This document shows positions 1 through 49,493 of a stretch of DNA of 49,493 nt, piece after piece. The stretch is taken from the UHGV virus genome UHGV-1368795; one strand, written 5' to 3'. This DNA is from a virus. The translations under genes and the position numbers were made by a program. The first letter of the stretch is position 1; each line of letters starts with the position of its first letter. Under the pieces are notes generated by a model that saw only the letters and a list, made by a program, of their open reading frames with translations, had not been told where the DNA came from and ran no database searches.

Positions 1-10
1 CTTTTTTTTT

Positions 11-661
11 TTACAAATCCAAAAGTGTCGTAACCTGACTGGCAACATTCGTTGCGGCTGTCTTCACATTGATATAACCACGCTCAATCAGTCCGGATAT
101 GGATGTGCTGGAAACGTCATTACTGTTCAACTGATACTGTGCCGGTTGTGAACCGTTCGCCACTCGGTCAAGCGTGACAATCTGCTGCAGTTCAGCAACA
201 AATATCAGTCCGTTCTCATTCTCCGGGTCTTTAGAGCGCCCGATACGCTGAATGACCATATTGTTCAGCGTGATTTCACCCGTATCCACTGTGAATACCT
301 GGCCGGAGTACATGAAATCAAGCAAAGTGTTCAGTGTCGTACTGGAGCGAGTTTCGTTTGAGCCGCTCAACCACCCTGCGAACAGACCCGCGCCAGTGGC
401 TATGAACGGATTGTCATCGACGAGATTTGTTAATGCCCCGGTGAAATCGGTGATACTAACTTTCAATGGGTTGTTCGATACCGCACCCGTCATCGTGTAA
501 CGAATAGGTTGATAAATGATGTGGTCTGCAATTGGCGTACCTGTCTCAATGGGGTATTGCACGATGTCCACACTGGCATCAAGGTCATCAGACAGGACAG
601 CATCGAACTGAAGCGACCCAAGCTGTGGGCCGCGCTTTACCAGAAGGTTAATTAAACTCAT
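11..661 (-). CDS. tail/baseplate-associated virion protein (hypothetical)
   Basis: 216-aa ORF. Its ATG overlaps the stop of the upstream SLT-domain tail gene (ATGA). It is the last gene of the tape-measure module. Confidence 0.4.
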   Translation of the reverse strand: MSLINLLVKRGPQLGSLQFDAVLSDDLDASVDIVQYPIETGTPIADHIIYQPIRYTMTGAVSNNPLKVSITDFTGALTNLVDDNPFIATGAGLFAGWLSGSNETRSSTTLNTLLDFMYSGQVFTVDTGEITLNNMVIQRIGRSKDPENENGLIFVAELQQIVTLDRVANGSQPAQYQLNSNDVSSTSISGLIERGYINVKTAATNVASQVTTLLDL

Positions 662-2082
662 AATATGTATGCCTTACCTTGTCTGAATCGTTCCTCAACA
701 CGTTGCCACACATCACCGACAGTGATGTAACCTTTATACCCCGTGTCAAGCCCTGCGTTCTGATTGTACGCTGTAGAAGGTGATGAGTACATCACGGTTG
801 TGGAAGGTTTACCGATGAATGCCGGACTGAATACAGCCATGTACACATCGCCCATTGTCTTATAACGCCCTTTATACTGATTGAAATAATCAGTGATCGG
901 ACCTCTCACCTGTTCGGCTGCGGTCATTGACAGGATGACATTTTTATTACGACCGTACTTACTCTGAAACGCACTTGTCCAGCCGACATTAGTAAACTGA
1001 ATCAGTCCCACTGCACCAGATTTACTGTTCTTCGCCTGGGGATTGAAGTTAGACTCCGCAGAGATTACAGCCATAATCCAGTTAGGACTGATACCCAGAC
1101 TTTGTCCAAGTTTACGTACCTCGGTGCGGAAATCCTGCTGCTGACTGGCATCCTCACCCTGTACACCCGCGCGACCGTAAATAAGACGATTACCAACGTC
1201 AGTATTTGTCGTGGTGGTATCCATTGACCCGGCCCGCACAGCTTTGACAAACGTGTACCAGTCAGGACCATGTGTGTCACCGGTGTGCTGAATGGTCTGA
1301 ACGTTCCAGTCACCTTCCAGTTTAGCGTCAATGGTCGTCTGGAACTCCACTGCCCCGAAATCGAATTTAGGCCATTTAGATTCAATGTTAAGCACCGATG
1401 CAGGTGTCATACGGGGGTCAAGACGCATCTTAACGTCACAGAATACACCATCAATACCGCCGTGAAGCGTGGGTGCATCAATCATCCCGGTTGCGGAACT
1501 GATTTTGACAGGCGTGGCTTTACGGTCATCAGATGGAAATCCGACGAACACCTGCCCAGCGTACAGATGCCACTCGAAGCCGTATGCTTTAGCCAGAATG
1601 TCAAGTTCCTTACTGATGTCGGAGCTAACGTTGTAGCCACCAGCCATGACAATAGAGTTAAATTTGTCCACACTATTGACAAGGTATAGTGGCTTTGACC
1701 AGTCCTGTGCGAGACTGGTCAAGACGTCAAACAATGTCACGCCTTTACCGAAACTTGCGCTCGTTGTCCCTCCGTCGAGCACGTTGCTACCGCTGCGACA
1801 CGTCACACGGGTGATAATGTCGGTGCCGTCACGAATGGTGAAAACGTTAGTGACAAACCCGGTGAAAATCTGACCAATGCGCGACTGATATCCGGCGCGA
1901 AAAACAACGGTCTGATTCGGTTCAATCTTCGTTGTTGGCGCGAGGTTCCACAAGCGAAACTCACAGGTACTCAGACTGTCGCCGGTATACGTTGTCACAT
2001 CGAACGAGCACCGGAGCATCGGGTACGACTGTGTAATGAAATTCTTTGTGTCAATGAGTATTTCATACTGGCGCAAATCCAT
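658..2082 (-). CDS. tail protein with C-terminal lytic transglycosylase (SLT) domain
   Basis: 474 aa. The C-terminal segment GISPNWIMAVISAESNFNPQAKNS...GLIQFT carries the family-1 lytic transglycosylase signature with a catalytic Glu-Ser. This is typical of a tail-associated peptidoglycan hydrolase. Confidence 0.7.
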   Translation of the reverse strand: MDLRQYEILIDTKNFITQSYPMLRCSFDVTTYTGDSLSTCEFRLWNLAPTTKIEPNQTVVFRAGYQSRIGQIFTGFVTNVFTIRDGTDIITRVTCRSGSNVLDGGTTSASFGKGVTLFDVLTSLAQDWSKPLYLVNSVDKFNSIVMAGGYNVSSDISKELDILAKAYGFEWHLYAGQVFVGFPSDDRKATPVKISSATGMIDAPTLHGGIDGVFCDVKMRLDPRMTPASVLNIESKWPKFDFGAVEFQTTIDAKLEGDWNVQTIQHTGDTHGPDWYTFVKAVRAGSMDTTTTNTDVGNRLIYGRAGVQGEDASQQQDFRTEVRKLGQSLGISPNWIMAVISAESNFNPQAKNSKSGAVGLIQFTNVGWTSAFQSKYGRNKNVILSMTAAEQVRGPITDYFNQYKGRYKTMGDVYMAVFSPAFIGKPSTTVMYSSPSTAYNQNAGLDTGYKGYITVGDVWQRVEERFRQGKAYIL

Positions 2083-2084
2083 TG

Positions 2085-3470
2085 TCAGTAACTCCTTTGC
2101 CGGGTCTGGTCAATTGCCTGCGGATACACCTGCGTCTCGAGATGATTCACGGTGTAGCGGCCAATTGCGTTACCGTCCAGTATCACGTCACCCTGCGTGG
2201 TGAAATTGCCATTAAGCTGAATTGGACGGTTTATGGACTCCATAATCTGATTCAGCTGCTGGCTTTGCTGCGCGTAATTATTGGTCACCGGACTTGCTTC
2301 GGCACCATATGAACCGTCGTTGGTCGCGGGGTTGTACAGTGAATTGTTTCGACGTAATGCGGAGAGTGTATTATCATCTACCGTTCTGTTATCGGAATCG
2401 TTGACCCAATTCTCCCTTTTTGCCCAGAACGGTGTACCACCCCATGCAGGGGTTTCGACGGTGGATGATTTGTTATTAATTGTCGCATCATTGGCATTTG
2501 TACCCAGGTTGTTAATCCAGTCATCCATTTTCTTAATCCACGGGATAGACTGCATTGCATTTTCATACGCCTTATACAACCCGTGTTCGGACACATCTTT
2601 ACCAAAGGAGCTGGTTTTCAACCAGTTATCGAGTCTACCTACGACACCGGATATAGTATTACTCAGACTGGTAATATCTGGCACGAGCATGTCGGCAATG
2701 GTGTTGCCAAGACTCTCGAACTTTTGTTGAGTGTCAATCATAGTCTGATTGATTGCGTTCAGTGCAGCATTATGTTTCTCGGTGTAACCCATTTCAGCAG
2801 CACGGGCTTTTGACACTTCCAGCGTTGTAGCGCCGAACTCCTGCCACACTCTGACGGTAGCCGGGTCGAGACCTAAAACCTCCGCCACGTTGCTCTGACG
2901 CGTCGTATCGAGGCGCTGGAACTGCCCGGCAATGTCGCTGTAAATATCCTCGCGCGTGCGCCCCGTGGGATTATCAACACGAATCCCTGCAACCGCCAGT
3001 TGCTGAATCATCCCGGCGTCACCGGTCTGAATGCGGTTAATCCCGCGCTCGATATTTAAAAGGCTGTTTGTTGTTGCTTGCCGGTCACCACCGCGCTGTT
3101 CGGCCAGTGCGCCAAGTCCATAAACCTCAGTCGGTCCGAACTGACTGGTTGCAAGCTGGTTGTTCAGGTCGTAAGCCTGTTGCGCTTTCTTCGACTCAAA
3201 CGCCCACGCTGCGCCGACACCCGCGGCAACACCAGACATCGCAAGTCCGGCACCTTTGAATGTGGCAACCAGACTCATAATGCGTGATTTTGAATTTTCT
3301 ACGCCGGTTTTAACGCCCTGGTCAAGAGACTTACCGACGTCGTCCATCTGACCACCGGCTTGCTCTGCCGATTTGCCGAGATTGTCGATGTCTTTTTCAG
3401 CCTGTTCAGCACCTTTACCATCGTAAGAGATACCAAGACCGATGAGGAACTGCGTGATGATGTTAGCCAT
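2085..3470 (-). CDS. putative tail tape measure protein
   Basis: 461 aa. The N-terminal half looks coiled-coil and there is a Gly/Ala-rich hydrophobic stretch (GAGLAMSGVAAGVGAAWAF). It lies directly downstream of the G/GT chaperone pair. Confidence 0.5.
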   Translation of the reverse strand: MANIITQFLIGLGISYDGKGAEQAEKDIDNLGKSAEQAGGQMDDVGKSLDQGVKTGVENSKSRIMSLVATFKGAGLAMSGVAAGVGAAWAFESKKAQQAYDLNNQLATSQFGPTEVYGLGALAEQRGGDRQATTNSLLNIERGINRIQTGDAGMIQQLAVAGIRVDNPTGRTREDIYSDIAGQFQRLDTTRQSNVAEVLGLDPATVRVWQEFGATTLEVSKARAAEMGYTEKHNAALNAINQTMIDTQQKFESLGNTIADMLVPDITSLSNTISGVVGRLDNWLKTSSFGKDVSEHGLYKAYENAMQSIPWIKKMDDWINNLGTNANDATINNKSSTVETPAWGGTPFWAKRENWVNDSDNRTVDDNTLSALRRNNSLYNPATNDGSYGAEASPVTNNYAQQSQQLNQIMESINRPIQLNGNFTTQGDVILDGNAIGRYTVNHLETQVYPQAIDQTRQRSY

Positions 3471-3766
3471 TATTCAGGCACCCACAGAAGATGGTTATCG
3501 ACGCCGAGGTTGTCAATGGTTACCTCATCGCCCACAAAGAAGAAGCGACCCAGTCCGGCGCGGTATGCTTTACTGACCTCAGCATTCGGGACAAGCATTG
3601 CACCGGTGATGTATTTGATACCATCCTGTGAGACAGTCATTGTCCACGCGGGTTTGTCGGTATAGCTGATGTAATCCAGCGCAAAGTCGAGAACGTTGTC
3701 GCCCAGCTTGACCGTAAAGGTCTGATGAGAGTTGGCCGCACCGTTATTTAGGGGAATTTCTTGCAT
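3470..3766 (-). CDS. tail-module protein (hypothetical)
   Basis: 98-aa ORF with a GAGG RBS. Its 3' end overlaps the start of the tape measure candidate. Confidence 0.4.
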   Translation of the reverse strand: MQEIPLNNGAANSHQTFTVKLGDNVLDFALDYISYTDKPAWTMTVSQDGIKYITGAMLVPNAEVSKAYRAGLGRFFFVGDEVTIDNLGVDNHLLWVPE

Positions 3767-4327
3767 TGTTTATCGCCTCAATATACTTACCCTGCAATTC
3801 ATCCATCGCAAAGTGAAATTGTTCGACTTCAGCAAGCGATATTGTACCATCTTTTAACTGCGCCCATGTGCACAAAGGTGGGCATACTCCCTCGATACCT
3901 GTGCAAACCCGCATAAAGTACCAGTTAACCGGGCTGGGTCGCCCGGTGTCCCTTACTCGTCTTTGTTTGCGTTTTGCACGTAATCGAAAAAATCAGCGTA
4001 AACCCACAGGAACAATTCGGCCAGCAGAGTATTCAGCGTCATCATTTTACCCGGGAAATCATTCACTGTGATTTTCGTGTTGGTACCCGCTGTCATTGCT
4101 TTACTCAGAAGTACCTCGGCAATGCGTTGCTTGATGTGATGTGGTACAGCGGTGAGCAACAGGGTTACATCTTTAACACCGAGTTCACCACCGTTTTTGT
4201 AAACGTTGGCGGCATGTGCGATAAACTGTGCGCTCACCAGGGATAACAGTTCGTCCTGCTCAATTGCGGAAGGCATCGCGGCGTTCACAGTGATGTCGCC
4301 AGCGGTAAAAGTTTTAACAAGTGACAT
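3744..4327 (-). CDS. tail assembly chaperone GT-like fusion via programmed -1 ribosomal frameshift
   Basis: After the slippery site at plus coordinates 3986-3992 (minus-strand T TTT TTC in the zero frame), the -1 frame is open through the apparent 186-bp gap 3767-3952 and ends at TAA 3744-3746. Lambda G/GT is the model. Confidence 0.5.
3953..4327 (-). CDS. tail assembly chaperone (lambda G-like)
   Basis: 124-aa ORF upstream of the tape measure candidate. A slippery heptamer T_TTT_TTC lies 11 codons before its stop, and the -1 frame stays open for about 80 more codons. Confidence 0.6.
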   Translation of the reverse strand: MSLVKTFTAGDITVNAAMPSAIEQDELLSLVSAQFIAHAANVYKNGGELGVKDVTLLLTAVPHHIKQRIAEVLLSKAMTAGTNTKITVNDFPGKMMTLNTLLAELFLWVYADFFDYVQNANKDE

Positions 4328-4387
4328 TGTTAGTTCTCCGGTTGTTAGTCGTTACAGTGTACACTTGACGAAATCATCAATCAATTA

Positions 4388-4416
4388 TTGACGGCAGCGT
4401 CAAGGTGGGTTATAGT
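4388..4416 (+). promoter_or_regulatory. promoter TTGACGGCAGCGTCAA-N-TATAGT for islet 4447-5826
   Basis: Perfect palindrome TTGACG-N4-CGTCAA and a -10 TATAGT after a 17-nt spacer. A degenerate extra copy TTGACGAAATCATCAA lies at 4365. Confidence 0.6.
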
Positions 4417-4446
4417 TACCCTAACAGAACAACAGGAGAGTATAAA

Positions 4447-4731
4447 ATGATTCGTGAACAAGACCGTAAAGCATGGCGCAAATTTAAAATTCAGTTGGCA
4501 GTCATCATGGCTGCGGCACTGTCGGCAACAATCTACTGTAACAGTGGCCACGCTGCGCAGGGTAAGCAATTCCGGATTTATGACGGGCAGACCGACACGA
4601 TTTGCACATATCATGAGAATGAATTTGGTTATGCGGAAAGTGACGACCCGGCGTATATGGGTACCGGAGTTTGCTGGCGTAAAGATATGATGGATAAAGC
4701 AGACTTTCATATTCGGAGCAAAAGAAAATGA
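4447..4731 (+). CDS. small secreted/membrane-anchored protein
   Basis: AGGAGAG RBS. N-terminal hydrophobic signal-like segment (LAVIMAAALSATIYCNSGHAAQG). It is the first gene of a 4-gene translationally coupled plus-strand islet. Confidence 0.45.
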   Translation: MIREQDRKAWRKFKIQLAVIMAAALSATIYCNSGHAAQGKQFRIYDGQTDTICTYHENEFGYAESDDPAYMGTGVCWRKDMMDKADFHIRSKRK

Positions 4732-5204
4732 CAACAATCGCTTGGGACGGTAAATCAATTAGTGCGGATACTCAGTCCACCAGTGGTTCCACGGTGCTAC
4801 CCTGTCCAACCAAACTAATCGTAATCCAGGAACATCTGGAAATTGAAGGAAAGAAAATATTTTTAGTTGCGACAGCGGGAACATCTGGTGATGAGCGTCA
4901 TTCTTTGAAATACATTCGTGACGGTGGTCTGGAATCTGGCGAAGAAATGCACAAGCAGGTATCCAGTATACTGTTAATGATAACTACCGATGGTTGTGGA
5001 TACGTCTTCCAGAAAGACCGGGATAATTTGCTCCCGTGGGTGTGGGAACAACCTGCTCCGTATGCTGCCGGTAGTGGACGGGATTTTGCACTTGCGGCAA
5101 TGCACTGCGGTAAAAATTCACATGAAGCGGTGCAAATTGCGTCGTTACTCGACATATATACCGGTGGAAAAATAGATACCATAGTGTTACAGGTGAAATC
5201 ATGA
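4728..5204 (+). CDS. HslV/proteasome beta-subunit-like Ntn-hydrolase
   Basis: The N-terminus MTTIAWDGKSI resembles HslV TTIVSVRRNGHV, with the Thr nucleophile exposed after Met removal. The C-terminal YAAGSGRDFALAAMHCG resembles HslV GSGGPYALAAARAL. ATGA-coupled to both neighbours. Confidence 0.55.
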   Translation: MTTIAWDGKSISADTQSTSGSTVLPCPTKLIVIQEHLEIEGKKIFLVATAGTSGDERHSLKYIRDGGLESGEEMHKQVSSILLMITTDGCGYVFQKDRDNLLPWVWEQPAPYAAGSGRDFALAAMHCGKNSHEAVQIASLLDIYTGGKIDTIVLQVKS

Positions 5205-5353
5205 AATGCAAAGTGTCAGTCCGTTGGTGGTTGTTCTACCCATACCAGTCGTTGCTGATTTTCTTTGCCCGTCTGATGAACGTGGAACCGGACTGGCAGA
5301 AAGTGGGTGATTTTTTACAGAAATACTGTATCAAAGTGGAGAAGATGAAATGA
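5201..5353 (+). CDS. small hypothetical protein (50 aa)
   Basis: ATGA overlaps with both flanking genes. It is below the ORF-track length cutoff and was read directly from the sequence. Confidence 0.35.
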   Translation: MKCKVSVRWWLFYPYQSLLIFFARLMNVEPDWQKVGDFLQKYCIKVEKMK

Positions 5354-5826
5354 AAAAAGTCAACAGAGAGACGTTAGTGGGAAAAATTGGTAGTCTCGAA
5401 CTAATGAAAGAAATCGGAGCAATTTCTCTTAATGGTGAGTATACCCTCGCCGCGTATAAAATGCTCCTGGCGACGATGGAGTCCGAGCCGGTGGTGCCGG
5501 AGGGTTTGAACCCTGAAACTGCCGATTTGGTTTTGCGGTTCGCAAGCGCGCTGGCTGATAAGTTGTACAAGGCCGAGCAGAAGTATGGACGCTCAACCGA
5601 CTGGATGAAAAGCGACTGGTATAGCGACTGCCTGCAATCACTTTGGGAGCATATCGAAAAAGGAGACCCAAGAGACGTGGCGGCTTACTGCGCTTTCATG
5701 TGGCATCACGGGTGGAGCACTAAAGTAGTGCAGCGAGCTTTGCTGGAAGCCGAGCGGCAGGCTATTTTTGCTCTTGAGAGTGCAGGTGCAGCAACACCCA
5801 TAGGCCGGGCGTTCAACCGTAAATAA
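5350..5826 (+). CDS. hypothetical protein
   Basis: 158-aa ORF, last gene of the islet, followed by a GC-rich hairpin terminator. Confidence 0.5.
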   Translation: MKKVNRETLVGKIGSLELMKEIGAISLNGEYTLAAYKMLLATMESEPVVPEGLNPETADLVLRFASALADKLYKAEQKYGRSTDWMKSDWYSDCLQSLWEHIEKGDPRDVAAYCAFMWHHGWSTKVVQRALLEAERQAIFALESAGAATPIGRAFNRK

Positions 5827-5828
5827 CT

Positions 5829-5854
5829 AAGGGGCCTGATGGCCCCTTTCGTTT
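5829..5854. terminator. bidirectional rho-independent terminator (GGGGCC-TGAT-GGCCCC + T-rich)
   Basis: A perfect 6-bp GC stem with T-rich flanks on both strands, between the convergent genes 5350-5826 (+) and 5853-6269 (-). Confidence 0.6.
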
Positions 5855-6269
5855 AGCTTGCCGGACCCTTGCTTGGTGTCCAACTGTTAAACTCAAAAAT
5901 CCACTGGTCATCGGTAATTGTCTGACCACCACGCCCACGCGGACCATCGTTCACAATCACACCTTCCGCGCCGACAGCGGCATCAAGTGTGCCAATCTGA
6001 GTATAGGTTAACTCGATGTTAGCCTTGCTCAGAAACAGCCCGTTGATATACGCAGAGTCAGCCGAGCCGGGGTTGAGGTTCAGCGTAACACGACGACCCG
6101 GGTTGATACGGTCCAGACGAATAGCGTTACCACCCAGACCACGACGTAACGCAGTGGACGCGTCAATCGGCTCGTCGGTGTACGGTGGGTCAGACTCACC
6201 CCAGTCCGTTATAATTCTTCCCCCGATTGTAACCACCATATTACTTGTGCTAAAATTTTCGATACTCAT
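5853..6269 (-). CDS. virion structural protein (tail tube candidate)
   Basis: The true start is the ATG at 6267-6269 (MSIENF...), preceded by a GAAGAGGTG RBS. The longer ORF shown in the track is an antisense artefact of the HEG gene. 139 aa, beta-rich, paired with the upstream sheath-like gene. Confidence 0.5.
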   Translation of the reverse strand: MSIENFSTSNMVVTIGGRIITDWGESDPPYTDEPIDASTALRRGLGGNAIRLDRINPGRRVTLNLNPGSADSAYINGLFLSKANIELTYTQIGTLDAAVGAEGVIVNDGPRGRGGQTITDDQWIFEFNSWTPSKGPAS

Positions 6270-6305
6270 AAAACACCTCTTCACATGTGAGGAATCAATT
6301 ATATT

Positions 6306-7193
6306 ATGAACACAGAAGAATTCATAGCCAAGGCTAGACTGGTTCATGGGGATAGGTACGACTATTCGAAGGCAGTTTATCACTACCGAAACCTCGTGAC
6401 CATAACCTGCAAAATACACGGGGATTTTCAAATTCGCTACGACCACCACATCGGGAAGAAGCGCGGCGGTTGTAAACAGTGCTACTTTGACTCGATGAGA
6501 GGAACAAAAGAAGAATTCATAGCCAAGGCTAGACTGGTTCATGGGGATAGGTACGACTATTCGAAATTTGAGTACGTAAACGCACAAACCAAATCGATAA
6601 TCATCTGCCCAAAACATGGTGAATTCACGCATACTCCCGCATCACATCTCGACAAATGCGGATGTCCCACGTGTAGGAGAATAAGGCAGCGAATCCCGCT
6701 GTCGCAGTTTGTTGAAAAAGCAAAATCTATTCATAACAATAAGTATGACTACTCAAAAGCGGTATACAGTGGCAGTAACGAATACTTAAAAATAATTTGT
6801 CCGGAGCATGGGGTTTTCGAAAAAACTCCAGATAATCATTGTCACAAGACGAGACCTCAAGGATGCCCAAAATGTGTCGAATACTTTGGATATCGTGACA
6901 TTCTTCCGGGGTACTTGTATCTGTTCCTGAGCGATGATTCCAAATTCATAAAGATTGGGATATCGAATAATCCCAAAAAAAGAATAAAAAAATTAAAAAA
7001 ATCAACACCTTTTGACTTTAACGTTTTGGAAATTGTTAAATTTAACGACGGTTCCGAGGCGAGAAAATGGGAAAGGACATTCCACAAAATGTACCAATCG
7101 GCTGAACTTTCGGGTTTCGATGGATGTACCGAATGGTTTAAATACGATAAGGCTGTTGCCGATTGGTACAGGTGGTTAAAAGGGGCCAAATAG
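6306..7193 (+). CDS. GIY-YIG superfamily (T5orf172-type) homing endonuclease-like protein
   Basis: The C-terminus GYLYLF...KIGIS...KRIKKLKK is a GIY-YIG/T5orf172 signature. The N-terminus carries three tandem approx 75-aa repeats (EFIAKARLVHGDRYDYSK...ICPKHG), probably DNA-binding modules. It lies on the opposite strand between tail genes. Confidence 0.65.
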   Translation: MNTEEFIAKARLVHGDRYDYSKAVYHYRNLVTITCKIHGDFQIRYDHHIGKKRGGCKQCYFDSMRGTKEEFIAKARLVHGDRYDYSKFEYVNAQTKSIIICPKHGEFTHTPASHLDKCGCPTCRRIRQRIPLSQFVEKAKSIHNNKYDYSKAVYSGSNEYLKIICPEHGVFEKTPDNHCHKTRPQGCPKCVEYFGYRDILPGYLYLFLSDDSKFIKIGISNNPKKRIKKLKKSTPFDFNVLEIVKFNDGSEARKWERTFHKMYQSAELSGFDGCTEWFKYDKAVADWYRWLKGAK

Positions 7194-7203
7194 GCCCCTT
7201 CAA
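7177..7203. terminator. bidirectional terminator (GGGGCC-AAATA-GGCCCC)
   Basis: A hairpin with the same stem as the 5829 terminator. The HEG stop codon TAG sits in its loop. T-runs lie on both strands. Confidence 0.55.
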
Positions 7204-7207
7204 TTCA

Positions 7208-8341
7208 TTAATAAACATCCACCTGAACTTCACAAATTCTGACGCTGCCAGCTTTGAACACGCGCATGTTAATCGGTGCAGACTTACGCGCCGCGCGGTC
7301 AGAATCAGACAGGTCGAGAATGTCGGTGGCTTTGGTCAGCACTTCGAAGCCATCGGTGTACGCTTCCAGACCGGTGTCAGGACTGGTGTAATTGCGCGGG
7401 CCGAGATAGCGGTTACGGATGTACTGTTTGCCGACACGTTTTGCCGCACCAATGAGCGCTTCCTGACCGACAGGAGTCTGCGGGAGTTTGGTGGTCTGGT
7501 TAACGATGGTGTTGTACAGTTCCACACGCAGAGAGTTCACAAATGCGTCCAAATCGACAATATCGGAAATAGATTCGCCGTATGAACTGTGCGACCACGT
7601 CTGCAGCCAGCGACCGCTGTCGGTGCTCCCCTGCAGGTCGAGTACGCTGTAGAATGCACAACGTTTGGTGACCATTGCGTTCTGTTCGGTATCGGACAGG
7701 TCTTCGGCAGCGACACCCGGAGATTTTTTAAACTCAGTGTCAATAGTGCTGTTGTCAGCACTGTAATTGACCGAGGCGGAATGCTTGATGAGCGCATAGG
7801 CCGCATACGGGTCAGTCGCATGAGCAACAGTAAATGCGTGACGATAGCCCAGCGTGTTCAGCTGCGAACAGATATCATCGGTAACGTTCGGGTCACGAAT
7901 TTCAGTTGCAGCCGTACCAGTCTGGCTGTTCGGGAACATAACGCTGTTATCTTCACACCAGGACGCAATCGCCAGTACGCTCGCTTCAACAGCAAGTACG
8001 TCTTTGGTGACGAGCGTCCAGTACCAGTAATGCTTATCAAATGCTTTAGCAAGTGTGTCAGCAATCGAGGTATCCGCGGCTGCAGTAGCCCACACAGTGA
8101 GTTTCGGTACTGCCGGAGTGGAGCCGAGGAATTTAGCACCAGCCTTGTACGTCTCGGTTGTGGTGGCAAAGTCAGCAGCGAGAGAAGCGGTGGAATAGTA
8201 GGTGCGCACCGTATCTTCGGTGAAACCTACCGGGAGTTCAGAGTTTTTGGCAAACAACATCGCAGAAGCGAAGTTTGCCGTACTCAATCCCGCCGGAGAA
8301 ATCCGGGTTGTAATTGGGATGATTTGTTCAATTGGAAACAT
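7208..8341 (-). CDS. major tail protein (sheath-like / DUF3383-like candidate)
   Basis: 377 aa. Positioned after the neck genes and before the tube candidate, with a strong terminator downstream. Confidence 0.4.
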   Translation of the reverse strand: MFPIEQIIPITTRISPAGLSTANFASAMLFAKNSELPVGFTEDTVRTYYSTASLAADFATTTETYKAGAKFLGSTPAVPKLTVWATAAADTSIADTLAKAFDKHYWYWTLVTKDVLAVEASVLAIASWCEDNSVMFPNSQTGTAATEIRDPNVTDDICSQLNTLGYRHAFTVAHATDPYAAYALIKHSASVNYSADNSTIDTEFKKSPGVAAEDLSDTEQNAMVTKRCAFYSVLDLQGSTDSGRWLQTWSHSSYGESISDIVDLDAFVNSLRVELYNTIVNQTTKLPQTPVGQEALIGAAKRVGKQYIRNRYLGPRNYTSPDTGLEAYTDGFEVLTKATDILDLSDSDRAARKSAPINMRVFKAGSVRICEVQVDVY

Positions 8342-8383
8342 GTTTACGAGTCCTCGTAAGTTACAGTGTGCACACGTTGACCA

Positions 8384-8965
8384 TTATATCGAAATTTCAC
8401 CGGATTGATAGTTCACACCGGCTTCGGCATCAACATATCTTAACTGAAGCGTGCCATTTTCGAAATACACCTGGTCCATACCCTCACCAATGGTGAAAGG
8501 AACGTGCAGAATATTATTCACTGTCACCGTATTCACCGCTTCGTAAAGCAGTTTAACGATGATTTGTGCACGCTGTTCGAAGTTGCTCGCCTGCAGCGCT
8601 GTCAGGTTGTTGACCGGTTCAGTGCCACCCCATCCGATACCGGCTTTCCACAGGGGCCAGCACACGTCCGGGCGTTTGTGACATTCCTTCAGCATTTCGG
8701 CATATTGCATTGCTTCACCACGGAAGAAATTAATTTCACAGGATGCGACAATCTGTGCGCGAATTTCATACACGATAGTGTCATTTGCGCCGTCGGTCAT
8801 GATGATGTTTGCCTGACCACGTTCACGGATGCTCTGACGTGGCCGCACAGACGCGTATGGGCCGTTCGGAGATGGTCCGTTAGGGTCGGCAAGGATACAC
8901 TCGCTGACACCCGTCACGTTGAGTATATGCGGTCTGATAGCCGCAAAGATTTCATTGTTGGTCAT
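8384..8965 (-). CDS. neck/tail-completion protein (hypothetical)
   Basis: 193-aa ORF in the head-tail joining block. Confidence 0.4.
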   Translation of the reverse strand: MTNNEIFAAIRPHILNVTGVSECILADPNGPSPNGPYASVRPRQSIRERGQANIIMTDGANDTIVYEIRAQIVASCEINFFRGEAMQYAEMLKECHKRPDVCWPLWKAGIGWGGTEPVNNLTALQASNFEQRAQIIVKLLYEAVNTVTVNNILHVPFTIGEGMDQVYFENGTLQLRYVDAEAGVNYQSGEISI

Positions 8966-9305
8966 AGCGGTCCACGATTACCTTACAGTATTTACGCCAC
9001 GGCCGATTGTCAGTGCGAATGACTTTCCAGCGCTGACCCAGAAATACCCATTCACCATCGAGTGCGATTGAGTCGAGGTCACCATTGTTGACGTATATTT
9101 TACGTGGGTCAACGATGCGCTGACCACCCTGACGCAGAAAATCAATTTCCTTGTCGCTCAGTGGCTGAATGTTCACCATGAACGCAACCGGTCCGGATGT
9201 CACGGGTGTCCAGATACCGTCCACGTATGAGCCAGATTTACCCACATGTGTCGCCGGTACGGATTTAAATACGTTGTCAATATGACCGCGCATTGACAGA
9301 CTCAT
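8952..9305 (-). CDS. head-tail joining protein (hypothetical)
   Basis: 117-aa ORF overlapping both neighbours. Confidence 0.4.
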   Translation of the reverse strand: MSLSMRGHIDNVFKSVPATHVGKSGSYVDGIWTPVTSGPVAFMVNIQPLSDKEIDFLRQGGQRIVDPRKIYVNNGDLDSIALDGEWVFLGQRWKVIRTDNRPWRKYCKVIVDRYDQQ

Positions 9306-9892
9306 AAGATACCCTCATCAGGTTTTTCGTTGCTGACCTTGTACGTTACGCTTGCGCGTAAAGCACCGGTGTCAATAAGTGGATTGCTGGAACCCTTCTG
9401 CTTGATGGTGGATTTCGCATTAGGTGGCTCTTTCAGGTCGGTCATGTATTGTTGAACAGCACCCACCGCCAAAGAACCCATTTGTTCGAGCACTTGTTTT
9501 ACGGGCAAATCCTTTACAAACGCATCCTTGAACGTGTCCGATATATCCTGTTCTGCGCTCGCCACCCCTGGTTCAAGCCACGGTCGGGCTGGAATAATTA
9601 TCTTATGAGGACCAGTTACACCCATTGCAGGCGCGGTGGAGTCGTTACTGATGAATCGGGCTTTCCCGTCGGCGGTCTTTGTGTAACGAGTTCCACCTGG
9701 GTGGTCTATCTCGGCACCGTAATTCAAAGTAGCACCAAGTCGAGCCATGGTCATCTCGCCATCACCGACGGAAGAGTTCTGGTCTTCATGTATACCAACC
9801 GTGACCATCATGGAATTCATGGTTTCAAACTCTTCCAGCTTTTTGGCTATCACGAGTTTAGCTTGCTGCAGCGCTTTTATGTTGACTGACAT
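9302..9892 (-). CDS. head-tail connector/adaptor-like protein (hypothetical)
   Basis: 196 aa. First gene of a leftward late operon, directly downstream of regulatory module A. Confidence 0.4.
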   Translation of the reverse strand: MSVNIKALQQAKLVIAKKLEEFETMNSMMVTVGIHEDQNSSVGDGEMTMARLGATLNYGAEIDHPGGTRYTKTADGKARFISNDSTAPAMGVTGPHKIIIPARPWLEPGVASAEQDISDTFKDAFVKDLPVKQVLEQMGSLAVGAVQQYMTDLKEPPNAKSTIKQKGSSNPLIDTGALRASVTYKVSNEKPDEGIL

Positions 9893-9941
9893 GGTGTACC
9901 CCCGTTTGTCAAGACATTATCACACAACGTTGCACCAGTAT

Positions 9942-10060
9942 CCACATACCCCGAACGTTTCATTTTCGGGGTAGTCAACGGGGTATCAAAAACTCCTTAT
10001 TTTTCTGTTACTTATTACTTATACCCTTAATACCCTTAATAAATAGTAATTAATAGTAAG
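9942..10060. promoter_or_regulatory. regulatory module A (approx 120 bp, duplicated at 23686-23815)
   Basis: Shared blocks are CCACATACCCCG, the hairpin TACCCCG...CGGGGTA, GGGGTATCAAAAACTC, TACTTATTAC, iterated CTTATACCCTTA and TAGTAATTA. It lies in an AT-rich divergent control region. Confidence 0.6.
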
Positions 10061-10222
10061 AGAGAATCATATATGGAGTATAATACAATATACATATTTA
10101 TATAATTTATAAGAGGGAAGAAGGTCAAAATGTATGGGGTGTCCGGTCATGCTCGTAAACCTATGATTGTGAAAGTAAATTCACCACCCTGATGATTTAC
10201 CATTTTTGGGTAAAATGAGGTA

Positions 10223-10251
10223 TTGACGAATCCGTCAGTCACTGATACACT
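10223..10251 (+). promoter_or_regulatory. sigma70-like promoter with palindromic -35 operator (TTGACGAATCCGTCAG - N - TACACT)
   Basis: TTGACG -35, 17-nt spacer, TACACT -10. The palindrome TTGACG-N4-CGTCA is embedded. Confidence 0.55.
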
Positions 10252-10282
10252 CGTTCTATAAATTACAGAGGGGATTTCACCA

Positions 10283-10921
10283 GTGACTAGTGACCTGATT
10301 CTATTATTTCTGTCAGTAAATCCTGACTCCACCTTTAACGAGATGACAAAGTGCATGAGTATCAACGTGAGGTCAGCTTACTCAATAGTTAGTAATCTTA
10401 AAAAGTCTGGCAATATCGTATCGACGTCTAACAGGCCGCGACGGTACAGTCTCACGAAAGAATTTACCGCAAAAAGTGAAATATACGATGAGTACGTTCA
10501 CCGGGTTATTGCGGCTGGTGCCAGCACTGTGGAAAGTGTTGTCAAAGTTAGCGGACTGTCATCTTACAGGGTTGCATTGTCCATCAGAAGACTGAAGAAT
10601 TCGAACAAAATATCGACGATTACTGGGATGGGGATCACGTTGAATGAATTACCTGTTGACTTAAAACTGAAACCCTGGACAACAAAAGAAATGCGGACGC
10701 TGGAAGATTTAGCGGGGACAGTATCAATCTCTGAGATTTGTGAGACATTGGGCAGAACACCAAAAAGTATTCAGATGAAGTGTCATTTGCTTGGGTTGTC
10801 ACTGGTAACGCATACATGCAGGAAAGGACACCGCATGGTCGAACGGAAAACTGGAAAATGGGTTTGCAATGAATGTCACTCCCAGGCGGAAAGATTGAGA
10901 CGTGTGGGCAATAAAGCATAA
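10283..10921 (+). CDS. multi-winged-helix DNA-binding protein with C-terminal Zn-ribbon (putative transcription regulator)
   Basis: GTG start with a GAGGGGA RBS. Three HTH-like segments. The C-terminal CRKGHRMVERKTGKWVCNEC is paralogous to the C-terminus of the 24027-24599 protein. Confidence 0.5.
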   Translation: MTSDLILLFLSVNPDSTFNEMTKCMSINVRSAYSIVSNLKKSGNIVSTSNRPRRYSLTKEFTAKSEIYDEYVHRVIAAGASTVESVVKVSGLSSYRVALSIRRLKNSNKISTITGMGITLNELPVDLKLKPWTTKEMRTLEDLAGTVSISEICETLGRTPKSIQMKCHLLGLSLVTHTCRKGHRMVERKTGKWVCNECHSQAERLRRVGNKA

Positions 10922-11132
10922 GTCCGGAACCACCCTGTTTGTGACCACAAGTCGCATTACAGCGGTGAATCGTAGAGAAATGGGGTGGAGGGTCGCCAGT
11001 ATGTTAACGAAACACTATCGCAACTTCTTCATCATTCGGGACATCGTGGTCGAGGATGAGGGTTATTTATGTGCTGACAAAGTTATTATGAAGTATTACG
11101 GTCGTCACTACGCAGGAAGGATTGGTAAATAA
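10902..11132 (+). CDS. hypothetical small protein
   Basis: 76-aa ORF overlapping the previous gene, followed by a hairpin terminator. Confidence 0.3.
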   Translation: MWAIKHKSGTTLFVTTSRITAVNRREMGWRVASMLTKHYRNFFIIRDIVVEDEGYLCADKVIMKYYGRHYAGRIGK

Positions 11133-11152
11133 AGCCCCGTAAGGGGCTTAAA
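11131..11152. terminator. bidirectional hairpin terminator (AGCCCC-GTAA-GGGGCT)
   Basis: Lies between convergent genes. The minus-strand reading gives the hairpin followed by TTTATTT. Confidence 0.5.
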
Positions 11153-11567
11153 CGGCTAAAGCGCCCATTCCGATTTTTTTACGTAGAGAATAGAACTCCT
11201 GACCAAAAATGGTGAACGTAAGGAAGTCATTGTTAACCTCCATCATTTGAGGAACTCGATACGCAATTGATTCGTCTCCCACGGATTTAGAAGCAACGTT
11301 TAATCTTGCTTCCGTGTTCACATCTCCACCCTTACCGTCTGGATAATACATAGATAGCCAGGCCGCGGTATAGAGAAACATTCCTGTCATCTTATTAGAA
11401 TGGCAGTCCGGTTGATATTCTCCCCATCGACGAGAACCAGTCGCAACATCTCCACGACAAAGGGCGTATTGAAGTAGTGCATCCGGGAATTTAACGGTAT
11501 CCTCGAAAATACCCATTCCACCCGGCCAGATACGAAAATCTGCGATAACTTCGGCGGTGATATCCAT
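11148..11567 (-). CDS. neck / tail-terminator-like protein (hypothetical)
   Basis: The true start is ATG 11565-11567 (MDITAEV...). The longer track ORF overlaps the upstream gene. Confidence 0.4.
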
Positions 11568-11568
11568 G

Positions 11569-11925
11569 TTACATACCCACAGTGAATACAGCGACGACTT
11601 TGGCGATATCGGTGCCGGTGATACCAGACAGTACAATGCGGCCTTTCGTTGCCGATGTGTTGAATACCGGGAGACTGTATGTCGCAGCATCACCACATTT
11701 CGTTGCGTCCACACTCACATCGCCGGTGCCGGGTGCCATCCACTGACCGGGAAGCAACTGCATTGTTGGTGTGACAGTACCGGCTGTCGGTGTAACGATA
11801 GTGTCACTGGAGTCATAGAACGCCACACGGAAGTCGCATTTGTTGTGATTCTGGTCAATGAGTCCAGTCTCATACGTGCCGTCAGCTGTTGTAGCCAGTG
11901 TGATAGTGTATTGATAACCGCTCAT
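11569..11925 (-). CDS. virion structural protein (hypothetical)
   Basis: 118-aa beta-rich ORF in the late operon. Confidence 0.4.
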
Positions 11926-12506
11926 AGATTGACCCCGTTATAGCTTACAAACTGACCATTCTGAATGACCAGTCCTGGAATTGTTGGTGGTTCGGCCCAG
12001 CGCAAATGTGATGCAATGTTCTGCGCCGCGTTAGTGTCACGATTTGTCAGTACCAGATTAAGCACTGCGCCGGGTAAAAGCAATTGTGGACTTTGGATTG
12101 CACGTAACGCACTACCCGCGCCCTGGTTACTTGTGGTACCGAAAATATAACGAACCGAACGAGTCTGGATACCGTCTGCCGTTACCGTTGCGCCGCTGTA
12201 GATGTTGGCCGTATTGGTCTGTGCAATAATGTCGTTGGCATTGTTGATTTCAGTAACAAGTGTGCCACCGGTGTACGTGGGCGCGCGAAAGATTGCGGCG
12301 TTCACACCGACGCCATCGTATGACAACTGACGGTCAAAGAGGATTACCGGACGTGACCCGGCGACGAAGATGGTTTTATTCGATGTACCTGCGGCAACGC
12401 TGGTAACAGTGGAAGCCTCAAAAACATACCCCTGTCTCTCCCAGATATCCAGGAGTTCAGACAGGGGCTGTTGTGAGGGTGGAATTACATTTGACGGAAA
12501 AGCCAT
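11922..12506 (-). CDS. virion structural protein (hypothetical)
   Basis: 194-aa ORF with an ATGA overlap to the downstream gene. Confidence 0.4.
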   Translation of the reverse strand: MAFPSNVIPPSQQPLSELLDIWERQGYVFEASTVTSVAAGTSNKTIFVAGSRPVILFDRQLSYDGVGVNAAIFRAPTYTGGTLVTEINNANDIIAQTNTANIYSGATVTADGIQTRSVRYIFGTTSNQGAGSALRAIQSPQLLLPGAVLNLVLTNRDTNAAQNIASHLRWAEPPTIPGLVIQNGQFVSYNGVNL

Positions 12507-12524
12507 TTCACACCCCTATGTTAA

Positions 12525-12842
12525 TTAAGAGGCGGCTTTTGCTGCCTCAATTTCTTGCTGAAGTCGTGACTTCTTCCAGCGCGCGTCAACTTTGATACCC
12601 AGCTCTTCGGCTTCTGCGCGAAGTTCGTCGATAGTCACATCGTCGGCGTCTGAGTCAGGATTGACTAGTTCACCACTTGTGACAACCAGTTCACCTGCTT
12701 CCTGATACGCATTGACCAGGCTGTAAATTGCTGGAGTAACTTCGAACTCTTTCGAATCACCCGGTGCCAGCATACGTTTCATCACATCTTCTTCACCCGG
12801 CATCATGAACGGACGCGCGGAAATATTTTTTACAGTAATCAT
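12525..12842 (-). CDS. hypothetical protein with C-terminal Rho_N/SAP-like helix
   Basis: 105 aa. The C-terminal TIDELRAEAEELGIKVDARWKKSRLQQEIE resembles a Rho_N/SAP motif. Confidence 0.4.
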   Translation of the reverse strand: MITVKNISARPFMMPGEEDVMKRMLAPGDSKEFEVTPAIYSLVNAYQEAGELVVTSGELVNPDSDADDVTIDELRAEAEELGIKVDARWKKSRLQQEIEAAKAAS

Positions 12843-12897
12843 AAAATCACCTTTAGTTGTAATACATACCCGTCATTATTCTACATCCTTGAACGGG

Positions 12898-12926
12898 TAA
12901 AGAAAAGCCCTCCGAAGAGGGCTTGG
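12898..12926 (-). terminator. rho-independent terminator after major capsid gene
   Basis: The minus-strand reading is AAGCCCTC-TTCG-GAGGGCTT followed by TTTCTTT. An 8-bp stem. Confidence 0.65.
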
Positions 12927-12946
12927 GATGCTGCTGAGGGTAGGTA

Positions 12947-13981
12947 TTACAGCATATCGAGGTAGATTGCGCTCAGAGGATAGCGAATTTCAGTGCCTGA
13001 AATCTTATACTCTGCCGGTACAGTTACGGCCAGACCTTTGTTCTGCGGTGCCAGCATACGGAACGGAATCGGCTTGGCAACACCCAGGTTGCGGTCGTTT
13101 TTCTCATAAATGAGTACACGGTCTTTCGAACCGTTGGACACACCACCTGCAGCCAGTTCCGCAGCAGTCAGCTGGTAACGAACCTGAATATCAATTTCCT
13201 GCCCGGTCATCAGGGTGAAGGAGTTATTGATTTTGAAATGCTCCATAACGGTGCGGTCGGTATACCCGGTCATCAGCAGGCTGTTCATACGTTTCCACAG
13301 GTCCGGGAATACGCGGATGGTATTCGGCAGGTGGAAGTTTTTGGACAGTTTGATGATGTTGAACAGCGGGTCGTTGAGCATGTCGAACAACTGCTGGCCG
13401 GTGGCGGTAGCGTAGTTGACAGTTGCGGAAGTAACTGTCACGTTGGGGCTATTCAGGAGACCGGCCATTCCCAGCTGTGAGTCACCGAAGTAAGCCACTT
13501 TCTGGCTGTGTTCTTCATAACCACGATACGCCAGCTGCTGCTGCATGGTGTCAATCGGCATGTTTTGAGACGCAGTGGTACGCAGCTCGTCAATGCTGTA
13601 GTGACACTCGATGCCGCCGTAGTTCAGCGGTACAGTGTGGAGTTTCGCAGACTGAGCAACGCGCGGCAGGTCCATAGCATTTGCGCCGATAAATTTCCCG
13701 ACCGTAACGCCGTCGTATGACCGGTAGTTCCAGTGGTTCGCAAACTCAGGAATGCCGGATACGACCGGGATATCCTGCAGATAGGTGATATCCGCATACG
13801 GCGTTGCGTAAATGGTCTGCTCAACCTGTGCCAGCTGAGAGATGTAGAACGCGATACCACCGTCAGCATCACGGAATTCAGCCGGAACGTTGATAGCGTT
13901 CTGACCGTCCAGATACTGTTTGACCCACGGGTTACCCGCGATAGTCTGCGCGTCAAGTACAACGCTGTTTAACTTATCCAT
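12947..13981 (-). CDS. major capsid protein (HK97-fold candidate)
   Basis: 344 aa. Lies directly downstream of the protease/scaffold and decoration-like genes and is followed by a strong terminator, the typical position of a major capsid gene. Confidence 0.6.
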   Translation of the reverse strand: MDKLNSVVLDAQTIAGNPWVKQYLDGQNAINVPAEFRDADGGIAFYISQLAQVEQTIYATPYADITYLQDIPVVSGIPEFANHWNYRSYDGVTVGKFIGANAMDLPRVAQSAKLHTVPLNYGGIECHYSIDELRTTASQNMPIDTMQQQLAYRGYEEHSQKVAYFGDSQLGMAGLLNSPNVTVTSATVNYATATGQQLFDMLNDPLFNIIKLSKNFHLPNTIRVFPDLWKRMNSLLMTGYTDRTVMEHFKINNSFTLMTGQEIDIQVRYQLTAAELAAGGVSNGSKDRVLIYEKNDRNLGVAKPIPFRMLAPQNKGLAVTVPAEYKISGTEIRYPLSAIYLDML

Positions 13982-13983
13982 TA

Positions 13984-14472
13984 TTAACCCCCAACAACCA
14001 GAGACAGTTTAGCCAGACCACCGGATGCCGCGGCAGTGAGGAATTTAGCGCCAGGAATGGCAACCGACAGAGTCGCACCAGTACCCGCTGCGTTAGCGAA
14101 ATCACCAGTCTGAGTCGCACCAACACGCAGGTACGCAGCGTCACCAACGGTAACGGCAGTCGCTACGGTTACCCAGATTACGCCAGCGGTGAGCACAGAT
14201 GCCGGACGGTCAACCGGAGCACCGAAAGTTGCGCCGTCAGCGTATGAGCGGTTCAGTTCACGAACCAGTACGCCTACGAAGTCAGCTGCTACGGATGTGG
14301 AGGTTGCTGCCAGAAAACCTTTCTCGCCGTTGCGCACAACACCTTTGCCGTATGCGACGGTTGCGGTGTCATCGTTGATTTTGGAAACGATGTTCGCTAC
14401 TTGTCCATCGGCGACCATCCCGGTAAAGGCTGCGTCGTGATTCAGACCGTAGCTGGTTGCAGTAATAGCCAT
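13984..14472 (-). CDS. head decoration/auxiliary capsid protein (hypothetical)
   Basis: 162 aa, rich in Ala/Gly/Thr/Val, between the scaffold-protease and major capsid genes. Confidence 0.4.
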   Translation of the reverse strand: MAITATSYGLNHDAAFTGMVADGQVANIVSKINDDTATVAYGKGVVRNGEKGFLAATSTSVAADFVGVLVRELNRSYADGATFGAPVDRPASVLTAGVIWVTVATAVTVGDAAYLRVGATQTGDFANAAGTGATLSVAIPGAKFLTAAASGGLAKLSLVVGG

Positions 14473-14483
14473 CTATGTCACCC

Positions 14484-15593
14484 TTATTTAAGTTTGCCAG
14501 TCTGACGCAGCAGTGCTTCTTGTGCGCGGGACAGTACAGGTTTTGCGTCGGCTACCGGCTGTTTGATGTCTTTAGCGCCATCTTTAGCCAGTTGCTCAAG
14601 CTGTGAGTCTACCACAGGTTTCACCGGTTCTTCTACAGCCATGTCGAAAGCGGCTTCAACATAGGCGGTGGATTTGTCAGCCCAGTCAATAGACGGACGT
14701 TTAACAGCAAGAGCGGCGCGTTTGATTGCGACCGGGTCCACGCTGTCGCAGGTGAATTCATTGCCAGCAACTTTACGGGCATCGATGGAAACTTTAGCAA
14801 TGGTTTCCACACGGGCCTTAATTGCCTCATCACCGACTTGAGCGGTCAGTTCAGCAATCTTTTCATTTGCGGAATCAAGCTGTGCCTGTACCGCGTCAGT
14901 TTTGGCGGATGCTGCGTCAAGCGCTGCCTGTGCCTCTTTGGACTTGGACACCACAAACTGAATTGCTTCGGCCTGTTTGGCGTCTTCGACCTCGATTGAC
15001 ACACCGTCGCAAATGTCGATTTTTAACATTACACGTCCTCGTTCTTCATCGAATATACGTGCCATTGCACCCGCACGAGCACGGTCAACAATTGCAACGT
15101 GGTTAATTTTAATCCGGGTTTGCCGGAAGTCATACGGCTCACCTTCCGGCGTTGTCCCTGGTGTATTATCATACACCGCCGTGTAACCCGCTGACAACTC
15201 ACACTTGCCGGTTTCAACAGCCTTGATCGCGTCTTTATCCTTGATAACCATATCCACAATGACAAAATCGCCGTCCTGACGACCAACACTCGTTACAACA
15301 CCGACGGAAGTGTTACGGTACGTGGAAGCATTGACAAGTGTGGAGGGATGATTATTCGTGACATCTGCGCCGAGATAGCTCTGAAGCGATTCATCGTTAA
15401 ACACTTCTTCGGCGGGACGGTACACGCGGATAATGTCGTTCGGTGCGCGGTCTTTCAGTCCCAGTTCCGAAGCGAGATATTCCTGAATACCAGTACGAGC
15501 GGCTTTACCCGGCACACGCAGGAATCCCTCATCCGTGTAAACACGTTGGGAATTCAGTGCGAAACTTTTACGGTCATTAATGGTAATTTGCAT
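14484..15593 (-). CDS. prohead protease / scaffolding fusion protein
   Basis: 369 aa. The N-terminal globular domain is followed by a long coiled-coil Ala/Gln/Glu/Lys-rich C-terminal half typical of scaffolding proteins. Located between the Mu F-like and capsid genes. Confidence 0.5.
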   Translation of the reverse strand: MQITINDRKSFALNSQRVYTDEGFLRVPGKAARTGIQEYLASELGLKDRAPNDIIRVYRPAEEVFNDESLQSYLGADVTNNHPSTLVNASTYRNTSVGVVTSVGRQDGDFVIVDMVIKDKDAIKAVETGKCELSAGYTAVYDNTPGTTPEGEPYDFRQTRIKINHVAIVDRARAGAMARIFDEERGRVMLKIDICDGVSIEVEDAKQAEAIQFVVSKSKEAQAALDAASAKTDAVQAQLDSANEKIAELTAQVGDEAIKARVETIAKVSIDARKVAGNEFTCDSVDPVAIKRAALAVKRPSIDWADKSTAYVEAAFDMAVEEPVKPVVDSQLEQLAKDGAKDIKQPVADAKPVLSRAQEALLRQTGKLK

Positions 15594-15667
15594 TGACGAA
15601 TCCGTCAGAGTATGCCATAGTGATAATCGTTAAACACATAATACATATATTTCACAGGAGATACAAC

Positions 15668-16189
15668 ATGACCACGTGGAACTACATCATCGGTAGTGAG
15701 AAGGACTTCGAAGGTGCGCCGGATTGGGCAGTGATGAAGTGTTATTGTTCATTAGACGGCGAACCAAATGACGACACCGCATGGTGTGAAGGTATTTTTA
15801 AAGGCGCATCGTGGAAATCTCTGGAGAAAGACTCACGACTTCAAAAAATGGGTTATCCAGAGCAGTGGTTTACAATCGCCCAGCGCGAACCCGTCACCGG
15901 TATCAATGATGACCGTCTGCTCGACTCACTTAACGACCTTCCGCTGGTGAGTGAGAAGTACCCTGAGCATGACAATATCAACCACCCGTTACGCTACACG
16001 AAGGGCGATATCGAATGTATCGATGCCATTAAGGCCGCCACCGTCGGTAAAACTGGTATCGAGGCTGTGGACGTTGGTCACGTTATCCGTTACCTGTGGC
16101 GTTATGAAGAGAAAGACGGGTTGGAAAGTGTGAAGAAAGCCGAATGGTATATTAAACACTTGATTAATGAGCTGGAGAGCAACAAATGA
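15668..16189 (+). CDS. DUF3310-like phage protein
   Basis: The real start is ATG 15668 with an AGGAG RBS. The C-terminal KGDIECIDAIKAA...VIRYLWRY...KAEWYIKHLI matches the DUF3310 pattern. Confidence 0.5.
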   Translation: MTTWNYIIGSEKDFEGAPDWAVMKCYCSLDGEPNDDTAWCEGIFKGASWKSLEKDSRLQKMGYPEQWFTIAQREPVTGINDDRLLDSLNDLPLVSEKYPEHDNINHPLRYTKGDIECIDAIKAATVGKTGIEAVDVGHVIRYLWRYEEKDGLESVKKAEWYIKHLINELESNK

Positions 16190-16300
16190 AACCATACGCA
16201 TACGAAGTGACGACATATCTGGTCCGAGCGGGCAGTGTGGCGCATAACAACGCTGTTATGTTCGGGTATCAACTGAAACCACTGTATGAGGGTGAGTGAG

Positions 16301-16501
16301 ATGACCAACACCATCCCACGCTACCCAACCGGGACACTTGTGAAGTTATTCCCTGACGGTGTCGTTACCGGCACTGTTGAAAATGTTGTTGCAAATGACC
16401 CGCCGCAGTATTGGGTCAAATGGGACGATGGTAATTACAGCTGTCACGCACAGCGCGATTTGAAACGAGTGGGGACATTGTATGGACCTTCTTCTGCTTA
16501 G
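16301..16501 (+). CDS. hypothetical small protein
   Basis: ORF in the plus-strand islet, starting MTNTIPRYPTG. Confidence 0.4.
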   Translation: MTNTIPRYPTGTLVKLFPDGVVTGTVENVVANDPPQYWVKWDDGNYSCHAQRDLKRVGTLYGPSSA

Positions 16502-16534
16502 TGTCGGCGTTGTGATTTGGGTCGCATATTTAAG

Positions 16535-16564
16535 TTGACGAGTTCGTCAGGGATGACGTATACT
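16535..16564 (+). promoter_or_regulatory. promoter TTGACGAGTTCGTCAG-N-TATACT
   Basis: Palindromic -35 element, 18-nt spacer and a near-consensus -10. Confidence 0.55.
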
Positions 16565-16597
16565 CAGTTCATCAACAACAGAGAGGGTGACACAAAA

Positions 16598-16747
16598 TGA
16601 ACACATTACTCCCCGGCTACAACCGCCCCGTATCAGAGGCGCGCATTGTCGATAAAGAACTGTTAAAGAATGCACAACAGCTTGCACGCAAGCATGAAGG
16701 TTGGGCGCTCGCTAACGCTGTGTTACGTGAGGCGTATGGAAAATGAA
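16598..16747 (+). CDS. hypothetical small protein
   Basis: 49-aa ORF with a GAGGGTGA RBS. Read directly from the sequence. Confidence 0.35.
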
Positions 16748-16940
16748 CTATAAACCCATCAAGGCGGTAATGCTCCGCAACAATGACCGGATTATCGATG
16801 TGGACGGTATTATCACCGTGACAAACTTCAAACTGAACTTCCGCGAAGATATCGTGACATTTACCGCGACCAAAGAGGATGGTTCGGTATCTGAACGATG
16901 GATAGCGATGGACCGACTTGTCAATAAGGTGGTGGGTTAA
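16743..16940 (+). CDS. hypothetical small protein
   Basis: 65-aa ORF with an ATGA overlap to the next gene. Confidence 0.4.
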   Translation: MNYKPIKAVMLRNNDRIIDVDGIITVTNFKLNFREDIVTFTATKEDGSVSERWIAMDRLVNKVVG

Positions 16941-17128
16941 TGGGTATTATTAAAGGTGTACTAATTACCCTGCTCGCAGGGTGGGTAATTCTGGCAACAA
17001 TCGCCACGCTGCCGCTGGAACTGGAATACAAGTGGCAAGCATGGGCAATTGTAACGTGGGGACCAGTCGTTGTCGTTGCTGGTCTGTGGGAAGTGGTGAA
17101 TCGGGTATGTGGAGGGCGTGGGAAATGA
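16940..17128 (+). CDS. small membrane protein (2 TM)
   Basis: Two hydrophobic helices. Confidence 0.4.
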   Translation: MGIIKGVLITLLAGWVILATIATLPLELEYKWQAWAIVTWGPVVVVAGLWEVVNRVCGGRGK

Positions 17129-17231
17129 TTGATGTACTCAACTTCATTGCTGATAACTGGTTCGGAACATTAGTATTTGGTTACCTACTGTTCCTGGGCG
17201 TCGAAAGTTTGATTGAAACGTGGAGGGGTAA

Positions 17232-17420
17232 ATGACCGTACTCATGTGGTTTCTTGTCTGGCGCTGGGTGGTCATACTGCACATGACGGACGGTACTTTT
17301 TATTCGAATAACCTGCGCCACAGAATTTTAATGACGCTCCATAACGACAACGCTTACGGTTGCCGCAAACACCCTGTTATCTATAACGACATGTGCCGCA
17401 TTGTGAGAGGTGGGAAATGA
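17232..17420 (+). CDS. hypothetical small protein
   Basis: 62-aa ORF ending the islet. Confidence 0.3.
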   Translation: MTVLMWFLVWRWVVILHMTDGTFYSNNLRHRILMTLHNDNAYGCRKHPVIYNDMCRIVRGGK

Positions 17421-17428
17421 ACGGATGA

Positions 17429-19282
17429 CTACTTCTTAGCCTTATACCGCTCCACTGCTGCCGCTGTGACTGGTCTCGCCACACAGCGGCAATTGCTTAC
17501 GGCAAAATTATGTGATACAAATAAACCTCTTTCCATTTGGAGATTATGCACATGGCCGCTAAATTCCCTGAAAGTCTTATCGATAATGCGTACCAATTGA
17601 TGCTTGATGGTCACAGTGTCAAAGCCGTTGGTGAAATTCTCGGCGTCGGTGCCGATGCACTCAGTAAACGAATTCGCGCCCGGGGTCTGGAAATCCCCAA
17701 AACCAAACGCACTGCGCACAATCGCCAAAATATACCGCTTGAACAGATTGTGACGCGTATCGACGCTGGTATGAGTGTCAAAGCAATTGCTGAAGAACTG
17801 AACACTTCTCGCAATGTCATCACTCGCATTCTCAACGAGTCTGGAATAAAGCAAGCCAACCGCAGCGAGGCGATGTTCATTCGGATGAGTAAAACCAGCG
17901 CTCACGAACGACAACAACTTACACGCGCTGCTCACGACGCTGTCAGGGGCAAAAGTCAAACCTTTGACCACAGATGTAAGATTGCTGTCACACGGTGCAT
18001 CAACCAAACTGAACACTTCTTCGGCCCTGGTGAGAAAGAGTTCAAAGAAATTCTTACCCAGCGTGGAATCGAATTCGTCGGGCAATACCCAGTCGAAGTC
18101 TATAACCTCGATTTCCTCGTTTGCGGAAATGTCGCCGTGGAACTCACCACCAAGTGCCCGAACAGGTTTACCACTGACCCCTATCAACTGAGCCGCATTA
18201 AAAAACTCGCTGAACACAATATTCGAACTGTGGGCGTCTTTTTCAGAGATGTTGAAAGTCTGTTGCGGAACGTAGACGATATTATCACCAACATTCAACA
18301 AGTGAGCAGCGACGAAACCTTTATCGGTAAGCACCGGGTGATTAGGTGTACATTCGATGCGTTCACCAGATTCCGTGACCAGAACGGTAAGTTCGCCGCT
18401 AAACCAATGCCTAAACGCTTTTTCAGCACCGTAGAAGACGTTCAATGGTGAGGTGCCCGGGAAACAATTTATCGGCTGACCCGGAAATGTTGGTACACCA
18501 TCGACGACCGGTAAATCGTCCCAGCTGAATACACCTTCACCGAATCCCACATCACGTTTGGCGACCTCCACATGGCTATGACGTACCCGCTCATCCTGTG
18601 ATGTGGTCCATTTAAAGTAAGTTATTCCAGAATTAACCTGACGAATACGGTTCATGTCACCCTGTATTTTACTGGTCTGGTCCCGAGCAATAAGTTTGGC
18701 GCGACGTTCCGTGATACCGAATTGTTTAACGAGCGCTTCCTCGATGTAACTGGGGCGCATACCGTTACGCATGTTGGTCATGACAATGTTCTGCACCTGC
18801 TCCAGATACTGAGCCGGAATAGACTGAATGAGTTTAGCGTTCTGATACGATGCAGCGCTGAGATATTCCTGCAGCTGTGTATCACCGCCGTACAGATTGA
18901 TAGCGAATGAGCGGGCGTTATCCTTTGCCGCAGTCTGTACAAACTGTGACGCGATGGTTTCGGCCTGACGACGAGCAAACGCGCCAAGCCACCGTGTGAG
19001 CAACTGGTTAATCGCCGAGGTGATAGTGTCACTCCATCCATCACACCAAACGATGTTACCGACATAGTGAGATGGTTCGTGGTTGTGAATTTCCCTACCT
19101 TCTTCATCCACACAGAAATCATGATATCCCGCCACGTGTCGTTCTACATACTCTGCGTCCTGCGCATACTCTGGCGCAAGCTGTTTCACCAGTGGCACGA
19201 TGTTAGCATCCACATCCTCACGAACAAGCTGTGCAACCTGTTTCAGCTGGCGATAATAATTTAATTCTGTTTGTCGTGACAT
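17429..19282 (-). CDS. Mu F-like head morphogenesis protein interrupted by an intein
   Basis: Residues 1-272 carry the Phage_Mu_F motif (WTTSQDERVRHSHVEVAKRDVGFGEG). The extein junction PGQPIN | CRCVARP... restores the conserved NCRC motif of this family. The insert carries intein blocks A (CFPGTSPL), B (TPNHPVLTDKGFVAAHLLNVGD) and F (GLFVSHNFAVSN), followed by a +1 Cys. Confidence 0.7.
   Translation of the reverse strand: MSRQTELNYYRQLKQVAQLVREDVDANIVPLVKQLAPEYAQDAEYVERHVAGYHDFCVDEEGREIHNHEPSHYVGNIVWCDGWSDTITSAINQLLTRWLGAFARRQAETIASQFVQTAAKDNARSFAINLYGGDTQLQEYLSAASYQNAKLIQSIPAQYLEQVQNIVMTNMRNGMRPSYIEEALVKQFGITERRAKLIARDQTSKIQGDMNRIRQVNSGITYFKWTTSQDERVRHSHVEVAKRDVGFGEGVFSWDDLPVVDGVPTFPGQPINCFPGTSPLNVFYGAEKAFRHWFSGELTVLVTESGERIECTPNHPVLTDKGFVAAHLLNVGDNIVYVPQQTFNISEKDAHSSNIVFSEFFNAAQLIGVSGKPVRALGGEFHGDISANEEIEVIDFDWVLPDEFDSTLGKNFFELFLTRAEEVFSLVDAPCDSNLTSVVKGLTFAPDSVVSSACKLLSFVSAGFTHPNEHRLAAVGLLYSRLVENASDDIARSVQFFSNCFDTHTSVDTRHNLFKRYILAIVRSAFGFGDFQTPGANSFTECIGTDAENFTNGFDTVTIKHQLVRIIDKTFREFSGHVHNLQMERGLFVSHNFAVSNCRCVARPVTAAAVERYKAKK
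17492..18466 (-). other. intein (325 aa) within head morphogenesis gene
   Basis: Starts at Cys codon 18464-18466 and ends ...AVSN at 17492-17494, with the +1 Cys at 17489-17491. The central 220 aa have no LAGLIDADG or HNH motif and are the exact codon-aligned antisense of the plus-strand HEG gene. Confidence 0.6.
17552..18451 (+). CDS. HTH + Vsr/DUF559-like (PD-(D/E)XK) homing endonuclease-like protein, encoded antisense inside the intein
   Basis: TGGAGA RBS 8 nt before ATG 17552. Two HTH motifs (SVKAVGEILGVGADALSKRIRARG and SVKAIAEELNTSRNVITRILNESG). GIEFVGQYPVEVYNLDFLVCGNVAVELTT aligns to the DUF559/Vsr core GFKFRRQHPIGNYIVDFYC...LVIELDG. Confidence 0.6.
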   Translation: MAAKFPESLIDNAYQLMLDGHSVKAVGEILGVGADALSKRIRARGLEIPKTKRTAHNRQNIPLEQIVTRIDAGMSVKAIAEELNTSRNVITRILNESGIKQANRSEAMFIRMSKTSAHERQQLTRAAHDAVRGKSQTFDHRCKIAVTRCINQTEHFFGPGEKEFKEILTQRGIEFVGQYPVEVYNLDFLVCGNVAVELTTKCPNRFTTDPYQLSRIKKLAEHNIRTVGVFFRDVESLLRNVDDIITNIQQVSSDETFIGKHRVIRCTFDAFTRFRDQNGKFAAKPMPKRFFSTVEDVQW

Positions 19283-19284
19283 GC

Positions 19285-19313
19285 TTGACGGCCTCGTCAG
19301 TATGGTGTAGAGT
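19285..19313 (+). promoter_or_regulatory. promoter TTGACGGCCTCGTCAG-N-TAGAGT
   Basis: Lies directly upstream of islet 19351-20206. It overlaps the start codon of the minus-strand head morphogenesis gene. Confidence 0.55.
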
Positions 19314-19350
19314 GTACGTGTTAGTTAAATATTATCACAGGAGAAGAGAG

Positions 19351-19656
19351 ATGACACAGTTTAAAGGTACACCCGGTCCGTGGGAAATCAAGCCGGAAGA
19401 AGTTGACAGACCGTATATTCGAATTCGCGGAACACAATGTGGCGGACGATTCAAAGTTGCAAACGTTTTGTCCCCCGATTACGACGGCGTTCATCATCGT
19501 GAAGCCGACGAAACTCGCGCAAATGCACGTCTCATTGCTGCCGCTCCGGAACTGCTGGAGGCGTTGCAATTAATGCTGGATTCTCAAGTATTACCGGTTT
19601 GGCATCAATCAATTGCCCGCGCAGCCATCAACAAAGCAACAGGAGAGACAAAATGA
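19351..19656 (+). CDS. hypothetical protein with NARLIAAAPELLEALQ motif
   Basis: AGGAGAAGAGAG RBS. The core motif is shared with gene 35641-35904. Confidence 0.5.
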   Translation: MTQFKGTPGPWEIKPEEVDRPYIRIRGTQCGGRFKVANVLSPDYDGVHHREADETRANARLIAAAPELLEALQLMLDSQVLPVWHQSIARAAINKATGETK

Positions 19657-19988
19657 CATTACTTGAACTATTGCGTCAGGAATTACCAGAGCGTGGCGGT
19701 TGGCCGAAGGGTGTGGCGGCAATGGCGCAAGACGCCGACGGCGCGGTACAAAATTATATCGATACCCACGACATCAGAATAAACTATGAATTCGCGCAAG
19801 GTAATTCAAGAATTGCTTACAGCTATAGTATTGACTCAGGCGAATGCGAAGTTTCAACCGACAGATTAACCGCCATTGTCACACGTGAACAATACGAAGC
19901 GGAATGCGCGATTGATGAAATGGTTCGGTTGTCAGGCGTGTCAATCGGTGCGGCTAAGATTCTGTATGATGCGGGGTATCGGAAATGA
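19653..19988 (+). CDS. hypothetical protein
   Basis: 111 aa, ATGA coupled. Confidence 0.45.
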   Translation: MTLLELLRQELPERGGWPKGVAAMAQDADGAVQNYIDTHDIRINYEFAQGNSRIAYSYSIDSGECEVSTDRLTAIVTREQYEAECAIDEMVRLSGVSIGAAKILYDAGYRK

Positions 19989-20206
19989 AACGTTGTTCAG
20001 TGTTTTGTTACTATGAGGGGATGGATGGCATTGGGCGAAGTATCTGCAGCGGCAATCACACTTGTGATATCGAATATGAATTTTTTGTGAGTGCACCAGA
20101 GTATGTCAAAAATACTACCGACTATCTGATGAACGAATTAAAACCGACTTACGCTAATCTTGCGCGGGTGGTTTTAAAGCAAGTGACAATCTTTCCCGGT
20201 GACTAA
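19985..20206 (+). CDS. hypothetical Cys-rich small protein
   Basis: 73 aa, ATGA coupled, followed by a hairpin terminator. Confidence 0.4.
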   Translation: MKRCSVFCYYEGMDGIGRSICSGNHTCDIEYEFFVSAPEYVKNTTDYLMNELKPTYANLARVVLKQVTIFPGD

Positions 20207-20210
20207 CCAA

Positions 20211-20236
20211 ACTGGCCCGTTACTGGGCCAGTTTTG
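20211..20236 (+). terminator. rho-independent terminator (ACTGGCCC-loop-GGGCCAGT-TTTTG)
   Basis: 8-bp stem and T-run. It overlaps the 3' end of the convergent portal gene. Confidence 0.55.
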
Positions 20237-21614
20237 CCATTATCTCATCGTGCGACAGTCCGTCAGCCACGTATCCGTTATAGCGTATCCAGAATGCGTC
20301 CGTGGTCTGCTCGTCAGGCTCCGGGCGCTGCACAGTGGACATCTCTTTCTCAGTCTCTGACTGCTCATCAATCTGACCGTCTTCAAACTGATACTCTTCA
20401 GCGGCTTCCAGATTGCGTTGCACCTGTGACACGGTGATAACACCTTCTGCGAGGTACAACATGTCCTTATCGGCACGGGTTTTAGCAGCTTGTGCAATCT
20501 GTAGCTCATTAGGCTGTGCGAGTGGATTCCAAACATAGTTAAAGTCGTCAGGCCAGTAATCCAGTGCGCTACGTACCAACACCTCATCAAGCTGGCGCAA
20601 CCCCGGGTCAACCTGTGTCAGCTGTTTGGAGCGGATGGAGTTGTTGTAGTTGTTCATGTCCCCTTCACCAGTGGCATTCATACCCTTAGCGGAGGTACCG
20701 AACAGGCGCGTAACAGGAATGTCAGCCGCACCACTAATCCACGTCATGAACGTCTCAAGCACTGGTGCAACACCGCCCAGGTCGAGCATCTTACGTTCAT
20801 ACGATTCGTCACCATCCAGCAGGGCCATCTGCACCAGCGACTTCATCTGGCTGAACAGGGTGTAACGTGACACAATTGCGTCGTCCTGGTCACTGGCTAA
20901 CTCATCGGACAGCCCCTCACGCTTGACCACATCAACGTTAGCTTCCTGCATCAGTTCCGCGATGCCGTCCTTCGATGCAACCATGTCCATGATATCGTCG
21001 AGGCACACGCGTAACTCACTGTCACCCCATCCCTGAGTCTGGACCATCTGGCGACGAGGGATACGCTTACCACTGAAACGCGCAAAATGGGTCCAGTGGA
21101 TTTGCTGCCCGCCGCCGGTAATGGTGTAATACTCCGGCATCATGTAGTTTGGTGCCAGAATGTCCCAGGTGTTCAGGGTGAGCGGTGACATGTCGTGACG
21201 GTCAAACACGATGCAACGTTTCAAATCACCCTTACGAATACGGCGCACGTCGAGCGGCTTTGACAGGTCCTGACCGGTCAGCATGAGAATGCCGCCGCCG
21301 CCGTACAGACGCGCCCATGTGATAGCCTCCTGCACACTGGCAGGTATCATCAGACGGTCCTCTTCGATGCGGATGTCATCTGCTTCCTTGCACTTGATGG
21401 TGCGCCACTCACGGCACATATCTTCGGCGGGTATTTCCACAATCTGACGAGCCAGCCAGTTAGTCTGGTAAGCCGCGTCAAGTTGTTGCCAGTTGGACAG
21501 CGCAGCATACTGGAACATATTGTGAGAGCGTTTCGCTTTCCATGTTCCGAGACCAGACACGACGTTTACCAGCCCGTCGGTGGTGTGAAGGTTTGTTTTA
21601 GCAGCCTTAGCCAT
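20220..21614 (-). CDS. portal protein
   Basis: 464 aa between the large terminase and head morphogenesis genes. The N-terminal TTDGLVNVVSGLGT... pattern looks portal-like. Confidence 0.6.
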   Translation of the reverse strand: MAKAAKTNLHTTDGLVNVVSGLGTWKAKRSHNMFQYAALSNWQQLDAAYQTNWLARQIVEIPAEDMCREWRTIKCKEADDIRIEEDRLMIPASVQEAITWARLYGGGGILMLTGQDLSKPLDVRRIRKGDLKRCIVFDRHDMSPLTLNTWDILAPNYMMPEYYTITGGGQQIHWTHFARFSGKRIPRRQMVQTQGWGDSELRVCLDDIMDMVASKDGIAELMQEANVDVVKREGLSDELASDQDDAIVSRYTLFSQMKSLVQMALLDGDESYERKMLDLGGVAPVLETFMTWISGAADIPVTRLFGTSAKGMNATGEGDMNNYNNSIRSKQLTQVDPGLRQLDEVLVRSALDYWPDDFNYVWNPLAQPNELQIAQAAKTRADKDMLYLAEGVITVSQVQRNLEAAEEYQFEDGQIDEQSETEKEMSTVQRPEPDEQTTDAFWIRYNGYVADGLSHDEIMAKLAQ

Positions 21615-21616
21615 GT

Positions 21617-23065
21617 TTATAAAATCTCCGAAACGGTTGCTTTGCCATTGTGGAGCATTTGACTAATTGCATCACACATTGGGTCAATCTGGTCATCGTG
21701 AGCGTGTGTGTCATCAGCGGTAAACGCTTCACACTCCGTAACGAAGTCATGAACCCATGGGGCATCTTCAGGTATCTTAACATATCCTGACTCAATGTAA
21801 CCCTGTACGTCCATCACGCGGGTTAATTTATTTGCCGCCGGTCCACGTGGTATCTCCCGCACAGGTATCACGGGTTTAATTTTGCGGCGAATCTTCTGGA
21901 TAAGTTCTGTACCGGATGATTTATCTTCGACAGCCATGTAACGCAAACGACCGTTTTTGTCATTGCGGTGTTTGTTCCAGAAGTCAGGGATTTTTACCTC
22001 AAGCTCATACGCTTCGAACTTGTCACGCATGATATCGAGGAGATACAGATATCCATCCTCACCGAGTCCCCACAGTTCAGCAACCTGATAGTCGTTGCGT
22101 TGTTTGGCTTTCTGCGCTGTATCGATAAATACCGCACGATATTTGAGAGGCGGTATAACGGTGTAACGTCCGAACCATGCCCCCTTCAGAATGCCGCCAC
22201 CGAGCGGTGAGGGACGTTGTTGCATCTGACCGGAGAACATATGCGTATTTTTCTTCCGCATTGCCCTGAGCGCATCCATGGAATGCTTCTGAGGCCACAA
22301 TGGGCGTTCAGTCGGTAAACCCTCGTCAACGATGGCAGGGAGTACCAGATGACGGAATTTATATTCCTCGTCCTTCAGCAGCGTGCCGCAGAAATCTTCC
22401 TCGTGAAGTCGCTGCATGATGACGATGCACGGTGTTTTCGTGGAGTTGAAACGCGATTTGATGGTTTCATCCCATCGACGGTTAACACCGTTACGTTTCG
22501 GGTCTGAATACGCGTCATCCGGTTTTAACGGGTCATCGATGATAATCGCACCGCCGAAGCCGTTACCGTTCTCAAAGTCGTCCAGTTTACCCGCACCGAA
22601 ACCAGTGATAGGACCGCCCGCAGCCGTTGCATAGAACACGCCGCCTTGTTCGGTCCCCCACGCTTTCTTCGAATCCTTGTTCGCTTTGATGGTCACATGG
22701 GGCCACAGTTTCTGGAACTCTTCGGACTTCAAAACTGATTTGATTGATTCGGAGTTATCCAGCGCGAGAATATCAGCATAGGACAGATGAATAAATTCAC
22801 ACTTGGGGTTTTTAACGTAGCACCAAGCGGAAAATAATTTAACAGCCAGTTCAGTCTTGGAATAACGAGGCGGCATGTTAATTATTAAATGAGTGGTGCG
22901 ACCGTAAAATACATCCATCAACGCATCACAAATTACATGATGATGGTCACTGAATACAAATTTAGTCCCTTTTAAAACTTTGAAGAAGAAGCGAGCAAAT
23001 AAAGTGAAATCTTCCTCAAGTGCGAGGCGCAATAATTTTAATTCTTTTGGGGAATCAAAATTCAT
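21617..23065 (-). CDS. terL: terminase large subunit
   Basis: 482 aa with an N-terminal ATPase region (LIINMPPRYSKTE Walker-type) and a C-terminal nuclease-like region. It overlaps the small terminase gene. Confidence 0.7.
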   Translation of the reverse strand: MNFDSPKELKLLRLALEEDFTLFARFFFKVLKGTKFVFSDHHHVICDALMDVFYGRTTHLIINMPPRYSKTELAVKLFSAWCYVKNPKCEFIHLSYADILALDNSESIKSVLKSEEFQKLWPHVTIKANKDSKKAWGTEQGGVFYATAAGGPITGFGAGKLDDFENGNGFGGAIIIDDPLKPDDAYSDPKRNGVNRRWDETIKSRFNSTKTPCIVIMQRLHEEDFCGTLLKDEEYKFRHLVLPAIVDEGLPTERPLWPQKHSMDALRAMRKKNTHMFSGQMQQRPSPLGGGILKGAWFGRYTVIPPLKYRAVFIDTAQKAKQRNDYQVAELWGLGEDGYLYLLDIMRDKFEAYELEVKIPDFWNKHRNDKNGRLRYMAVEDKSSGTELIQKIRRKIKPVIPVREIPRGPAANKLTRVMDVQGYIESGYVKIPEDAPWVHDFVTECEAFTADDTHAHDDQIDPMCDAISQMLHNGKATVSEIL

Positions 23066-23510
23066 CGTTGAACACCTTTTTAAATACTTTCACATCTTCA
23101 GCAGTGATATTGATATTTGTATTCGTATTATCCAGACCACCGGATAACTGAACCAGTTGCTTATCCAGTCCCATCAGTTTCGCTTTACCGAGCACTGCTG
23201 CCACAGCTGCGGATGATTGCGGCGTCTCGGCAGACAGCGCAACGTTTTTAATTTCTTCCAGTTCCGCAACGAGTGAATCAACTGTCACATTGTGGCGCTT
23301 TTGATGAACTTCACGCAACTGTTGCAACCTCACCGTGATATTACTCTTGTTCAACATCTCGGAAGCACGTGCTGCAATTGTATTCGCGCCCATGTTCTTA
23401 GCGTTATAAGCCTGACGATAAGCCTCAGACGCGTTCCCCGTCTCAACGAAGACGCGGCAGAATTTCTCCTGCTGTTCGGTAACGCCGAATTCGTTAAGTG
23501 GTCTTGCCAT
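23055..23510 (-). CDS. terS: terminase small subunit
   Basis: 151 aa. The N-terminal HTH-like EQQEKFCRVFVETGNASEAYRQAY is typical of TerS. Directly upstream of terL. Confidence 0.6.
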   Translation of the reverse strand: MARPLNEFGVTEQQEKFCRVFVETGNASEAYRQAYNAKNMGANTIAARASEMLNKSNITVRLQQLREVHQKRHNVTVDSLVAELEEIKNVALSAETPQSSAAVAAVLGKAKLMGLDKQLVQLSGGLDNTNTNINITAEDVKVFKKVFNDEF

Positions 23511-23685
23511 GTTGATTAACCCTCACCGAATCCCACTTCAAACTGGATGCGCAGCGTTTTAACTCGTTCCACGCATTTTTCCATTTCATCCAGCAAACGA
23601 AAAACTTCCACCCAATTCGTTGTCATACCCGCCCCCACGCTATTGTCTCTAATGCCACGATTTTACCATGACTGTACCGTCATTG

Positions 23686-23815
23686 CCACATACCCCGTTA
23701 AAACTCGTTCGGGGTACTTCAATGGGGTATCAAAAACTCTTTACCTTTCAGTACTATACTACTTATTACCCTTATACCCTTATAAAATAGTAATTAGTAT
23801 AGTAGTAAGGTAACA
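23686..23815. promoter_or_regulatory. regulatory module B (copy of module A)
   Basis: See module A. It contains the identical 16-mer GGGGTATCAAAAACTC and the 12-mer CCACATACCCCG, and sits in the divergent region between terS and the Zn-ribbon gene. Confidence 0.6.
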
Positions 23816-24026
23816 AGTATATGAATAAGTATATATTAATTCGTATAACAGTAATAATGAGTAGCTATAAAATCAGAAATGACACAGGTATTTTCAAAAT
23901 CGCTCCAAACCCAGTAACCACGCGGCTTCCAGCGTACCCTGATGCCCGGGGTATTTTGTGGTATTGACTTACTTATGTATGTAGTATTACAATGTATGCT
24001 TCATTAACATAATAAAAGGTATACAT

Positions 24027-24599
24027 ATGATTCACTACAGAGAAAATTGTAATTGTAAAACTGTCCATCTTCCGACAGGTATCTGCACAGAATGCGCACA
24101 TCACAATCATCATGCGTTTGTACTGCACGCCAAAAACGGAACAGATTCGGCAGATGAAACAGAACAAAAAGTGCTCACTCGACTGAGAACGGACCCGAGC
24201 GTCAAATTCAGAATAGGTTCCAAACGCCACGCATCATGTGGACATCCTGGGGTATGGCAAGGTTCGGTTTGTGCAATTTGCGCACAGAAACGCAGGGATG
24301 AGCGAGCGTCAAAACCCGTGAGTACTGCAAACACGGAAGCCACCGCATTGCGTGAAAACATCGCAATGATTGAGCACAACATTTCCGTTTTGAATGAGCA
24401 GTTACAGATGATGAAAAACGCCCTGTTACTGAGTGAATCAGGAATTCGCGTTGGTGTCATTAAAATCAAATCACCGCGCCAGCAGGCCATCGCCAATGGC
24501 AAACGCTGGTACATTCCATACGAGCCTTGCAAGCACTGTAACACTATTGCAGAACGCTATGTAGCGAATGGTCGCTGTCGTAATTGCGGCGGCCAATAA
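24027..24599 (+). CDS. Zn-ribbon DNA-binding protein (putative regulator)
   Basis: Three CxxC-type pairs. The C-terminal CKHCNTIAERYVANGRCRNCGG is paralogous to the C-terminus of the 10283-10921 protein. A strong terminator follows. Confidence 0.5.
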   Translation: MIHYRENCNCKTVHLPTGICTECAHHNHHAFVLHAKNGTDSADETEQKVLTRLRTDPSVKFRIGSKRHASCGHPGVWQGSVCAICAQKRRDERASKPVSTANTEATALRENIAMIEHNISVLNEQLQMMKNALLLSESGIRVGVIKIKSPRQQAIANGKRWYIPYEPCKHCNTIAERYVANGRCRNCGGQ

Positions 24600-24603
24600 A
24601 AAA

Positions 24604-24634
24604 CAAAGCCCGCTAAATGCGGGCCTTTTATTTA
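24604..24634 (+). terminator. rho-independent terminator (GCCCGC-TAAAT-GCGGGC-CTTTTATTT)
   Basis: Canonical hairpin plus T-tract. Confidence 0.7.
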
Positions 24635-24792
24635 CCTGATTAACTGTATTCCATATTTCCCTATTCTGAATTCCTTCTTCCTTCCGGTCCTCACACTGAA
24701 TAGTGGCGGGTGAATAGACCGGTCAATAATTAAAATCCCTTTACCGAACACGCGAAACCAGATACAACCCGCATCGAAATTATAAATAATCA

Positions 24793-25089
24793 TTACACTT
24801 TGCTCCGGCTTTTAACTAACTGGTCAATAACGACCGTGAAGAACTGGTTGCATCCGACATTCGGGTAATCAATGCCGAACTTGTAACCTTTAATGATAAG
24901 GTCAGTCACTGCGGGATTGCCGCCCGGGTTGGCCTGTTTAATAATTTCCTGTACACCCACCTGTGCACGTTGAGCGCTACATCCGTTAAAGAGCAGGTTA
25001 GCAACCTGTGATTCATTTGTCTCAGCAGTAACAGCTGCATTAGCAGTACCGCACAGCATCAGACAGAACAGTAATTTACGCATTTTCAT
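24793..25089 (-). CDS. secreted/periplasmic small protein
   Basis: The start MKMRKLLFCLMLCGTANA is a signal peptide, with a TGGAGAT RBS. Two Cys residues in the mature part. Confidence 0.45.
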   Translation of the reverse strand: MKMRKLLFCLMLCGTANAAVTAETNESQVANLLFNGCSAQRAQVGVQEIIKQANPGGNPAVTDLIIKGYKFGIDYPNVGCNQFFTVVIDQLVKSRSKV

Positions 25090-25375
25090 ATCTCCAGGTA
25101 TGCACACCTGCGCATTTGAGCGCGTGCGCCATAATTTCATCATTGACAACCGCAAACATTAGTTTCGTGGCGTCGAGCGTAATGTGACAACCGGCTAACA
25201 GATCATCGAATGTCACATCGTGTTTACGTAACCATTCATACGCATCACGTGGACCGGTCACCAGTACATCATGACCCGCACAGTACAGCGCCCTTGCGAG
25301 CGCAATATTGTCCTTAATTGGTTCACCCTGCGCATCCCGCAGTACACCGTCCAGGGCGAACAATACGGACTTCAT
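25076..25375 (-). CDS. hypothetical protein
   Basis: 99-aa ORF in the early leftward operon. Confidence 0.4.
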   Translation of the reverse strand: MKSVLFALDGVLRDAQGEPIKDNIALARALYCAGHDVLVTGPRDAYEWLRKHDVTFDDLLAGCHITLDATKLMFAVVNDEIMAHALKCAGVHTWRYENA

Positions 25376-25812
25376 TTGGTACTCTCGCGCAGTTGCTGGG
25401 CAAAAAGCTCAGCGCTTTCGGCTACCTTCAGCAAGGATGAGTGACCTTCTTTACAGGCCCATTCCTCTGTAATGGCGCGCTGGTATGCTGCGAACTCCTC
25501 CACCCCATCAGCCTTAATCCCGGCTACGATGCGATCGGTGGCGAGGGTTTCGATTTCAGGCTTGGCGTAAACAGGCCACGAATCACTGCCGTCATCGTTT
25601 TTCTCTCCCGGCTGCTCATGCACTGCAAGATACTCACCACCGCGATCTGGCTCTTGATATGTCGGCGGAATCGAATGGCAGGACAACCATGCATCTGGTT
25701 TGTTGAATGCTGCCTTCAGCGCCACATTATCCGCAGCCAGTTCGGCGATGCGCGCCTCAGCCGCTAACATGCGCTCCATCAGCTGGCAATAACTTAGTGC
25801 TTCCATATCCAC
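25372..25812 (-). CDS. hypothetical acidic protein
   Basis: 146 aa, ATGA coupled. Confidence 0.4.
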   Translation of the reverse strand: MDMEALSYCQLMERMLAAEARIAELAADNVALKAAFNKPDAWLSCHSIPPTYQEPDRGGEYLAVHEQPGEKNDDGSDSWPVYAKPEIETLATDRIVAGIKADGVEEFAAYQRAITEEWACKEGHSSLLKVAESAELFAQQLRESTK

Positions 25813-25967
25813 TGTTCCCGTACTTTACCTTCAACAATGAGACGAGTGACACACAGTCCGTCCCGGTCAGCCTGTGCACGCATGCGTGACAGTGTGTTCA
25901 GCGCCTGAACCTCGGTCATATTACCCAGCAGGTCAGACAATTTGTGATGACTGATAATGTTTTTCAT
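25794..25967 (-). CDS. hypothetical small protein
   Basis: The start MKNIISHH has an AGAGG RBS. Another basic ORF of about 50 aa (approx 25976-26128) precedes it. Confidence 0.35.
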   Translation of the reverse strand: MKNIISHHKLSDLLGNMTEVQALNTLSRMRAQADRDGLCVTRLIVEGKVREQWIWKH

Positions 25968-26163
25968 TTGGTTACCTCTTGTGTGAACGGGCGCAATTTG
26001 CAGCGAGTACATATGTTTCTGGGAAAATTCCGTCTTCTTTCATCACCTGGCGCATTAATCTGCGTTTTTTACGTTTGTCCATTTCCGGATATGTCACCCA
26101 ATGCATTGTAATTCTTTTCTTTAATTTCATTTGTTTAATCTCTGTTGTTGTTCCGACGACTTA

Positions 26164-26192
26164 AAGATAACCCACCTTGACGAATCCGTCAA
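26164..26192 (-). promoter_or_regulatory. minus-strand promoter using palindrome TTGACGAATCCGTCAA
   Basis: The palindrome reads TTGACG on both strands. The minus-strand -10 TATCTT lies 17 nt downstream. It sits just after the dpdA terminator. Confidence 0.45.
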
Positions 26193-26200
26193 CACTAATT

Positions 26201-26229
26201 ACAAAAAAAAAAGCCCCATTTAGGGGCTG
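26201..26229 (-). terminator. rho-independent terminator after dpdA
   Basis: The minus-strand reading is AGCCCC-TAAAT-GGGGCT followed by T10. The hairpin overlaps the dpdA stop codon. Confidence 0.7.
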
Positions 26230-26981
26230 AAAATTTTGTTCATCAACCAGTCGTGAATTGAAGGTGGTTTGACTTTCTCAATGCAAGCTTTGAGGCAAGC
26301 TGTACGTGCTAACTTATCAGTTATCTCAGGAAACCGAACCTTAGTCTTTGGTACATTTGTTGCCACATTTGTGCTGTCTGCACTGTCGAATGGGTACATA
26401 CTCAGAACTCTCCCATCCAGCATCCGCAACCCGTGTAATTTAACTTCCACATAATTTTGAATGAGTAGAAAATCAAAAACCTCGTCCATTCTTTCTTTCC
26501 ACGCTTTGGAACGTATTGACCCGTGTGGTCCGCAACAGCCGATTGCAACTCTGTCGAATTTTTTACAAAGTGTCAGTAAACGTTCGAGACTTTCAACAGA
26601 ATGCCACACTGGTACAGCCTTATCCATTAACCACGATGGTACCTGTTCGATGAGACGGTCGTTTTCCTCTTCTGTCCCTTCAATGACATCCGGAATAATG
26701 AACCACTCTATCCGACTATACCACTGTCCCACCACGTCGTAATATTTTTTCCATTCCGCATCCCAACACACCACCTTTCCTGTTGATTTGGCTTTTTTCC
26801 ATTTACTGAACGCTCCATTGTCCAGAACGAGTTTGCATGGGATATTTACTATCTTTTTCAATTGGTCCATTCGTGCGAATGAGACGAGTGCTCCACTATC
26901 CCTGTAAAGTGCTTTTATTAACCAGTCAGTGGGACAGTCCTTGTCCCCCCATATTGGCCCACCGTGATAATGTACGGTCAC
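26220..26981 (-). CDS. dpdA: DpdA-like 7-deazaguanine DNA transglycosylase (TGT family)
   Basis: 253 aa. LDNGAFS parallels the TGT substrate motif DSGGFQ, and FDSADST parallels the TGT catalytic-Asp region. Translationally coupled to the YhhQ-like transporter gene. Confidence 0.6.
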   Translation of the reverse strand: MTVHYHGGPIWGDKDCPTDWLIKALYRDSGALVSFARMDQLKKIVNIPCKLVLDNGAFSKWKKAKSTGKVVCWDAEWKKYYDVVGQWYSRIEWFIIPDVIEGTEEENDRLIEQVPSWLMDKAVPVWHSVESLERLLTLCKKFDRVAIGCCGPHGSIRSKAWKERMDEVFDFLLIQNYVEVKLHGLRMLDGRVLSMYPFDSADSTNVATNVPKTKVRFPEITDKLARTACLKACIEKVKPPSIHDWLMNKIFSP

Positions 26982-27445
26982 TTAATCCCCCTCAGCATCC
27001 ATGACCACACCGCACCACCGAAAACTTTAGCCATAAATTGACCCAGGATTACCCAGGGCATGAACACACCGAAAGCAATGAGCGGAAACACAATTGAGTC
27101 CACCAAACTGGAAGCCACATTGCTTACATTCGATTTTACTAACCAAGGCTTACGAATTAAACACTGGTATACTCCAGCATCCGTCACAGCTGCCAGTGAA
27201 AATGCGGCAACGGATGCGACAGCAATCATATCTGTCGCCGGATTGATCATAAAGCTAATCGCGCCCGCAACAGTGATGAGGAACATCATTTTCCAGATGC
27301 CAACTCTTTCATGTAGCTTGTCACGTATTACAAAATCCAGTCCAATAAAGAGAAAGGCGTTTACGGGTGTAACCACCGGTCCAAACGTGTGTACTGAAAA
27401 GTTTGCGGCACAAATTGCCACAATATACACGATTGATAAAATCAT
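26978..27445 (-). CDS. YhhQ/VUT-family queuosine-precursor (preQ0/preQ1) transporter-like membrane protein
   Basis: 155 aa and multi-pass hydrophobic. VASSLVDSIVFPLIAF and LIRKPWLVKSNVS parallel E. coli YhhQ VSDTLAFFFIAF and LRQSRRWWLAPTAS. Confidence 0.55.
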   Translation of the reverse strand: MILSIVYIVAICAANFSVHTFGPVVTPVNAFLFIGLDFVIRDKLHERVGIWKMMFLITVAGAISFMINPATDMIAVASVAAFSLAAVTDAGVYQCLIRKPWLVKSNVSNVASSLVDSIVFPLIAFGVFMPWVILGQFMAKVFGGAVWSWMLRGIK

Positions 27446-27448
27446 ATC

Positions 27449-29719
27449 TCACCCCGTTGTTGTCATTACTAACGCACTTGTATCACCCTGTGCCGCCGCG
27501 TAATGGCGCGCCACGTCTGCCGCATTTGTGAGGTTAGCGTGAATGTGTCCAATCTTGATGTACAGACGCGGCTTACCGCCATCAATCATTATCACGTTAT
27601 TCACACGCCCATCCTTGAGCGCCGGGTGCCAGTCGTAACCCAGTTGGCGCATCATGTCACGACGTTTACCCACCGGCACAGTGCGGTCGGCGCGCATCTG
27701 GCGTAACAGGTTGTCCAGTGCCTTACTGCTCACCCAACCACCCGCGAAGCCCTGACGACCCTCGTCAATTGCTTCCATAATTTCCTGCTCAACACTGCCG
27801 AGTGATGCGGTCACAGCCTCGTGGGTGCTACTGGTCTCTGGTGCTCGCTGGCAATGTGTCGCCGGGTTAAATTGTGCGGGAATGGCGTAGTTCTCCAGAT
27901 AATGCGTCACGGCTGCAAATCCGCCACCACGTTTGAGCCAGTCGTACAGGTTGGGGAAGTAATCGCCACCCATACCATCGCGCACGATGTCAATATGCTC
28001 CTGCTGCGCCGTGTAGAAAATAGCGAAACGGCGGTCATTAGCGGTCTTGCGTACTGCGTTCTTGTGGTTACTGTTAAACATAAAGTTAGCACACAGACGG
28101 TGCATCACCTGGTCCTGTTGCATCGCACGTTTAGCGAGGTACTCACCGGTAATCATCGGCTTTAGTGTTTCAATCAGTTCAAGTTTCTGCTCAGGAACAT
28201 AAATATCTTCCACGCCGATGAATATTTTATCGAACAGCCACGCGTTGAACTTCTCACCAATTTCCTGTGCTGGCGGCATGTGGCTGTAACGTGAACCGAC
28301 CGCTTCCATTACGCACAGTGTAAATAGTGTTTTACCGTTACCCTCGACGCCCTGCAACAATGGCGCCCATTTGAATTTAGTCCCCTTGTACTGCACACAC
28401 GCTGCCATGTATGACAACAGGATATCACGGTCACGCTCGACGGGTAACAGTTTGGCCAGATGAGTGAGGAAAGGTGTCACATCGCCCGGGACGCTCGCCA
28501 CCGTCACCGGTACGTATGCGTTGACATGGCGCAGACCATCCTCTTCAATAATGGCACCCTGTGACAGGTCCGGACGGAACGTCGAGCGGTCAACCTTCGG
28601 GAACATAATGCACTGGTTCTCGGTAAACGCTTCAAAAGCCTTTTTGGTGGTCTTCTCGTTACCGTCATCCAGCGCAAACACATACCCACCGTACATTGCA
28701 TTAAACTGCTCGGACTTCAGCATCTGACCGTTAGGCGTGAGAATCCGGTGACTGTCCGCCACATACACGCAGCCTTTGAAGTGGTCAACAAGCTGTGAGC
28801 CACCGATGAACTGATAGCCACTGCGGATAACCGGTGCGCCCGTCTCAACAACCTGAGCGGGAGTCACCAGTTCAATCGGTGCGCCGACACTGTAATAGGT
28901 TGTAAGAAGTCCGGCGGCGTTGAGGATAGTGCGCTCCAGATACGACTTATTGGTGAACCACTTATCTCTTTTAAGACCACTCTGTAGCATCAGCGATTTA
29001 GTTCTTTCGCAGTTCCCACCTGTCCACCATAAAAGCCGGGTGGCGAGAGATGAATCGAGAGATGAACGGTCGTCGTCTTCCGATACCACGCCATTCCACA
29101 GGTCTTTAAAAGTGGCCTTACCACCAAAAACAACAGAAACCCCCTCCTTAGCTGCACACGCTTTTTCGATGAGTTTCGCATCATCCTCAATCGGGTTACT
29201 ACCCACCTGTGGCGAGTCTGTCCATTTCACCGACACCGTGGATTCTTCTTTCGGAAAATAGCGTGCAATTACTGTATTTAGTGCCCCCGTGGCATCATGC
29301 TCCCATGACCCTTGTGCGCTTGAGCCAGTCAAAGCAACAAATCTTTCGGTGTGGTATAACTCAATACCGAGCGGTATGTTTTTACAAGTGTGTTCGGGGA
29401 TGGAAGAATATCGTCCGATGATATGTAATGCTGTTCCACTCTGTGAAATTTCAACATAGCACCCGGCGAAAATCTGACACAATTCCACAGCCAACGGAGA
29501 CCACGCTCCATCAACCAGACAATGGTCGATATCGATGAAGAAATATGGGTCTGTATCGGTGAACACGAATCCAACTCCGTCGGCACCCCGTGCGAGTGCG
29601 TCGCCATACGTCAGCCAGTCATTTGGGTTGGTTGTGGAACCGTGGGGGCGCTTCGTTGTTTTGTCACCCGCTTTAATGAGTGAGTAAGGAATGTACTGTT
29701 TTCTCTCTGTAATCATCAT
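27449..29719 (-). CDS. bifunctional primase-polymerase (PrimPol) / SF3 helicase (D5/P4-type)
   Basis: 756 aa. The N-terminus is PrimPol-like (DGVGFVFTDTDPYFFIDIDH). The C-terminal half carries a Walker A GVEGNGKTLF typical of P4/D5 helicases. Confidence 0.7.
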   Translation of the reverse strand: MMITERKQYIPYSLIKAGDKTTKRPHGSTTNPNDWLTYGDALARGADGVGFVFTDTDPYFFIDIDHCLVDGAWSPLAVELCQIFAGCYVEISQSGTALHIIGRYSSIPEHTCKNIPLGIELYHTERFVALTGSSAQGSWEHDATGALNTVIARYFPKEESTVSVKWTDSPQVGSNPIEDDAKLIEKACAAKEGVSVVFGGKATFKDLWNGVVSEDDDRSSLDSSLATRLLWWTGGNCERTKSLMLQSGLKRDKWFTNKSYLERTILNAAGLLTTYYSVGAPIELVTPAQVVETGAPVIRSGYQFIGGSQLVDHFKGCVYVADSHRILTPNGQMLKSEQFNAMYGGYVFALDDGNEKTTKKAFEAFTENQCIMFPKVDRSTFRPDLSQGAIIEEDGLRHVNAYVPVTVASVPGDVTPFLTHLAKLLPVERDRDILLSYMAACVQYKGTKFKWAPLLQGVEGNGKTLFTLCVMEAVGSRYSHMPPAQEIGEKFNAWLFDKIFIGVEDIYVPEQKLELIETLKPMITGEYLAKRAMQQDQVMHRLCANFMFNSNHKNAVRKTANDRRFAIFYTAQQEHIDIVRDGMGGDYFPNLYDWLKRGGGFAAVTHYLENYAIPAQFNPATHCQRAPETSSTHEAVTASLGSVEQEIMEAIDEGRQGFAGGWVSSKALDNLLRQMRADRTVPVGKRRDMMRQLGYDWHPALKDGRVNNVIMIDGGKPRLYIKIGHIHANLTNAADVARHYAAAQGDTSALVMTTTG

Positions 29720-29800
29720 TTCAGTAGCCTTGTCTTATTTTGGGGTAAGCAAACCTTGCCCCTCTGGGAGAGGGGATTGTACTTGTTTATTTACCCGTTA

Positions 29801-30079
29801 TTAAAGCAGGGTGATCAATGCCGCTTGACGTAGCTCCAGTGGCGCGGATTTGGCAACGCTATCACCCAGCGCCATCCCCTGTCCAATCAATTCGAGGTTT
29901 TCTTCTTCTACTGCCCGTTGCATCACTGCTTCACGAAGTGCGGACATCTTAACCCAGTGATGGTTAACTGACCCCATCGCCACGCCAGCTTCGGCTGCAA
30001 CACCATCGCGGGTAAGAGTACCAAAGCCGTCGCGCTGTGCCATCGTGTAAGCTACTTCCAGAATATGTTCTTTGCTCAT
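29801..30079 (-). CDS. TetR-like HTH mini-repressor
   Basis: LEVAYTMAQRDGFGTLTRDGVAAEAGVAMGSVNHHW matches the TetR N-terminal HTH. Only about 92 aa. The palindrome GTTGACGGAGTGGTCAAC overlaps its promoter. Confidence 0.5.
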   Translation of the reverse strand: MSKEHILEVAYTMAQRDGFGTLTRDGVAAEAGVAMGSVNHHWVKMSALREAVMQRAVEEENLELIGQGMALGDSVAKSAPLELRQAALITLL

Positions 30080-30120
30080 AATTTCGGTTCCATTAGGTAA
30101 TTTGTTGCAGTATGGCACAG

Positions 30121-30138
30121 GTTGACGGAGTGGTCAAC
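30121..30138. promoter_or_regulatory. 18-bp perfect palindrome GTTGAC-N6-GTCAAC overlapping -35 of TetR-like gene promoter
   Basis: Minus-strand TTGACC -35, 16-17-nt spacer, CATACT -10. Candidate autoregulatory operator. Confidence 0.5.
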
Positions 30139-30273
30139 TGGTTCGCCGTTAGCTAAACGTCACTTTACATCCGCATTTCGGACATGCAACTTCTTTAACC
30201 CGTAAACGTTTCGTCTTTGTTTTCGGCGCGGTGTTTCGGTCATACTGGTTAAGACATCTGTAACAAATTACAA

Positions 30274-30747
30274 TCACAACTCCCCCTCACCATTCCAGAA
30301 TTTAAAATCACCACCCAGCCCAATGACAAGCGTCCCAAATGCAAGCTGTGCCTCTTCGTGTTCAGTACCTTTATACTTCCACCCGGCTTTCTTTACCTCA
30401 CGCGCTACAAACTGTCCAATGGTTGACCCAACCATATCAGGCGTGATAACCACGGGGCGGATACCGATGAGGTCGCTTGATTTGATGCGTTTGTTCATCG
30501 CCGGGGAGTCGTTTGCGATACCGTAACGTACAACTCGACCATTTTCGTCTTTTAACGCACCGCAATTGTTTCTGAAAAGTCGCCAGCCCATCTTGCTTGC
30601 CAACAGTCGCGCCTCATCCTGTACGCGCGCTTCGGGCGTATCTTTGGTCGAGCGTGGGACATCCAGTCCCACCATTGTCACAAGGTCAGCCAGCGCCTCA
30701 GCTGTGATACCGTGCTTACGTTGCCATTCGAGTAGTGTTGGTGTCAT
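30274..30747 (-). CDS. VRR-NUC domain nuclease
   Basis: 157 aa. The GIRPVVITPDMVG...AREVKK pattern is a PD-(D/E)XK VRR-NUC fold. Confidence 0.55.
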   Translation of the reverse strand: MTPTLLEWQRKHGITAEALADLVTMVGLDVPRSTKDTPEARVQDEARLLASKMGWRLFRNNCGALKDENGRVVRYGIANDSPAMNKRIKSSDLIGIRPVVITPDMVGSTIGQFVAREVKKAGWKYKGTEHEEAQLAFGTLVIGLGGDFKFWNGEGEL

Positions 30748-30977
30748 TGTGTAATCTCATATAGGGGAGTGATATTTTCCACCCCATCTTTAGCGGCGGC
30801 TTGTGCGGTGTTGTAATACGCACCGTTATCACCGTAATATGCAACTGGTTCACCAATCGCTCTACGAGAATCGCGCCACGCAAGCCAGGTGTAAGTTTTC
30901 AGTTCTTCTTTTTCCTGCTCTGAATACATTGCGTTGTCAAAAACATTTTTAAACCACATCTCGAACTGTTCACTCAT
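30744..30977 (-). CDS. hypothetical small protein
   Basis: 77 aa, ATGA coupled. Confidence 0.4.
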   Translation of the reverse strand: MSEQFEMWFKNVFDNAMYSEQEKEELKTYTWLAWRDSRRAIGEPVAYYGDNGAYYNTAQAAAKDGVENITPLYEITQ

Positions 30978-32710
30978 AACCCAATCCTCTCTCGTAATTT
31001 ATCCGCATCAGCCGCTTTGAGCGCCTGCGCCTCCAGCCATGACACGCCGTATGTCAGGTAAAACTTGCGAAATATTTCACTGTCGCTCAGACCTTCCGCA
31101 CGGCGATACCCGGCCCACTGAGCAAGAGTATGGTCTAACCTGACGAGCGCGTCAAGACGGTTCTCATGTAATTTAACGTTTCTCTTCACAGCATGAGGTG
31201 GTAAACCGTGACCAATCATTTTATCCCGGTACTGGTTGACGTCCTCACGTGCGCCAATAACTTCACCCTGTAACCGTGCCAGTACAGCGGGGTCAAGCTC
31301 GTGTAAATCACCATCTACCCATTCTACATTGCTGCGCTGTCCCGCTGCCTGTTCCGGTATTGGTTCACCACAGTAGGGACACGCTTTCAGATAACGCTCG
31401 TATGTACCGGAACAGGCAGCACACGCGCGCACCGCTGACTTCTCACTTTTGCCCCCGGACTTCTCGCGGCGGTCAAGCGTCCATTCCCGGTGACACAGTT
31501 CAATTTTTGTTCCTTCCGGGTGGTCAACAAGCACCGCATGACGTTCGATGTTACCCACATGGTCAACGTAACGCCCAAAATCTTTACCTTCCTTCAGGCG
31601 TAACATACGTCCCGCACGCTGCACAAACCGCCCGAATGATTCCGTGGCTGACACATCCTGTACCGCCTCAATTGCGGGACAGTCAAAACCTTCATCGAAA
31701 ATGGCCACCGATGTCAGTACGAGATATTCACGATTTTTAAATTTACGCACGGCATTGATACGTTCGGCGTCAGGCATTGCACCGTGTACACACTTCGCCG
31801 GTATTCCGGCGTCGTTATACTGTTTTTCCAGCTCCGTAGCGGTCGCCACATCGGGCGCAAATACGACCGTCAGCATACCGTTAAGCAGTTTCTGGTACGT
31901 GCGAACCACATCGCCCACAATTTGTTTTTCATCATGTGCGACAAGACTAGACTCGTTGACCGCTTTACTTACCTCTGACGCCACAAAGTCGCCGGTCGTC
32001 TGACTAACTTTTTTAATAGCATCACGCCGGAAAGAACTGGGTGGCGCGTAAAGTTTATAGTCAGTCAGATAGCCCATATTAATCAGGTCACGCATGGACG
32101 GACCGACAAACATCTTGTCAAATACACCATCAGCATGTGACCCCAGTCCATGACCATCGGCCCGTGACGGGGTAGCTGTAACCCCCATACCTCGGGCATT
32201 GGGGAACATGTTTACCGCTTTACCCCATTTATTTTCCTGAAGTACATGGTGTGCTTCATCCATGACCCACAATTTTACAGTGGGTAGCCAGCTTTCCAGT
32301 TTGTCTCCACGTCGTACCAACGTGTCCACTCCCGCCACAGCGTGACGGCTGTTCGGGTCGTAATAACTATGGCCCACTTCTTCCATGTGAAGTCGTACAA
32401 TCATTTTGACGACATTCGTTGGGCCGATAATCCGATGTCGCACTTTATTACGCGCCAGCGCAAGACTAATCTGGCTCACCAGTTCCTGACGATGTGCGAC
32501 AGCACACGTCGCCCCCGCATGTTCAGCAATGATGGATGAGAAGAACACGGTTTTACCTGCACCAGTTGGAAGCACCGCCAGTACGTTACTGTATTGATGG
32601 TCATTCCAGTGGTTATAAATCTGATTCTTTAATTCCTGCTGATATGGTCGTAACTTTGGACGCGTTGCATCACTGACCGCACCGGCAATGGGTGAGAGTG
32701 TTGGTGTCAT
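30974..32710 (-). CDS. SF2 DEAH-box DNA helicase
   Basis: Motif I is LPTGAGKT and motif II is VMDEAHH. The C-terminal Zn-ribbon-like CAACSGTYERYLKACPYCG is present. Confidence 0.7.
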   Translation of the reverse strand: MTPTLSPIAGAVSDATRPKLRPYQQELKNQIYNHWNDHQYSNVLAVLPTGAGKTVFFSSIIAEHAGATCAVAHRQELVSQISLALARNKVRHRIIGPTNVVKMIVRLHMEEVGHSYYDPNSRHAVAGVDTLVRRGDKLESWLPTVKLWVMDEAHHVLQENKWGKAVNMFPNARGMGVTATPSRADGHGLGSHADGVFDKMFVGPSMRDLINMGYLTDYKLYAPPSSFRRDAIKKVSQTTGDFVASEVSKAVNESSLVAHDEKQIVGDVVRTYQKLLNGMLTVVFAPDVATATELEKQYNDAGIPAKCVHGAMPDAERINAVRKFKNREYLVLTSVAIFDEGFDCPAIEAVQDVSATESFGRFVQRAGRMLRLKEGKDFGRYVDHVGNIERHAVLVDHPEGTKIELCHREWTLDRREKSGGKSEKSAVRACAACSGTYERYLKACPYCGEPIPEQAAGQRSNVEWVDGDLHELDPAVLARLQGEVIGAREDVNQYRDKMIGHGLPPHAVKRNVKLHENRLDALVRLDHTLAQWAGYRRAEGLSDSEIFRKFYLTYGVSWLEAQALKAADADKLRERIGL

Positions 32711-32931
32711 ATTAAAGGCTCCGCATCCGGGTTGCGCAGATGATAAGCGGCGAGCAACTGATACTCAGAGTAATAGACGCCATTACGCGTTACACCTGCG
32801 CAGTTATCAAAAAATCCTTCACCCATGACAATTACAAATTCCCATTCGGGCATTGCACATAGTTTTTCAATGTTGTGGTCGTTGACCGCTCTCTGAATGT
32901 AATCACCCAATGTACTCATCACATCTCCCAC
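32707..32931 (-). CDS. hypothetical small protein
   Basis: 74 aa, ATGA coupled to the helicase gene. Confidence 0.4.
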   Translation of the reverse strand: MGDVMSTLGDYIQRAVNDHNIEKLCAMPEWEFVIVMGEGFFDNCAGVTRNGVYYSEYQLLAAYHLRNPDAEPLI

Positions 32932-33078
32932 ACTTTGCGCACGCTGTTCGACTCAACCATACGTGCTTTTCTGATTAGTTTACGTGCCACATACATCGGT
33001 ATCTGCACATCGTCGAGGAACCATTTGTCCTTCTTACTGACCGAGTTGTACCAGCCGTAAGAAGGTCGGAGCAGTTGT

Positions 33079-33252
33079 TTAATTTGTGTCATTTTTACTC
33101 ATCTCCCATGCTGCGGAAAATGCTGACCAAGCCAGTCTGACTCCTAATCTCATGTACTCGCCGTTCCATGACTTATCAAATACGTAATCTGATTTACAGT
33201 CTTCGGTTTTACCCCAGACTTCCATATACCACTTCTCAAATTCTTCTCTCAT
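33079..33252 (-). CDS. hypothetical small protein (first gene of leftward early operon)
   Basis: Start MREEFEKWY with a GAGAGG RBS, downstream of TTGACA-N17-CATAAT. The track ORF extends to a GTG at 33300, which is less likely. Confidence 0.4.
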   Translation of the reverse strand: MREEFEKWYMEVWGKTEDCKSDYVFDKSWNGEYMRLGVRLAWSAFSAAWEMSKNDTN

Positions 33253-33285
33253 TGTTGCATCCTCTCGGTCATTGACGCTCCCGTC

Positions 33286-33314
33286 ATTATGTCGCACCAC
33301 CCTCCCCGTGTCAA
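33286..33314 (-). promoter_or_regulatory. leftward early promoter TTGACA-N17-CATAAT with downstream operator palindrome
   Basis: Near-consensus sigma70 elements on the minus strand. The TTGACGCTCCCGTCA palindrome (33272-33286) lies just downstream of the -10. Confidence 0.6.
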
Positions 33315-33328
33315 ATTTAAAATTAGTG

Positions 33329-33357
33329 TTGACGAGTGCGTCATGGTGGTATAGAGT
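33329..33357 (+). promoter_or_regulatory. rightward early promoter TTGACGAGTGCGTCAT-N-TAGAGT
   Basis: Palindromic -35 element and a -10 TAGAGT at 17-nt spacing. Divergent from the leftward promoter. Confidence 0.55.
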
Positions 33358-33389
33358 TCACATCACTGACAACAACGGAGAACAGAGAG

Positions 33390-34280
33390 ATGAGTAATAT
33401 CACCTTAACCATCCCGAACGACGACAGCGTGGCATTGTATCACTTTGGTAAGTCATTGATTAGTATGTCCGCAACCATCGACGGTGCGCCGGACTGGGTA
33501 GTTATTGCGGCTCAGGAATACGACCGATTGAAACAACTGGAAGAATTATCACAGGCTCAGCACATTAAAGTAAATATCGACTCATCTGATATCGAGCAAC
33601 TGAGCGAAGCTCTGAAAAAGGTCGAACCGACTGGATTGATTCATACAGACGTGGTTATCGACACGACCGCTCAACAGGTTGAGTCGCTGGCTGTACCAAT
33701 GGGTGACAATGAAGAGCAAGCACCACCCACCACCGACTCAACCGGTACACCGTGGGACGAGCGTATCCACTCTGCCAGCAAAGCGCTCAATGCGGACGGT
33801 ACGTGGCGTCTGCGTCGTAAGCCGAAGGATATGGATGAGGCGGAGTGGTCCGACTACGTGAGCATGATTAAAGCCGACCTGCAATATCCGGTTGAATGCG
33901 GTGGCGAGGGAGAAGAAATTAGCGAACCGACACGAGAAGAAGTCGATGAACTCATCGAAGCCTCCAACAAGATGTTGGAACCACCTGTAACACCGCCGGG
34001 TGACGACTTCCACACGGACGCAGACGTGGTAACCGAGCAAACTGTTGCCGGTATTCCGCCAATTCCTGTACCGCCGCCAGTAGTTGTTGCACCGTCTGTA
34101 ACCGAGTGGGACTTCCCGCGCCTCATGACCTTCCTGACCGAGCGTCACGGTAAGATTGATGTGACAACTGTGAACACGCTGCTGGCGCAGGATGGTATGT
34201 CGTCGGTGCAGGAACTGAACGCCCACCCGGATAAAATCGGTCCGTTCGTGGCACGTGTTAAAGCGCATTTGGGGGAGTGA
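33390..34280 (+). CDS. acidic hypothetical protein sharing GTPWDERIH motif with DNA polymerase C-terminus
   Basis: 297 aa, highly acidic, Pro-rich C-terminal half. The motif STGTPWDERIHSASKA is repeated in the polymerase tail. Confidence 0.5.
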   Translation: MSNITLTIPNDDSVALYHFGKSLISMSATIDGAPDWVVIAAQEYDRLKQLEELSQAQHIKVNIDSSDIEQLSEALKKVEPTGLIHTDVVIDTTAQQVESLAVPMGDNEEQAPPTTDSTGTPWDERIHSASKALNADGTWRLRRKPKDMDEAEWSDYVSMIKADLQYPVECGGEGEEISEPTREEVDELIEASNKMLEPPVTPPGDDFHTDADVVTEQTVAGIPPIPVPPPVVVAPSVTEWDFPRLMTFLTERHGKIDVTTVNTLLAQDGMSSVQELNAHPDKIGPFVARVKAHLGE

Positions 34281-34284
34281 GACG

Positions 34285-34497
34285 ATGGATACAGACTACG
34301 GTTTTAAAGTTTGTCCCTTTTGCGGTCAAAATGACTTTGAAATTGAAACAGATACTGTTCATCCCGACAATATACACATGGCATGGGTTACTTGTCAAAA
34401 TGGTGAATGTTCGGCGAAAGGTCCAGATGCTTTTTGGTTTGATGACCTGAAAGAAGCTAAGGACGAGGCAGTAATTTTATGGAACAGGCGCAAATGA
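34285..34497 (+). CDS. Lar-like restriction alleviation protein (Zn-ribbon)
   Basis: 70 aa. CPFCG...C..GEC plus the C-terminal ILWNRRK matches the Lar_restr_allev signature WNRR. Confidence 0.55.
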   Translation: MDTDYGFKVCPFCGQNDFEIETDTVHPDNIHMAWVTCQNGECSAKGPDAFWFDDLKEAKDEAVILWNRRK

Positions 34498-35627
34498 CCA
34501 CACAACTACCCAAAGTATCCGACGCCAACCAGTGGATGGTCTGTAACGGTTCATTCCGGGCGCAGCAGGCTTATCCGCCACTGGACGTCGAACCGTCACA
34601 ATCCCGGCTGGAGGGCCGGGCATGTCACGAAGTGGCTCAGAAGTTATTCAAAAATGAGCCATTCAGTGACCTGGTGGGCAGTCTGTCAAAGGATGGAATT
34701 GTTATCACGAATGAACTGTTTGACGCTGCCCGTGAGTATTTTAACGAGGTGTGGGGTTACTGTAACACTCACGGACGAGTGCACGACCTTCACGTTGAGG
34801 AAGTGTGTCCTGTCCCGGGTTACGGTGACTGGTTCTGTATTCCCGATGCGTGGGTGTACGTACCGGAAGTGAAGGTGTTACGCGTTTACGATGCGAAATT
34901 CGGTCACCGCATTATTGACCCGTTTGAGAACTGGCAACTGTTAATTGAAGCGTTTAGTATCTGTGAAACGCATCATCTTGATGTTGACATTATTGAACTG
35001 GTCATCGTACAGCCACGCGGATTCACCAGTGACGGTACGGTGCGTAAATGGGCGCTCACATACGATGAACTGTGCGCATACCGGCAGCAGGTGAACGAGG
35101 CGATGCCCCGCGTGCTGGACACCACGCCGATGTGTACGCCCGGACCACATTGCCTCGACTGTAGCGCACGTGCACACTGTGACACGCTGAAGCAACAAAG
35201 TTACGCTGGTGTGGACTACGTGACGTCGTTGCAGACGCACAACCTGTCCGGTCATGCCCTGGGTGTTGAATTGCGACTCCTGCAGCGTGCACAGGAGATG
35301 ATTAAAATGCGTCTCAGTGGTCTGGAGGAACAAGCACTGCACGAGATTAAACAGGGCCAACACGTGACATTTTACAGCGCTAAAACCACGTACGGTCGTA
35401 AGCGCTGGAAGAAAGATGTACCGGTGGACCAGGTGATTATGATGGGGGATTTACTCGGTCAGAATTTACGTAAGCCGCAGGAACTGGACACACCCGCACA
35501 GTGTGCGAAAAAAGGTATCGACCCGTCCGTTATTGAACAGTACGCTGAAACACCTGTCACGGGTGTCAAGCTGGAACAGGTTGATGAACGCAGTATCCGT
35601 AGTGTATTTGAACGCAATACTAACTAA
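34479..35627 (+). CDS. Cas4/RecB-like PD-(D/E)XK exonuclease with Fe-S cysteine cluster
   Basis: One N-terminal Cys plus a C-terminal C-x5-C-x2-C-x5-C cluster (CTPGPHCLDCSARAHC). Nuclease core VYDAKFG...QLLIEAF. Confidence 0.55.
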   Translation: MEQAQMTTQLPKVSDANQWMVCNGSFRAQQAYPPLDVEPSQSRLEGRACHEVAQKLFKNEPFSDLVGSLSKDGIVITNELFDAAREYFNEVWGYCNTHGRVHDLHVEEVCPVPGYGDWFCIPDAWVYVPEVKVLRVYDAKFGHRIIDPFENWQLLIEAFSICETHHLDVDIIELVIVQPRGFTSDGTVRKWALTYDELCAYRQQVNEAMPRVLDTTPMCTPGPHCLDCSARAHCDTLKQQSYAGVDYVTSLQTHNLSGHALGVELRLLQRAQEMIKMRLSGLEEQALHEIKQGQHVTFYSAKTTYGRKRWKKDVPVDQVIMMGDLLGQNLRKPQELDTPAQCAKKGIDPSVIEQYAETPVTGVKLEQVDERSIRSVFERNTN

Positions 35628-35640
35628 TGAGGTGATGAGT

Positions 35641-35904
35641 ATGGAAAATGTATGGCAATACGATAAGTTTACACGCGGAGTTGGTCCGGTTTCTCAAGAC
35701 GATGACCAATCATATGGCATGGTGTTACCAATTGCGTATGTTGAATTTGACGAAGATGAGTCTGTTCAACTTCGGAACGCAAAATTAATTGCGGCGGCTC
35801 CCCAAATGTTGAAGGCTTTACAGTTCGTTCAACCGTGGTTAACAAACTGCGACGATGAGGCGCTTCATTTAGTCGATGAAGCAATTGAAAAAGCCTTGAA
35901 ATAA
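35641..35904 (+). CDS. hypothetical protein with NAKLIAAAPQMLKALQ motif (paralog of 19351-19656)
   Basis: 88-aa ORF. Read directly from the sequence: ATG at 35641 followed by GAAAAT GTATGG. Confidence 0.45.
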   Translation: MENVWQYDKFTRGVGPVSQDDDQSYGMVLPIAYVEFDEDESVQLRNAKLIAAAPQMLKALQFVQPWLTNCDDEALHLVDEAIEKALK

Positions 35905-35907
35905 CTC

Positions 35908-35936
35908 TTGACGCACTCGTCAAACTAACGTAGTAT
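35908..35936 (+). promoter_or_regulatory. promoter TTGACGCACTCGTCAA-N-TAGTAT
   Basis: Perfect outer palindrome, 17-nt spacer. Upstream of the SSB-like gene. Confidence 0.55.
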
Positions 35937-35990
35937 TCAAATCACCGGGAGACAGAGGGTCTCCCACACTTAGCAGAGAGGATTTACAAG

Positions 35991-36803
35991 ATGGCTCAAT
36001 TTACTTTCGTTACCCCTGTTGCTCGTCTGATTCATGGTCACCCGTTGAAACAAAATGTACGCACCGATGATGTCACAAAGCAGCCCGTTATCGGTAAAGA
36101 TGGTCAGCCGGTTAAGGAAATTTATATCGGTATCGCAATTCCTAAATCTGGCGAAGCAGACTGGAAAGATACCGAATGGGGTAAACAAATCGTAATGGCG
36201 GCACTGGACGCTGAAAACGGTTATGACGCCGGCACTACTCGTCGCGCGGACTTCTCGTGGAAGGTGGTTGACGGTGATAGCGACATCCCGAACAAAGCCG
36301 GTCACGCGCCGAACAGCGACCCGCACAAACGCGGTCATTGGGTGCTGAACCTGAACACCCGCATTCCGTACAACTGCTATCACGTCGGTAAATATAATCC
36401 GCTCGATGCGATTCAGGACGTAAATGCTATTAAACTTGGCGATTATGTTCGAGTGAATATCGTGGCGAAGGGTAATAAGCCGTCAAAAACTCCGGGCGTA
36501 TATCTGAACCCGAACCTGCTTGAACTGTCACGTCAGGGTGAAGCGATTGTTCGTGAAGGCAGCGGTCCGGACGCAGCAAGTGTATTCGGTGGTGGCGCAC
36601 CTGCTCAGGTAGCACCAACCCCGGCTCCAGCTGCTCCGGCACCTGCAACACCGCCGCCAGCAACTGACCTGCTGGTAACACCTCCGCCGGTTGTTGAAGA
36701 GAAGTACAGCTACAACGGCGCGGTGTATACCAAAGCACAGTTGCTCGGTATGCCCGGCTGGAGCGAAGAGTTAATCGCACAACACTGTCAGAAAGTAGCA
36801 TAA
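35991..36803 (+). CDS. putative ssDNA-binding protein (phage SSB-like, DUF2815-like)
   Basis: 270 aa with a Pro/Ala-rich linker and an acidic-aromatic tail. It has its own promoter and terminator, consistent with high expression. Positioned beside the replication genes. Confidence 0.4.
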   Translation: MAQFTFVTPVARLIHGHPLKQNVRTDDVTKQPVIGKDGQPVKEIYIGIAIPKSGEADWKDTEWGKQIVMAALDAENGYDAGTTRRADFSWKVVDGDSDIPNKAGHAPNSDPHKRGHWVLNLNTRIPYNCYHVGKYNPLDAIQDVNAIKLGDYVRVNIVAKGNKPSKTPGVYLNPNLLELSRQGEAIVREGSGPDAASVFGGGAPAQVAPTPAPAAPAPATPPPATDLLVTPPPVVEEKYSYNGAVYTKAQLLGMPGWSEELIAQHCQKVA

Positions 36804-36809
36804 CCACAA

Positions 36810-36836
36810 CGCCCCGGTGCGAGCCGGGGTTTATCT
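36810..36836 (+). terminator. rho-independent terminator (CCCCGG-TGCGAG-CCGGGG-TTTATCT)
   Basis: GC hairpin with a T-rich tail after the SSB-like gene. Confidence 0.6.
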
Positions 36837-36851
36837 GGAGGACACAGAGTT

Positions 36852-37040
36852 ATGAGTATTGCAAAAATTGAAATTGTCGGCAATTTAGCTCTATTCGAAA
36901 CTGAATCTTACGTTATTGAAATCGTGGGTGAATTGCACAACATAACGGTGAGAGTACCGGATGAGGGAGGTTATGTTAAAGCTAAAGCTGAATATATCAT
37001 CCCTCACCTGTTGTCTATTATTGCGGAGTTATCGTCATGA
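36852..37040 (+). CDS. hypothetical small protein
   Basis: 62 aa. Two more ORFs of about 40 aa (37038-37169 and 37205-37323) follow before the polymerase gene. Confidence 0.35.
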   Translation: MSIAKIEIVGNLALFETESYVIEIVGELHNITVRVPDEGGYVKAKAEYIIPHLLSIIAELSS

Positions 37041-37323
37041 CTGACCAAGACCAACGACTGAAACAGTTTGATGAAAAGTTAGCTGAACTGGAAAAGGCTA
37101 TTAAACAGGTGCAGGAGCAACGCCGGGAATACATTAACCAGAGAGGGCTTAACAAATATTCAAAGTAGGCGACCTGGTAGTTCTTAAAAGTGGCGGACCA
37201 GTGATGGTGGTTATCAGCACATCAACCATCGGCGTAGAATGTCAGTTCTACAATGAGAAACGTGGTGAATATGACTCAATTGTCATCATACACGAAGCGC
37301 TGGAACCATTTTTAGCCCCTTAA

Positions 37324-39522
37324 ATGGGGCTTTTCTTACAGAGAGGAACAGAGATGCACTATTTATCAAAATGCGAGGATGCAACTTGCGACAAAACATA
37401 TCCCGCTGACCTCCACAATTGCCCTCACTGTGGGGCTGATTCGGCGTTCTCCAGCGTTGCGCCTCTGGACCCTAAGTGGTGGCCTTACGACATTGAAACG
37501 TACCCAAACATTTTTACTTGTACGTTCATTCATGCTGCGACTGGCATGGAACTGGTGTATGAAATCAGTGACCGTAAAAACCAACAGCAGGAAATGGTTG
37601 ACTTCATGTTCAACCTGGGAAAATCCGGCGCATGGGGTGTGGGATTTAACAACATGTCATTCGATTACCCTGTGCTGCATTTCATCGCACACAACCCCGG
37701 CTGCACAGTGAAGGATATTTACGACTGCTCACAACGAACCATTAAGGCGAGCAACGTTAATCGTTGGTCTATGATGGTGTGGGACCGTGACCAGATATTT
37801 CCACAGTTGGATTTGCTGTTGCTCAATCATTTCGACAACAAGGCACGCATGACAAGCCTGAAAGCGCTTGAAGTTGCGATGAAGTCACCAAACGTGAAAG
37901 ACCTTCCTTTTCCTGTTGGAATGGCTCTGAACGATGCCCAGAAAGATGAATTAATCACGTATAATATTCATGACGTGCGTGAAACGACGAAATTTATGAT
38001 GCGCTGTCTGTCGGCTATTCAGTTTCGTGAGGAATTGTGCCAGACACACGGTCGCAACTTTATGAACCATAACGACACGAAAATCGGTAAAGATTATTTC
38101 GTTATGGAACTGGAGAAAAACGGCATCCAGTGTTTCAACCGTGATGATAAGGGTCGAAAGCTCGGACCACAGCAAACCCCACGTGAAAGCATTTGTTTCG
38201 CAGATGTGATTTTTCCATACATCAAATTTGAGCGCCCGGAATTTAACGAGATTTTGAAGCGCTTCCAGTCGAAAACCATTTACAAAAAAGAACTCGACGA
38301 ACTGGAAAAAGCAGAAGGAAAGAAGGATAAACTGGTAACAAAAGGTGTGTTTAGTGACCTCGAATGTACCATTGACGGTTATACCTTTGTCTTTGGTGTG
38401 GGTGGTATCCACGGGTCAGTAGAGTCGCAGATTGTTGAGACGAGTGACACACATCAACTCGTCGATATCGATGTTTCAAGCATGTACCCCAGCATAGCAA
38501 TTGCAAACCGTATTTACCCGGAACATCTGGGGGAGAAGTTTTGCGACATCAACGAGTATTTTTTCAATGAGCGAATGCGCGTCGGTAAGAAAACTACACC
38601 GGGCGCAGTGTACAAGCTCTCAATGAATGGTGTGTACGGCGACAGTAACAACGCGTTTGGGCCGTTTTATGACCCTAAATACACGATGACTGTCACTGTC
38701 AACGGTCAGTTAATGCTGGCGATGCTGTGTGAACGCCTGCTTACAGTCCCGGGTCTTACCATTGTGCAATCCAACACAGATGGAGTCACGATGCTTTGCC
38801 CACACGTTGAGCTGAGCCGAATGCGCACACTGTGTAAACAGTGGGAAGCAATCACCAAACTGGAACTTGAAGAAGTATTTTACAAGCGTATGCCAATCCG
38901 CGACGTCAACAATTACTTAGCTCTCGATAATAAAGGAAATGTAAAACGCAAGGGAGCTTACGAGTACAACTATGGCTGGCATCAAGACCCATCCGCAACA
39001 ATCGTGGGTAAAGCTGCTGAGGCTGCACTTTTGTTTGACACCGATATCCGCACATTCATCACGCAGCATCGTGACCCATTTGACTTCATGCTGCGTGCCA
39101 AAGTGCCTCGCTCTGCACGTTTGGTGATGCGTTGGCCGGAATGGGGCGCTGAACGAGAGATGCAGAATACCACACGTGTGTTTATCTCGCGCAATGGTGG
39201 GTCACTGGTCAAGCTGTTACCGCCAACGGGTGTACCGGGTACATGGAAGCGCAAGAATGGCATCAAGGATGACGCATACAACGCGGTAATGCGTGAGATT
39301 ACTGGCCAACCGGGAGAACTCGATAGTATCGGTACACCGTGGGACGAGCGTATCCACACGAAGAGTCGCAGCAAGCACGATGCAGTACGTGAAACCGGGA
39401 TGTATGTCGGGTGGAAGGTGACAGAGTGTGCAGATGCTAAGGACTTCGACTGGGGGAGTCTGGACTACGAGTATTATGTGAAGGAAGCGGAAAAGTTAGT
39501 TTTACCGTTGTTGGGTAAGTAG
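37324..39522 (+). CDS. family-B DNA polymerase with 3'-5' exonuclease domain
   Basis: Exo I is DIETYPNIF, Exo II is FNNMSFDYPVL and Exo III is YNIHD. Pol motif A is DVSSMYPSIAI, motif B is KLSMNGVYGD and motif C is SNTDGV. An alternative start ATG 37354 has a stronger RBS (AGAGGAACAGAG). Confidence 0.75.
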   Translation: MGLFLQRGTEMHYLSKCEDATCDKTYPADLHNCPHCGADSAFSSVAPLDPKWWPYDIETYPNIFTCTFIHAATGMELVYEISDRKNQQQEMVDFMFNLGKSGAWGVGFNNMSFDYPVLHFIAHNPGCTVKDIYDCSQRTIKASNVNRWSMMVWDRDQIFPQLDLLLLNHFDNKARMTSLKALEVAMKSPNVKDLPFPVGMALNDAQKDELITYNIHDVRETTKFMMRCLSAIQFREELCQTHGRNFMNHNDTKIGKDYFVMELEKNGIQCFNRDDKGRKLGPQQTPRESICFADVIFPYIKFERPEFNEILKRFQSKTIYKKELDELEKAEGKKDKLVTKGVFSDLECTIDGYTFVFGVGGIHGSVESQIVETSDTHQLVDIDVSSMYPSIAIANRIYPEHLGEKFCDINEYFFNERMRVGKKTTPGAVYKLSMNGVYGDSNNAFGPFYDPKYTMTVTVNGQLMLAMLCERLLTVPGLTIVQSNTDGVTMLCPHVELSRMRTLCKQWEAITKLELEEVFYKRMPIRDVNNYLALDNKGNVKRKGAYEYNYGWHQDPSATIVGKAAEAALLFDTDIRTFITQHRDPFDFMLRAKVPRSARLVMRWPEWGAEREMQNTTRVFISRNGGSLVKLLPPTGVPGTWKRKNGIKDDAYNAVMREITGQPGELDSIGTPWDERIHTKSRSKHDAVRETGMYVGWKVTECADAKDFDWGSLDYEYYVKEAEKLVLPLLGK

Positions 39523-39534
39523 AATACCGGCGCA

Positions 39535-39816
39535 TCACTGCGCCGGATTTGATACACGCCGACGCAATTCATCAAGTTCAAGCTGTGCTCGTTCAGCCTC
39601 CAGACGAGCAATAATTTCCTTCTCCTTACGCTCGGCGGACTCATTACGAATTCGCCGTATGTGACCGTAAATCATAATGATGGTCAACAGAATACCACAC
39701 AGGGTGGCAAAGATACCAATGGTCTCCGGAGTGACGCCATACTTAGTCATCAACCCCGTCACCGTCGTCCCGCTTGCCACCACTGTTCCGGCTTGTGTGT
39801 TTCCGGTGAAGCTCAT
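39535..39816 (-). CDS. putative holin-like single-TM membrane protein
   Basis: One TM (IGIFATLCGILLTIIMIYG) followed by a highly charged C-terminus. It is adjacent to the lysis cassette but on the opposite strand. The track start is a TTG at 39846; the ATG at 39816 is preferred. Confidence 0.35.
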   Translation of the reverse strand: MSFTGNTQAGTVVASGTTVTGLMTKYGVTPETIGIFATLCGILLTIIMIYGHIRRIRNESAERKEKEIIARLEAERAQLELDELRRRVSNPAQ

Positions 39817-39842
39817 AGTATTTTCTCGCTTTGATGTACCAC

Positions 39843-40253
39843 TCAACGACCTGCGCCAGCATAAGGATGATGACCAGAGTTGTCGATATGAACCGCAATA
39901 CCTCCAGCATCGTCACTATCCTTTTTCAGTATCGTGAGGATTGCCGCGCAGTATAACATCGTGAACATTGCCACATAGACGTCGAGTGGTTGATAGAAAA
40001 ACCACAGGAGCCAGCCTACCAGATTAATCGACATGGAAACAATGCTGATGAGCATCATATCGAGAGACTTTCGGGATGTTCCGAACCGGTACAGAATACC
40101 GACTACGATGAAATCACAAAATGCGGCGAGGAAAAAATAAATCGAACCATCCAGATTGCCACACAACTCCTGGAAAAGAGTTGCCACCATCACGAAGAGG
40201 AACGAGGCTCTCCGGGGTCTGGCGATTACTGAGGCAATCAGGAAGGTGTACAT
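39843..40253 (-). CDS. four-TM membrane protein (holin/antiholin candidate)
   Basis: Four hydrophobic helices. Divergent from the SAR endolysin gene. Confidence 0.35.
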   Translation of the reverse strand: MYTFLIASVIARPRRASFLFVMVATLFQELCGNLDGSIYFFLAAFCDFIVVGILYRFGTSRKSLDMMLISIVSMSINLVGWLLWFFYQPLDVYVAMFTMLYCAAILTILKKDSDDAGGIAVHIDNSGHHPYAGAGR

Positions 40254-40421
40254 TGTTTATTTGGTCCGGCGTTTTACTTTGGCACCGCCCGCATCACCGG
40301 TTTTACCGCGGGGCTTAACACATGCTCCACCAGCGTCACCTGCCTTACGTGGTTTAGTCTTGTACATTTTATCGCCCTTGTATGTTAGGATTAAACCTAA
40401 TTGTACAGCAGGTGTTACCGA

Positions 40422-40979
40422 ATGAAAAATCCTTTAAGTAAACAAATGACCGCCCTTCTCACCGCATTTGCAATGGGTGGTACGGGTACTGCGGTAGTCA
40501 CGCAGACGGACATCCTCAATCAGTTCCTGAACGAGAAGGAAGGGAACAGACTGACAGCCTATCTGGATAGTGCAAACCCTCCCATCTGGACCATCTGCCG
40601 GGGTGTGACGCGCATCGATGGTAAGCCAGTGACAAAGGGTATGCGGCTTACTGAAAAGCAATGCGACCTTCTGAACGATAAGGAAGCACAGAAGTCACTC
40701 AAATGGGTACGTGACAACATCCCGGTAAAACTGAACCCGGTGCAACAGGTCGGCATTGCATCGTTCTGCCCGTACAACATTGGACCTACCAAATGTAAGG
40801 GGTCGACATTCTTCAAATTGCTGCAAAAAGGCGACTGGAAGAACGCGTGCAAACAGATTCCCAAATGGGTGTTTGACGGTGGTAAAGACTGCCGCATCAA
40901 AAGCAACAACTGTTCCGGACAGCCAATTCGCCGGGAGCAGGAAGAGTATTTATGCCTGTATACACTGGGGGAGAAATGA
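40422..40979 (+). CDS. SAR endolysin (GH24 phage lysozyme with N-terminal signal-anchor-release domain)
   Basis: The N-terminal MTALLTAFAMGGTGTAVV is a SAR-type Gly/Ala-rich weak TM. EGNRLTAYLD...TICRGVT is the T4/P1-lysozyme E-D-T catalytic triad region. Confidence 0.7.
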   Translation: MKNPLSKQMTALLTAFAMGGTGTAVVTQTDILNQFLNEKEGNRLTAYLDSANPPIWTICRGVTRIDGKPVTKGMRLTEKQCDLLNDKEAQKSLKWVRDNIPVKLNPVQQVGIASFCPYNIGPTKCKGSTFFKLLQKGDWKNACKQIPKWVFDGGKDCRIKSNNCSGQPIRREQEEYLCLYTLGEK

Positions 40980-41302
40980 TGCGTAACGTGATACTCGCCG
41001 GGGTAATCGGTAGTATAATGGTTGCAGTGTACGCTATGGGTTATTTTTCGGGTAAAAATGCGGTCAAGCTGGACGATTTCAAGGAATATAAGGCGGCCGT
41101 CGAAGCCCGTGACGCACTGCAGGAAAAACTGAATGCTTCCGATGTGGAATTGCAGAAAAAGCAACAGGAACTGAAAGAAGCCCGGGCAAAAAAAGTCGTT
41201 GAGAAAGTCACTATTTACCGCGACCGAATCAAAGACTCCGCTACCGCTCAGTGCGTCAAAGAGAGCGGCATCCTCGACCTGTATGATGCGACCGTAAAAT
41301 GA
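40976..41302 (+). CDS. i-spanin (Rz-like)
   Basis: N-terminal TM followed by a periplasmic coiled-coil. ATGA overlap with the endolysin stop. Confidence 0.6.
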   Translation: MMRNVILAGVIGSIMVAVYAMGYFSGKNAVKLDDFKEYKAAVEARDALQEKLNASDVELQKKQQELKEARAKKVVEKVTIYRDRIKDSATAQCVKESGILDLYDATVK

Positions 41303-41535
41303 AAAAACTTATCCTGCTGGTATCTGTACTTGCTTTAACCGCCTGTGCTCAGGAAGTGCGCAAGTGTCCGCCGCCATCTAATGACCTGCTTACGCCGAGT
41401 GGTGAATTGTGGACAACCGATGGTGACCCCGAACGAGCTGCCACAGTAATTCCACATAACGGGGAAGTTCTGATGGCCGACCGGGACAGAGTGTCCCGGT
41501 GGCAAAACTGGTGGGAAGGTTGTAAAACCTTATGA
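41299..41535 (+). CDS. o-spanin (Rz1-like lipoprotein)
   Basis: Signal peptide with the lipobox LTAC, a Pro-rich mature part and a C-terminal Cys. ATGA overlap with the i-spanin. This is a separated two-component spanin. Confidence 0.65.
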   Translation: MKKLILLVSVLALTACAQEVRKCPPPSNDLLTPSGELWTTDGDPERAATVIPHNGEVLMADRDRVSRWQNWWEGCKTL

Positions 41536-42429
41536 ATACTCCCTCACGATTACGAGACCTGCCGCACCACTACCACCCATCTTAGTACCGGTCGCGGCAT
41601 TACCTGCCGCACCACTACCACCAGCACCGCGGCTAACGGCGGGGTCACCCTGAGCGGCAGTTATACCAGCGGGATTACCACCTCCCCCAAAGAACGAAGC
41701 GCCACCAGCACCGCCCAGTGCATCGCCGCTTTCGTTGAAACAGAAACCCCATGAACCGGCACCACCCGTCGCAACATTTATCAGTGTCATGCTGGCACCA
41801 ACAGTATATACTTTGGAGCCAGGGCCGGGTGTACCGCTAACAACCGCATCGGACGTAGACGGGCGCGATGTAATTTTCCCCGATGTACCACCGCCGACAC
41901 TAATGAGACTGCCGAAAGAGGTAGTACCGCCGGAATTGCCATCTGCATTTAATCCTCCCGTACCGCCATTACCGATGGTTACTGTTGCGGATGATGGTAC
42001 AGATCGGGTAGATGCCATCACGTAGCAACCCGCACCACCACCACCACCAGCTGACATAACATTAGTACTACCGCCACCACCGCCACCACCGCCAACAGCT
42101 TCTACGATGATGAAGTTGGTCCCCGGTGTAGGAGTATATGACCCACTTGAGGAAAATCGCTGTATATTTAGTAATCTACCCGGTGTTGCTGCCATTAACG
42201 CATCATACAACTGACTAGCTGACCCTGTGTCAATTACACCGTTCGGCGTAACCCCCGCCACGTTGAGAATACGTGCGAAAAAACCATCCCAGTCATTAGC
42301 CCAGTCTGCTTCAAAGTAAGAACCATCTTGTGCTGTTGGTGATGTGCGGTTTTTAAATGCGCCCTGGGGTGATGCACTTGTGGGATTCTCAAACCGCCCT
42401 GGATAGCGATTACTGCGGTCTAAAGCCAT
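41530..42429 (-). CDS. glycine-rich tail fibre protein
   Basis: 299 aa with poly-Gly tracts (GGGGGGG) typical of phage fibre Gly-rich domains. Last gene of the tail operon. Confidence 0.5.
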   Translation of the reverse strand: MALDRSNRYPGRFENPTSASPQGAFKNRTSPTAQDGSYFEADWANDWDGFFARILNVAGVTPNGVIDTGSASQLYDALMAATPGRLLNIQRFSSSGSYTPTPGTNFIIVEAVGGGGGGGGSTNVMSAGGGGGAGCYVMASTRSVPSSATVTIGNGGTGGLNADGNSGGTTSFGSLISVGGGTSGKITSRPSTSDAVVSGTPGPGSKVYTVGASMTLINVATGGAGSWGFCFNESGDALGGAGGASFFGGGGNPAGITAAQGDPAVSRGAGGSGAAGNAATGTKMGGSGAAGLVIVREYS

Positions 42430-42432
42430 TAT

Positions 42433-43146
42433 TTAAACTCCTATAAATCCGGTCGCTTGTGCCAATGAGTCACCAAACTGAGTTGATGAATCACCTGCCT
42501 GTACATAATTGTAAGCCTCAAGGAAACCATTGAATTTTACACCCTGTGGTTTCGGAACGAAAGAGGCATTTAGGAGTGCCCATCGTTCAAGCTCTGTGAT
42601 TTGCCCGTAGAATTCCACGGAGAAACTCATGTCCTCACCATCAACCAGACGGGTAACCTGTGCGTTGGGTAACAGGAAGTTCATCCCGGCGATAATGTCT
42701 TCAATGGTCGCGTATGAGTTGTTTTTAAGAATTTTAGATTTAATTGCCAGACGATACAACTTGTCCGACATTGTCATCGACTGGTCAACAGATGGCGCAC
42801 TGCACATCGCAGAGGTGTCACCGAATTCGGCTGGGTCATTGACATCGCTGGCGCACATCGCCGTTTCCATCGTGACTTCACCCATAAAATCCCGGGGTAC
42901 CACCACAATGCGCCCGATAACGTCAAGTTGAGCACCTTGTGCATAATCGATCGAATACATGATTCGGACAGCTGTGGCCACGTCTGCAATCTGTGCGGCC
43001 AGTCTGCGTGTGATGTTATACCACGCGGCAGCCTTTGGCTTGTTACGATACTGAGCATAGATGCGATTCGGAGCATCTGACTCAATTGCGACGTAGCCGC
43101 CGACAATTGTCAACGGTACGAAGTAGGATGTGGAGAAGAAGTTCAT
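42433..43146 (-). CDS. tail fibre/baseplate-associated protein (hypothetical)
   Basis: 237-aa ORF upstream of the Gly-rich fibre gene. Confidence 0.4.
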   Translation of the reverse strand: MNFFSTSYFVPLTIVGGYVAIESDAPNRIYAQYRNKPKAAAWYNITRRLAAQIADVATAVRIMYSIDYAQGAQLDVIGRIVVVPRDFMGEVTMETAMCASDVNDPAEFGDTSAMCSAPSVDQSMTMSDKLYRLAIKSKILKNNSYATIEDIIAGMNFLLPNAQVTRLVDGEDMSFSVEFYGQITELERWALLNASFVPKPQGVKFNGFLEAYNYVQAGDSSTQFGDSLAQATGFIGV

Positions 43147-43614
43147 CAGTGTTCACATGATTCACGGGAAACTATACCGATAATACCCCGTGAACCTCTC
43201 ATTAGTCAATTTAACTACAGGTTTGTCGCGTTCGCATCCGGTTTTGTGTCTTTTCGTGTCGTTTGAATACATCCCTGTCTTTATCGTGCATTCCTGTCAC
43301 GCCACAAATACGACACACCCGTCACGCGAATTCTTCCAGGATCAGGATTCCATCCGAGCCATCACTTGAGATACCAAAATCTGCGAGCAGATATCCAGCA
43401 CAACGTAACCGCCATCCCTTTCGAAAACGCGGGTGTTAGGACCGACATCGCTGTTCCGTGTAGTCCGTCGCCGGTGATGGAAAGCCCATTACAGAACCCT
43501 TCCCATTTTGGCCATCATCCACAGGCGTTTTTCTCTATGGTCGTTGGTTTTGTCTATGGTTTCAGTTCAATAGAGGTTGCGCCTGTCAATTTTTCAGACC
43601 GGCGCAAGTGGGTA

Positions 43615-44445
43615 TTAGCTAAAGCGCGAACGATTGCGAGAATAATCCAGCGCAACAATATCCGCAGGATTAACATCGGAGTCTGTCATATCGTAAACAC
43701 CAGCGCGGTAGATTGTAGCCACCGTACCACCTGTAACCGCTGTACCGAATGATCCGCTAAGAAGTTGTTTTTTTGTAAACGAAGACGGATATGTTGCTGC
43801 GGTGGCAATCGCCTTTTCAACGACCGGGGAGCCATTAACAAAAAGCTGGCTCTTAACCTGCGTCGAACTAACTTTGTAGGCGTACATGGCCACCTGAGTA
43901 ACTGTTCCAAGTGCGGCCTTCACAGCAGTATCCACGCCGCCAGAGCCGTCCCATGATGCCCCCCATGCCTGAAACTGCATGTTGTTCAGTGCGCCAGAGG
44001 CATTACTGTTTGCCAGAATTCCAGAAAGGGTTGTTGCATCCGCCGCACCACTACCCACTGAAAGTAACGCGCACTGCCGGGCGCTATTCTGTGGGTCATA
44101 TCCCGTCACAGGGATTTTGAACGTCAGGGTGATTAACTGCCTTGTGCATGACGATGGCAAAATAGCGCTATCGGGAAGCAGAATGCGACCCAGATAATGT
44201 CCAGTTGACTTAATGCCGCCACCGTCATAACTCATTGCGTTGCCGACTGTTGCCGAATCATCGGTATAGCAAAAATTTTTTACAACGTCATCCTTGCTGT
44301 AGCCGGATGTTTTATTTCCGCCCGGCCAGGTGCGACCAAAATCCAGCAACAAGCGACACGCATCGTTAATAGCCGCATCACGGTACAGATACTCGCCGCT
44401 CGCCAGAGTGACATTCTCACGTTTCTCAAAAGGACCTGCTGTCAT
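43615..44445 (-). CDS. tail fibre-associated protein (hypothetical, possible second receptor-binding protein)
   Basis: 276-aa Gly/Ser/Thr/Ala-rich ORF downstream of the main fibre gene. Confidence 0.4.
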   Translation of the reverse strand: MTAGPFEKRENVTLASGEYLYRDAAINDACRLLLDFGRTWPGGNKTSGYSKDDVVKNFCYTDDSATVGNAMSYDGGGIKSTGHYLGRILLPDSAILPSSCTRQLITLTFKIPVTGYDPQNSARQCALLSVGSGAADATTLSGILANSNASGALNNMQFQAWGASWDGSGGVDTAVKAALGTVTQVAMYAYKVSSTQVKSQLFVNGSPVVEKAIATAATYPSSFTKKQLLSGSFGTAVTGGTVATIYRAGVYDMTDSDVNPADIVALDYSRNRSRFS

Positions 44446-44460
44446 ATCTATTACTCCGTA

Positions 44461-46737
44461 TTAAAGCCAGCCCTTGCTGACCATGAATTGATTAATGAAA
44501 ATTGCGTTTACCTCAGTGCCAATATACAGTGCGTTAGCCTGAAGTGTCTGGCTGGGATGTAGGTCGTCCTGCCGTAATGAGGTTGGGGTGACGCCATTGG
44601 TAATGTCGGTCACATCCTGTGCATAAGCGGGGTTGTAGTGATTTTTGAAGTTCTGCAACAGGTCAACGCCGCCAATCTCGCAGTAGTTGCCGGGATAGAG
44701 CCGCTTCAGTTCTGAGTTCAGGTACGTGATCTGCGCCTGCCCGGTTGTGCCGTTAACTTCGGTGGCTGTCGGGAATTCCGGCAACACGACAAAGCGGCGG
44801 TTTTGCCTGGTCAGCTTATCAGTGATGGCCTTCATGTCGCTGAGTATTTGCATAATGGAAGAGGCATTATTGCGGCCAATCCACAAAATATTAATAGACT
44901 CGCGATGCTGGTCATAGCGGGTGGCCAGCGGGATATCGCCGATTTCTCTGGTGGTATATGGATATACAATCAACGGCGTCGGACCGGTGACACTGACAGC
45001 GCTCCCCGCTTCTGAGCGTGTGAATATCATCTCAGTCCCGGTCCAGTTAATGACACCATCGACACCAGCGAGGGAGCACCGCAGGCCGTCATTCGCCGCA
45101 ACATCACCAACAATCTGCAATGGGCCAGGTTGTGCTGGCGTCAGCGTCACATCGCCTGACTCGGGAATAACGCCGCCAACGGGCTGGTAGTTTTTGGTGT
45201 AAGCGCCGTTTCTCAGTGCAATTGCTACCGACGTCGCACCGGAGCGCCCGAAGTTGTAGGCTGGATAGCCGGTCAGCTGGCTAAGTTTAAGGCTGAATGA
45301 GGTATTGTTCCCGATGAAGGAATGCCCCCACAGTGCGAGTGTCTTACGACCGTACTCTGAAACGGGCAGCCAGGCGTTATATGGACACATAATTTCTCCG
45401 GCGACGGCATCTGATGATGGGGAATTGAAAACGAAATAGCCAGGTTCGTTATGAACATTTGTGAAGTCGGTGTCTGTAGCGAATACCGACATGCTCGATG
45501 TTTCAAGGTTCAGCACCTTTAGATTATTGTCATCAACGAATGCGCGGAAACTGGCCTCCTCCTCCTTTGGGTACACCTCACCGTCACTTGACAGCCCTTC
45601 GATAATACGGTTGTTAGCGTCAAGTAACCCGGACACCAGCACACTGCCTTCAAATTCAGACGCGTCCGCCAGATACGACTGATACGGTACGCCAGCGATT
45701 GTCAGGTTTTCAACATCAATGACATCAGCCAGTAGAGCCCCCAGCGTCACGTTTTTAAAATATGCCCGATCGCCAACCCAGCCCATCATCCAGCGCAGAT
45801 TTTCAGACACTAATGCACTGTCAAATTTCGCCCCTGCATACTCGTCTGAATTGAGGTAGTCGACGTTATCGACGCTTTTGACCGGAACACCGTTGATAGT
45901 GACCTGCCCGGCCTCAAGCGCTTCGACCTCCGCCTTCGCAGCAGTTAAATCCCCAGTCACGACGAGATTCTTTAACCACAAAACATCGGTGATCCACTTC
46001 CACAGCCAACGTCCGGCACTATCCATCCCCGCAGAATCGGCGCCAGAACCTTCATACTCGTCATCTGAAATGTAGGTTATCTGCTCCAGCAGTTTTATCA
46101 ATGGTTCGACTGACTCATATGACGGCATTTTGCGCCCTGTGGCTTCCAGCGTTCCACCGTTGTTAATTACTTCAACCGCAAGAACACTATCATCAGTATT
46201 GCGGTAATACGCAGTCGAACCTGTAGGAATATTGCCAGCATCGGCATCGGCCTGCGCCGCAGCCAGCGTAGGAAACTCGCGGATGGTCCCTGTTATGGCC
46301 GCTGTACCCGGCTGCTTCGCCTGCAATACGGCCACGCCTGCTTTGTTTTGATACTGCCATGCAGCGGAAAGCGCATCTGGGCCCTGGGCTACCCAGAAAG
46401 ACTGGCCGTCAGTAGTAGCTGCCAACCCTGCAATGGTGCCATCAGGATCGCTGGCAGTCTTATAGAATGTGTATTTGTTCTTTGCATACTCTGAAGCATT
46501 ATTCGCATACTCTTCAGCCTGTGCCGCTGACTGAGCTGCAGCAGCTGCGGAGTTAGTGGCATCTGCTGCACTATTTGCCGCATCTACAGCGCTACCGGTG
46601 GCGGCTGTTGCGGACACCGACGCACTTGATACAGCTACAGATGCGGTGGCTGTCAACTCGTCAACCTGCTGGAAGTTTTCATCCAGTTCGTCCCACGTTA
46701 AGGGCCGACCCAGGTCTGAGCGTTTGATAATGGTCAT
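44461..46737 (-). CDS. tail fibre/tailspike with C-terminal SGNH-hydrolase (esterase) domain
   Basis: The N-terminus is a fibre-like Ala-rich coiled region. The C-terminal SGNH blocks are I WGHSF, II FGRSGAT, III IGRNNAS and V DDLHPS (DxxH). Confidence 0.6.
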   Translation of the reverse strand: MTIIKRSDLGRPLTWDELDENFQQVDELTATASVAVSSASVSATAATGSAVDAANSAADATNSAAAAAQSAAQAEEYANNASEYAKNKYTFYKTASDPDGTIAGLAATTDGQSFWVAQGPDALSAAWQYQNKAGVAVLQAKQPGTAAITGTIREFPTLAAAQADADAGNIPTGSTAYYRNTDDSVLAVEVINNGGTLEATGRKMPSYESVEPLIKLLEQITYISDDEYEGSGADSAGMDSAGRWLWKWITDVLWLKNLVVTGDLTAAKAEVEALEAGQVTINGVPVKSVDNVDYLNSDEYAGAKFDSALVSENLRWMMGWVGDRAYFKNVTLGALLADVIDVENLTIAGVPYQSYLADASEFEGSVLVSGLLDANNRIIEGLSSDGEVYPKEEEASFRAFVDDNNLKVLNLETSSMSVFATDTDFTNVHNEPGYFVFNSPSSDAVAGEIMCPYNAWLPVSEYGRKTLALWGHSFIGNNTSFSLKLSQLTGYPAYNFGRSGATSVAIALRNGAYTKNYQPVGGVIPESGDVTLTPAQPGPLQIVGDVAANDGLRCSLAGVDGVINWTGTEMIFTRSEAGSAVSVTGPTPLIVYPYTTREIGDIPLATRYDQHRESINILWIGRNNASSIMQILSDMKAITDKLTRQNRRFVVLPEFPTATEVNGTTGQAQITYLNSELKRLYPGNYCEIGGVDLLQNFKNHYNPAYAQDVTDITNGVTPTSLRQDDLHPSQTLQANALYIGTEVNAIFINQFMVSKGWL

Positions 46738-47942
46738 ACGATGGTCACCGTGATGTTTGAGGTTGTCCAGCGGGATAATTCGTTAAAGTCAATGGTAACA
46801 TTCGCCGTGCCGCCATTCAACGTCATACTGTTAACGTAACTGTTACCGTATGAGCCAATGACTTTGTTGATGGGTGTGTAAAGCGAACTGTACGGGACTG
46901 TTTCACCAATATCAAACCCGTCTGGCTTAAAACCGTACTCTGTCGGAATCAGACCACCCGCGGCATATTCTATGATTGCGTCCCGAATGAGTGGTTCAAG
47001 GGTTGCCTGAGACGGTAGAGAACCGTCATCTTTAATCTCAATGACTACCATCATGTCCACATATACGGGGCGACTAAATTTGATATCTTTGGTCATTGTC
47101 GGGTAAGTAGGCGACGTGACAGTGACCGTTACTGGTGTACCAGCCTGATAAAGTGTGACACCCGGATTCTTTTTAAGATAGATAGCCATCGCTACATCGT
47201 CGTCCGTGCCACCATCGACGATGGGTGCAATACTGTGACCGGGCTGATCGTTGCTGTCGGTTGTGGCTTCGTCGTTCTCATAGACACGTACGCGGCGTAC
47301 ACCATCCACATTGAACAACTGACCCAGCATTGAATCAACCTGGTTACTACCCGGCAGACCCACAGCTGTTGCTCGTTTAAGGCGTAGTGACCCATCCGAT
47401 TCGGCAGATGTACCGGGTGTTGCTGGAGTAGGGTTATTAACTGATACCAGACCAGCGACTGTGTCCACGATGGTCGTAATGGTATTGGCGTCCGCTTCAA
47501 TTTCGCCAACTGTGGTACATGTGATATCGACCGTTGCGGTGCCAGAACTATCCAGTGTCCACGTCTGGTCGAGCGCGAATCGATAACCTGTCACAGATGA
47601 TTCAAAGCGTGTACCAGCAGGAACCTGAGTGCCGGGGGTACCAGTTAACACGAACCCCGTAACAGTCGATGCGGTACCTTCACTCCTGACGGTACCTGTC
47701 AGCGCGCAAATCACGTCGAGGTCATAGCCACTGGCTTTATTCGGGTCTTTGGAGTTGTACGCCTGTTGTAACACTTCATCGAGCGCGGAGAAGATTTCAG
47801 CATCGTGCGCTATCTTCAACCCATCGGGGGTGGACGGGTCGAGATTCCAGTTACTGTCGATACCCAGATATAACTGTTTTTCTTCGTCGAACCAGTCATT
47901 CTGTGATTTTACGCTATAGCCGGTACTGGTTAATTCAGCCAT
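46734..47942 (-). CDS. baseplate J-like protein
   Basis: 402 aa in the position and at the size of P2 J / Mu gp47. ATGA coupled to the fibre gene. Confidence 0.55.
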   Translation of the reverse strand: MAELTSTGYSVKSQNDWFDEEKQLYLGIDSNWNLDPSTPDGLKIAHDAEIFSALDEVLQQAYNSKDPNKASGYDLDVICALTGTVRSEGTASTVTGFVLTGTPGTQVPAGTRFESSVTGYRFALDQTWTLDSSGTATVDITCTTVGEIEADANTITTIVDTVAGLVSVNNPTPATPGTSAESDGSLRLKRATAVGLPGSNQVDSMLGQLFNVDGVRRVRVYENDEATTDSNDQPGHSIAPIVDGGTDDDVAMAIYLKKNPGVTLYQAGTPVTVTVTSPTYPTMTKDIKFSRPVYVDMMVVIEIKDDGSLPSQATLEPLIRDAIIEYAAGGLIPTEYGFKPDGFDIGETVPYSSLYTPINKVIGSYGNSYVNSMTLNGGTANVTIDFNELSRWTTSNITVTIV

Positions 47943-48282
47943 TCTCGGTCACCGTTAATAATCCGTAGGAGGTCAACACGCTGGCGGTGACCGTATAAGT
48001 TTTGTTGTCGATGTCGAAATCGGTACTAAAACTGGTTAACTGCATGACACCGGGAGTACCCGCGATGCGTTCACGGAGGCGTGCTTCGCGGACATCCATA
48101 GAAGTTTGTTTGTTGAGTATCTCCTGAAACCACGGTGTACCGTCAGTCACATCCCGGAAATACTCACCCAGAAACAGACGCAGGCGAGTACGTATCGTCT
48201 GTTCTATTTCCAGTTGTTCAGTGATGAACATCGAACCCTGGGTAACGATGTCACCATCTTCATCTAATTTACGTACTGTCAT
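47935..48282 (-). CDS. baseplate W/gp25-like protein (uncertain)
   Basis: 115 aa, directly upstream of the J-like gene. Confidence 0.4.
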   Translation of the reverse strand: MTVRKLDEDGDIVTQGSMFITEQLEIEQTIRTRLRLFLGEYFRDVTDGTPWFQEILNKQTSMDVREARLRERIAGTPGVMQLTSFSTDFDIDNKTYTVTASVLTSYGLLTVTENG

Positions 48283-48956
48283 CAGTTATTCGGCCCCGTA
48301 TTAGAACCACCGGAAGCAACGCCACCATGGGTGTGTCCATCAATTTCTTTACCGTTTAAAATAAGTGAACCGGGGGCGACAATATTACCATCTTTATCAA
48401 TTGTCACCCCGTTGATATTTGCGGTTCCATCTGCGAGTAATGTCACGTGGCCATTTGCATTTTTAATCATACATGACGTATCGTTTTTTAACCAGACGTA
48501 CTGTGATGCATCCACGTTGCGCAAGCGAATACCATCATTAACGAAACCGGCTATCAGGTTGTCAAGTGAACGAATTCCCGGTACGAACATTGCGTCCTGT
48601 TTGTGGTGGAAGCGTTTGACGGGATTGGCAGCAATGCCGCCGGTCTGCTTCCATCCATCAATGCAACGTTGACTGAAATGTACCATGCCCTCACAACCGG
48701 GTTTAATCTCGAACTCCAGTACGAAGTCATCGCCCGGGAAACTTACGGGAACGTCCACGATGGGCGGTGGGTCAAACGTAGTTTTAGCGACATCATCGGT
48801 CCGGGTGATTCCCAGTTGAATTTGTGCGCGCTGTGTGTCTGGGTCGAACGTCAGCACGTAACCCGGGATGCAAGTGTACACGTCCTTCATGTTCTCGAAA
48901 AACGTGTCATTGGTGACGTTCTGTAAAAATGAGCGGCGCTGGTTAATGTCGGTCAT
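48282..48956 (-). CDS. baseplate spike/V-like protein (uncertain)
   Basis: The preferred start is ATG 48954-48956 with an AGGAGGG RBS; the track start at 49007 is a TTG. First gene of the baseplate operon. Confidence 0.4.
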   Translation of the reverse strand: MTDINQRRSFLQNVTNDTFFENMKDVYTCIPGYVLTFDPDTQRAQIQLGITRTDDVAKTTFDPPPIVDVPVSFPGDDFVLEFEIKPGCEGMVHFSQRCIDGWKQTGGIAANPVKRFHHKQDAMFVPGIRSLDNLIAGFVNDGIRLRNVDASQYVWLKNDTSCMIKNANGHVTLLADGTANINGVTIDKDGNIVAPGSLILNGKEIDGHTHGGVASGGSNTGPNN

Positions 48957-49493
48957 GTCGCCCTCCTGCGAAAATAATGTCAAGTATACTATTGACACTC
49001 GCGTCAAACAATGTAATTATTTATTTGCAGGCATATAGCACATGTGTCTTTAGCGGTCCGGGGTGTCCTATTCCTTCGCATCAGCGGGTAGCCGGAATGT
49101 GTAGCCAGGCATGCACGAATGCGGTTGGTCACCGCGGCGGTTCGACCAATACAACAGGTGAGGACATTGAGTAGTGCGTACAGGCTCCAGCGTGGTAACG
49201 CACATTCTTCACACGGTGCAGAGCGAAACAGTGTTCTCACCTGTTGTAACCATCGAGTGAGGTGGTCCAATCTTGCTGACGGGTAAGCCGTAAGTGACTG
49301 GAGTAATGTTGTGAAACATAACAACAGTTGCGACGATGGTTTAGAGTTGTGGTGAATGCGCAGGCTGATGCGCGCAGGAAAGCTTCGGAAGAACAAGGTA
49401 CCTGTATACAAGCCGGAGACCAGCACCGGCCACCACAACTGTAAACCATAATCTCTCTGTTGTGCTCCTGCATGTTTGCCCCGGTCTCCGGGG

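Follow-up and report, generated by a model that had tools for sequence, protein, structure and literature searches.

Dispersed palindromic promoter sites and a candidate reader, a truncated TetR-type protein, in a Jedunavirus-type Klebsiella myophage genome

In phage P1, more than 10 operators of the C1 protein are spread through the genome, and every one of them overlaps a promoter that serves its own transcription unit; these operators are asymmetric 17-mers, and C1 is the lysogeny (immunity) repressor of a temperate phage. The stoperators of mycobacteriophage L5 gp71 and Bxb1 gp69 and the conserved inverted repeats of Streptomyces phage phiC31 are present in dozens of copies served by one small helix-turn-helix (HTH) protein. 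Stoperators are asymmetric, depend on orientation and affect elongation; the promoters of phiC31 do not belong to the sigma70 type, and both systems serve lysogeny. Aca2, an anti-CRISPR-associated (Aca) protein, is reported to be an autorepressor, a small HTH dimer on an inverted repeat that overlaps the core promoter (PMC6765145, PMC8434428). The TetR-family dimer RutR of E. coli binds TTGACCAnnTGGTCAA, and its 20 targets in ChIP-chip comprise 7 intergenic sites, 12 within ORFs and 1 overlapping a start codon (PMC2475637).

The stretch of DNA analysed here (UHGV-1368795, 49,493 nt, hereafter the window) is a complete Jedunavirus-type Klebsiella myophage genome in which a short palindrome recurs at promoters. 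The RutR box and the phage site are both 16-bp palindromes with identical outer TTGAC...GTCAA and half-site centres 10 bp apart. However, the phage site is not a RutR box, as positions 6, 7, 10 and 11 differ: RutR has C6-A7/T10-G11, whereas in the phage the bases are G6/C11 and N4 is free. A TetR-type HTH dimer is the reader in the case of RutR and a putative one, on the evidence of a predicted fold, in the phage; the phage protein has 92 aa and no effector/dimerisation domain, whereas the solved TetR-family chains that it matches have 170-273 aa. In addition, the phage sites overlap core promoter elements, unlike most RutR targets, only 7 of 20 being intergenic. As with P1 C1, many promoter operators are dispersed over the genome, but here a TetR-type protein is paired with symmetric sites, and the annotations of close relatives in the phage collection, IME346 among them, contain neither an integrase nor a cI-type repressor. 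The likeness to L5, Bxb1 and phiC31 lies in one short repressor site dispersed genome-wide, with global control by a single small HTH protein. TetR/tetO and the Aca systems likewise offer an inverted repeat over the core promoter and an autoregulated gene, an arrangement proposed here too; TetR, however, is released by a ligand and acts at one divergent locus, and the Aca proteins, from different HTH families, each regulate a single operon, whereas the phage has about 13 sites and a TetR-type protein without a ligand domain. A circuit of this kind seems to be undescribed so far, although its principle is familiar.

When both strands of the whole window were scanned, the exact motif TTGACG-N4-CGTCA (TTGACGNNNNCGTCA) was found at 10 places (4388, 10223, 15593, 16535, 19285, 26177, 31140 on the minus strand, 33272, 33329 and 35908), with 13 strand matches against a mean of 0.00 in 100 dinucleotide-preserving shuffles. 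Allowing one mismatch added 4365, 30122 and 48992, giving 13 places and 26 strand matches against a shuffle mean of 1.43 strand matches and a maximum of 6. The palindrome family proposed in a sequence-only reading of this DNA is thus real and enriched over shuffled sequence, and when every k-mer palindrome was counted blind, TGACG-N4-CGTCA came out on top (10 observed, 0.13 expected). That reading had the core set of sites and rightly recognised three copies of an identical 15-mer, TTGACGAATCCGTCA, at 10223, 15593 and 26177; it missed 4365 and 31140 (minus strand, -10 CATACT), misplaced 48992 by one nucleotide at 48993, and gave as 30121, with no strand, a genuine site at 30122 on the minus strand with the -10 CATACT. 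Several promoters also have spacer or leader sequence in common (ggtgggt, AACAACA..GAGAG).

A -10-like hexamer lies 16-18 bp off on one strand at 11 of the 13 places, as compared with 10.6% of random positions (binomial P = 1.2e-9), and 10 of the 13 lie outside ORFs in a greedy ORF map that occupies 88.8% of the genome. At 11 sites the -35 hexamer is TTGACG, TTGACC or TTGACA, with 5-6 of 6 matches to TTGACA; the other -35 hexamers are TTGACA at 33314 and TTGATT at 4384. The earlier assignment of a -10 box to every listed site stands for most of them and fails at 33272, where a -10 at the right distance is absent on both strands. Both 33272 and 4365 fail as -35 boxes and lie within other promoters. 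The 13 sites extend from 4365 to 48992 and involve about 12 promoters, which is the pattern of a dispersed operator.

On the plus strand, the perfect palindrome TTGACGgcagCGTCAA (4388-4403) forms the -35 box and proximal spacer of a promoter at 4388..4416, with the -10 TATAGT (4411-4416), in front of an islet whose first ATG lies near 4447. The promoter at 10223..10251 (TTGACGaatcCGTCAG-7-TACACT) heads 10283-10921 and 11001-11132, and that at 15593..15621 (TTGACGaatcCGTCAG-7-CATAGT) heads the islet 15668-17420, inside which another promoter is located at 16535..16564 (TTGACGagttCGTCAG, spacer of 18 bp, TATACT). The islet 19351-20206 is headed by the promoter at 19285..19313 (TTGACGgcctCGTCAG-7-TAGAGT). 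Further along, a rightward promoter at 33329..33357 (TTGACGagtgCGTCAT-7-TAGAGT) serves 33390-35627, encoding a 296-aa protein and a DUF2800 nuclease, and the promoter at 35908..35936 (TTGACGcactCGTCAA-7-TAGTAT) heads an SSB-like gene (35991) and the DNA polymerase gene. Contrary to the earlier claim, the motif does not head every plus-strand islet: the islet 23547-24599 has a plain promoter without the palindrome (TTGACT-18-TACAAT at 23964), and the whole-window scan at up to one mismatch found no palindromic site near the plus-strand genes 40401-41535.

Nor is the motif confined to the heads of plus-strand units, since several promoters are on the minus strand and two or three operators stand in other registers. 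The site at 26177, implied to act on the plus strand, belongs to a minus-strand promoter (26164..26192, TTGACGgattCGTCAA-7-TATCTT) with a terminator hairpin just upstream. Also on the minus strand are the promoter of the gene for a small TetR-like protein, here called mini-TetR (30109..30137, TTGACCactcCGTCAA-7-CATACT), whose operator is deviant with C and not G at position 6, and a promoter inside the helicase gene (31127..31155, TTGACGcgctCGTCAG-7-CATACT). In the presumed leftward early promoter (33272..33314, minus strand), TTGACA (33314-33309) and CATAAT (33291-33286) are 17 bp apart, and the palindrome ATGACGggagCGTCAA (33287-33272) spans about -8 to +8; the target is the helicase, mini-TetR and primase gene string, with its first ATG near 33252. 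A second leftward promoter (4356..4384, minus strand), TTGATT (4384-4379)-17-TACACT (4361-4356), directs the gene 3953-4327 and tail genes and has a one-mismatch palindrome, TTGATGatttCGTCAA (4365-4380), in its spacer, conserved in IME346. The palindrome thus occurs in three registers relative to promoters, over the -35 box, in the spacer (4365) and over -10/+1 (33272), and the latter two indicate that it is an operator and not only a -35 box.

In about 30 relatives both half-sites are fixed while the central N4 drifts. Among 22 distinct regions orthologous to the 26177 promoter, TTGACG is kept in 22 and CGTCAA in 21, with nine variants of N4; at 33272, the halves are conserved in 27 and 28 of 29 regions, with five N4 variants, and the pattern is similar at 33329, 35908 and 30122. 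At the last of these, the operator of mini-TetR itself, TTGACC and CGTCAA are both present in 26 of 26 distinct orthologous regions. Over 180 distinct Jedunavirus sites, G6/C11 is found in 130, and C6 mainly at the promoter of the TetR gene. This comparison supports selection of the second half-site in its own right, and a dimeric protein very probably reads the palindrome, as the sequence-only reading had supposed; its suggestion that one regulator could control many promoters also gains comparative support.

Of the three binders suggested earlier, only the TetR-like protein (29801-30079, minus strand, 92 aa) fits. For the protein of 10283-10921 there is no homolog in any of four distant genomes with the palindrome that were compared (Pantoea AAM22, Acinetobacter Scuro, Vibrio CP-T1 and Edwardsiella PEi21), and that of 24027-24599 is present in only two of them. 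The HTH of mini-TetR was recognised by PF00440 (TetR_N; score 28.7 bits where the cut-off is 24, E = 1.1e-6, covering residues 19-65 in a 105-aa ORF), and its sequence matches in the PDB are all TetR-family N-terminal domains. The AF2 model has a pLDDT of 93.8, and all top PDB matches in Foldseek are TetR-family regulators, including DNA complexes, with query-normalised TM-scores of 0.5-0.68. After helix 4 the predicted structure holds only three short helices (62-70, 74-77 and 81-91); with its 92 aa, the protein lacks the C-terminal effector-binding/dimerisation domain of about 100-150 aa (helices 4-9/10). The PDB fold matches are all of 170-222 aa, and the full-length structural matches (TM 0.87-0.89) are solely viral proteins of 97, 98 and 166 aa; the best 150 of 1,463 family representatives measure 86-216 aa. 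Judged from the model, mini-TetR is a TetR_N HTH with a short helical tail and no ligand-binding domain, ligand-triggered release from DNA is probably absent, and a homodimer would form through the short tail, without the canonical TetR dimerisation domain.

On balance, we consider it fairly likely that the palindrome is an operator through which a ligand-independent mini-TetR dimer represses these sigma70-type promoters. The consensus TTGACG-N4-CGTCA(A/G/T), 16 bp in length, would be read by this phage-encoded dimer, and at ten promoters its left half-site is also a -35 box close to the sigma70 consensus, with a spacer of 17 bp. A bound dimer would cover about -35 to -20, so that sigma region 4 would be blocked; at the leftward early promoter the operator would act over -10/+1 (33272) instead, and in the spacer (4365) in the case of the 4384 promoter. 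Host RNA polymerase would fire the operator promoters unaided at the start of infection, mini-TetR would be expressed both as part of the leftward early gene string and from a promoter of its own with a weaker operator, and as it accumulates the whole promoter set would be turned down together. Since the protein appears to have no ligand-binding domain, we do not expect an inducer, and the timing would depend on dosage alone. Islets antisense within minus-strand blocks of virion genes account for many of the controlled units, and silencing them would also remove head-on transcription. If this is true, one tiny phage repressor can switch off the genes of about a dozen promoters together. However, the operators at 4365, 15593 and 19285 are on or beside the 5' ends of minus-strand virion genes, the 15593 palindrome abutting the ATG (15593) of the head-protease gene and the 19285 palindrome lying 3 nt from the ATG (19282) of a 617-aa head gene, and how these virion genes would escape the same repressor is not accounted for by a simple 'early off, late on' model.

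The palindrome follows the replication module. The core TTGAC-N6-GTCAA is found in phages of Pantoea, Vibrio, Edwardsiella and Acinetobacter with which the window has this module in common, including a TetR_N-only protein. In IME346, AAM22, Scuro, CP-T1 and PEi21, this core or one of its inner variants (TGACG/TGACA) ranks first or nearly first among the palindromes. Scuro has essentially only the replication module in common with the window. In contrast, Vibrio phage 1.199.A has only the structural module in common, lacks mini-TetR and contains zero copies of TGAC-N6-GTCA, against at least nine motif copies in Vibrio phage CP-T1. A scan of IMG/VR with the DNA motif alone returned 118 fragments, 18 of which encode a mini-TetR, among them at least nine lineages with only 26-49% identity to the protein of the window, and the family occurs in only 95 of 50,697 phage records. 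A palindromic promoter stands directly 5' of the mini-TetR gene in the window, AAM22, CP-T1, PEi21 and Scuro, and in four IMG/VR lineages (L061, L108, L117 and L155), which we read as a probable signature of autoregulation.

Mini-TetR is always accompanied by the rest of the module, and the phyletic pattern therefore does not distinguish it from the other module proteins. A different module protein, or a small unannotated one, might therefore bind the palindrome while mini-TetR acts otherwise, which we regard as unlikely. The candidates are the 296-aa protein (33390-34280) and small proteins at 33079-33252, 32919-33092 and 30744-30977, several small ORFs having no family match. Moreover, the phages PY6, R9Y2 and CKB-S1 have more distant homologs of mini-TetR (39.7% identity by tblastn in CKB-S1), but no enrichment of TTGAC-N6-GTCAA was found in the 27-28 kb examined of them, so that presence of a homolog does not strictly predict the motif. 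On the other hand, the small ORFs are not conserved across AAM22, Scuro, CP-T1 and PEi21. The genes common to all motif-bearing genomes besides mini-TetR encode primase, helicase, endonuclease, the 296-aa protein (proline-rich, of low complexity, with no match to a DNA-binding family), the DUF2800 nuclease and the SSB-like protein; mini-TetR is the only recognisable sequence-specific HTH in this set and the only member with its own palindromic promoter in many lineages. In the Acinetobacter clade both inner bases are changed symmetrically (TGACA/TGTCA) and the recognition helix differs; differences in this helix do not map cleanly onto operator variants.

It is less probable still that a host factor, a RutR-like TetR-family protein or another gammaproteobacterial dimer, reads the palindrome and lets the phage sense the host state. 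All hosts are Gammaproteobacteria, the consensus TTGACCAnnTGGTCAA and the phage site agree at 10 of 14 defined positions, and RutR targets in vivo include sites with only 9-11 of 14 matches (PMC2475637). However, the motif follows the module across Klebsiella, Pantoea, Edwardsiella, Vibrio and Acinetobacter and not the host, as the two Vibrio phages illustrate, and RutR has C6/G11 where most Jedunavirus sites have G6/C11. No RutR- or YcdC-named chain is among the 35 PDB sequences matched by mini-TetR at E<=1, and the deviant operator kept on the phage TetR gene fits self-regulation.

A comparably low probability attaches to the view that mini-TetR binds the palindrome as an activator, sigma-appropriating factor, roadblock or insulator. 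Some TetR-family proteins also activate, including RutR at carAB, and the operators beside virion-gene 5' ends (15593, 19285 and 4365) could serve another role. RutR is described as regulating carP1 and genes for pyrimidine catabolism (PMC2952853, PMC2475637). Repression by mini-TetR agrees better with the promoters, which have at least 5 of 6 -35 matches, a 17-bp spacer and a good -10 and so should not need activation; this includes that of the mini-TetR gene, which must fire first. The predicted dimer would be centred near -27.5 or lie over -10/+1, positions of classic occlusion by a repressor.

That no regulator is involved, the palindrome being back-to-back -35 boxes, as the sequence-only reading had offered, or a spacer preference of host RNA polymerase spread by copying of promoter cassettes, is very improbable. 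In its favour, the left half is indeed a -35 box, both strands score at 15593 and 26177, and the repeated 15-mer and common spacer/leader suggest cassette duplication. However, a usable -10 on both sides exists only at these two of the 13 sites, the reverse -35 is broken at most sites by the outermost distal base (A, G or T), and neither 33272 nor 4365 is a -35 box. In addition, the core is kept across phages at only 33-50% protein identity, sigma70 is not known to make a contact that needs GTCA at about -24 to -21, and the free divergence of N4 beside a constant CGTCA at orthologous promoters points to selection that still continues rather than to copies of recent origin.

According to its record, CP-T1 was obtained from an induced lysogen. 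The site at 48992..49020, a one-mismatch palindrome (TTGACActcgCGTCAA) on the plus strand with a weak -10, AATTAT, faces a gene-poor gap of about 480 bp closed by a terminator that spans the window ends, and its position, antisense to baseplate genes, is kept in AAM22, CP-T1 and PEi21.

Exact copies of the palindrome TTGACG-N4-CGTCA occur at 10 places in the window, against 0.00 in 100 shuffles, and when up to one mismatch is allowed there are 13 places (26 strand matches vs 1.43 expected from the shuffles), which bears out the enrichment proposed in a sequence-only reading. In a blind count of all k-mer/gap/reverse-complement palindromes, TGACG-N4-CGTCA ranks first (10 vs 0.13 expected). A -10-like hexamer lies 16-18 bp from the TTGAC end on one strand at 11 of the 13 places, compared with 10.6% of random positions (P = 1.2e-9), and 10 of the 13 are outside ORFs in a greedy ORF map covering 88.8% of the genome. 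On the plus strand, promoters are found at 4388 (-10 box TATAGT), 10223 (TACACT), 15593 (CATAGT), 16535 (TATACT, 18-bp spacer), 19285 (TAGAGT), 33329 (TAGAGT) and 35908 (TAGTAT), with a weak one at 48992 (AATTAT). On the minus strand, they are found at 26177 (TATCTT), at 31140 within the helicase gene (CATACT), and at 30122 (30137-30109; CATACT), the last being the own promoter of the gene for a TetR-like protein, here called mini-TetR (29801-30079). The sequence-only list of sites was essentially right and contained most of these; 26177 had been put among the plus-strand promoters, 30122 had been given as a related site of unstated strand, 31140 and a site at 4365 had been missed, and one coordinate was off by one.

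The palindrome is more than a -35 box. The site at 33272 is no -35 box and has no -10 box at the right distance; its palindrome overlaps the -10 box and start region (about -8 to +8) of a separate leftward promoter. This promoter consists of TTGACA (33314-33309), a 17-bp spacer and CATAAT (33291-33286), leads directly into ATGACGggagCGTCAA, and heads the gene string with the helicase, the TetR-like gene and the primase. The site at 4365, also no -35 box, lies within the spacer of a leftward promoter (TTGATT-17-TACACT) upstream of the gene at 3953-4327. Altogether, the palindrome covers -35 to -20 in ten cases, -10/+1 in one, and the spacer in one. One palindrome in three registers relative to the core promoter elements has the appearance of an operator.

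Orthologous promoter regions from IME346 and 29 IMG/VR Jedunavirus loci, gathered by single-protein scans, were aligned with MAFFT and counted. In the 22 distinct regions of the 26177 promoter, TTGACG is present in 22 and CGTCAA in 21, with nine different N4 sequences. Similarly, the 29 regions of 33272 have TTGACG in 27 and CGTCAT in 28 with five N4 variants, the 25 regions of 33329 have both TTGACG and CGTCA in all 25 (final base T or G) with four, and the 21 regions of 35908 conserve the two halves in 21 and 20, again with four. The centre drifts while the halves stay fixed, so the distal half is kept by selection rather than by recent copying. It is the half-site sequence itself that is kept, beyond mere complementarity, which argues against a hairpin or other structural role; this role was rejected also because most copies lie upstream of the transcript that they control. 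In addition, the promoters 4388, 16535, 26192 and 33329 share a CA-rich leader, AACAACA(A/G)(C/G)(A/G)GAG, between the -10 box and the start codon, and a repeated spacer, ggtgg(g/t)(t/a), between the operator and the -10 box, suggesting duplicated promoter-leader cassettes or a common translational enhancer.

The genome that carries these sites is a complete, circularly permuted Klebsiella myophage genome of the Jedunavirus type (49,493 bp). IME346, VLCpiM12a, KB2 and others are 90-94% identical to it across 60-72% of its length, and no database record covers at least 80% of the window. Minus-strand blocks of virion genes are broken up by short plus-strand islets, and a divergent replication region occupies ~24.6-39.5 kb. 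The islets lie antisense within the virion-gene blocks, with a palindromic promoter at one end and, at the other end of most, a bidirectional terminator-like hairpin. The motif had been said to head every plus-strand islet, which is too broad a claim: the islet at 23547-24599 has a plain TTGACT-18-TACAAT promoter, and no palindrome lies near the plus-strand genes at 40401-41535. Meanwhile, the record MN923124.1 (Acinetobacter phage LAPP1) encodes a major capsid protein 100% identical to that of the window and matches 64% of the window's second half at 90.6%; its recorded host, Acinetobacter pittii, is unexpected, as in other respects the genome is that of a typical Klebsiella Jedunavirus.

Homologs of mini-TetR were found in 95 of 50,697 phage records, among them Pantoea phage AAM22 (49% identity), Acinetobacter phage Scuro (40%), Vibrio phage CP-T1 (36%) and Edwardsiella phage PEi21 (33%). 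In all four genomes the palindrome family is the top or near-top enriched palindrome, and -10 boxes again lie 17 bp downstream of the sites. AAM22 has 10 copies of TGACG-N4-CGTCA; Scuro has five of TGACA-N4-TGTCA (0.03 expected), both inner bases being changed symmetrically; and TTGAC-N6-GTCAA occurs six times in CP-T1 and five times in PEi21, the latter with 13 copies of TGAC-N6-GTCA vs 1.4 expected. According to the gene-by-gene comparison, the overlap of Scuro with the window is practically limited to the replication module (primase, mini-TetR, 157-aa endonuclease, helicase, 296-aa protein, DUF2800 nuclease and SSB-like protein), and Scuro has the palindrome. Vibrio phage 1.199.A (MG592569) has in common only the structural module and the islet architecture, and in its whole genome there is neither a mini-TetR (tblastn E>1) nor a single TGAC-N6-GTCA. 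Therefore, the motif follows the replication module. In 1.199.A, TGTGA-N6-TCACA, identical to the CRP-box core, occurs nine times vs 0.07 expected, which suggests a different global regulator, either host CRP or the phage's own wHTH protein.

Three proteins had been named as candidate binders, and only the TetR-like one fits. For the 10283-10921 protein, which matches TrmB/wHTH weakly, none of AAM22, Scuro, CP-T1 and PEi21 has a homolog, and the 24027-24599 protein was found in only two of these four (AAM22 and PEi21); both were rejected as the common binder. Another protein of the replication module would share the distribution of the motif and is an unlikely binder, since within the module a recognisable sequence-specific HTH occurs only in mini-TetR; the conserved 296-aa protein is proline-rich and has no DNA-binding signature.

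A reciprocal scan of IMG/VR by the DNA motif alone (TTGACG-N4-CGTCAA-N7-TAnnnT) returned at least 118 fragments, many of which are chance singletons. A mini-TetR gene is present in at least 18 of the motif-matched fragments (by an HMM of nine members of the family, mostly E<=1e-22), including at least nine lineages only 26-49% identical to that of the window, and most of the other multi-site fragments listed have pieces of the window's replication module (25-69% identity). The phages PY6, R9Y2 and CKB-S1, whose homologs are 27-40% identical (tblastn), show no enrichment of TTGAC-N6-GTCAA in the 27-28 kb examined. In the case of Pseudoalteromonas phage PY6, whose mini-TetR is only 33% identical to that of the window, GTAGCGC-N4-GCGCTAC occurs 5-6 times vs at most 0.18 expected (sites 176, 8372, 15982, 20350 and 21257), and at least at 20350 and 21257 it lies in the spacer and -10 box of TTGACA-17-TACACT promoters; this may reflect a diverged operator specificity or a different regulator. 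Nothing convincing was found in R9Y2 and CKB-S1, the CGAC-N6-GTCG excess of R9Y2 being mostly within coding sequence, and no simple code relating recognition helix to operator could be derived. Separately, four IMG/VR contigs unrelated to the window (L069, L086, L100 and L131) carry clusters of near-identical TTGACG-N4-CGTCAA, for example TTGACGGTACCGTCAA three times inside 2.2 kb of a 76.6-kb contig, and five sites inside 1.4 kb of L086. No mini-TetR is detectable in these fragments; L069 and L086 have no window homolog at all, and L100 and L131 have a single weak match each (20-25% identity).

The gene at 29801-30079 encodes a 92-aa protein that scores 28.7 bits against Pfam TetR_N (threshold 24), and the confident AlphaFold2 model of this protein (pLDDT 93.8) has seven short helices. 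All of its PDB fold matches, including EilR-DNA, AmvR and EbrR, are TetR-family regulators of full length (170-222 aa) in which the DNA-binding domain is the part aligned, and the PDB sequence matches are limited to residues ~3-74, mostly 3-60. A match along the entire chain (TM 0.87-0.89) is seen with unnamed viral proteins alone, which are 97, 98 and 166 aa long. The protein thus has the HTH of the TetR family and lacks its effector domain, so we named it mini-TetR rather than filing it as a canonical member. At E<=1e-10, an exhaustive profile search found 1,463 cluster representatives, and the top 150 are without exception short, either ~92-115 aa or, in roughly half, 160-175 aa with two matched stretches. 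The Acinetobacter-phage regulators (comparison genome L003, 21424-21924; P0121-P0128) are ~166 aa with an extra N-terminal HTH-like domain. The 160-175-aa form looks tandem, as in Scuro, and may be a single-chain pseudo-dimer. In PHROGs, the family (phrog_8723) is annotated as unknown function.

A promoter of its own (30137-30109) precedes the mini-TetR gene. The operator there, TTGACC-actc-CGTCAA, is deviant, and both of its halves are invariant in 26 of 26 distinct orthologous regions. A palindromic promoter is also found immediately 5' of the mini-TetR gene in AAM22 (TTGACCATACCGTCAA), CP-T1 (TTGACCGTTTCGGCAA), PEi21 (TTGACAACAGCGTCAA) and Scuro, and in the metagenomic lineages L061, L108, L117 and L155. 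Self-limiting repressors usually have such a conserved, imperfect operator on their own gene.

E. coli RutR, a TetR-family dimer, binds 5'-TTGACCAnnTGGTCAA-3' (PMC2475637). Its site resembles the phage site in the 16-bp length, the outer TTGAC/GTCAA bases and the 10-bp spacing of half-site centres, so a TetR-type dimer is able to read such a geometry; however, RutR sites have C6-A7/T10-G11, whereas the phage site has G6/C11. We regard RutR as an analogy that also hints weakly at a host factor, for instance one resembling RutR, as the reader of the palindrome. A host reader is quite unlikely, given these inner positions and the absence of any RutR-named chain among the PDB sequence hits of mini-TetR.

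The promoters are near-consensus and sigma70-type, mini-TetR has no ligand domain, and its gene lies in the leftward gene string and also behind its own promoter with the weaker predicted operator. In the more probable reading, host RNA polymerase would fire the operator promoters unaided at the start of infection, while mini-TetR would build up, dimerise via its short tail and fill the operators, occluding sigma region 4 or open-complex formation. Strong operators would be shut first and the promoter of mini-TetR itself last, and silencing of the islets would also end convergent transcription against the virion-gene blocks. We tentatively propose that mini-TetR and its operators form a ligand-free, dosage-timed master switch, representing a widespread and so far uncharacterised family with single and tandem-fused forms. 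In the same tentative reading, the job of the family would be to silence early promoters antisense in virion operons, including that of a ~470-nt noncoding transcript, thereby resolving head-on transcription conflicts and licensing late gene expression, and TetR-type HTH domains would have in the 40-residue tail a minimal dimerisation module of a new kind.

The operators 15593 and 19285 directly adjoin two minus-strand start codons, those of the head-protease gene and the 617-aa head gene, respectively, and operator 4365 lies within the promoter leading into tail genes. The repressor model does not account for how the head and tail genes at these three sites escape. That mini-TetR binds with an activating or otherwise non-repressing effect is a doubtful alternative, set beside the near-consensus promoters and the autoregulatory arrangement. 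A purely bidirectional or RNA-polymerase-intrinsic feature needing no regulator is very improbable, and the earlier idea of bidirectional -35 elements was rejected, as a usable -10 box on both strands occurs only at 15593 and 26177. The palindromes at 15593-15608 and 19285-19300, if part of a minus-strand mRNA, could form a fold that covers the ribosome-binding site; the only Shine-Dalgarno-like GAGG at 19285 comes from N4 and the bases next to it.

A single phage repressor acting on many dispersed promoter operators is a well-known principle, as in P1 C1, L5 gp71 and the phiC31 repeats. What is new is that the regulator is a truncated TetR-type protein, that the operator is symmetric and merged with the -35 box, and that all this is found in phages whose relatives, where annotated, list no integrase. 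The finding is solid, widespread and directly testable, and is not surprising in principle. The Jedunavirus genome papers examined mention neither promoters nor a mini-TetR regulator, and the open literature (subscription journals lay outside the scope) gave no description on point of the motif, of Jedunavirus promoters or of phage TetR regulators. Comeau et al. (2012) noted "tetR-like cellular transcriptional regulators" in phiPLPE, CP-T1 and phage 138 and suggested co-option (PMC3391216). Jedunaviruses have been isolated in large numbers as therapeutic candidates against Klebsiella, and the proposed circuit, with a 92-aa protein, a single 16-bp operator and roughly a dozen mapped promoters as targets, reaches Pantoea, Vibrio, Edwardsiella and Acinetobacter phages and many metagenomic lineages. 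If true, the proposal would explain how islets antisense within structural operons are coordinated in phages so built, and would define a minimal, inducer-independent TetR-type repressor/operator pair. It would also offer natural specificity variants (TGACG vs TGACA, possibly the PY6 palindrome) as orthogonal parts, and allow promoter and regulon annotation in hundreds of related phage genomes.

In the segment comprising 48992-49493 and 1-12, the plus-strand promoter 48992 points into a ~480-bp gap; no conserved ORF lies there, and IME346 has no annotation for it. A strong intrinsic terminator across the window junction (CCCCGGTCTCCGGGG then CTTTTTTTTTTT) closes the gap, and the stretch is a candidate ~470-nt noncoding RNA lying between the genes for tail and baseplate. 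RNAfold gave z = -2.3 for the plus strand and -0.5 for the minus strand, and Rfam and tRNA scans of the window, gap included, gave no hits. Within the gap, a ~90-nt segment (49349-49440) with the terminal inverted repeat GTGGTG...CACCAC is 95-96% identical to part of the late leader of the lambdoid phage HK620 (NC_002730, 16096-16185), in the interval from qut to the late terminator tQ. Phage ZCKP8 has a match as well, with Stx2c-converting phages among the hits, and IME346 has a different sequence at this position; the segment looks like a small mobile or structured element. GC-rich hairpins preceded by A runs on one flank and followed by T runs on the opposite flank occur at 7178-7200, 11131-11150, 20211-20237, 24606-24630, 26203-26229 and 39526-39549, at convergent junctions between islets and minus-strand blocks, where they overlap gene ends 9-16 nt apart and look like bidirectional terminators; no such hairpin is evident at the 17420/17429 junction. 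Finally, a perfect hairpin, GGGAGAC-AGAG-GGTCTCCC (~35947-35966), lies in the leader of the 35908 promoter, 5' of the SSB-like gene; this hairpin is nearly invariant in Jedunavirus relatives and varies in two of 15 distinct orthologs.

Follow-up and report, generated by a model that had tools for sequence, protein, structure and literature searches.

A candidate mobile intein with an antisense Vsr-like endonuclease gene in the MuF-like gene of a Jedunavirus-like Klebsiella phage

Results

An in-frame insert with intein motifs in a MuF-like head morphogenesis gene

The window analyzed here is a stretch of 49,493 nucleotides of the virus genome UHGV-1368795, which belongs to a Jedunavirus-like myophage of Klebsiella. 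Its minus strand encodes, at positions 17,429–19,282, a 617-amino-acid precursor of a MuF-like head morphogenesis or minor capsid protein that consists of an N-extein, an intein and a C-extein. A preliminary description, made from the sequence alone, had already reported this open reading frame at the same coordinates and a MuF-like domain at residues 1–272, and profile searches agree with both: Phage_Mu_F (Pfam) matches residues 162–273 (E 1.7e-10), PHROG 324 corresponds to residues 2–273 and PHROG 15127 to residues 63–615 (E 9e-196). Alignment with the homologous proteins of the Klebsiella phages KpV52 and FZ14 delimits exactly an in-frame insert of 325 amino acids, from Cys273 to Asn597 and followed by Cys598 (17,492–18,466, minus strand). 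In these insert-free Jedunavirus alleles the host sequence is continuous (GQPIN/CRCV), whereas the junctions in the window read ...GQPIN/C273 FPGTSPL...FAVSN597/C598 RC.... The N-extein (18,467–19,282, minus strand; residues 1–272) thus ends in ...PGQPIN, and the C-extein with its stop codon occupies 17,429–17,491 of the same strand (CRCVARPVTAAAVERYKAKK). Both the insert boundaries of the preliminary description (Cys273 to ...SN, with Cys at +1) and the QPIN/CRC junction that it had predicted, and for which it had proposed a comparison with intein-free homologues, are matched by KpV52 and FZ14.

The insert contains intein blocks A, B, F and G. The N-terminal splicing region (18,250–18,466, minus strand; residues 273 to ~345) includes block A (CFPG..) and block B (TPNHPVLT), and the C-terminal one (17,492–17,605, minus strand; residues 560–597) includes block F (GHVHNLQ) and block G (FAVSN), immediately followed by Cys+1. 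In an alignment of 15 homologues, C273, T312, H315, N597 and C598 are invariant, as are V578 and N580, while the homologues sharing the invariant splicing residues are only 23–30% identical. The constancy of T312 and H315 bears out the block B proposed earlier. By contrast, the block F first suggested, at an HNF motif, was a coincidental and mis-registered match, since the family alignment places this block at GHV(Y/H)NLQ.. and block G at ..V(S/H)N/C. The supposed loss of the final beta-strand was an artefact of that mis-registration, and we reject it: the family alignment and the strands of the precursor model (residues 562–583, 587–590 and 593–596) indicate a complete C-terminal splicing region. 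The penultimate intein residue is Ser in the window and His in three relatives, and canonical intein ends (...GNGIVTHN/CRC) occur in relatives.

This precursor model was built from only 15 sequences. In it, the mean pLDDT of 10-residue blocks reaches 65–89 in the N-terminal splicing region (residues 271–340), and the C-terminal region attains 85 at residues 561–570, 83 at 571–580 and 64–67 at 581–600. Foldseek searches with the model retrieved almost exclusively inteins, among them TliVMA, PI-PfuI, Ssp DnaB, Mtu RecA, DnaE and gp41-1, with probabilities of up to 1.0 and modest E values (from 4.9e-4). The search of the minus-strand translation with intein HMMs, also suggested earlier, gave a mixed outcome. 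The window scores below the cut-offs of Pfam Intein_splicing (22.3 versus 35.8 bits) and TIGR01445 intein_Nterm (18.8 versus 24.5 bits), and its sequence has no match to the C-terminal model TIGR01443 intein_Cterm; the homologous inserts of Salmonella SGPC and Vibrio 1.197.A pass the curated cut-offs of both TIGR models.

These sub-threshold scores and the penultimate Ser in place of His are what could be expected if the insert were never spliced, MuF tolerating 325 additional amino acids or a protease processing them, with the intein motifs as relics and the frame kept open only because a short C-extein is needed. We consider this very improbable. A relic would have no use for the invariance of Cys1, of the Thr and His of block B, of the terminal Asn and of Cys+1 at 23–30% identity; codon-position conservation is governed by the minus frame precisely over the splicing blocks; and the fold matches are to Hint domains. 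Moreover, the C-exteins of Aaphi23 and Vivi2 are 200–700 amino acids long and carry a further domain, so that precise removal of the insert matters. The evidence thus supports a class-1-type intein at the N/CRC site of the MuF-like gene, for which splicing is predicted from sequence.

A Vsr-like endonuclease gene on the opposite strand

The two splicing regions are connected by a linker (17,606–18,249, minus strand; residues ~346–559) that is the antisense translation of a gene on the plus strand. Both reading frames are codon-aligned (phase 0), in the exact reverse-complement register recognized in the preliminary description. An HMM search of the minus-strand translation agrees with that description that the middle of the intein is devoid of LAGLIDADG and HNH matches, and its 'FHGD' motif is simply the antisense of the catalytic 'VAVE' of the plus strand. 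Most of the linker has a pLDDT below 50, whereas most Hint parts of the same model have block means of 65–89; given the 15 sequences behind this model, the low values are suggestive of disorder rather than a proof of it. The ~215-amino-acid linker is therefore probably unstructured, with an open frame and an unconserved protein sequence.

The plus-strand frame is open from 17,525 and its first possible start is the TTG at 17,537, which yields the reported 304-codon frame (17,537–18,451). The more likely start is the ATG at 17,552, because the resulting protein of 299 amino acids (17,552–18,451, plus strand) equals in length the four database relatives P0001–P0004 (299 each) and a GGAG lies upstream. 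Of the start signals proposed earlier, the Shine-Dalgarno sequence is thus retained as GGAG (17,539–17,542, plus strand) and the start codon is displaced. This GGAG, 9 nt upstream of the ATG and antisense to block F codons, is a putative ribosome-binding site, and an L-E-(V/I)-x-x-M pattern preceding the start is conserved in a nine-locus alignment. A scan of 16,200–19,800 revealed no promoter or terminator for this gene above shuffle expectation. The gene also reaches beyond the antisense of the intein middle, to which it had been restricted before: it covers almost the entire intein, and codons of blocks A/B and F fall within the overlap.

AlphaFold2 predicts the plus-strand protein with a mean pLDDT of 90.1. 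At its N-terminus, two helix-turn-helix (HTH) modules (17,570–17,839, plus strand; residues ~12–48 and 68–101 in the 304-residue numbering) confirm the two motifs noticed initially: HTH_7 matches residues 68–101 (E 8e-8), the profile of the tandem-HTH protein 2lvs_A matches positions 10–98 (E 2e-7), and the model shows helices. They are followed by a Vsr-like, EDxHD-type nuclease core (18,014–18,271, plus strand; residues ~160–245) with E166, Y189-N190-L-D192, VAVE202 and R220, of which E166, N190, D192, E202 and R220 are invariant or nearly so in an alignment of 37 sequences. The predicted fold matches Vsr and I-Bth0305I, in agreement with the Vsr part of the original Vsr/DUF559 proposal. Its family part did not hold, as no Pfam or NCBIfam model for DUF559 or Vsr matched the window protein at E<1; relatives carry PF18741 (PD-(D/E)xK restriction-endonuclease-like family), and we have abandoned the HMM-based assignment to DUF559/Vsr in favor of the profile and fold evidence. 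A C-terminal beta-hairpin (18,329–18,445, plus strand; residues 265–303) ends the protein. It is antisense to intein blocks A–B, is modeled with a pLDDT of ~95 and shows a codon-position pattern dominated by the minus frame; its divergence among close relatives is only 0–1.7%. This segment is doubly constrained.

Of the EDxHD composite motif (E, D, H, D), the window nuclease possesses E166, D192 and the E202 of VAVE and lacks the His, and no residue could be assigned to the final Asp. The missing general base is found elsewhere in a G.WH context; the window reads VAVELTTKC instead of VAVE.FGG.WH. It is likewise missing in the MSW-3, Aaphi23, PvVp04 and Acinetobacter copies, whereas 110 of 138 members of the wider family retain it, and no residue of the window clade obviously substitutes for it. 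Catalysis by the window nuclease is therefore not assured. With this qualification, the profile matches and the model support a true homing-endonuclease gene of the Vsr-like type, whose product has HTH modules at its N-terminus and is predicted to cleave DNA.

Strand-specific selection and stop avoidance

The plus frame of the window contains not a single TTA, CTA or TCA codon, against 8.7 expected; taken by itself, the window would be free of antisense-stop codons throughout its 308 codons with a probability of 1.4e-4. That the two frames are open beyond chance, as the preliminary description argued, is therefore confirmed, and the same holds independently in five other loci: in each of the six low- or mid-GC loci, window included, these codons are completely absent where 6–16 are expected (P ~1e-3 to 1e-8 each). 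Their exclusion from the plus frame keeps the minus frame open, and read-through of the minus frame is thus selected.

The amino acid sequences encoded on the two strands are constrained in different segments. Over the same DNA, the plus frame outscores the minus frame in 33 of 36 locus pairs. Over residues 11–197, conservation is lowest at the third position of the plus-frame codons, and this pattern is reversed over the splicing blocks. Of the middle-region substitutions that separate close relatives, 13 of 17 and 10 of 12 leave the plus-frame residue unchanged, and most substitutions there replace a minus-frame residue; in the N-extein, 55 of 68 substitutions relative to KpTDp1 are synonymous on the minus strand. 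The endonuclease, including its whole nuclease domain, is under plus-frame purifying selection, whereas the minus frame in the middle is selected for the absence of stops only and not for its amino acid sequence. The earlier suggestion that both frames are under selection consequently applies to the plus frame and to the splicing blocks, but to the middle of the minus frame only as an open frame.

By chance, antisense frames are open most often when they are codon-aligned, and the plus frame is left uncalled in most annotated records. One might then regard it as a by-product rather than a gene, the minus-strand middle being a novel or degenerate in-frame intein domain. Such a reading is effectively refuted. 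The plus-strand protein folds confidently as HTH and Vsr-like domains and the minus-strand middle does not, substitutions are silent in the former frame and replacing in the latter, and the gene remains intact in Acinetobacter phage IME285, where the antisense frame has 13 stops. In addition, an exhaustive profile search gives its family 1,970 cluster representatives (E<=1e-30). Codon positions, synonymous counts and the free-standing IME285 copy similarly led us to discard the idea that conservation of the plus frame is a by-product of the minus frame.

Distribution, a free-standing relative and signs of transfer

Of the 13 loci examined, 12 have the same architecture. These 12 come from phages that infect seven host genera (Klebsiella, Edwardsiella, Aggregatibacter, Vibrio, Salmonella, Pseudomonas and Gordonia) and from three metagenome contigs. 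At the protein level, homologues of the plus-strand protein were found in 112–113 phage records. A search with the window plus ORF matched the Gordonia loci Vivi2, Angelicage, Affeca, Fosterous and Malisha, with 35% identity to Vivi2 (E 2.5e-39) and 27% to Malisha (E 1.3e-19). The minus frames of the window can also be aligned with those of Vivi2 and Malisha, in which, as in the window, the frames are in phase 0 and both open. Most records annotate the MuF ORF alone. Against the 1,970 representatives of the exhaustive profile search, protein searches with a word index yielded just 8 relatives from the single sequence and 42 from the alignment. Such homing endonucleases are therefore under-annotated in phage genomes, including those of Klebsiella phages considered for therapy.

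Free-standing homing endonuclease genes located beside their target genes are known in phages, following a T4-type concept. Acinetobacter phage IME285 has a free-standing copy of the same nuclease family (31% identity to the window nuclease, E 2e-36) adjoining an intact, insert-free MuF gene (...LPM/CKC...). It is convergent with MuF and lies ~50 nt from the position that corresponds to the intein-insertion site. Unlike in the window, there is no intein and codon usage is unconstrained, the 13 antisense stops comprising 9 TTA, 1 CTA and 3 TCA codons; the C-terminal beta-hairpin is nonetheless kept. An antisense imprint of block B is detectable in 98 of the 138 wider family members versus 1.1% of shuffled tails, a proxy that does not separate embedded from recently escaped copies and in which the nuclease's own structure may conserve the motif.

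Among Jedunaviruses the insert is patchily distributed. Of 79 matching records, 8 carry it (tblastn identity >=95%). The intein, 4–6 times less diverged than its extein, differs by 0–2.6% compared with ~11% for the adjacent extein, with a sharp recombination boundary 70–220 nt from the junction. This is a recent-transfer signature, although double coding constraint could partly explain the low divergence.

The loss of the general-base His (H213 in I-Bth0305I) raises the alternative that the endonuclease of the window clade has lost its homing activity and persists as a nickase, a regulator or a protein that only binds DNA. The intein would then be inherited mostly vertically or through ordinary recombination, and the constraint on both frames would preserve the architecture. 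The absence of an obvious replacement residue, in a family most members of which keep the His, speaks for this possibility. On the other hand, the remaining active-site residues are near-invariant and the nuclease domain is under purifying selection, the intein is patchy and far less diverged than the extein up to a sharp boundary, and the His-less form also exists as a free-standing gene beside the same target, where an active mobile gene would be expected to occur. We therefore regard an inactive endonuclease as unlikely, albeit as a more serious alternative than an unspliced insert.

Discussion

Comparison with known systems

The preliminary description took an intein with its homing endonuclease on the opposite strand to be an undescribed arrangement. 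This is not the case. According to a preprint by Gosselin, Arsenault and Gogarten (bioRxiv 10.1101/2025.01.02.630785), several MuF-like minor capsid proteins contain full inteins with antisense VSR-like endonucleases ('VSR -1 ORF'), namely Vivi2 gp14, Angelicage gp15, Affeca gp15, Fosterous gp12 and Malisha gp5. As described there, these systems share with the window the MuF-like host protein, the insertion at the N/CRC site, the contiguous intein ORF and the opposite-strand, codon-aligned (-1) endonuclease ORF, and both their endonucleases and inteins are homologous to those of the window. Judging from sequence homology, the window element is a further member of this published family and the arrangement itself is not new. 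That survey covered PhagesDB only, and we found in its accessible part no codon-position, stop-avoidance or synonymous-substitution statistics. Compared with the published Gordonia phages, the window comes from a Klebsiella Jedunavirus-like myophage and its clade lacks the catalytic His; the relatives found here extend to phages of Edwardsiella, Aggregatibacter, Vibrio, Salmonella (Jerseyvirus) and Pseudomonas.

Other systems resemble the window in part. Antisense LAGLIDADG endonucleases in inteins, for which the same preprint cites Gorbalenya 1998 and Gogarten 2002 and gives Ssp DnaX and a Chloroflexus SpoVR-like protein as examples, likewise combine a contiguous intein with an opposite-strand endonuclease and a frame that must stay open. 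As far as they are described there, they differ in the nuclease (LAGLIDADG versus Vsr-like/EDxHD), host genes and organisms. The fractured genes of Dassa et al. 2009 (PMC2677866) contain split inteins whose halves flank a free-standing endonuclease gene of the Vsr-like or GIY-YIG type. These genes share with the window a free-standing-type Vsr-like gene at the endonuclease-insertion position of an intein, phage-like DNA and the same model of an endonuclease gene invading a mini-intein. They consist of two trans-splicing ORFs, whereas a single uninterrupted 617-amino-acid ORF spans the region in the window, which led us to reject membership of this class; a keyword search of that article found no opposite-strand case. 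The prototype of the EDxHD homing endonuclease family, I-Bth0305I (Taylor et al. 2011, PMC3239194; PDB 3R3P), is encoded on the sense strand of a recA group I intron and has NUMOD-type modules and His213, in contrast with the resolvase-type HTH modules, the extra C-terminal hairpin and the lack of an equivalent His in the window nuclease. Three further articles consulted (PMC8966425, PMC6669764 and PMC3556154) proved irrelevant to inteins with antisense endonucleases.

A mobile two-strand element

We estimate a probability of roughly four in five that the locus harbors a mobile class-1-type intein with an antisense endonuclease gene at the conserved N/CRC site, close to the 3' end of the MuF-like gene, with splicing and cleavage as predicted activities. 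The Hint domain is encoded in two minus-strand pieces (~73 and ~38 amino acids) joined by the ~215-amino-acid linker, itself the codon-aligned antisense reading of the 299-amino-acid endonuclease gene, whose frame extends into the antisense of blocks A/B and F, with its putative ribosome-binding site and start inside block F codons. The MuF precursor would be translated straight through the linker, and the Hint halves would then associate and excise the 325-amino-acid intein to yield a MuF protein of 292 amino acids with a ...QPIN-CRC... junction. The endonuclease would be translated from a plus-strand transcript and, in mixed infections, cut intein-less MuF alleles near the N/CRC site, its predicted target. 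Recombinational repair would copy the intein and the endonuclease gene into the cut alleles (homing). Selection is accordingly threefold, acting on the plus-strand endonuclease sequence, on the minus-strand splicing blocks and against TTA, CTA and TCA in the plus frame.

More tentatively, and with odds we would put somewhat below even, the overlap may represent an old module in which the two strands are co-adapted, with ~85 doubly functional codons, rather than the result of an endonuclease recently landing in an intein. The start signals antisense to block F and the C-terminal hairpin antisense to blocks A–B may reflect such co-adaptation, and the module is common to phages of Actinobacteria and Proteobacteria. 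The free-standing relative beside the same target could indicate how the arrangement originated or, alternatively, that a copy escaped from it. If the module is indeed old, the two genes would be locked together, as losing or shifting one would damage the other, and the convergent transcription of late MuF and the endonuclease might time endonuclease expression.

The locus extends an architecture known from actinobacteriophages to phages of Gram-negative hosts and supports the model in which mini-inteins are colonized by free-standing endonuclease genes. The Hint domain is evolutionarily maintained with a ~215-amino-acid, predicted-unstructured linker at the endonuclease-insertion site, which, should splicing be confirmed, has practical value for the engineering of inteins. 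The locus also offers a clean natural case in which opposite strands of the same codons encode two proteins, making strand-specific selection directly visible, with the free-standing copy of IME285 as a built-in control.

The MuF gene and its intein

The window derives from a Jedunavirus-like Klebsiella myophage, and a record search returns approximately 79 phage records that match its MuF region at 80–95% identity. The ORF listing gives a minus-strand ORF of 617 aa (17429–19282) and a plus-strand ORF (17537–18451) in exact codon alignment, as the preliminary description had claimed. Pfam Phage_Mu_F covers aa 162–273 of the minus-strand protein and PHROG 15127 (“head protein”) spans aa 63–615 (E 9e-196), so that the long MuF form is already present in public phage genomes. 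In the alleles of Klebsiella phages KpV52 and FZ14, the corresponding sequence reads ...PGQPIN|CRCV..., which agrees with the N|CRC junction predicted earlier and, by alignment, places the insert to the exact residue: 325 extra residues from Cys273 to Asn597, followed by Cys598 (17492–18466, minus strand). The intein-less target site was rebuilt and is GTTCCTACTTTTCCGGGGCAACCAATAAAT|TGCAGATGTGTAAGTATCGCTGTACCAGAT in KpV52. The whole plus-strand ORF is contained in the insert: its start is 15–20 codons away from the intein C-terminus and its stop 5 codons away from the N-terminus.

Alignment of 15 MuF proteins carrying the same insert (23–96% identity) revealed as invariant the first cysteine (Cys1), T312 and H315 of block B (TPNHPVLT), V578 and N580 of block F (GHVYNLQ), the terminal N597, and C598-R-C. 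Three of these proteins have the classic HN|C end, and the intein of the metagenomic relatives finishes in ...GNGIVTHN|CRC. In Salmonella phage SGPC and Vibrio phage 1.197.A, the homologous inserts score above the curated cut-offs of the NCBIfam models for intein N- and C-termini, but the window’s own copy falls below them. In a model of the whole precursor, block-mean pLDDT is 65–89 at aa 271–340, 83–85 at 561–580, and 64–67 over 581–600, and a Foldseek search of the PDB with this model matches almost exclusively inteins. The structural interpretation initially proposed is supported, except for a supposedly missing last beta-strand, which came from a shifted register around an HNF that is there by coincidence: the window’s GHVHNLQMERGLFVSHNFAVSN matches the family alignment block for block. 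Splicing, like translation of the plus-strand gene and cleavage by its product, is inferred.

An antisense endonuclease gene

Five independent lines of evidence show that the plus-strand ORF is a gene. The AlphaFold model of its product, based on a 37-sequence alignment, reaches a mean pLDDT of 90.1, and the family profile matches a tandem-HTH protein (E 2e-7) and 3R3P (E 1.2e-4), the prototype of the EDxHD homing-endonuclease family (PMC3239194). Relatives of the plus-strand protein were detected by tblastn in 112–113 phage records and, in those with functional annotation, almost always lie under a gene labeled MuF, minor capsid, or head morphogenesis. Of 36 locus pairs compared over the same DNA in both frames, 33 give the plus-strand protein a higher score than the minus-strand one. 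As a third line, when the codons of eight loci were aligned with the proteins as guide, the least conserved codon position across plus-strand aa 11–197 is the plus-frame third, and the pattern is reversed at aa 244–308 and 0–10, antisense to splicing blocks A/B and F. Recent substitutions are the fourth line: 13 of the 17 changes in the middle region between the window and its close relative KpTDp1, and 10 of 12 with respect to another, P12620-1, are synonymous in the plus frame, most of them altering the residue encoded in the minus frame. The MuF N-extein of the same genome pair serves as an internal control, 55 of its 68 substitutions being synonymous in the minus frame. The fifth line is a natural control, the free-standing copy of Acinetobacter phage IME285 described below.

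Across the middle of the intein, all that is conserved of the minus frame is that it stays open. For a stop to arise in this frame, the codon-aligned plus frame must contain TTA, CTA, or TCA. None of these codons occurs in the plus frame at any locus with a contiguous intein, despite 6–16 being expected from local codon usage in each of six low- or mid-GC loci (P(0) ~1e-3 to 1e-8 each), whereas a free-standing Acinetobacter copy uses 13 against 14 expected. The precursor model has pLDDT mostly below 50 at aa 342–559, and the sole invariant minus-frame motif of this middle region, FHGD, lies antisense to the catalytic VAVE of the plus frame, a motif also conserved in the free-standing copy. The initial suggestion of selection on both frames has to be qualified: in the middle of the intein the minus frame is maintained as an open frame and not as a protein.

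The endonuclease gene extends into the splicing blocks. Its conserved start is ATG 17552, giving 299 aa, the same length as the closest database proteins, with a putative translation signal, GGAG, 9 nt upstream. Both are antisense to the codons of block F (minus-strand H-V-H-N-L-Q, plus-strand L-E-I-M-H-M). At the other end, the nuclease C-terminal hairpin (aa 265–303 when counted from the first TTG, 17537; pLDDT ~95) is antisense to blocks A–B and is kept in the free-standing Acinetobacter copy. Approximately 85 codons are consequently constrained from both strands, and they show 0–1.7% divergence among close relatives.

The free-standing copy belongs to Acinetobacter phage IME285, where a homologue with 31% identity (E 2e-36) is encoded at 455–1348 (plus strand), convergent with an intact, insert-free MuF gene (1342–2055, minus strand; ...LPM|CKC...) and overlapping its 3′ end by 7 nt. 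Its antisense frame contains 13 stops, TTA, CTA, and TCA being used normally. This copy might represent either the ancestor of the intein-embedded form or an escapee from it.

The native motifs of I-Bth0305I are WNVD and AIEVNGVYWH, the 3R3P crystal construct carrying D196A and H213A (PMC3239194). The window nuclease retains the glutamate E166, the aspartate of YNLD192, and VAVE202, and has LTTKC at the position expected for the G.WH histidine. This histidine is likewise missing in the Edwardsiella, Aaphi23, Vibrio PvVp04, and Acinetobacter copies and is kept in 110 of 138 wider relatives. The clade without histidine is nevertheless under purifying selection; its members might cut, nick, or only bind DNA.

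Distribution and probable mobility

The same architecture was found in 12 of the 13 loci examined: those of the Klebsiella window, Edwardsiella phage MSW-3, Aggregatibacter phage Aaphi23, two Vibrio phages, a Salmonella Jerseyvirus, Pseudomonas phage BR161a, two Gordonia phages, and three metagenome contigs. The nuclease family comprises 1,970 cluster representatives at E<=1e-30. Using the antisense imprint of block B as no more than a proxy for embedding in an intein, we detected it in 98 of the best 138 full-length matches, versus 1.1% of shuffled tails. Only 8 and 42 family members came up in word-indexed searches of called proteins, and the antisense gene is uncalled in most annotated phage records. 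The three contigs inspected for context each stop just beyond the plus-strand ORF; the resulting truncation of the MuF ORF may be the reason why the antisense gene was called in them.

The insert is present in 8 of the 79 matching phage records (tblastn identity >=95%). Compared with KpTDp1 or P12620-1, the window differs by 0–4% in the intein, the C-extein, and the first ~20–70 nt of the N-extein. Divergence from both then rises to 18–34% at 18535–18684, directly beyond this low-divergence block of intein and short flanks, and is ~6% in the remaining gene; the divergent patch looks like a recombination boundary beside a mobile element. Homology with KpTDp1 stops at the MuF stop codon. This pattern fits a recent transfer with a short co-conversion tract, from which we infer mobility. 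Because the double coding constraint also lowers divergence within the element, the argument for transfer depends chiefly on how abrupt the boundary is and how patchily the insert is distributed.

The MuF gene carries a second in-frame insertion of ~41 aa (QDAEYVERHVAGYHDFCVDEEGREIHNHEPSHYVGNIVWC) at N-terminal aa ~40–80 (19044–19166, minus strand), with pLDDT below 50 in the precursor model. It is absent from KpV52, FZ14, KpTDp1, and P12620-1, and occurs at 90–92% nucleotide identity in JYSS3, RCIP0093, and “Acinetobacter” phage LAPP1, apparently without intein, indicating that the two indels assort independently.

Comparison with described systems

Vsr-like free-standing endonuclease genes located between split-intein halves have been reported, together with a proposed invasion of mini-inteins (Dassa et al. 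2009, PMC2677866). In those cases, the intein is broken into two ORFs, whereas the window has one contiguous intein ORF. Closer to our case, a PhagesDB survey describes inteins with a homing endonuclease on the antisense strand, some of them VSR-like and situated in full inteins within MuF-like minor capsid proteins, with no recognizable fold in the in-frame middle (Gosselin, Arsenault & Gogarten, bioRxiv 10.1101/2025.01.02.630785, version 2025-10-20). According to the same preprint, antisense LAGLIDADG inteins were known earlier (Gorbalenya 1998; Gogarten 2002). The initial view of the arrangement as undescribed is not supported. In the preprint’s supplementary table, the entries for Vivi2, Angelicage, Affeca, Fosterous, and Malisha read “minor capsid, MuF-like ... 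VSR -1 ORF”, and the Vivi2 insertion-site consensus is ...ATCAAC|TGCCGGTGC... These five Gordonia loci are exactly those recovered as homologues of the window’s plus-strand ORF and share its N|CRC site; the window element thus belongs to an already described kind. Our analysis extends that description to phages of Gammaproteobacteria, and adds low-GC genomes in which stop-codon avoidance and strand-specific selection are proven quantitatively, the overlap of the endonuclease ORF and its putative translation signals with the splicing blocks, a free-standing copy next to the target gene that the intein also occupies, and the missing catalytic histidine of the window clade.

Neighboring genes and C-extein variation

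In some MuF proteins, the intein is followed by an extended C-extein with an effector- or toxin-like domain. Residues 597–798 of the Aaphi23 MuF protein match the C-terminal part of the XopAD/skwp model (E 3e-29), and several Salmonella Jerseyvirus MuF genes bear the annotation NAD+--asparagine ADP-ribosyltransferase. The intein thus has the MuF core on one side and a variable C-terminal module on the other.

Related Jedunaviruses have annotated homing/HNH endonuclease genes between MuF and portal (FZ14 2644–3207; KB2; 1611E-K2-1), this stretch of head genes being an apparent hotspot for them. The equivalent interval of the window (19283–20219) contains small plus-strand ORFs. On the other side, a series of small plus-strand ORFs (16743–17420), finishing 9 nt before the MuF stop codon, follows a promoter-like site at 16535–16564 (10/12 matches). 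No terminator-like site was called between these ORFs and the endonuclease gene, whose transcript could derive from read-through. This flank is not homologous in KpTDp1.

“Acinetobacter phage LAPP1” (MN923124.1) is ~92% identical to Klebsiella Jedunaviruses in the MuF region, possibly a host-label oddity, and “Klebsiella phage P12620-1” (PQ569648.1), classed only as “Viruses”, is a 106.5-kb record of about twice the usual genome size, possibly an assembly oddity.
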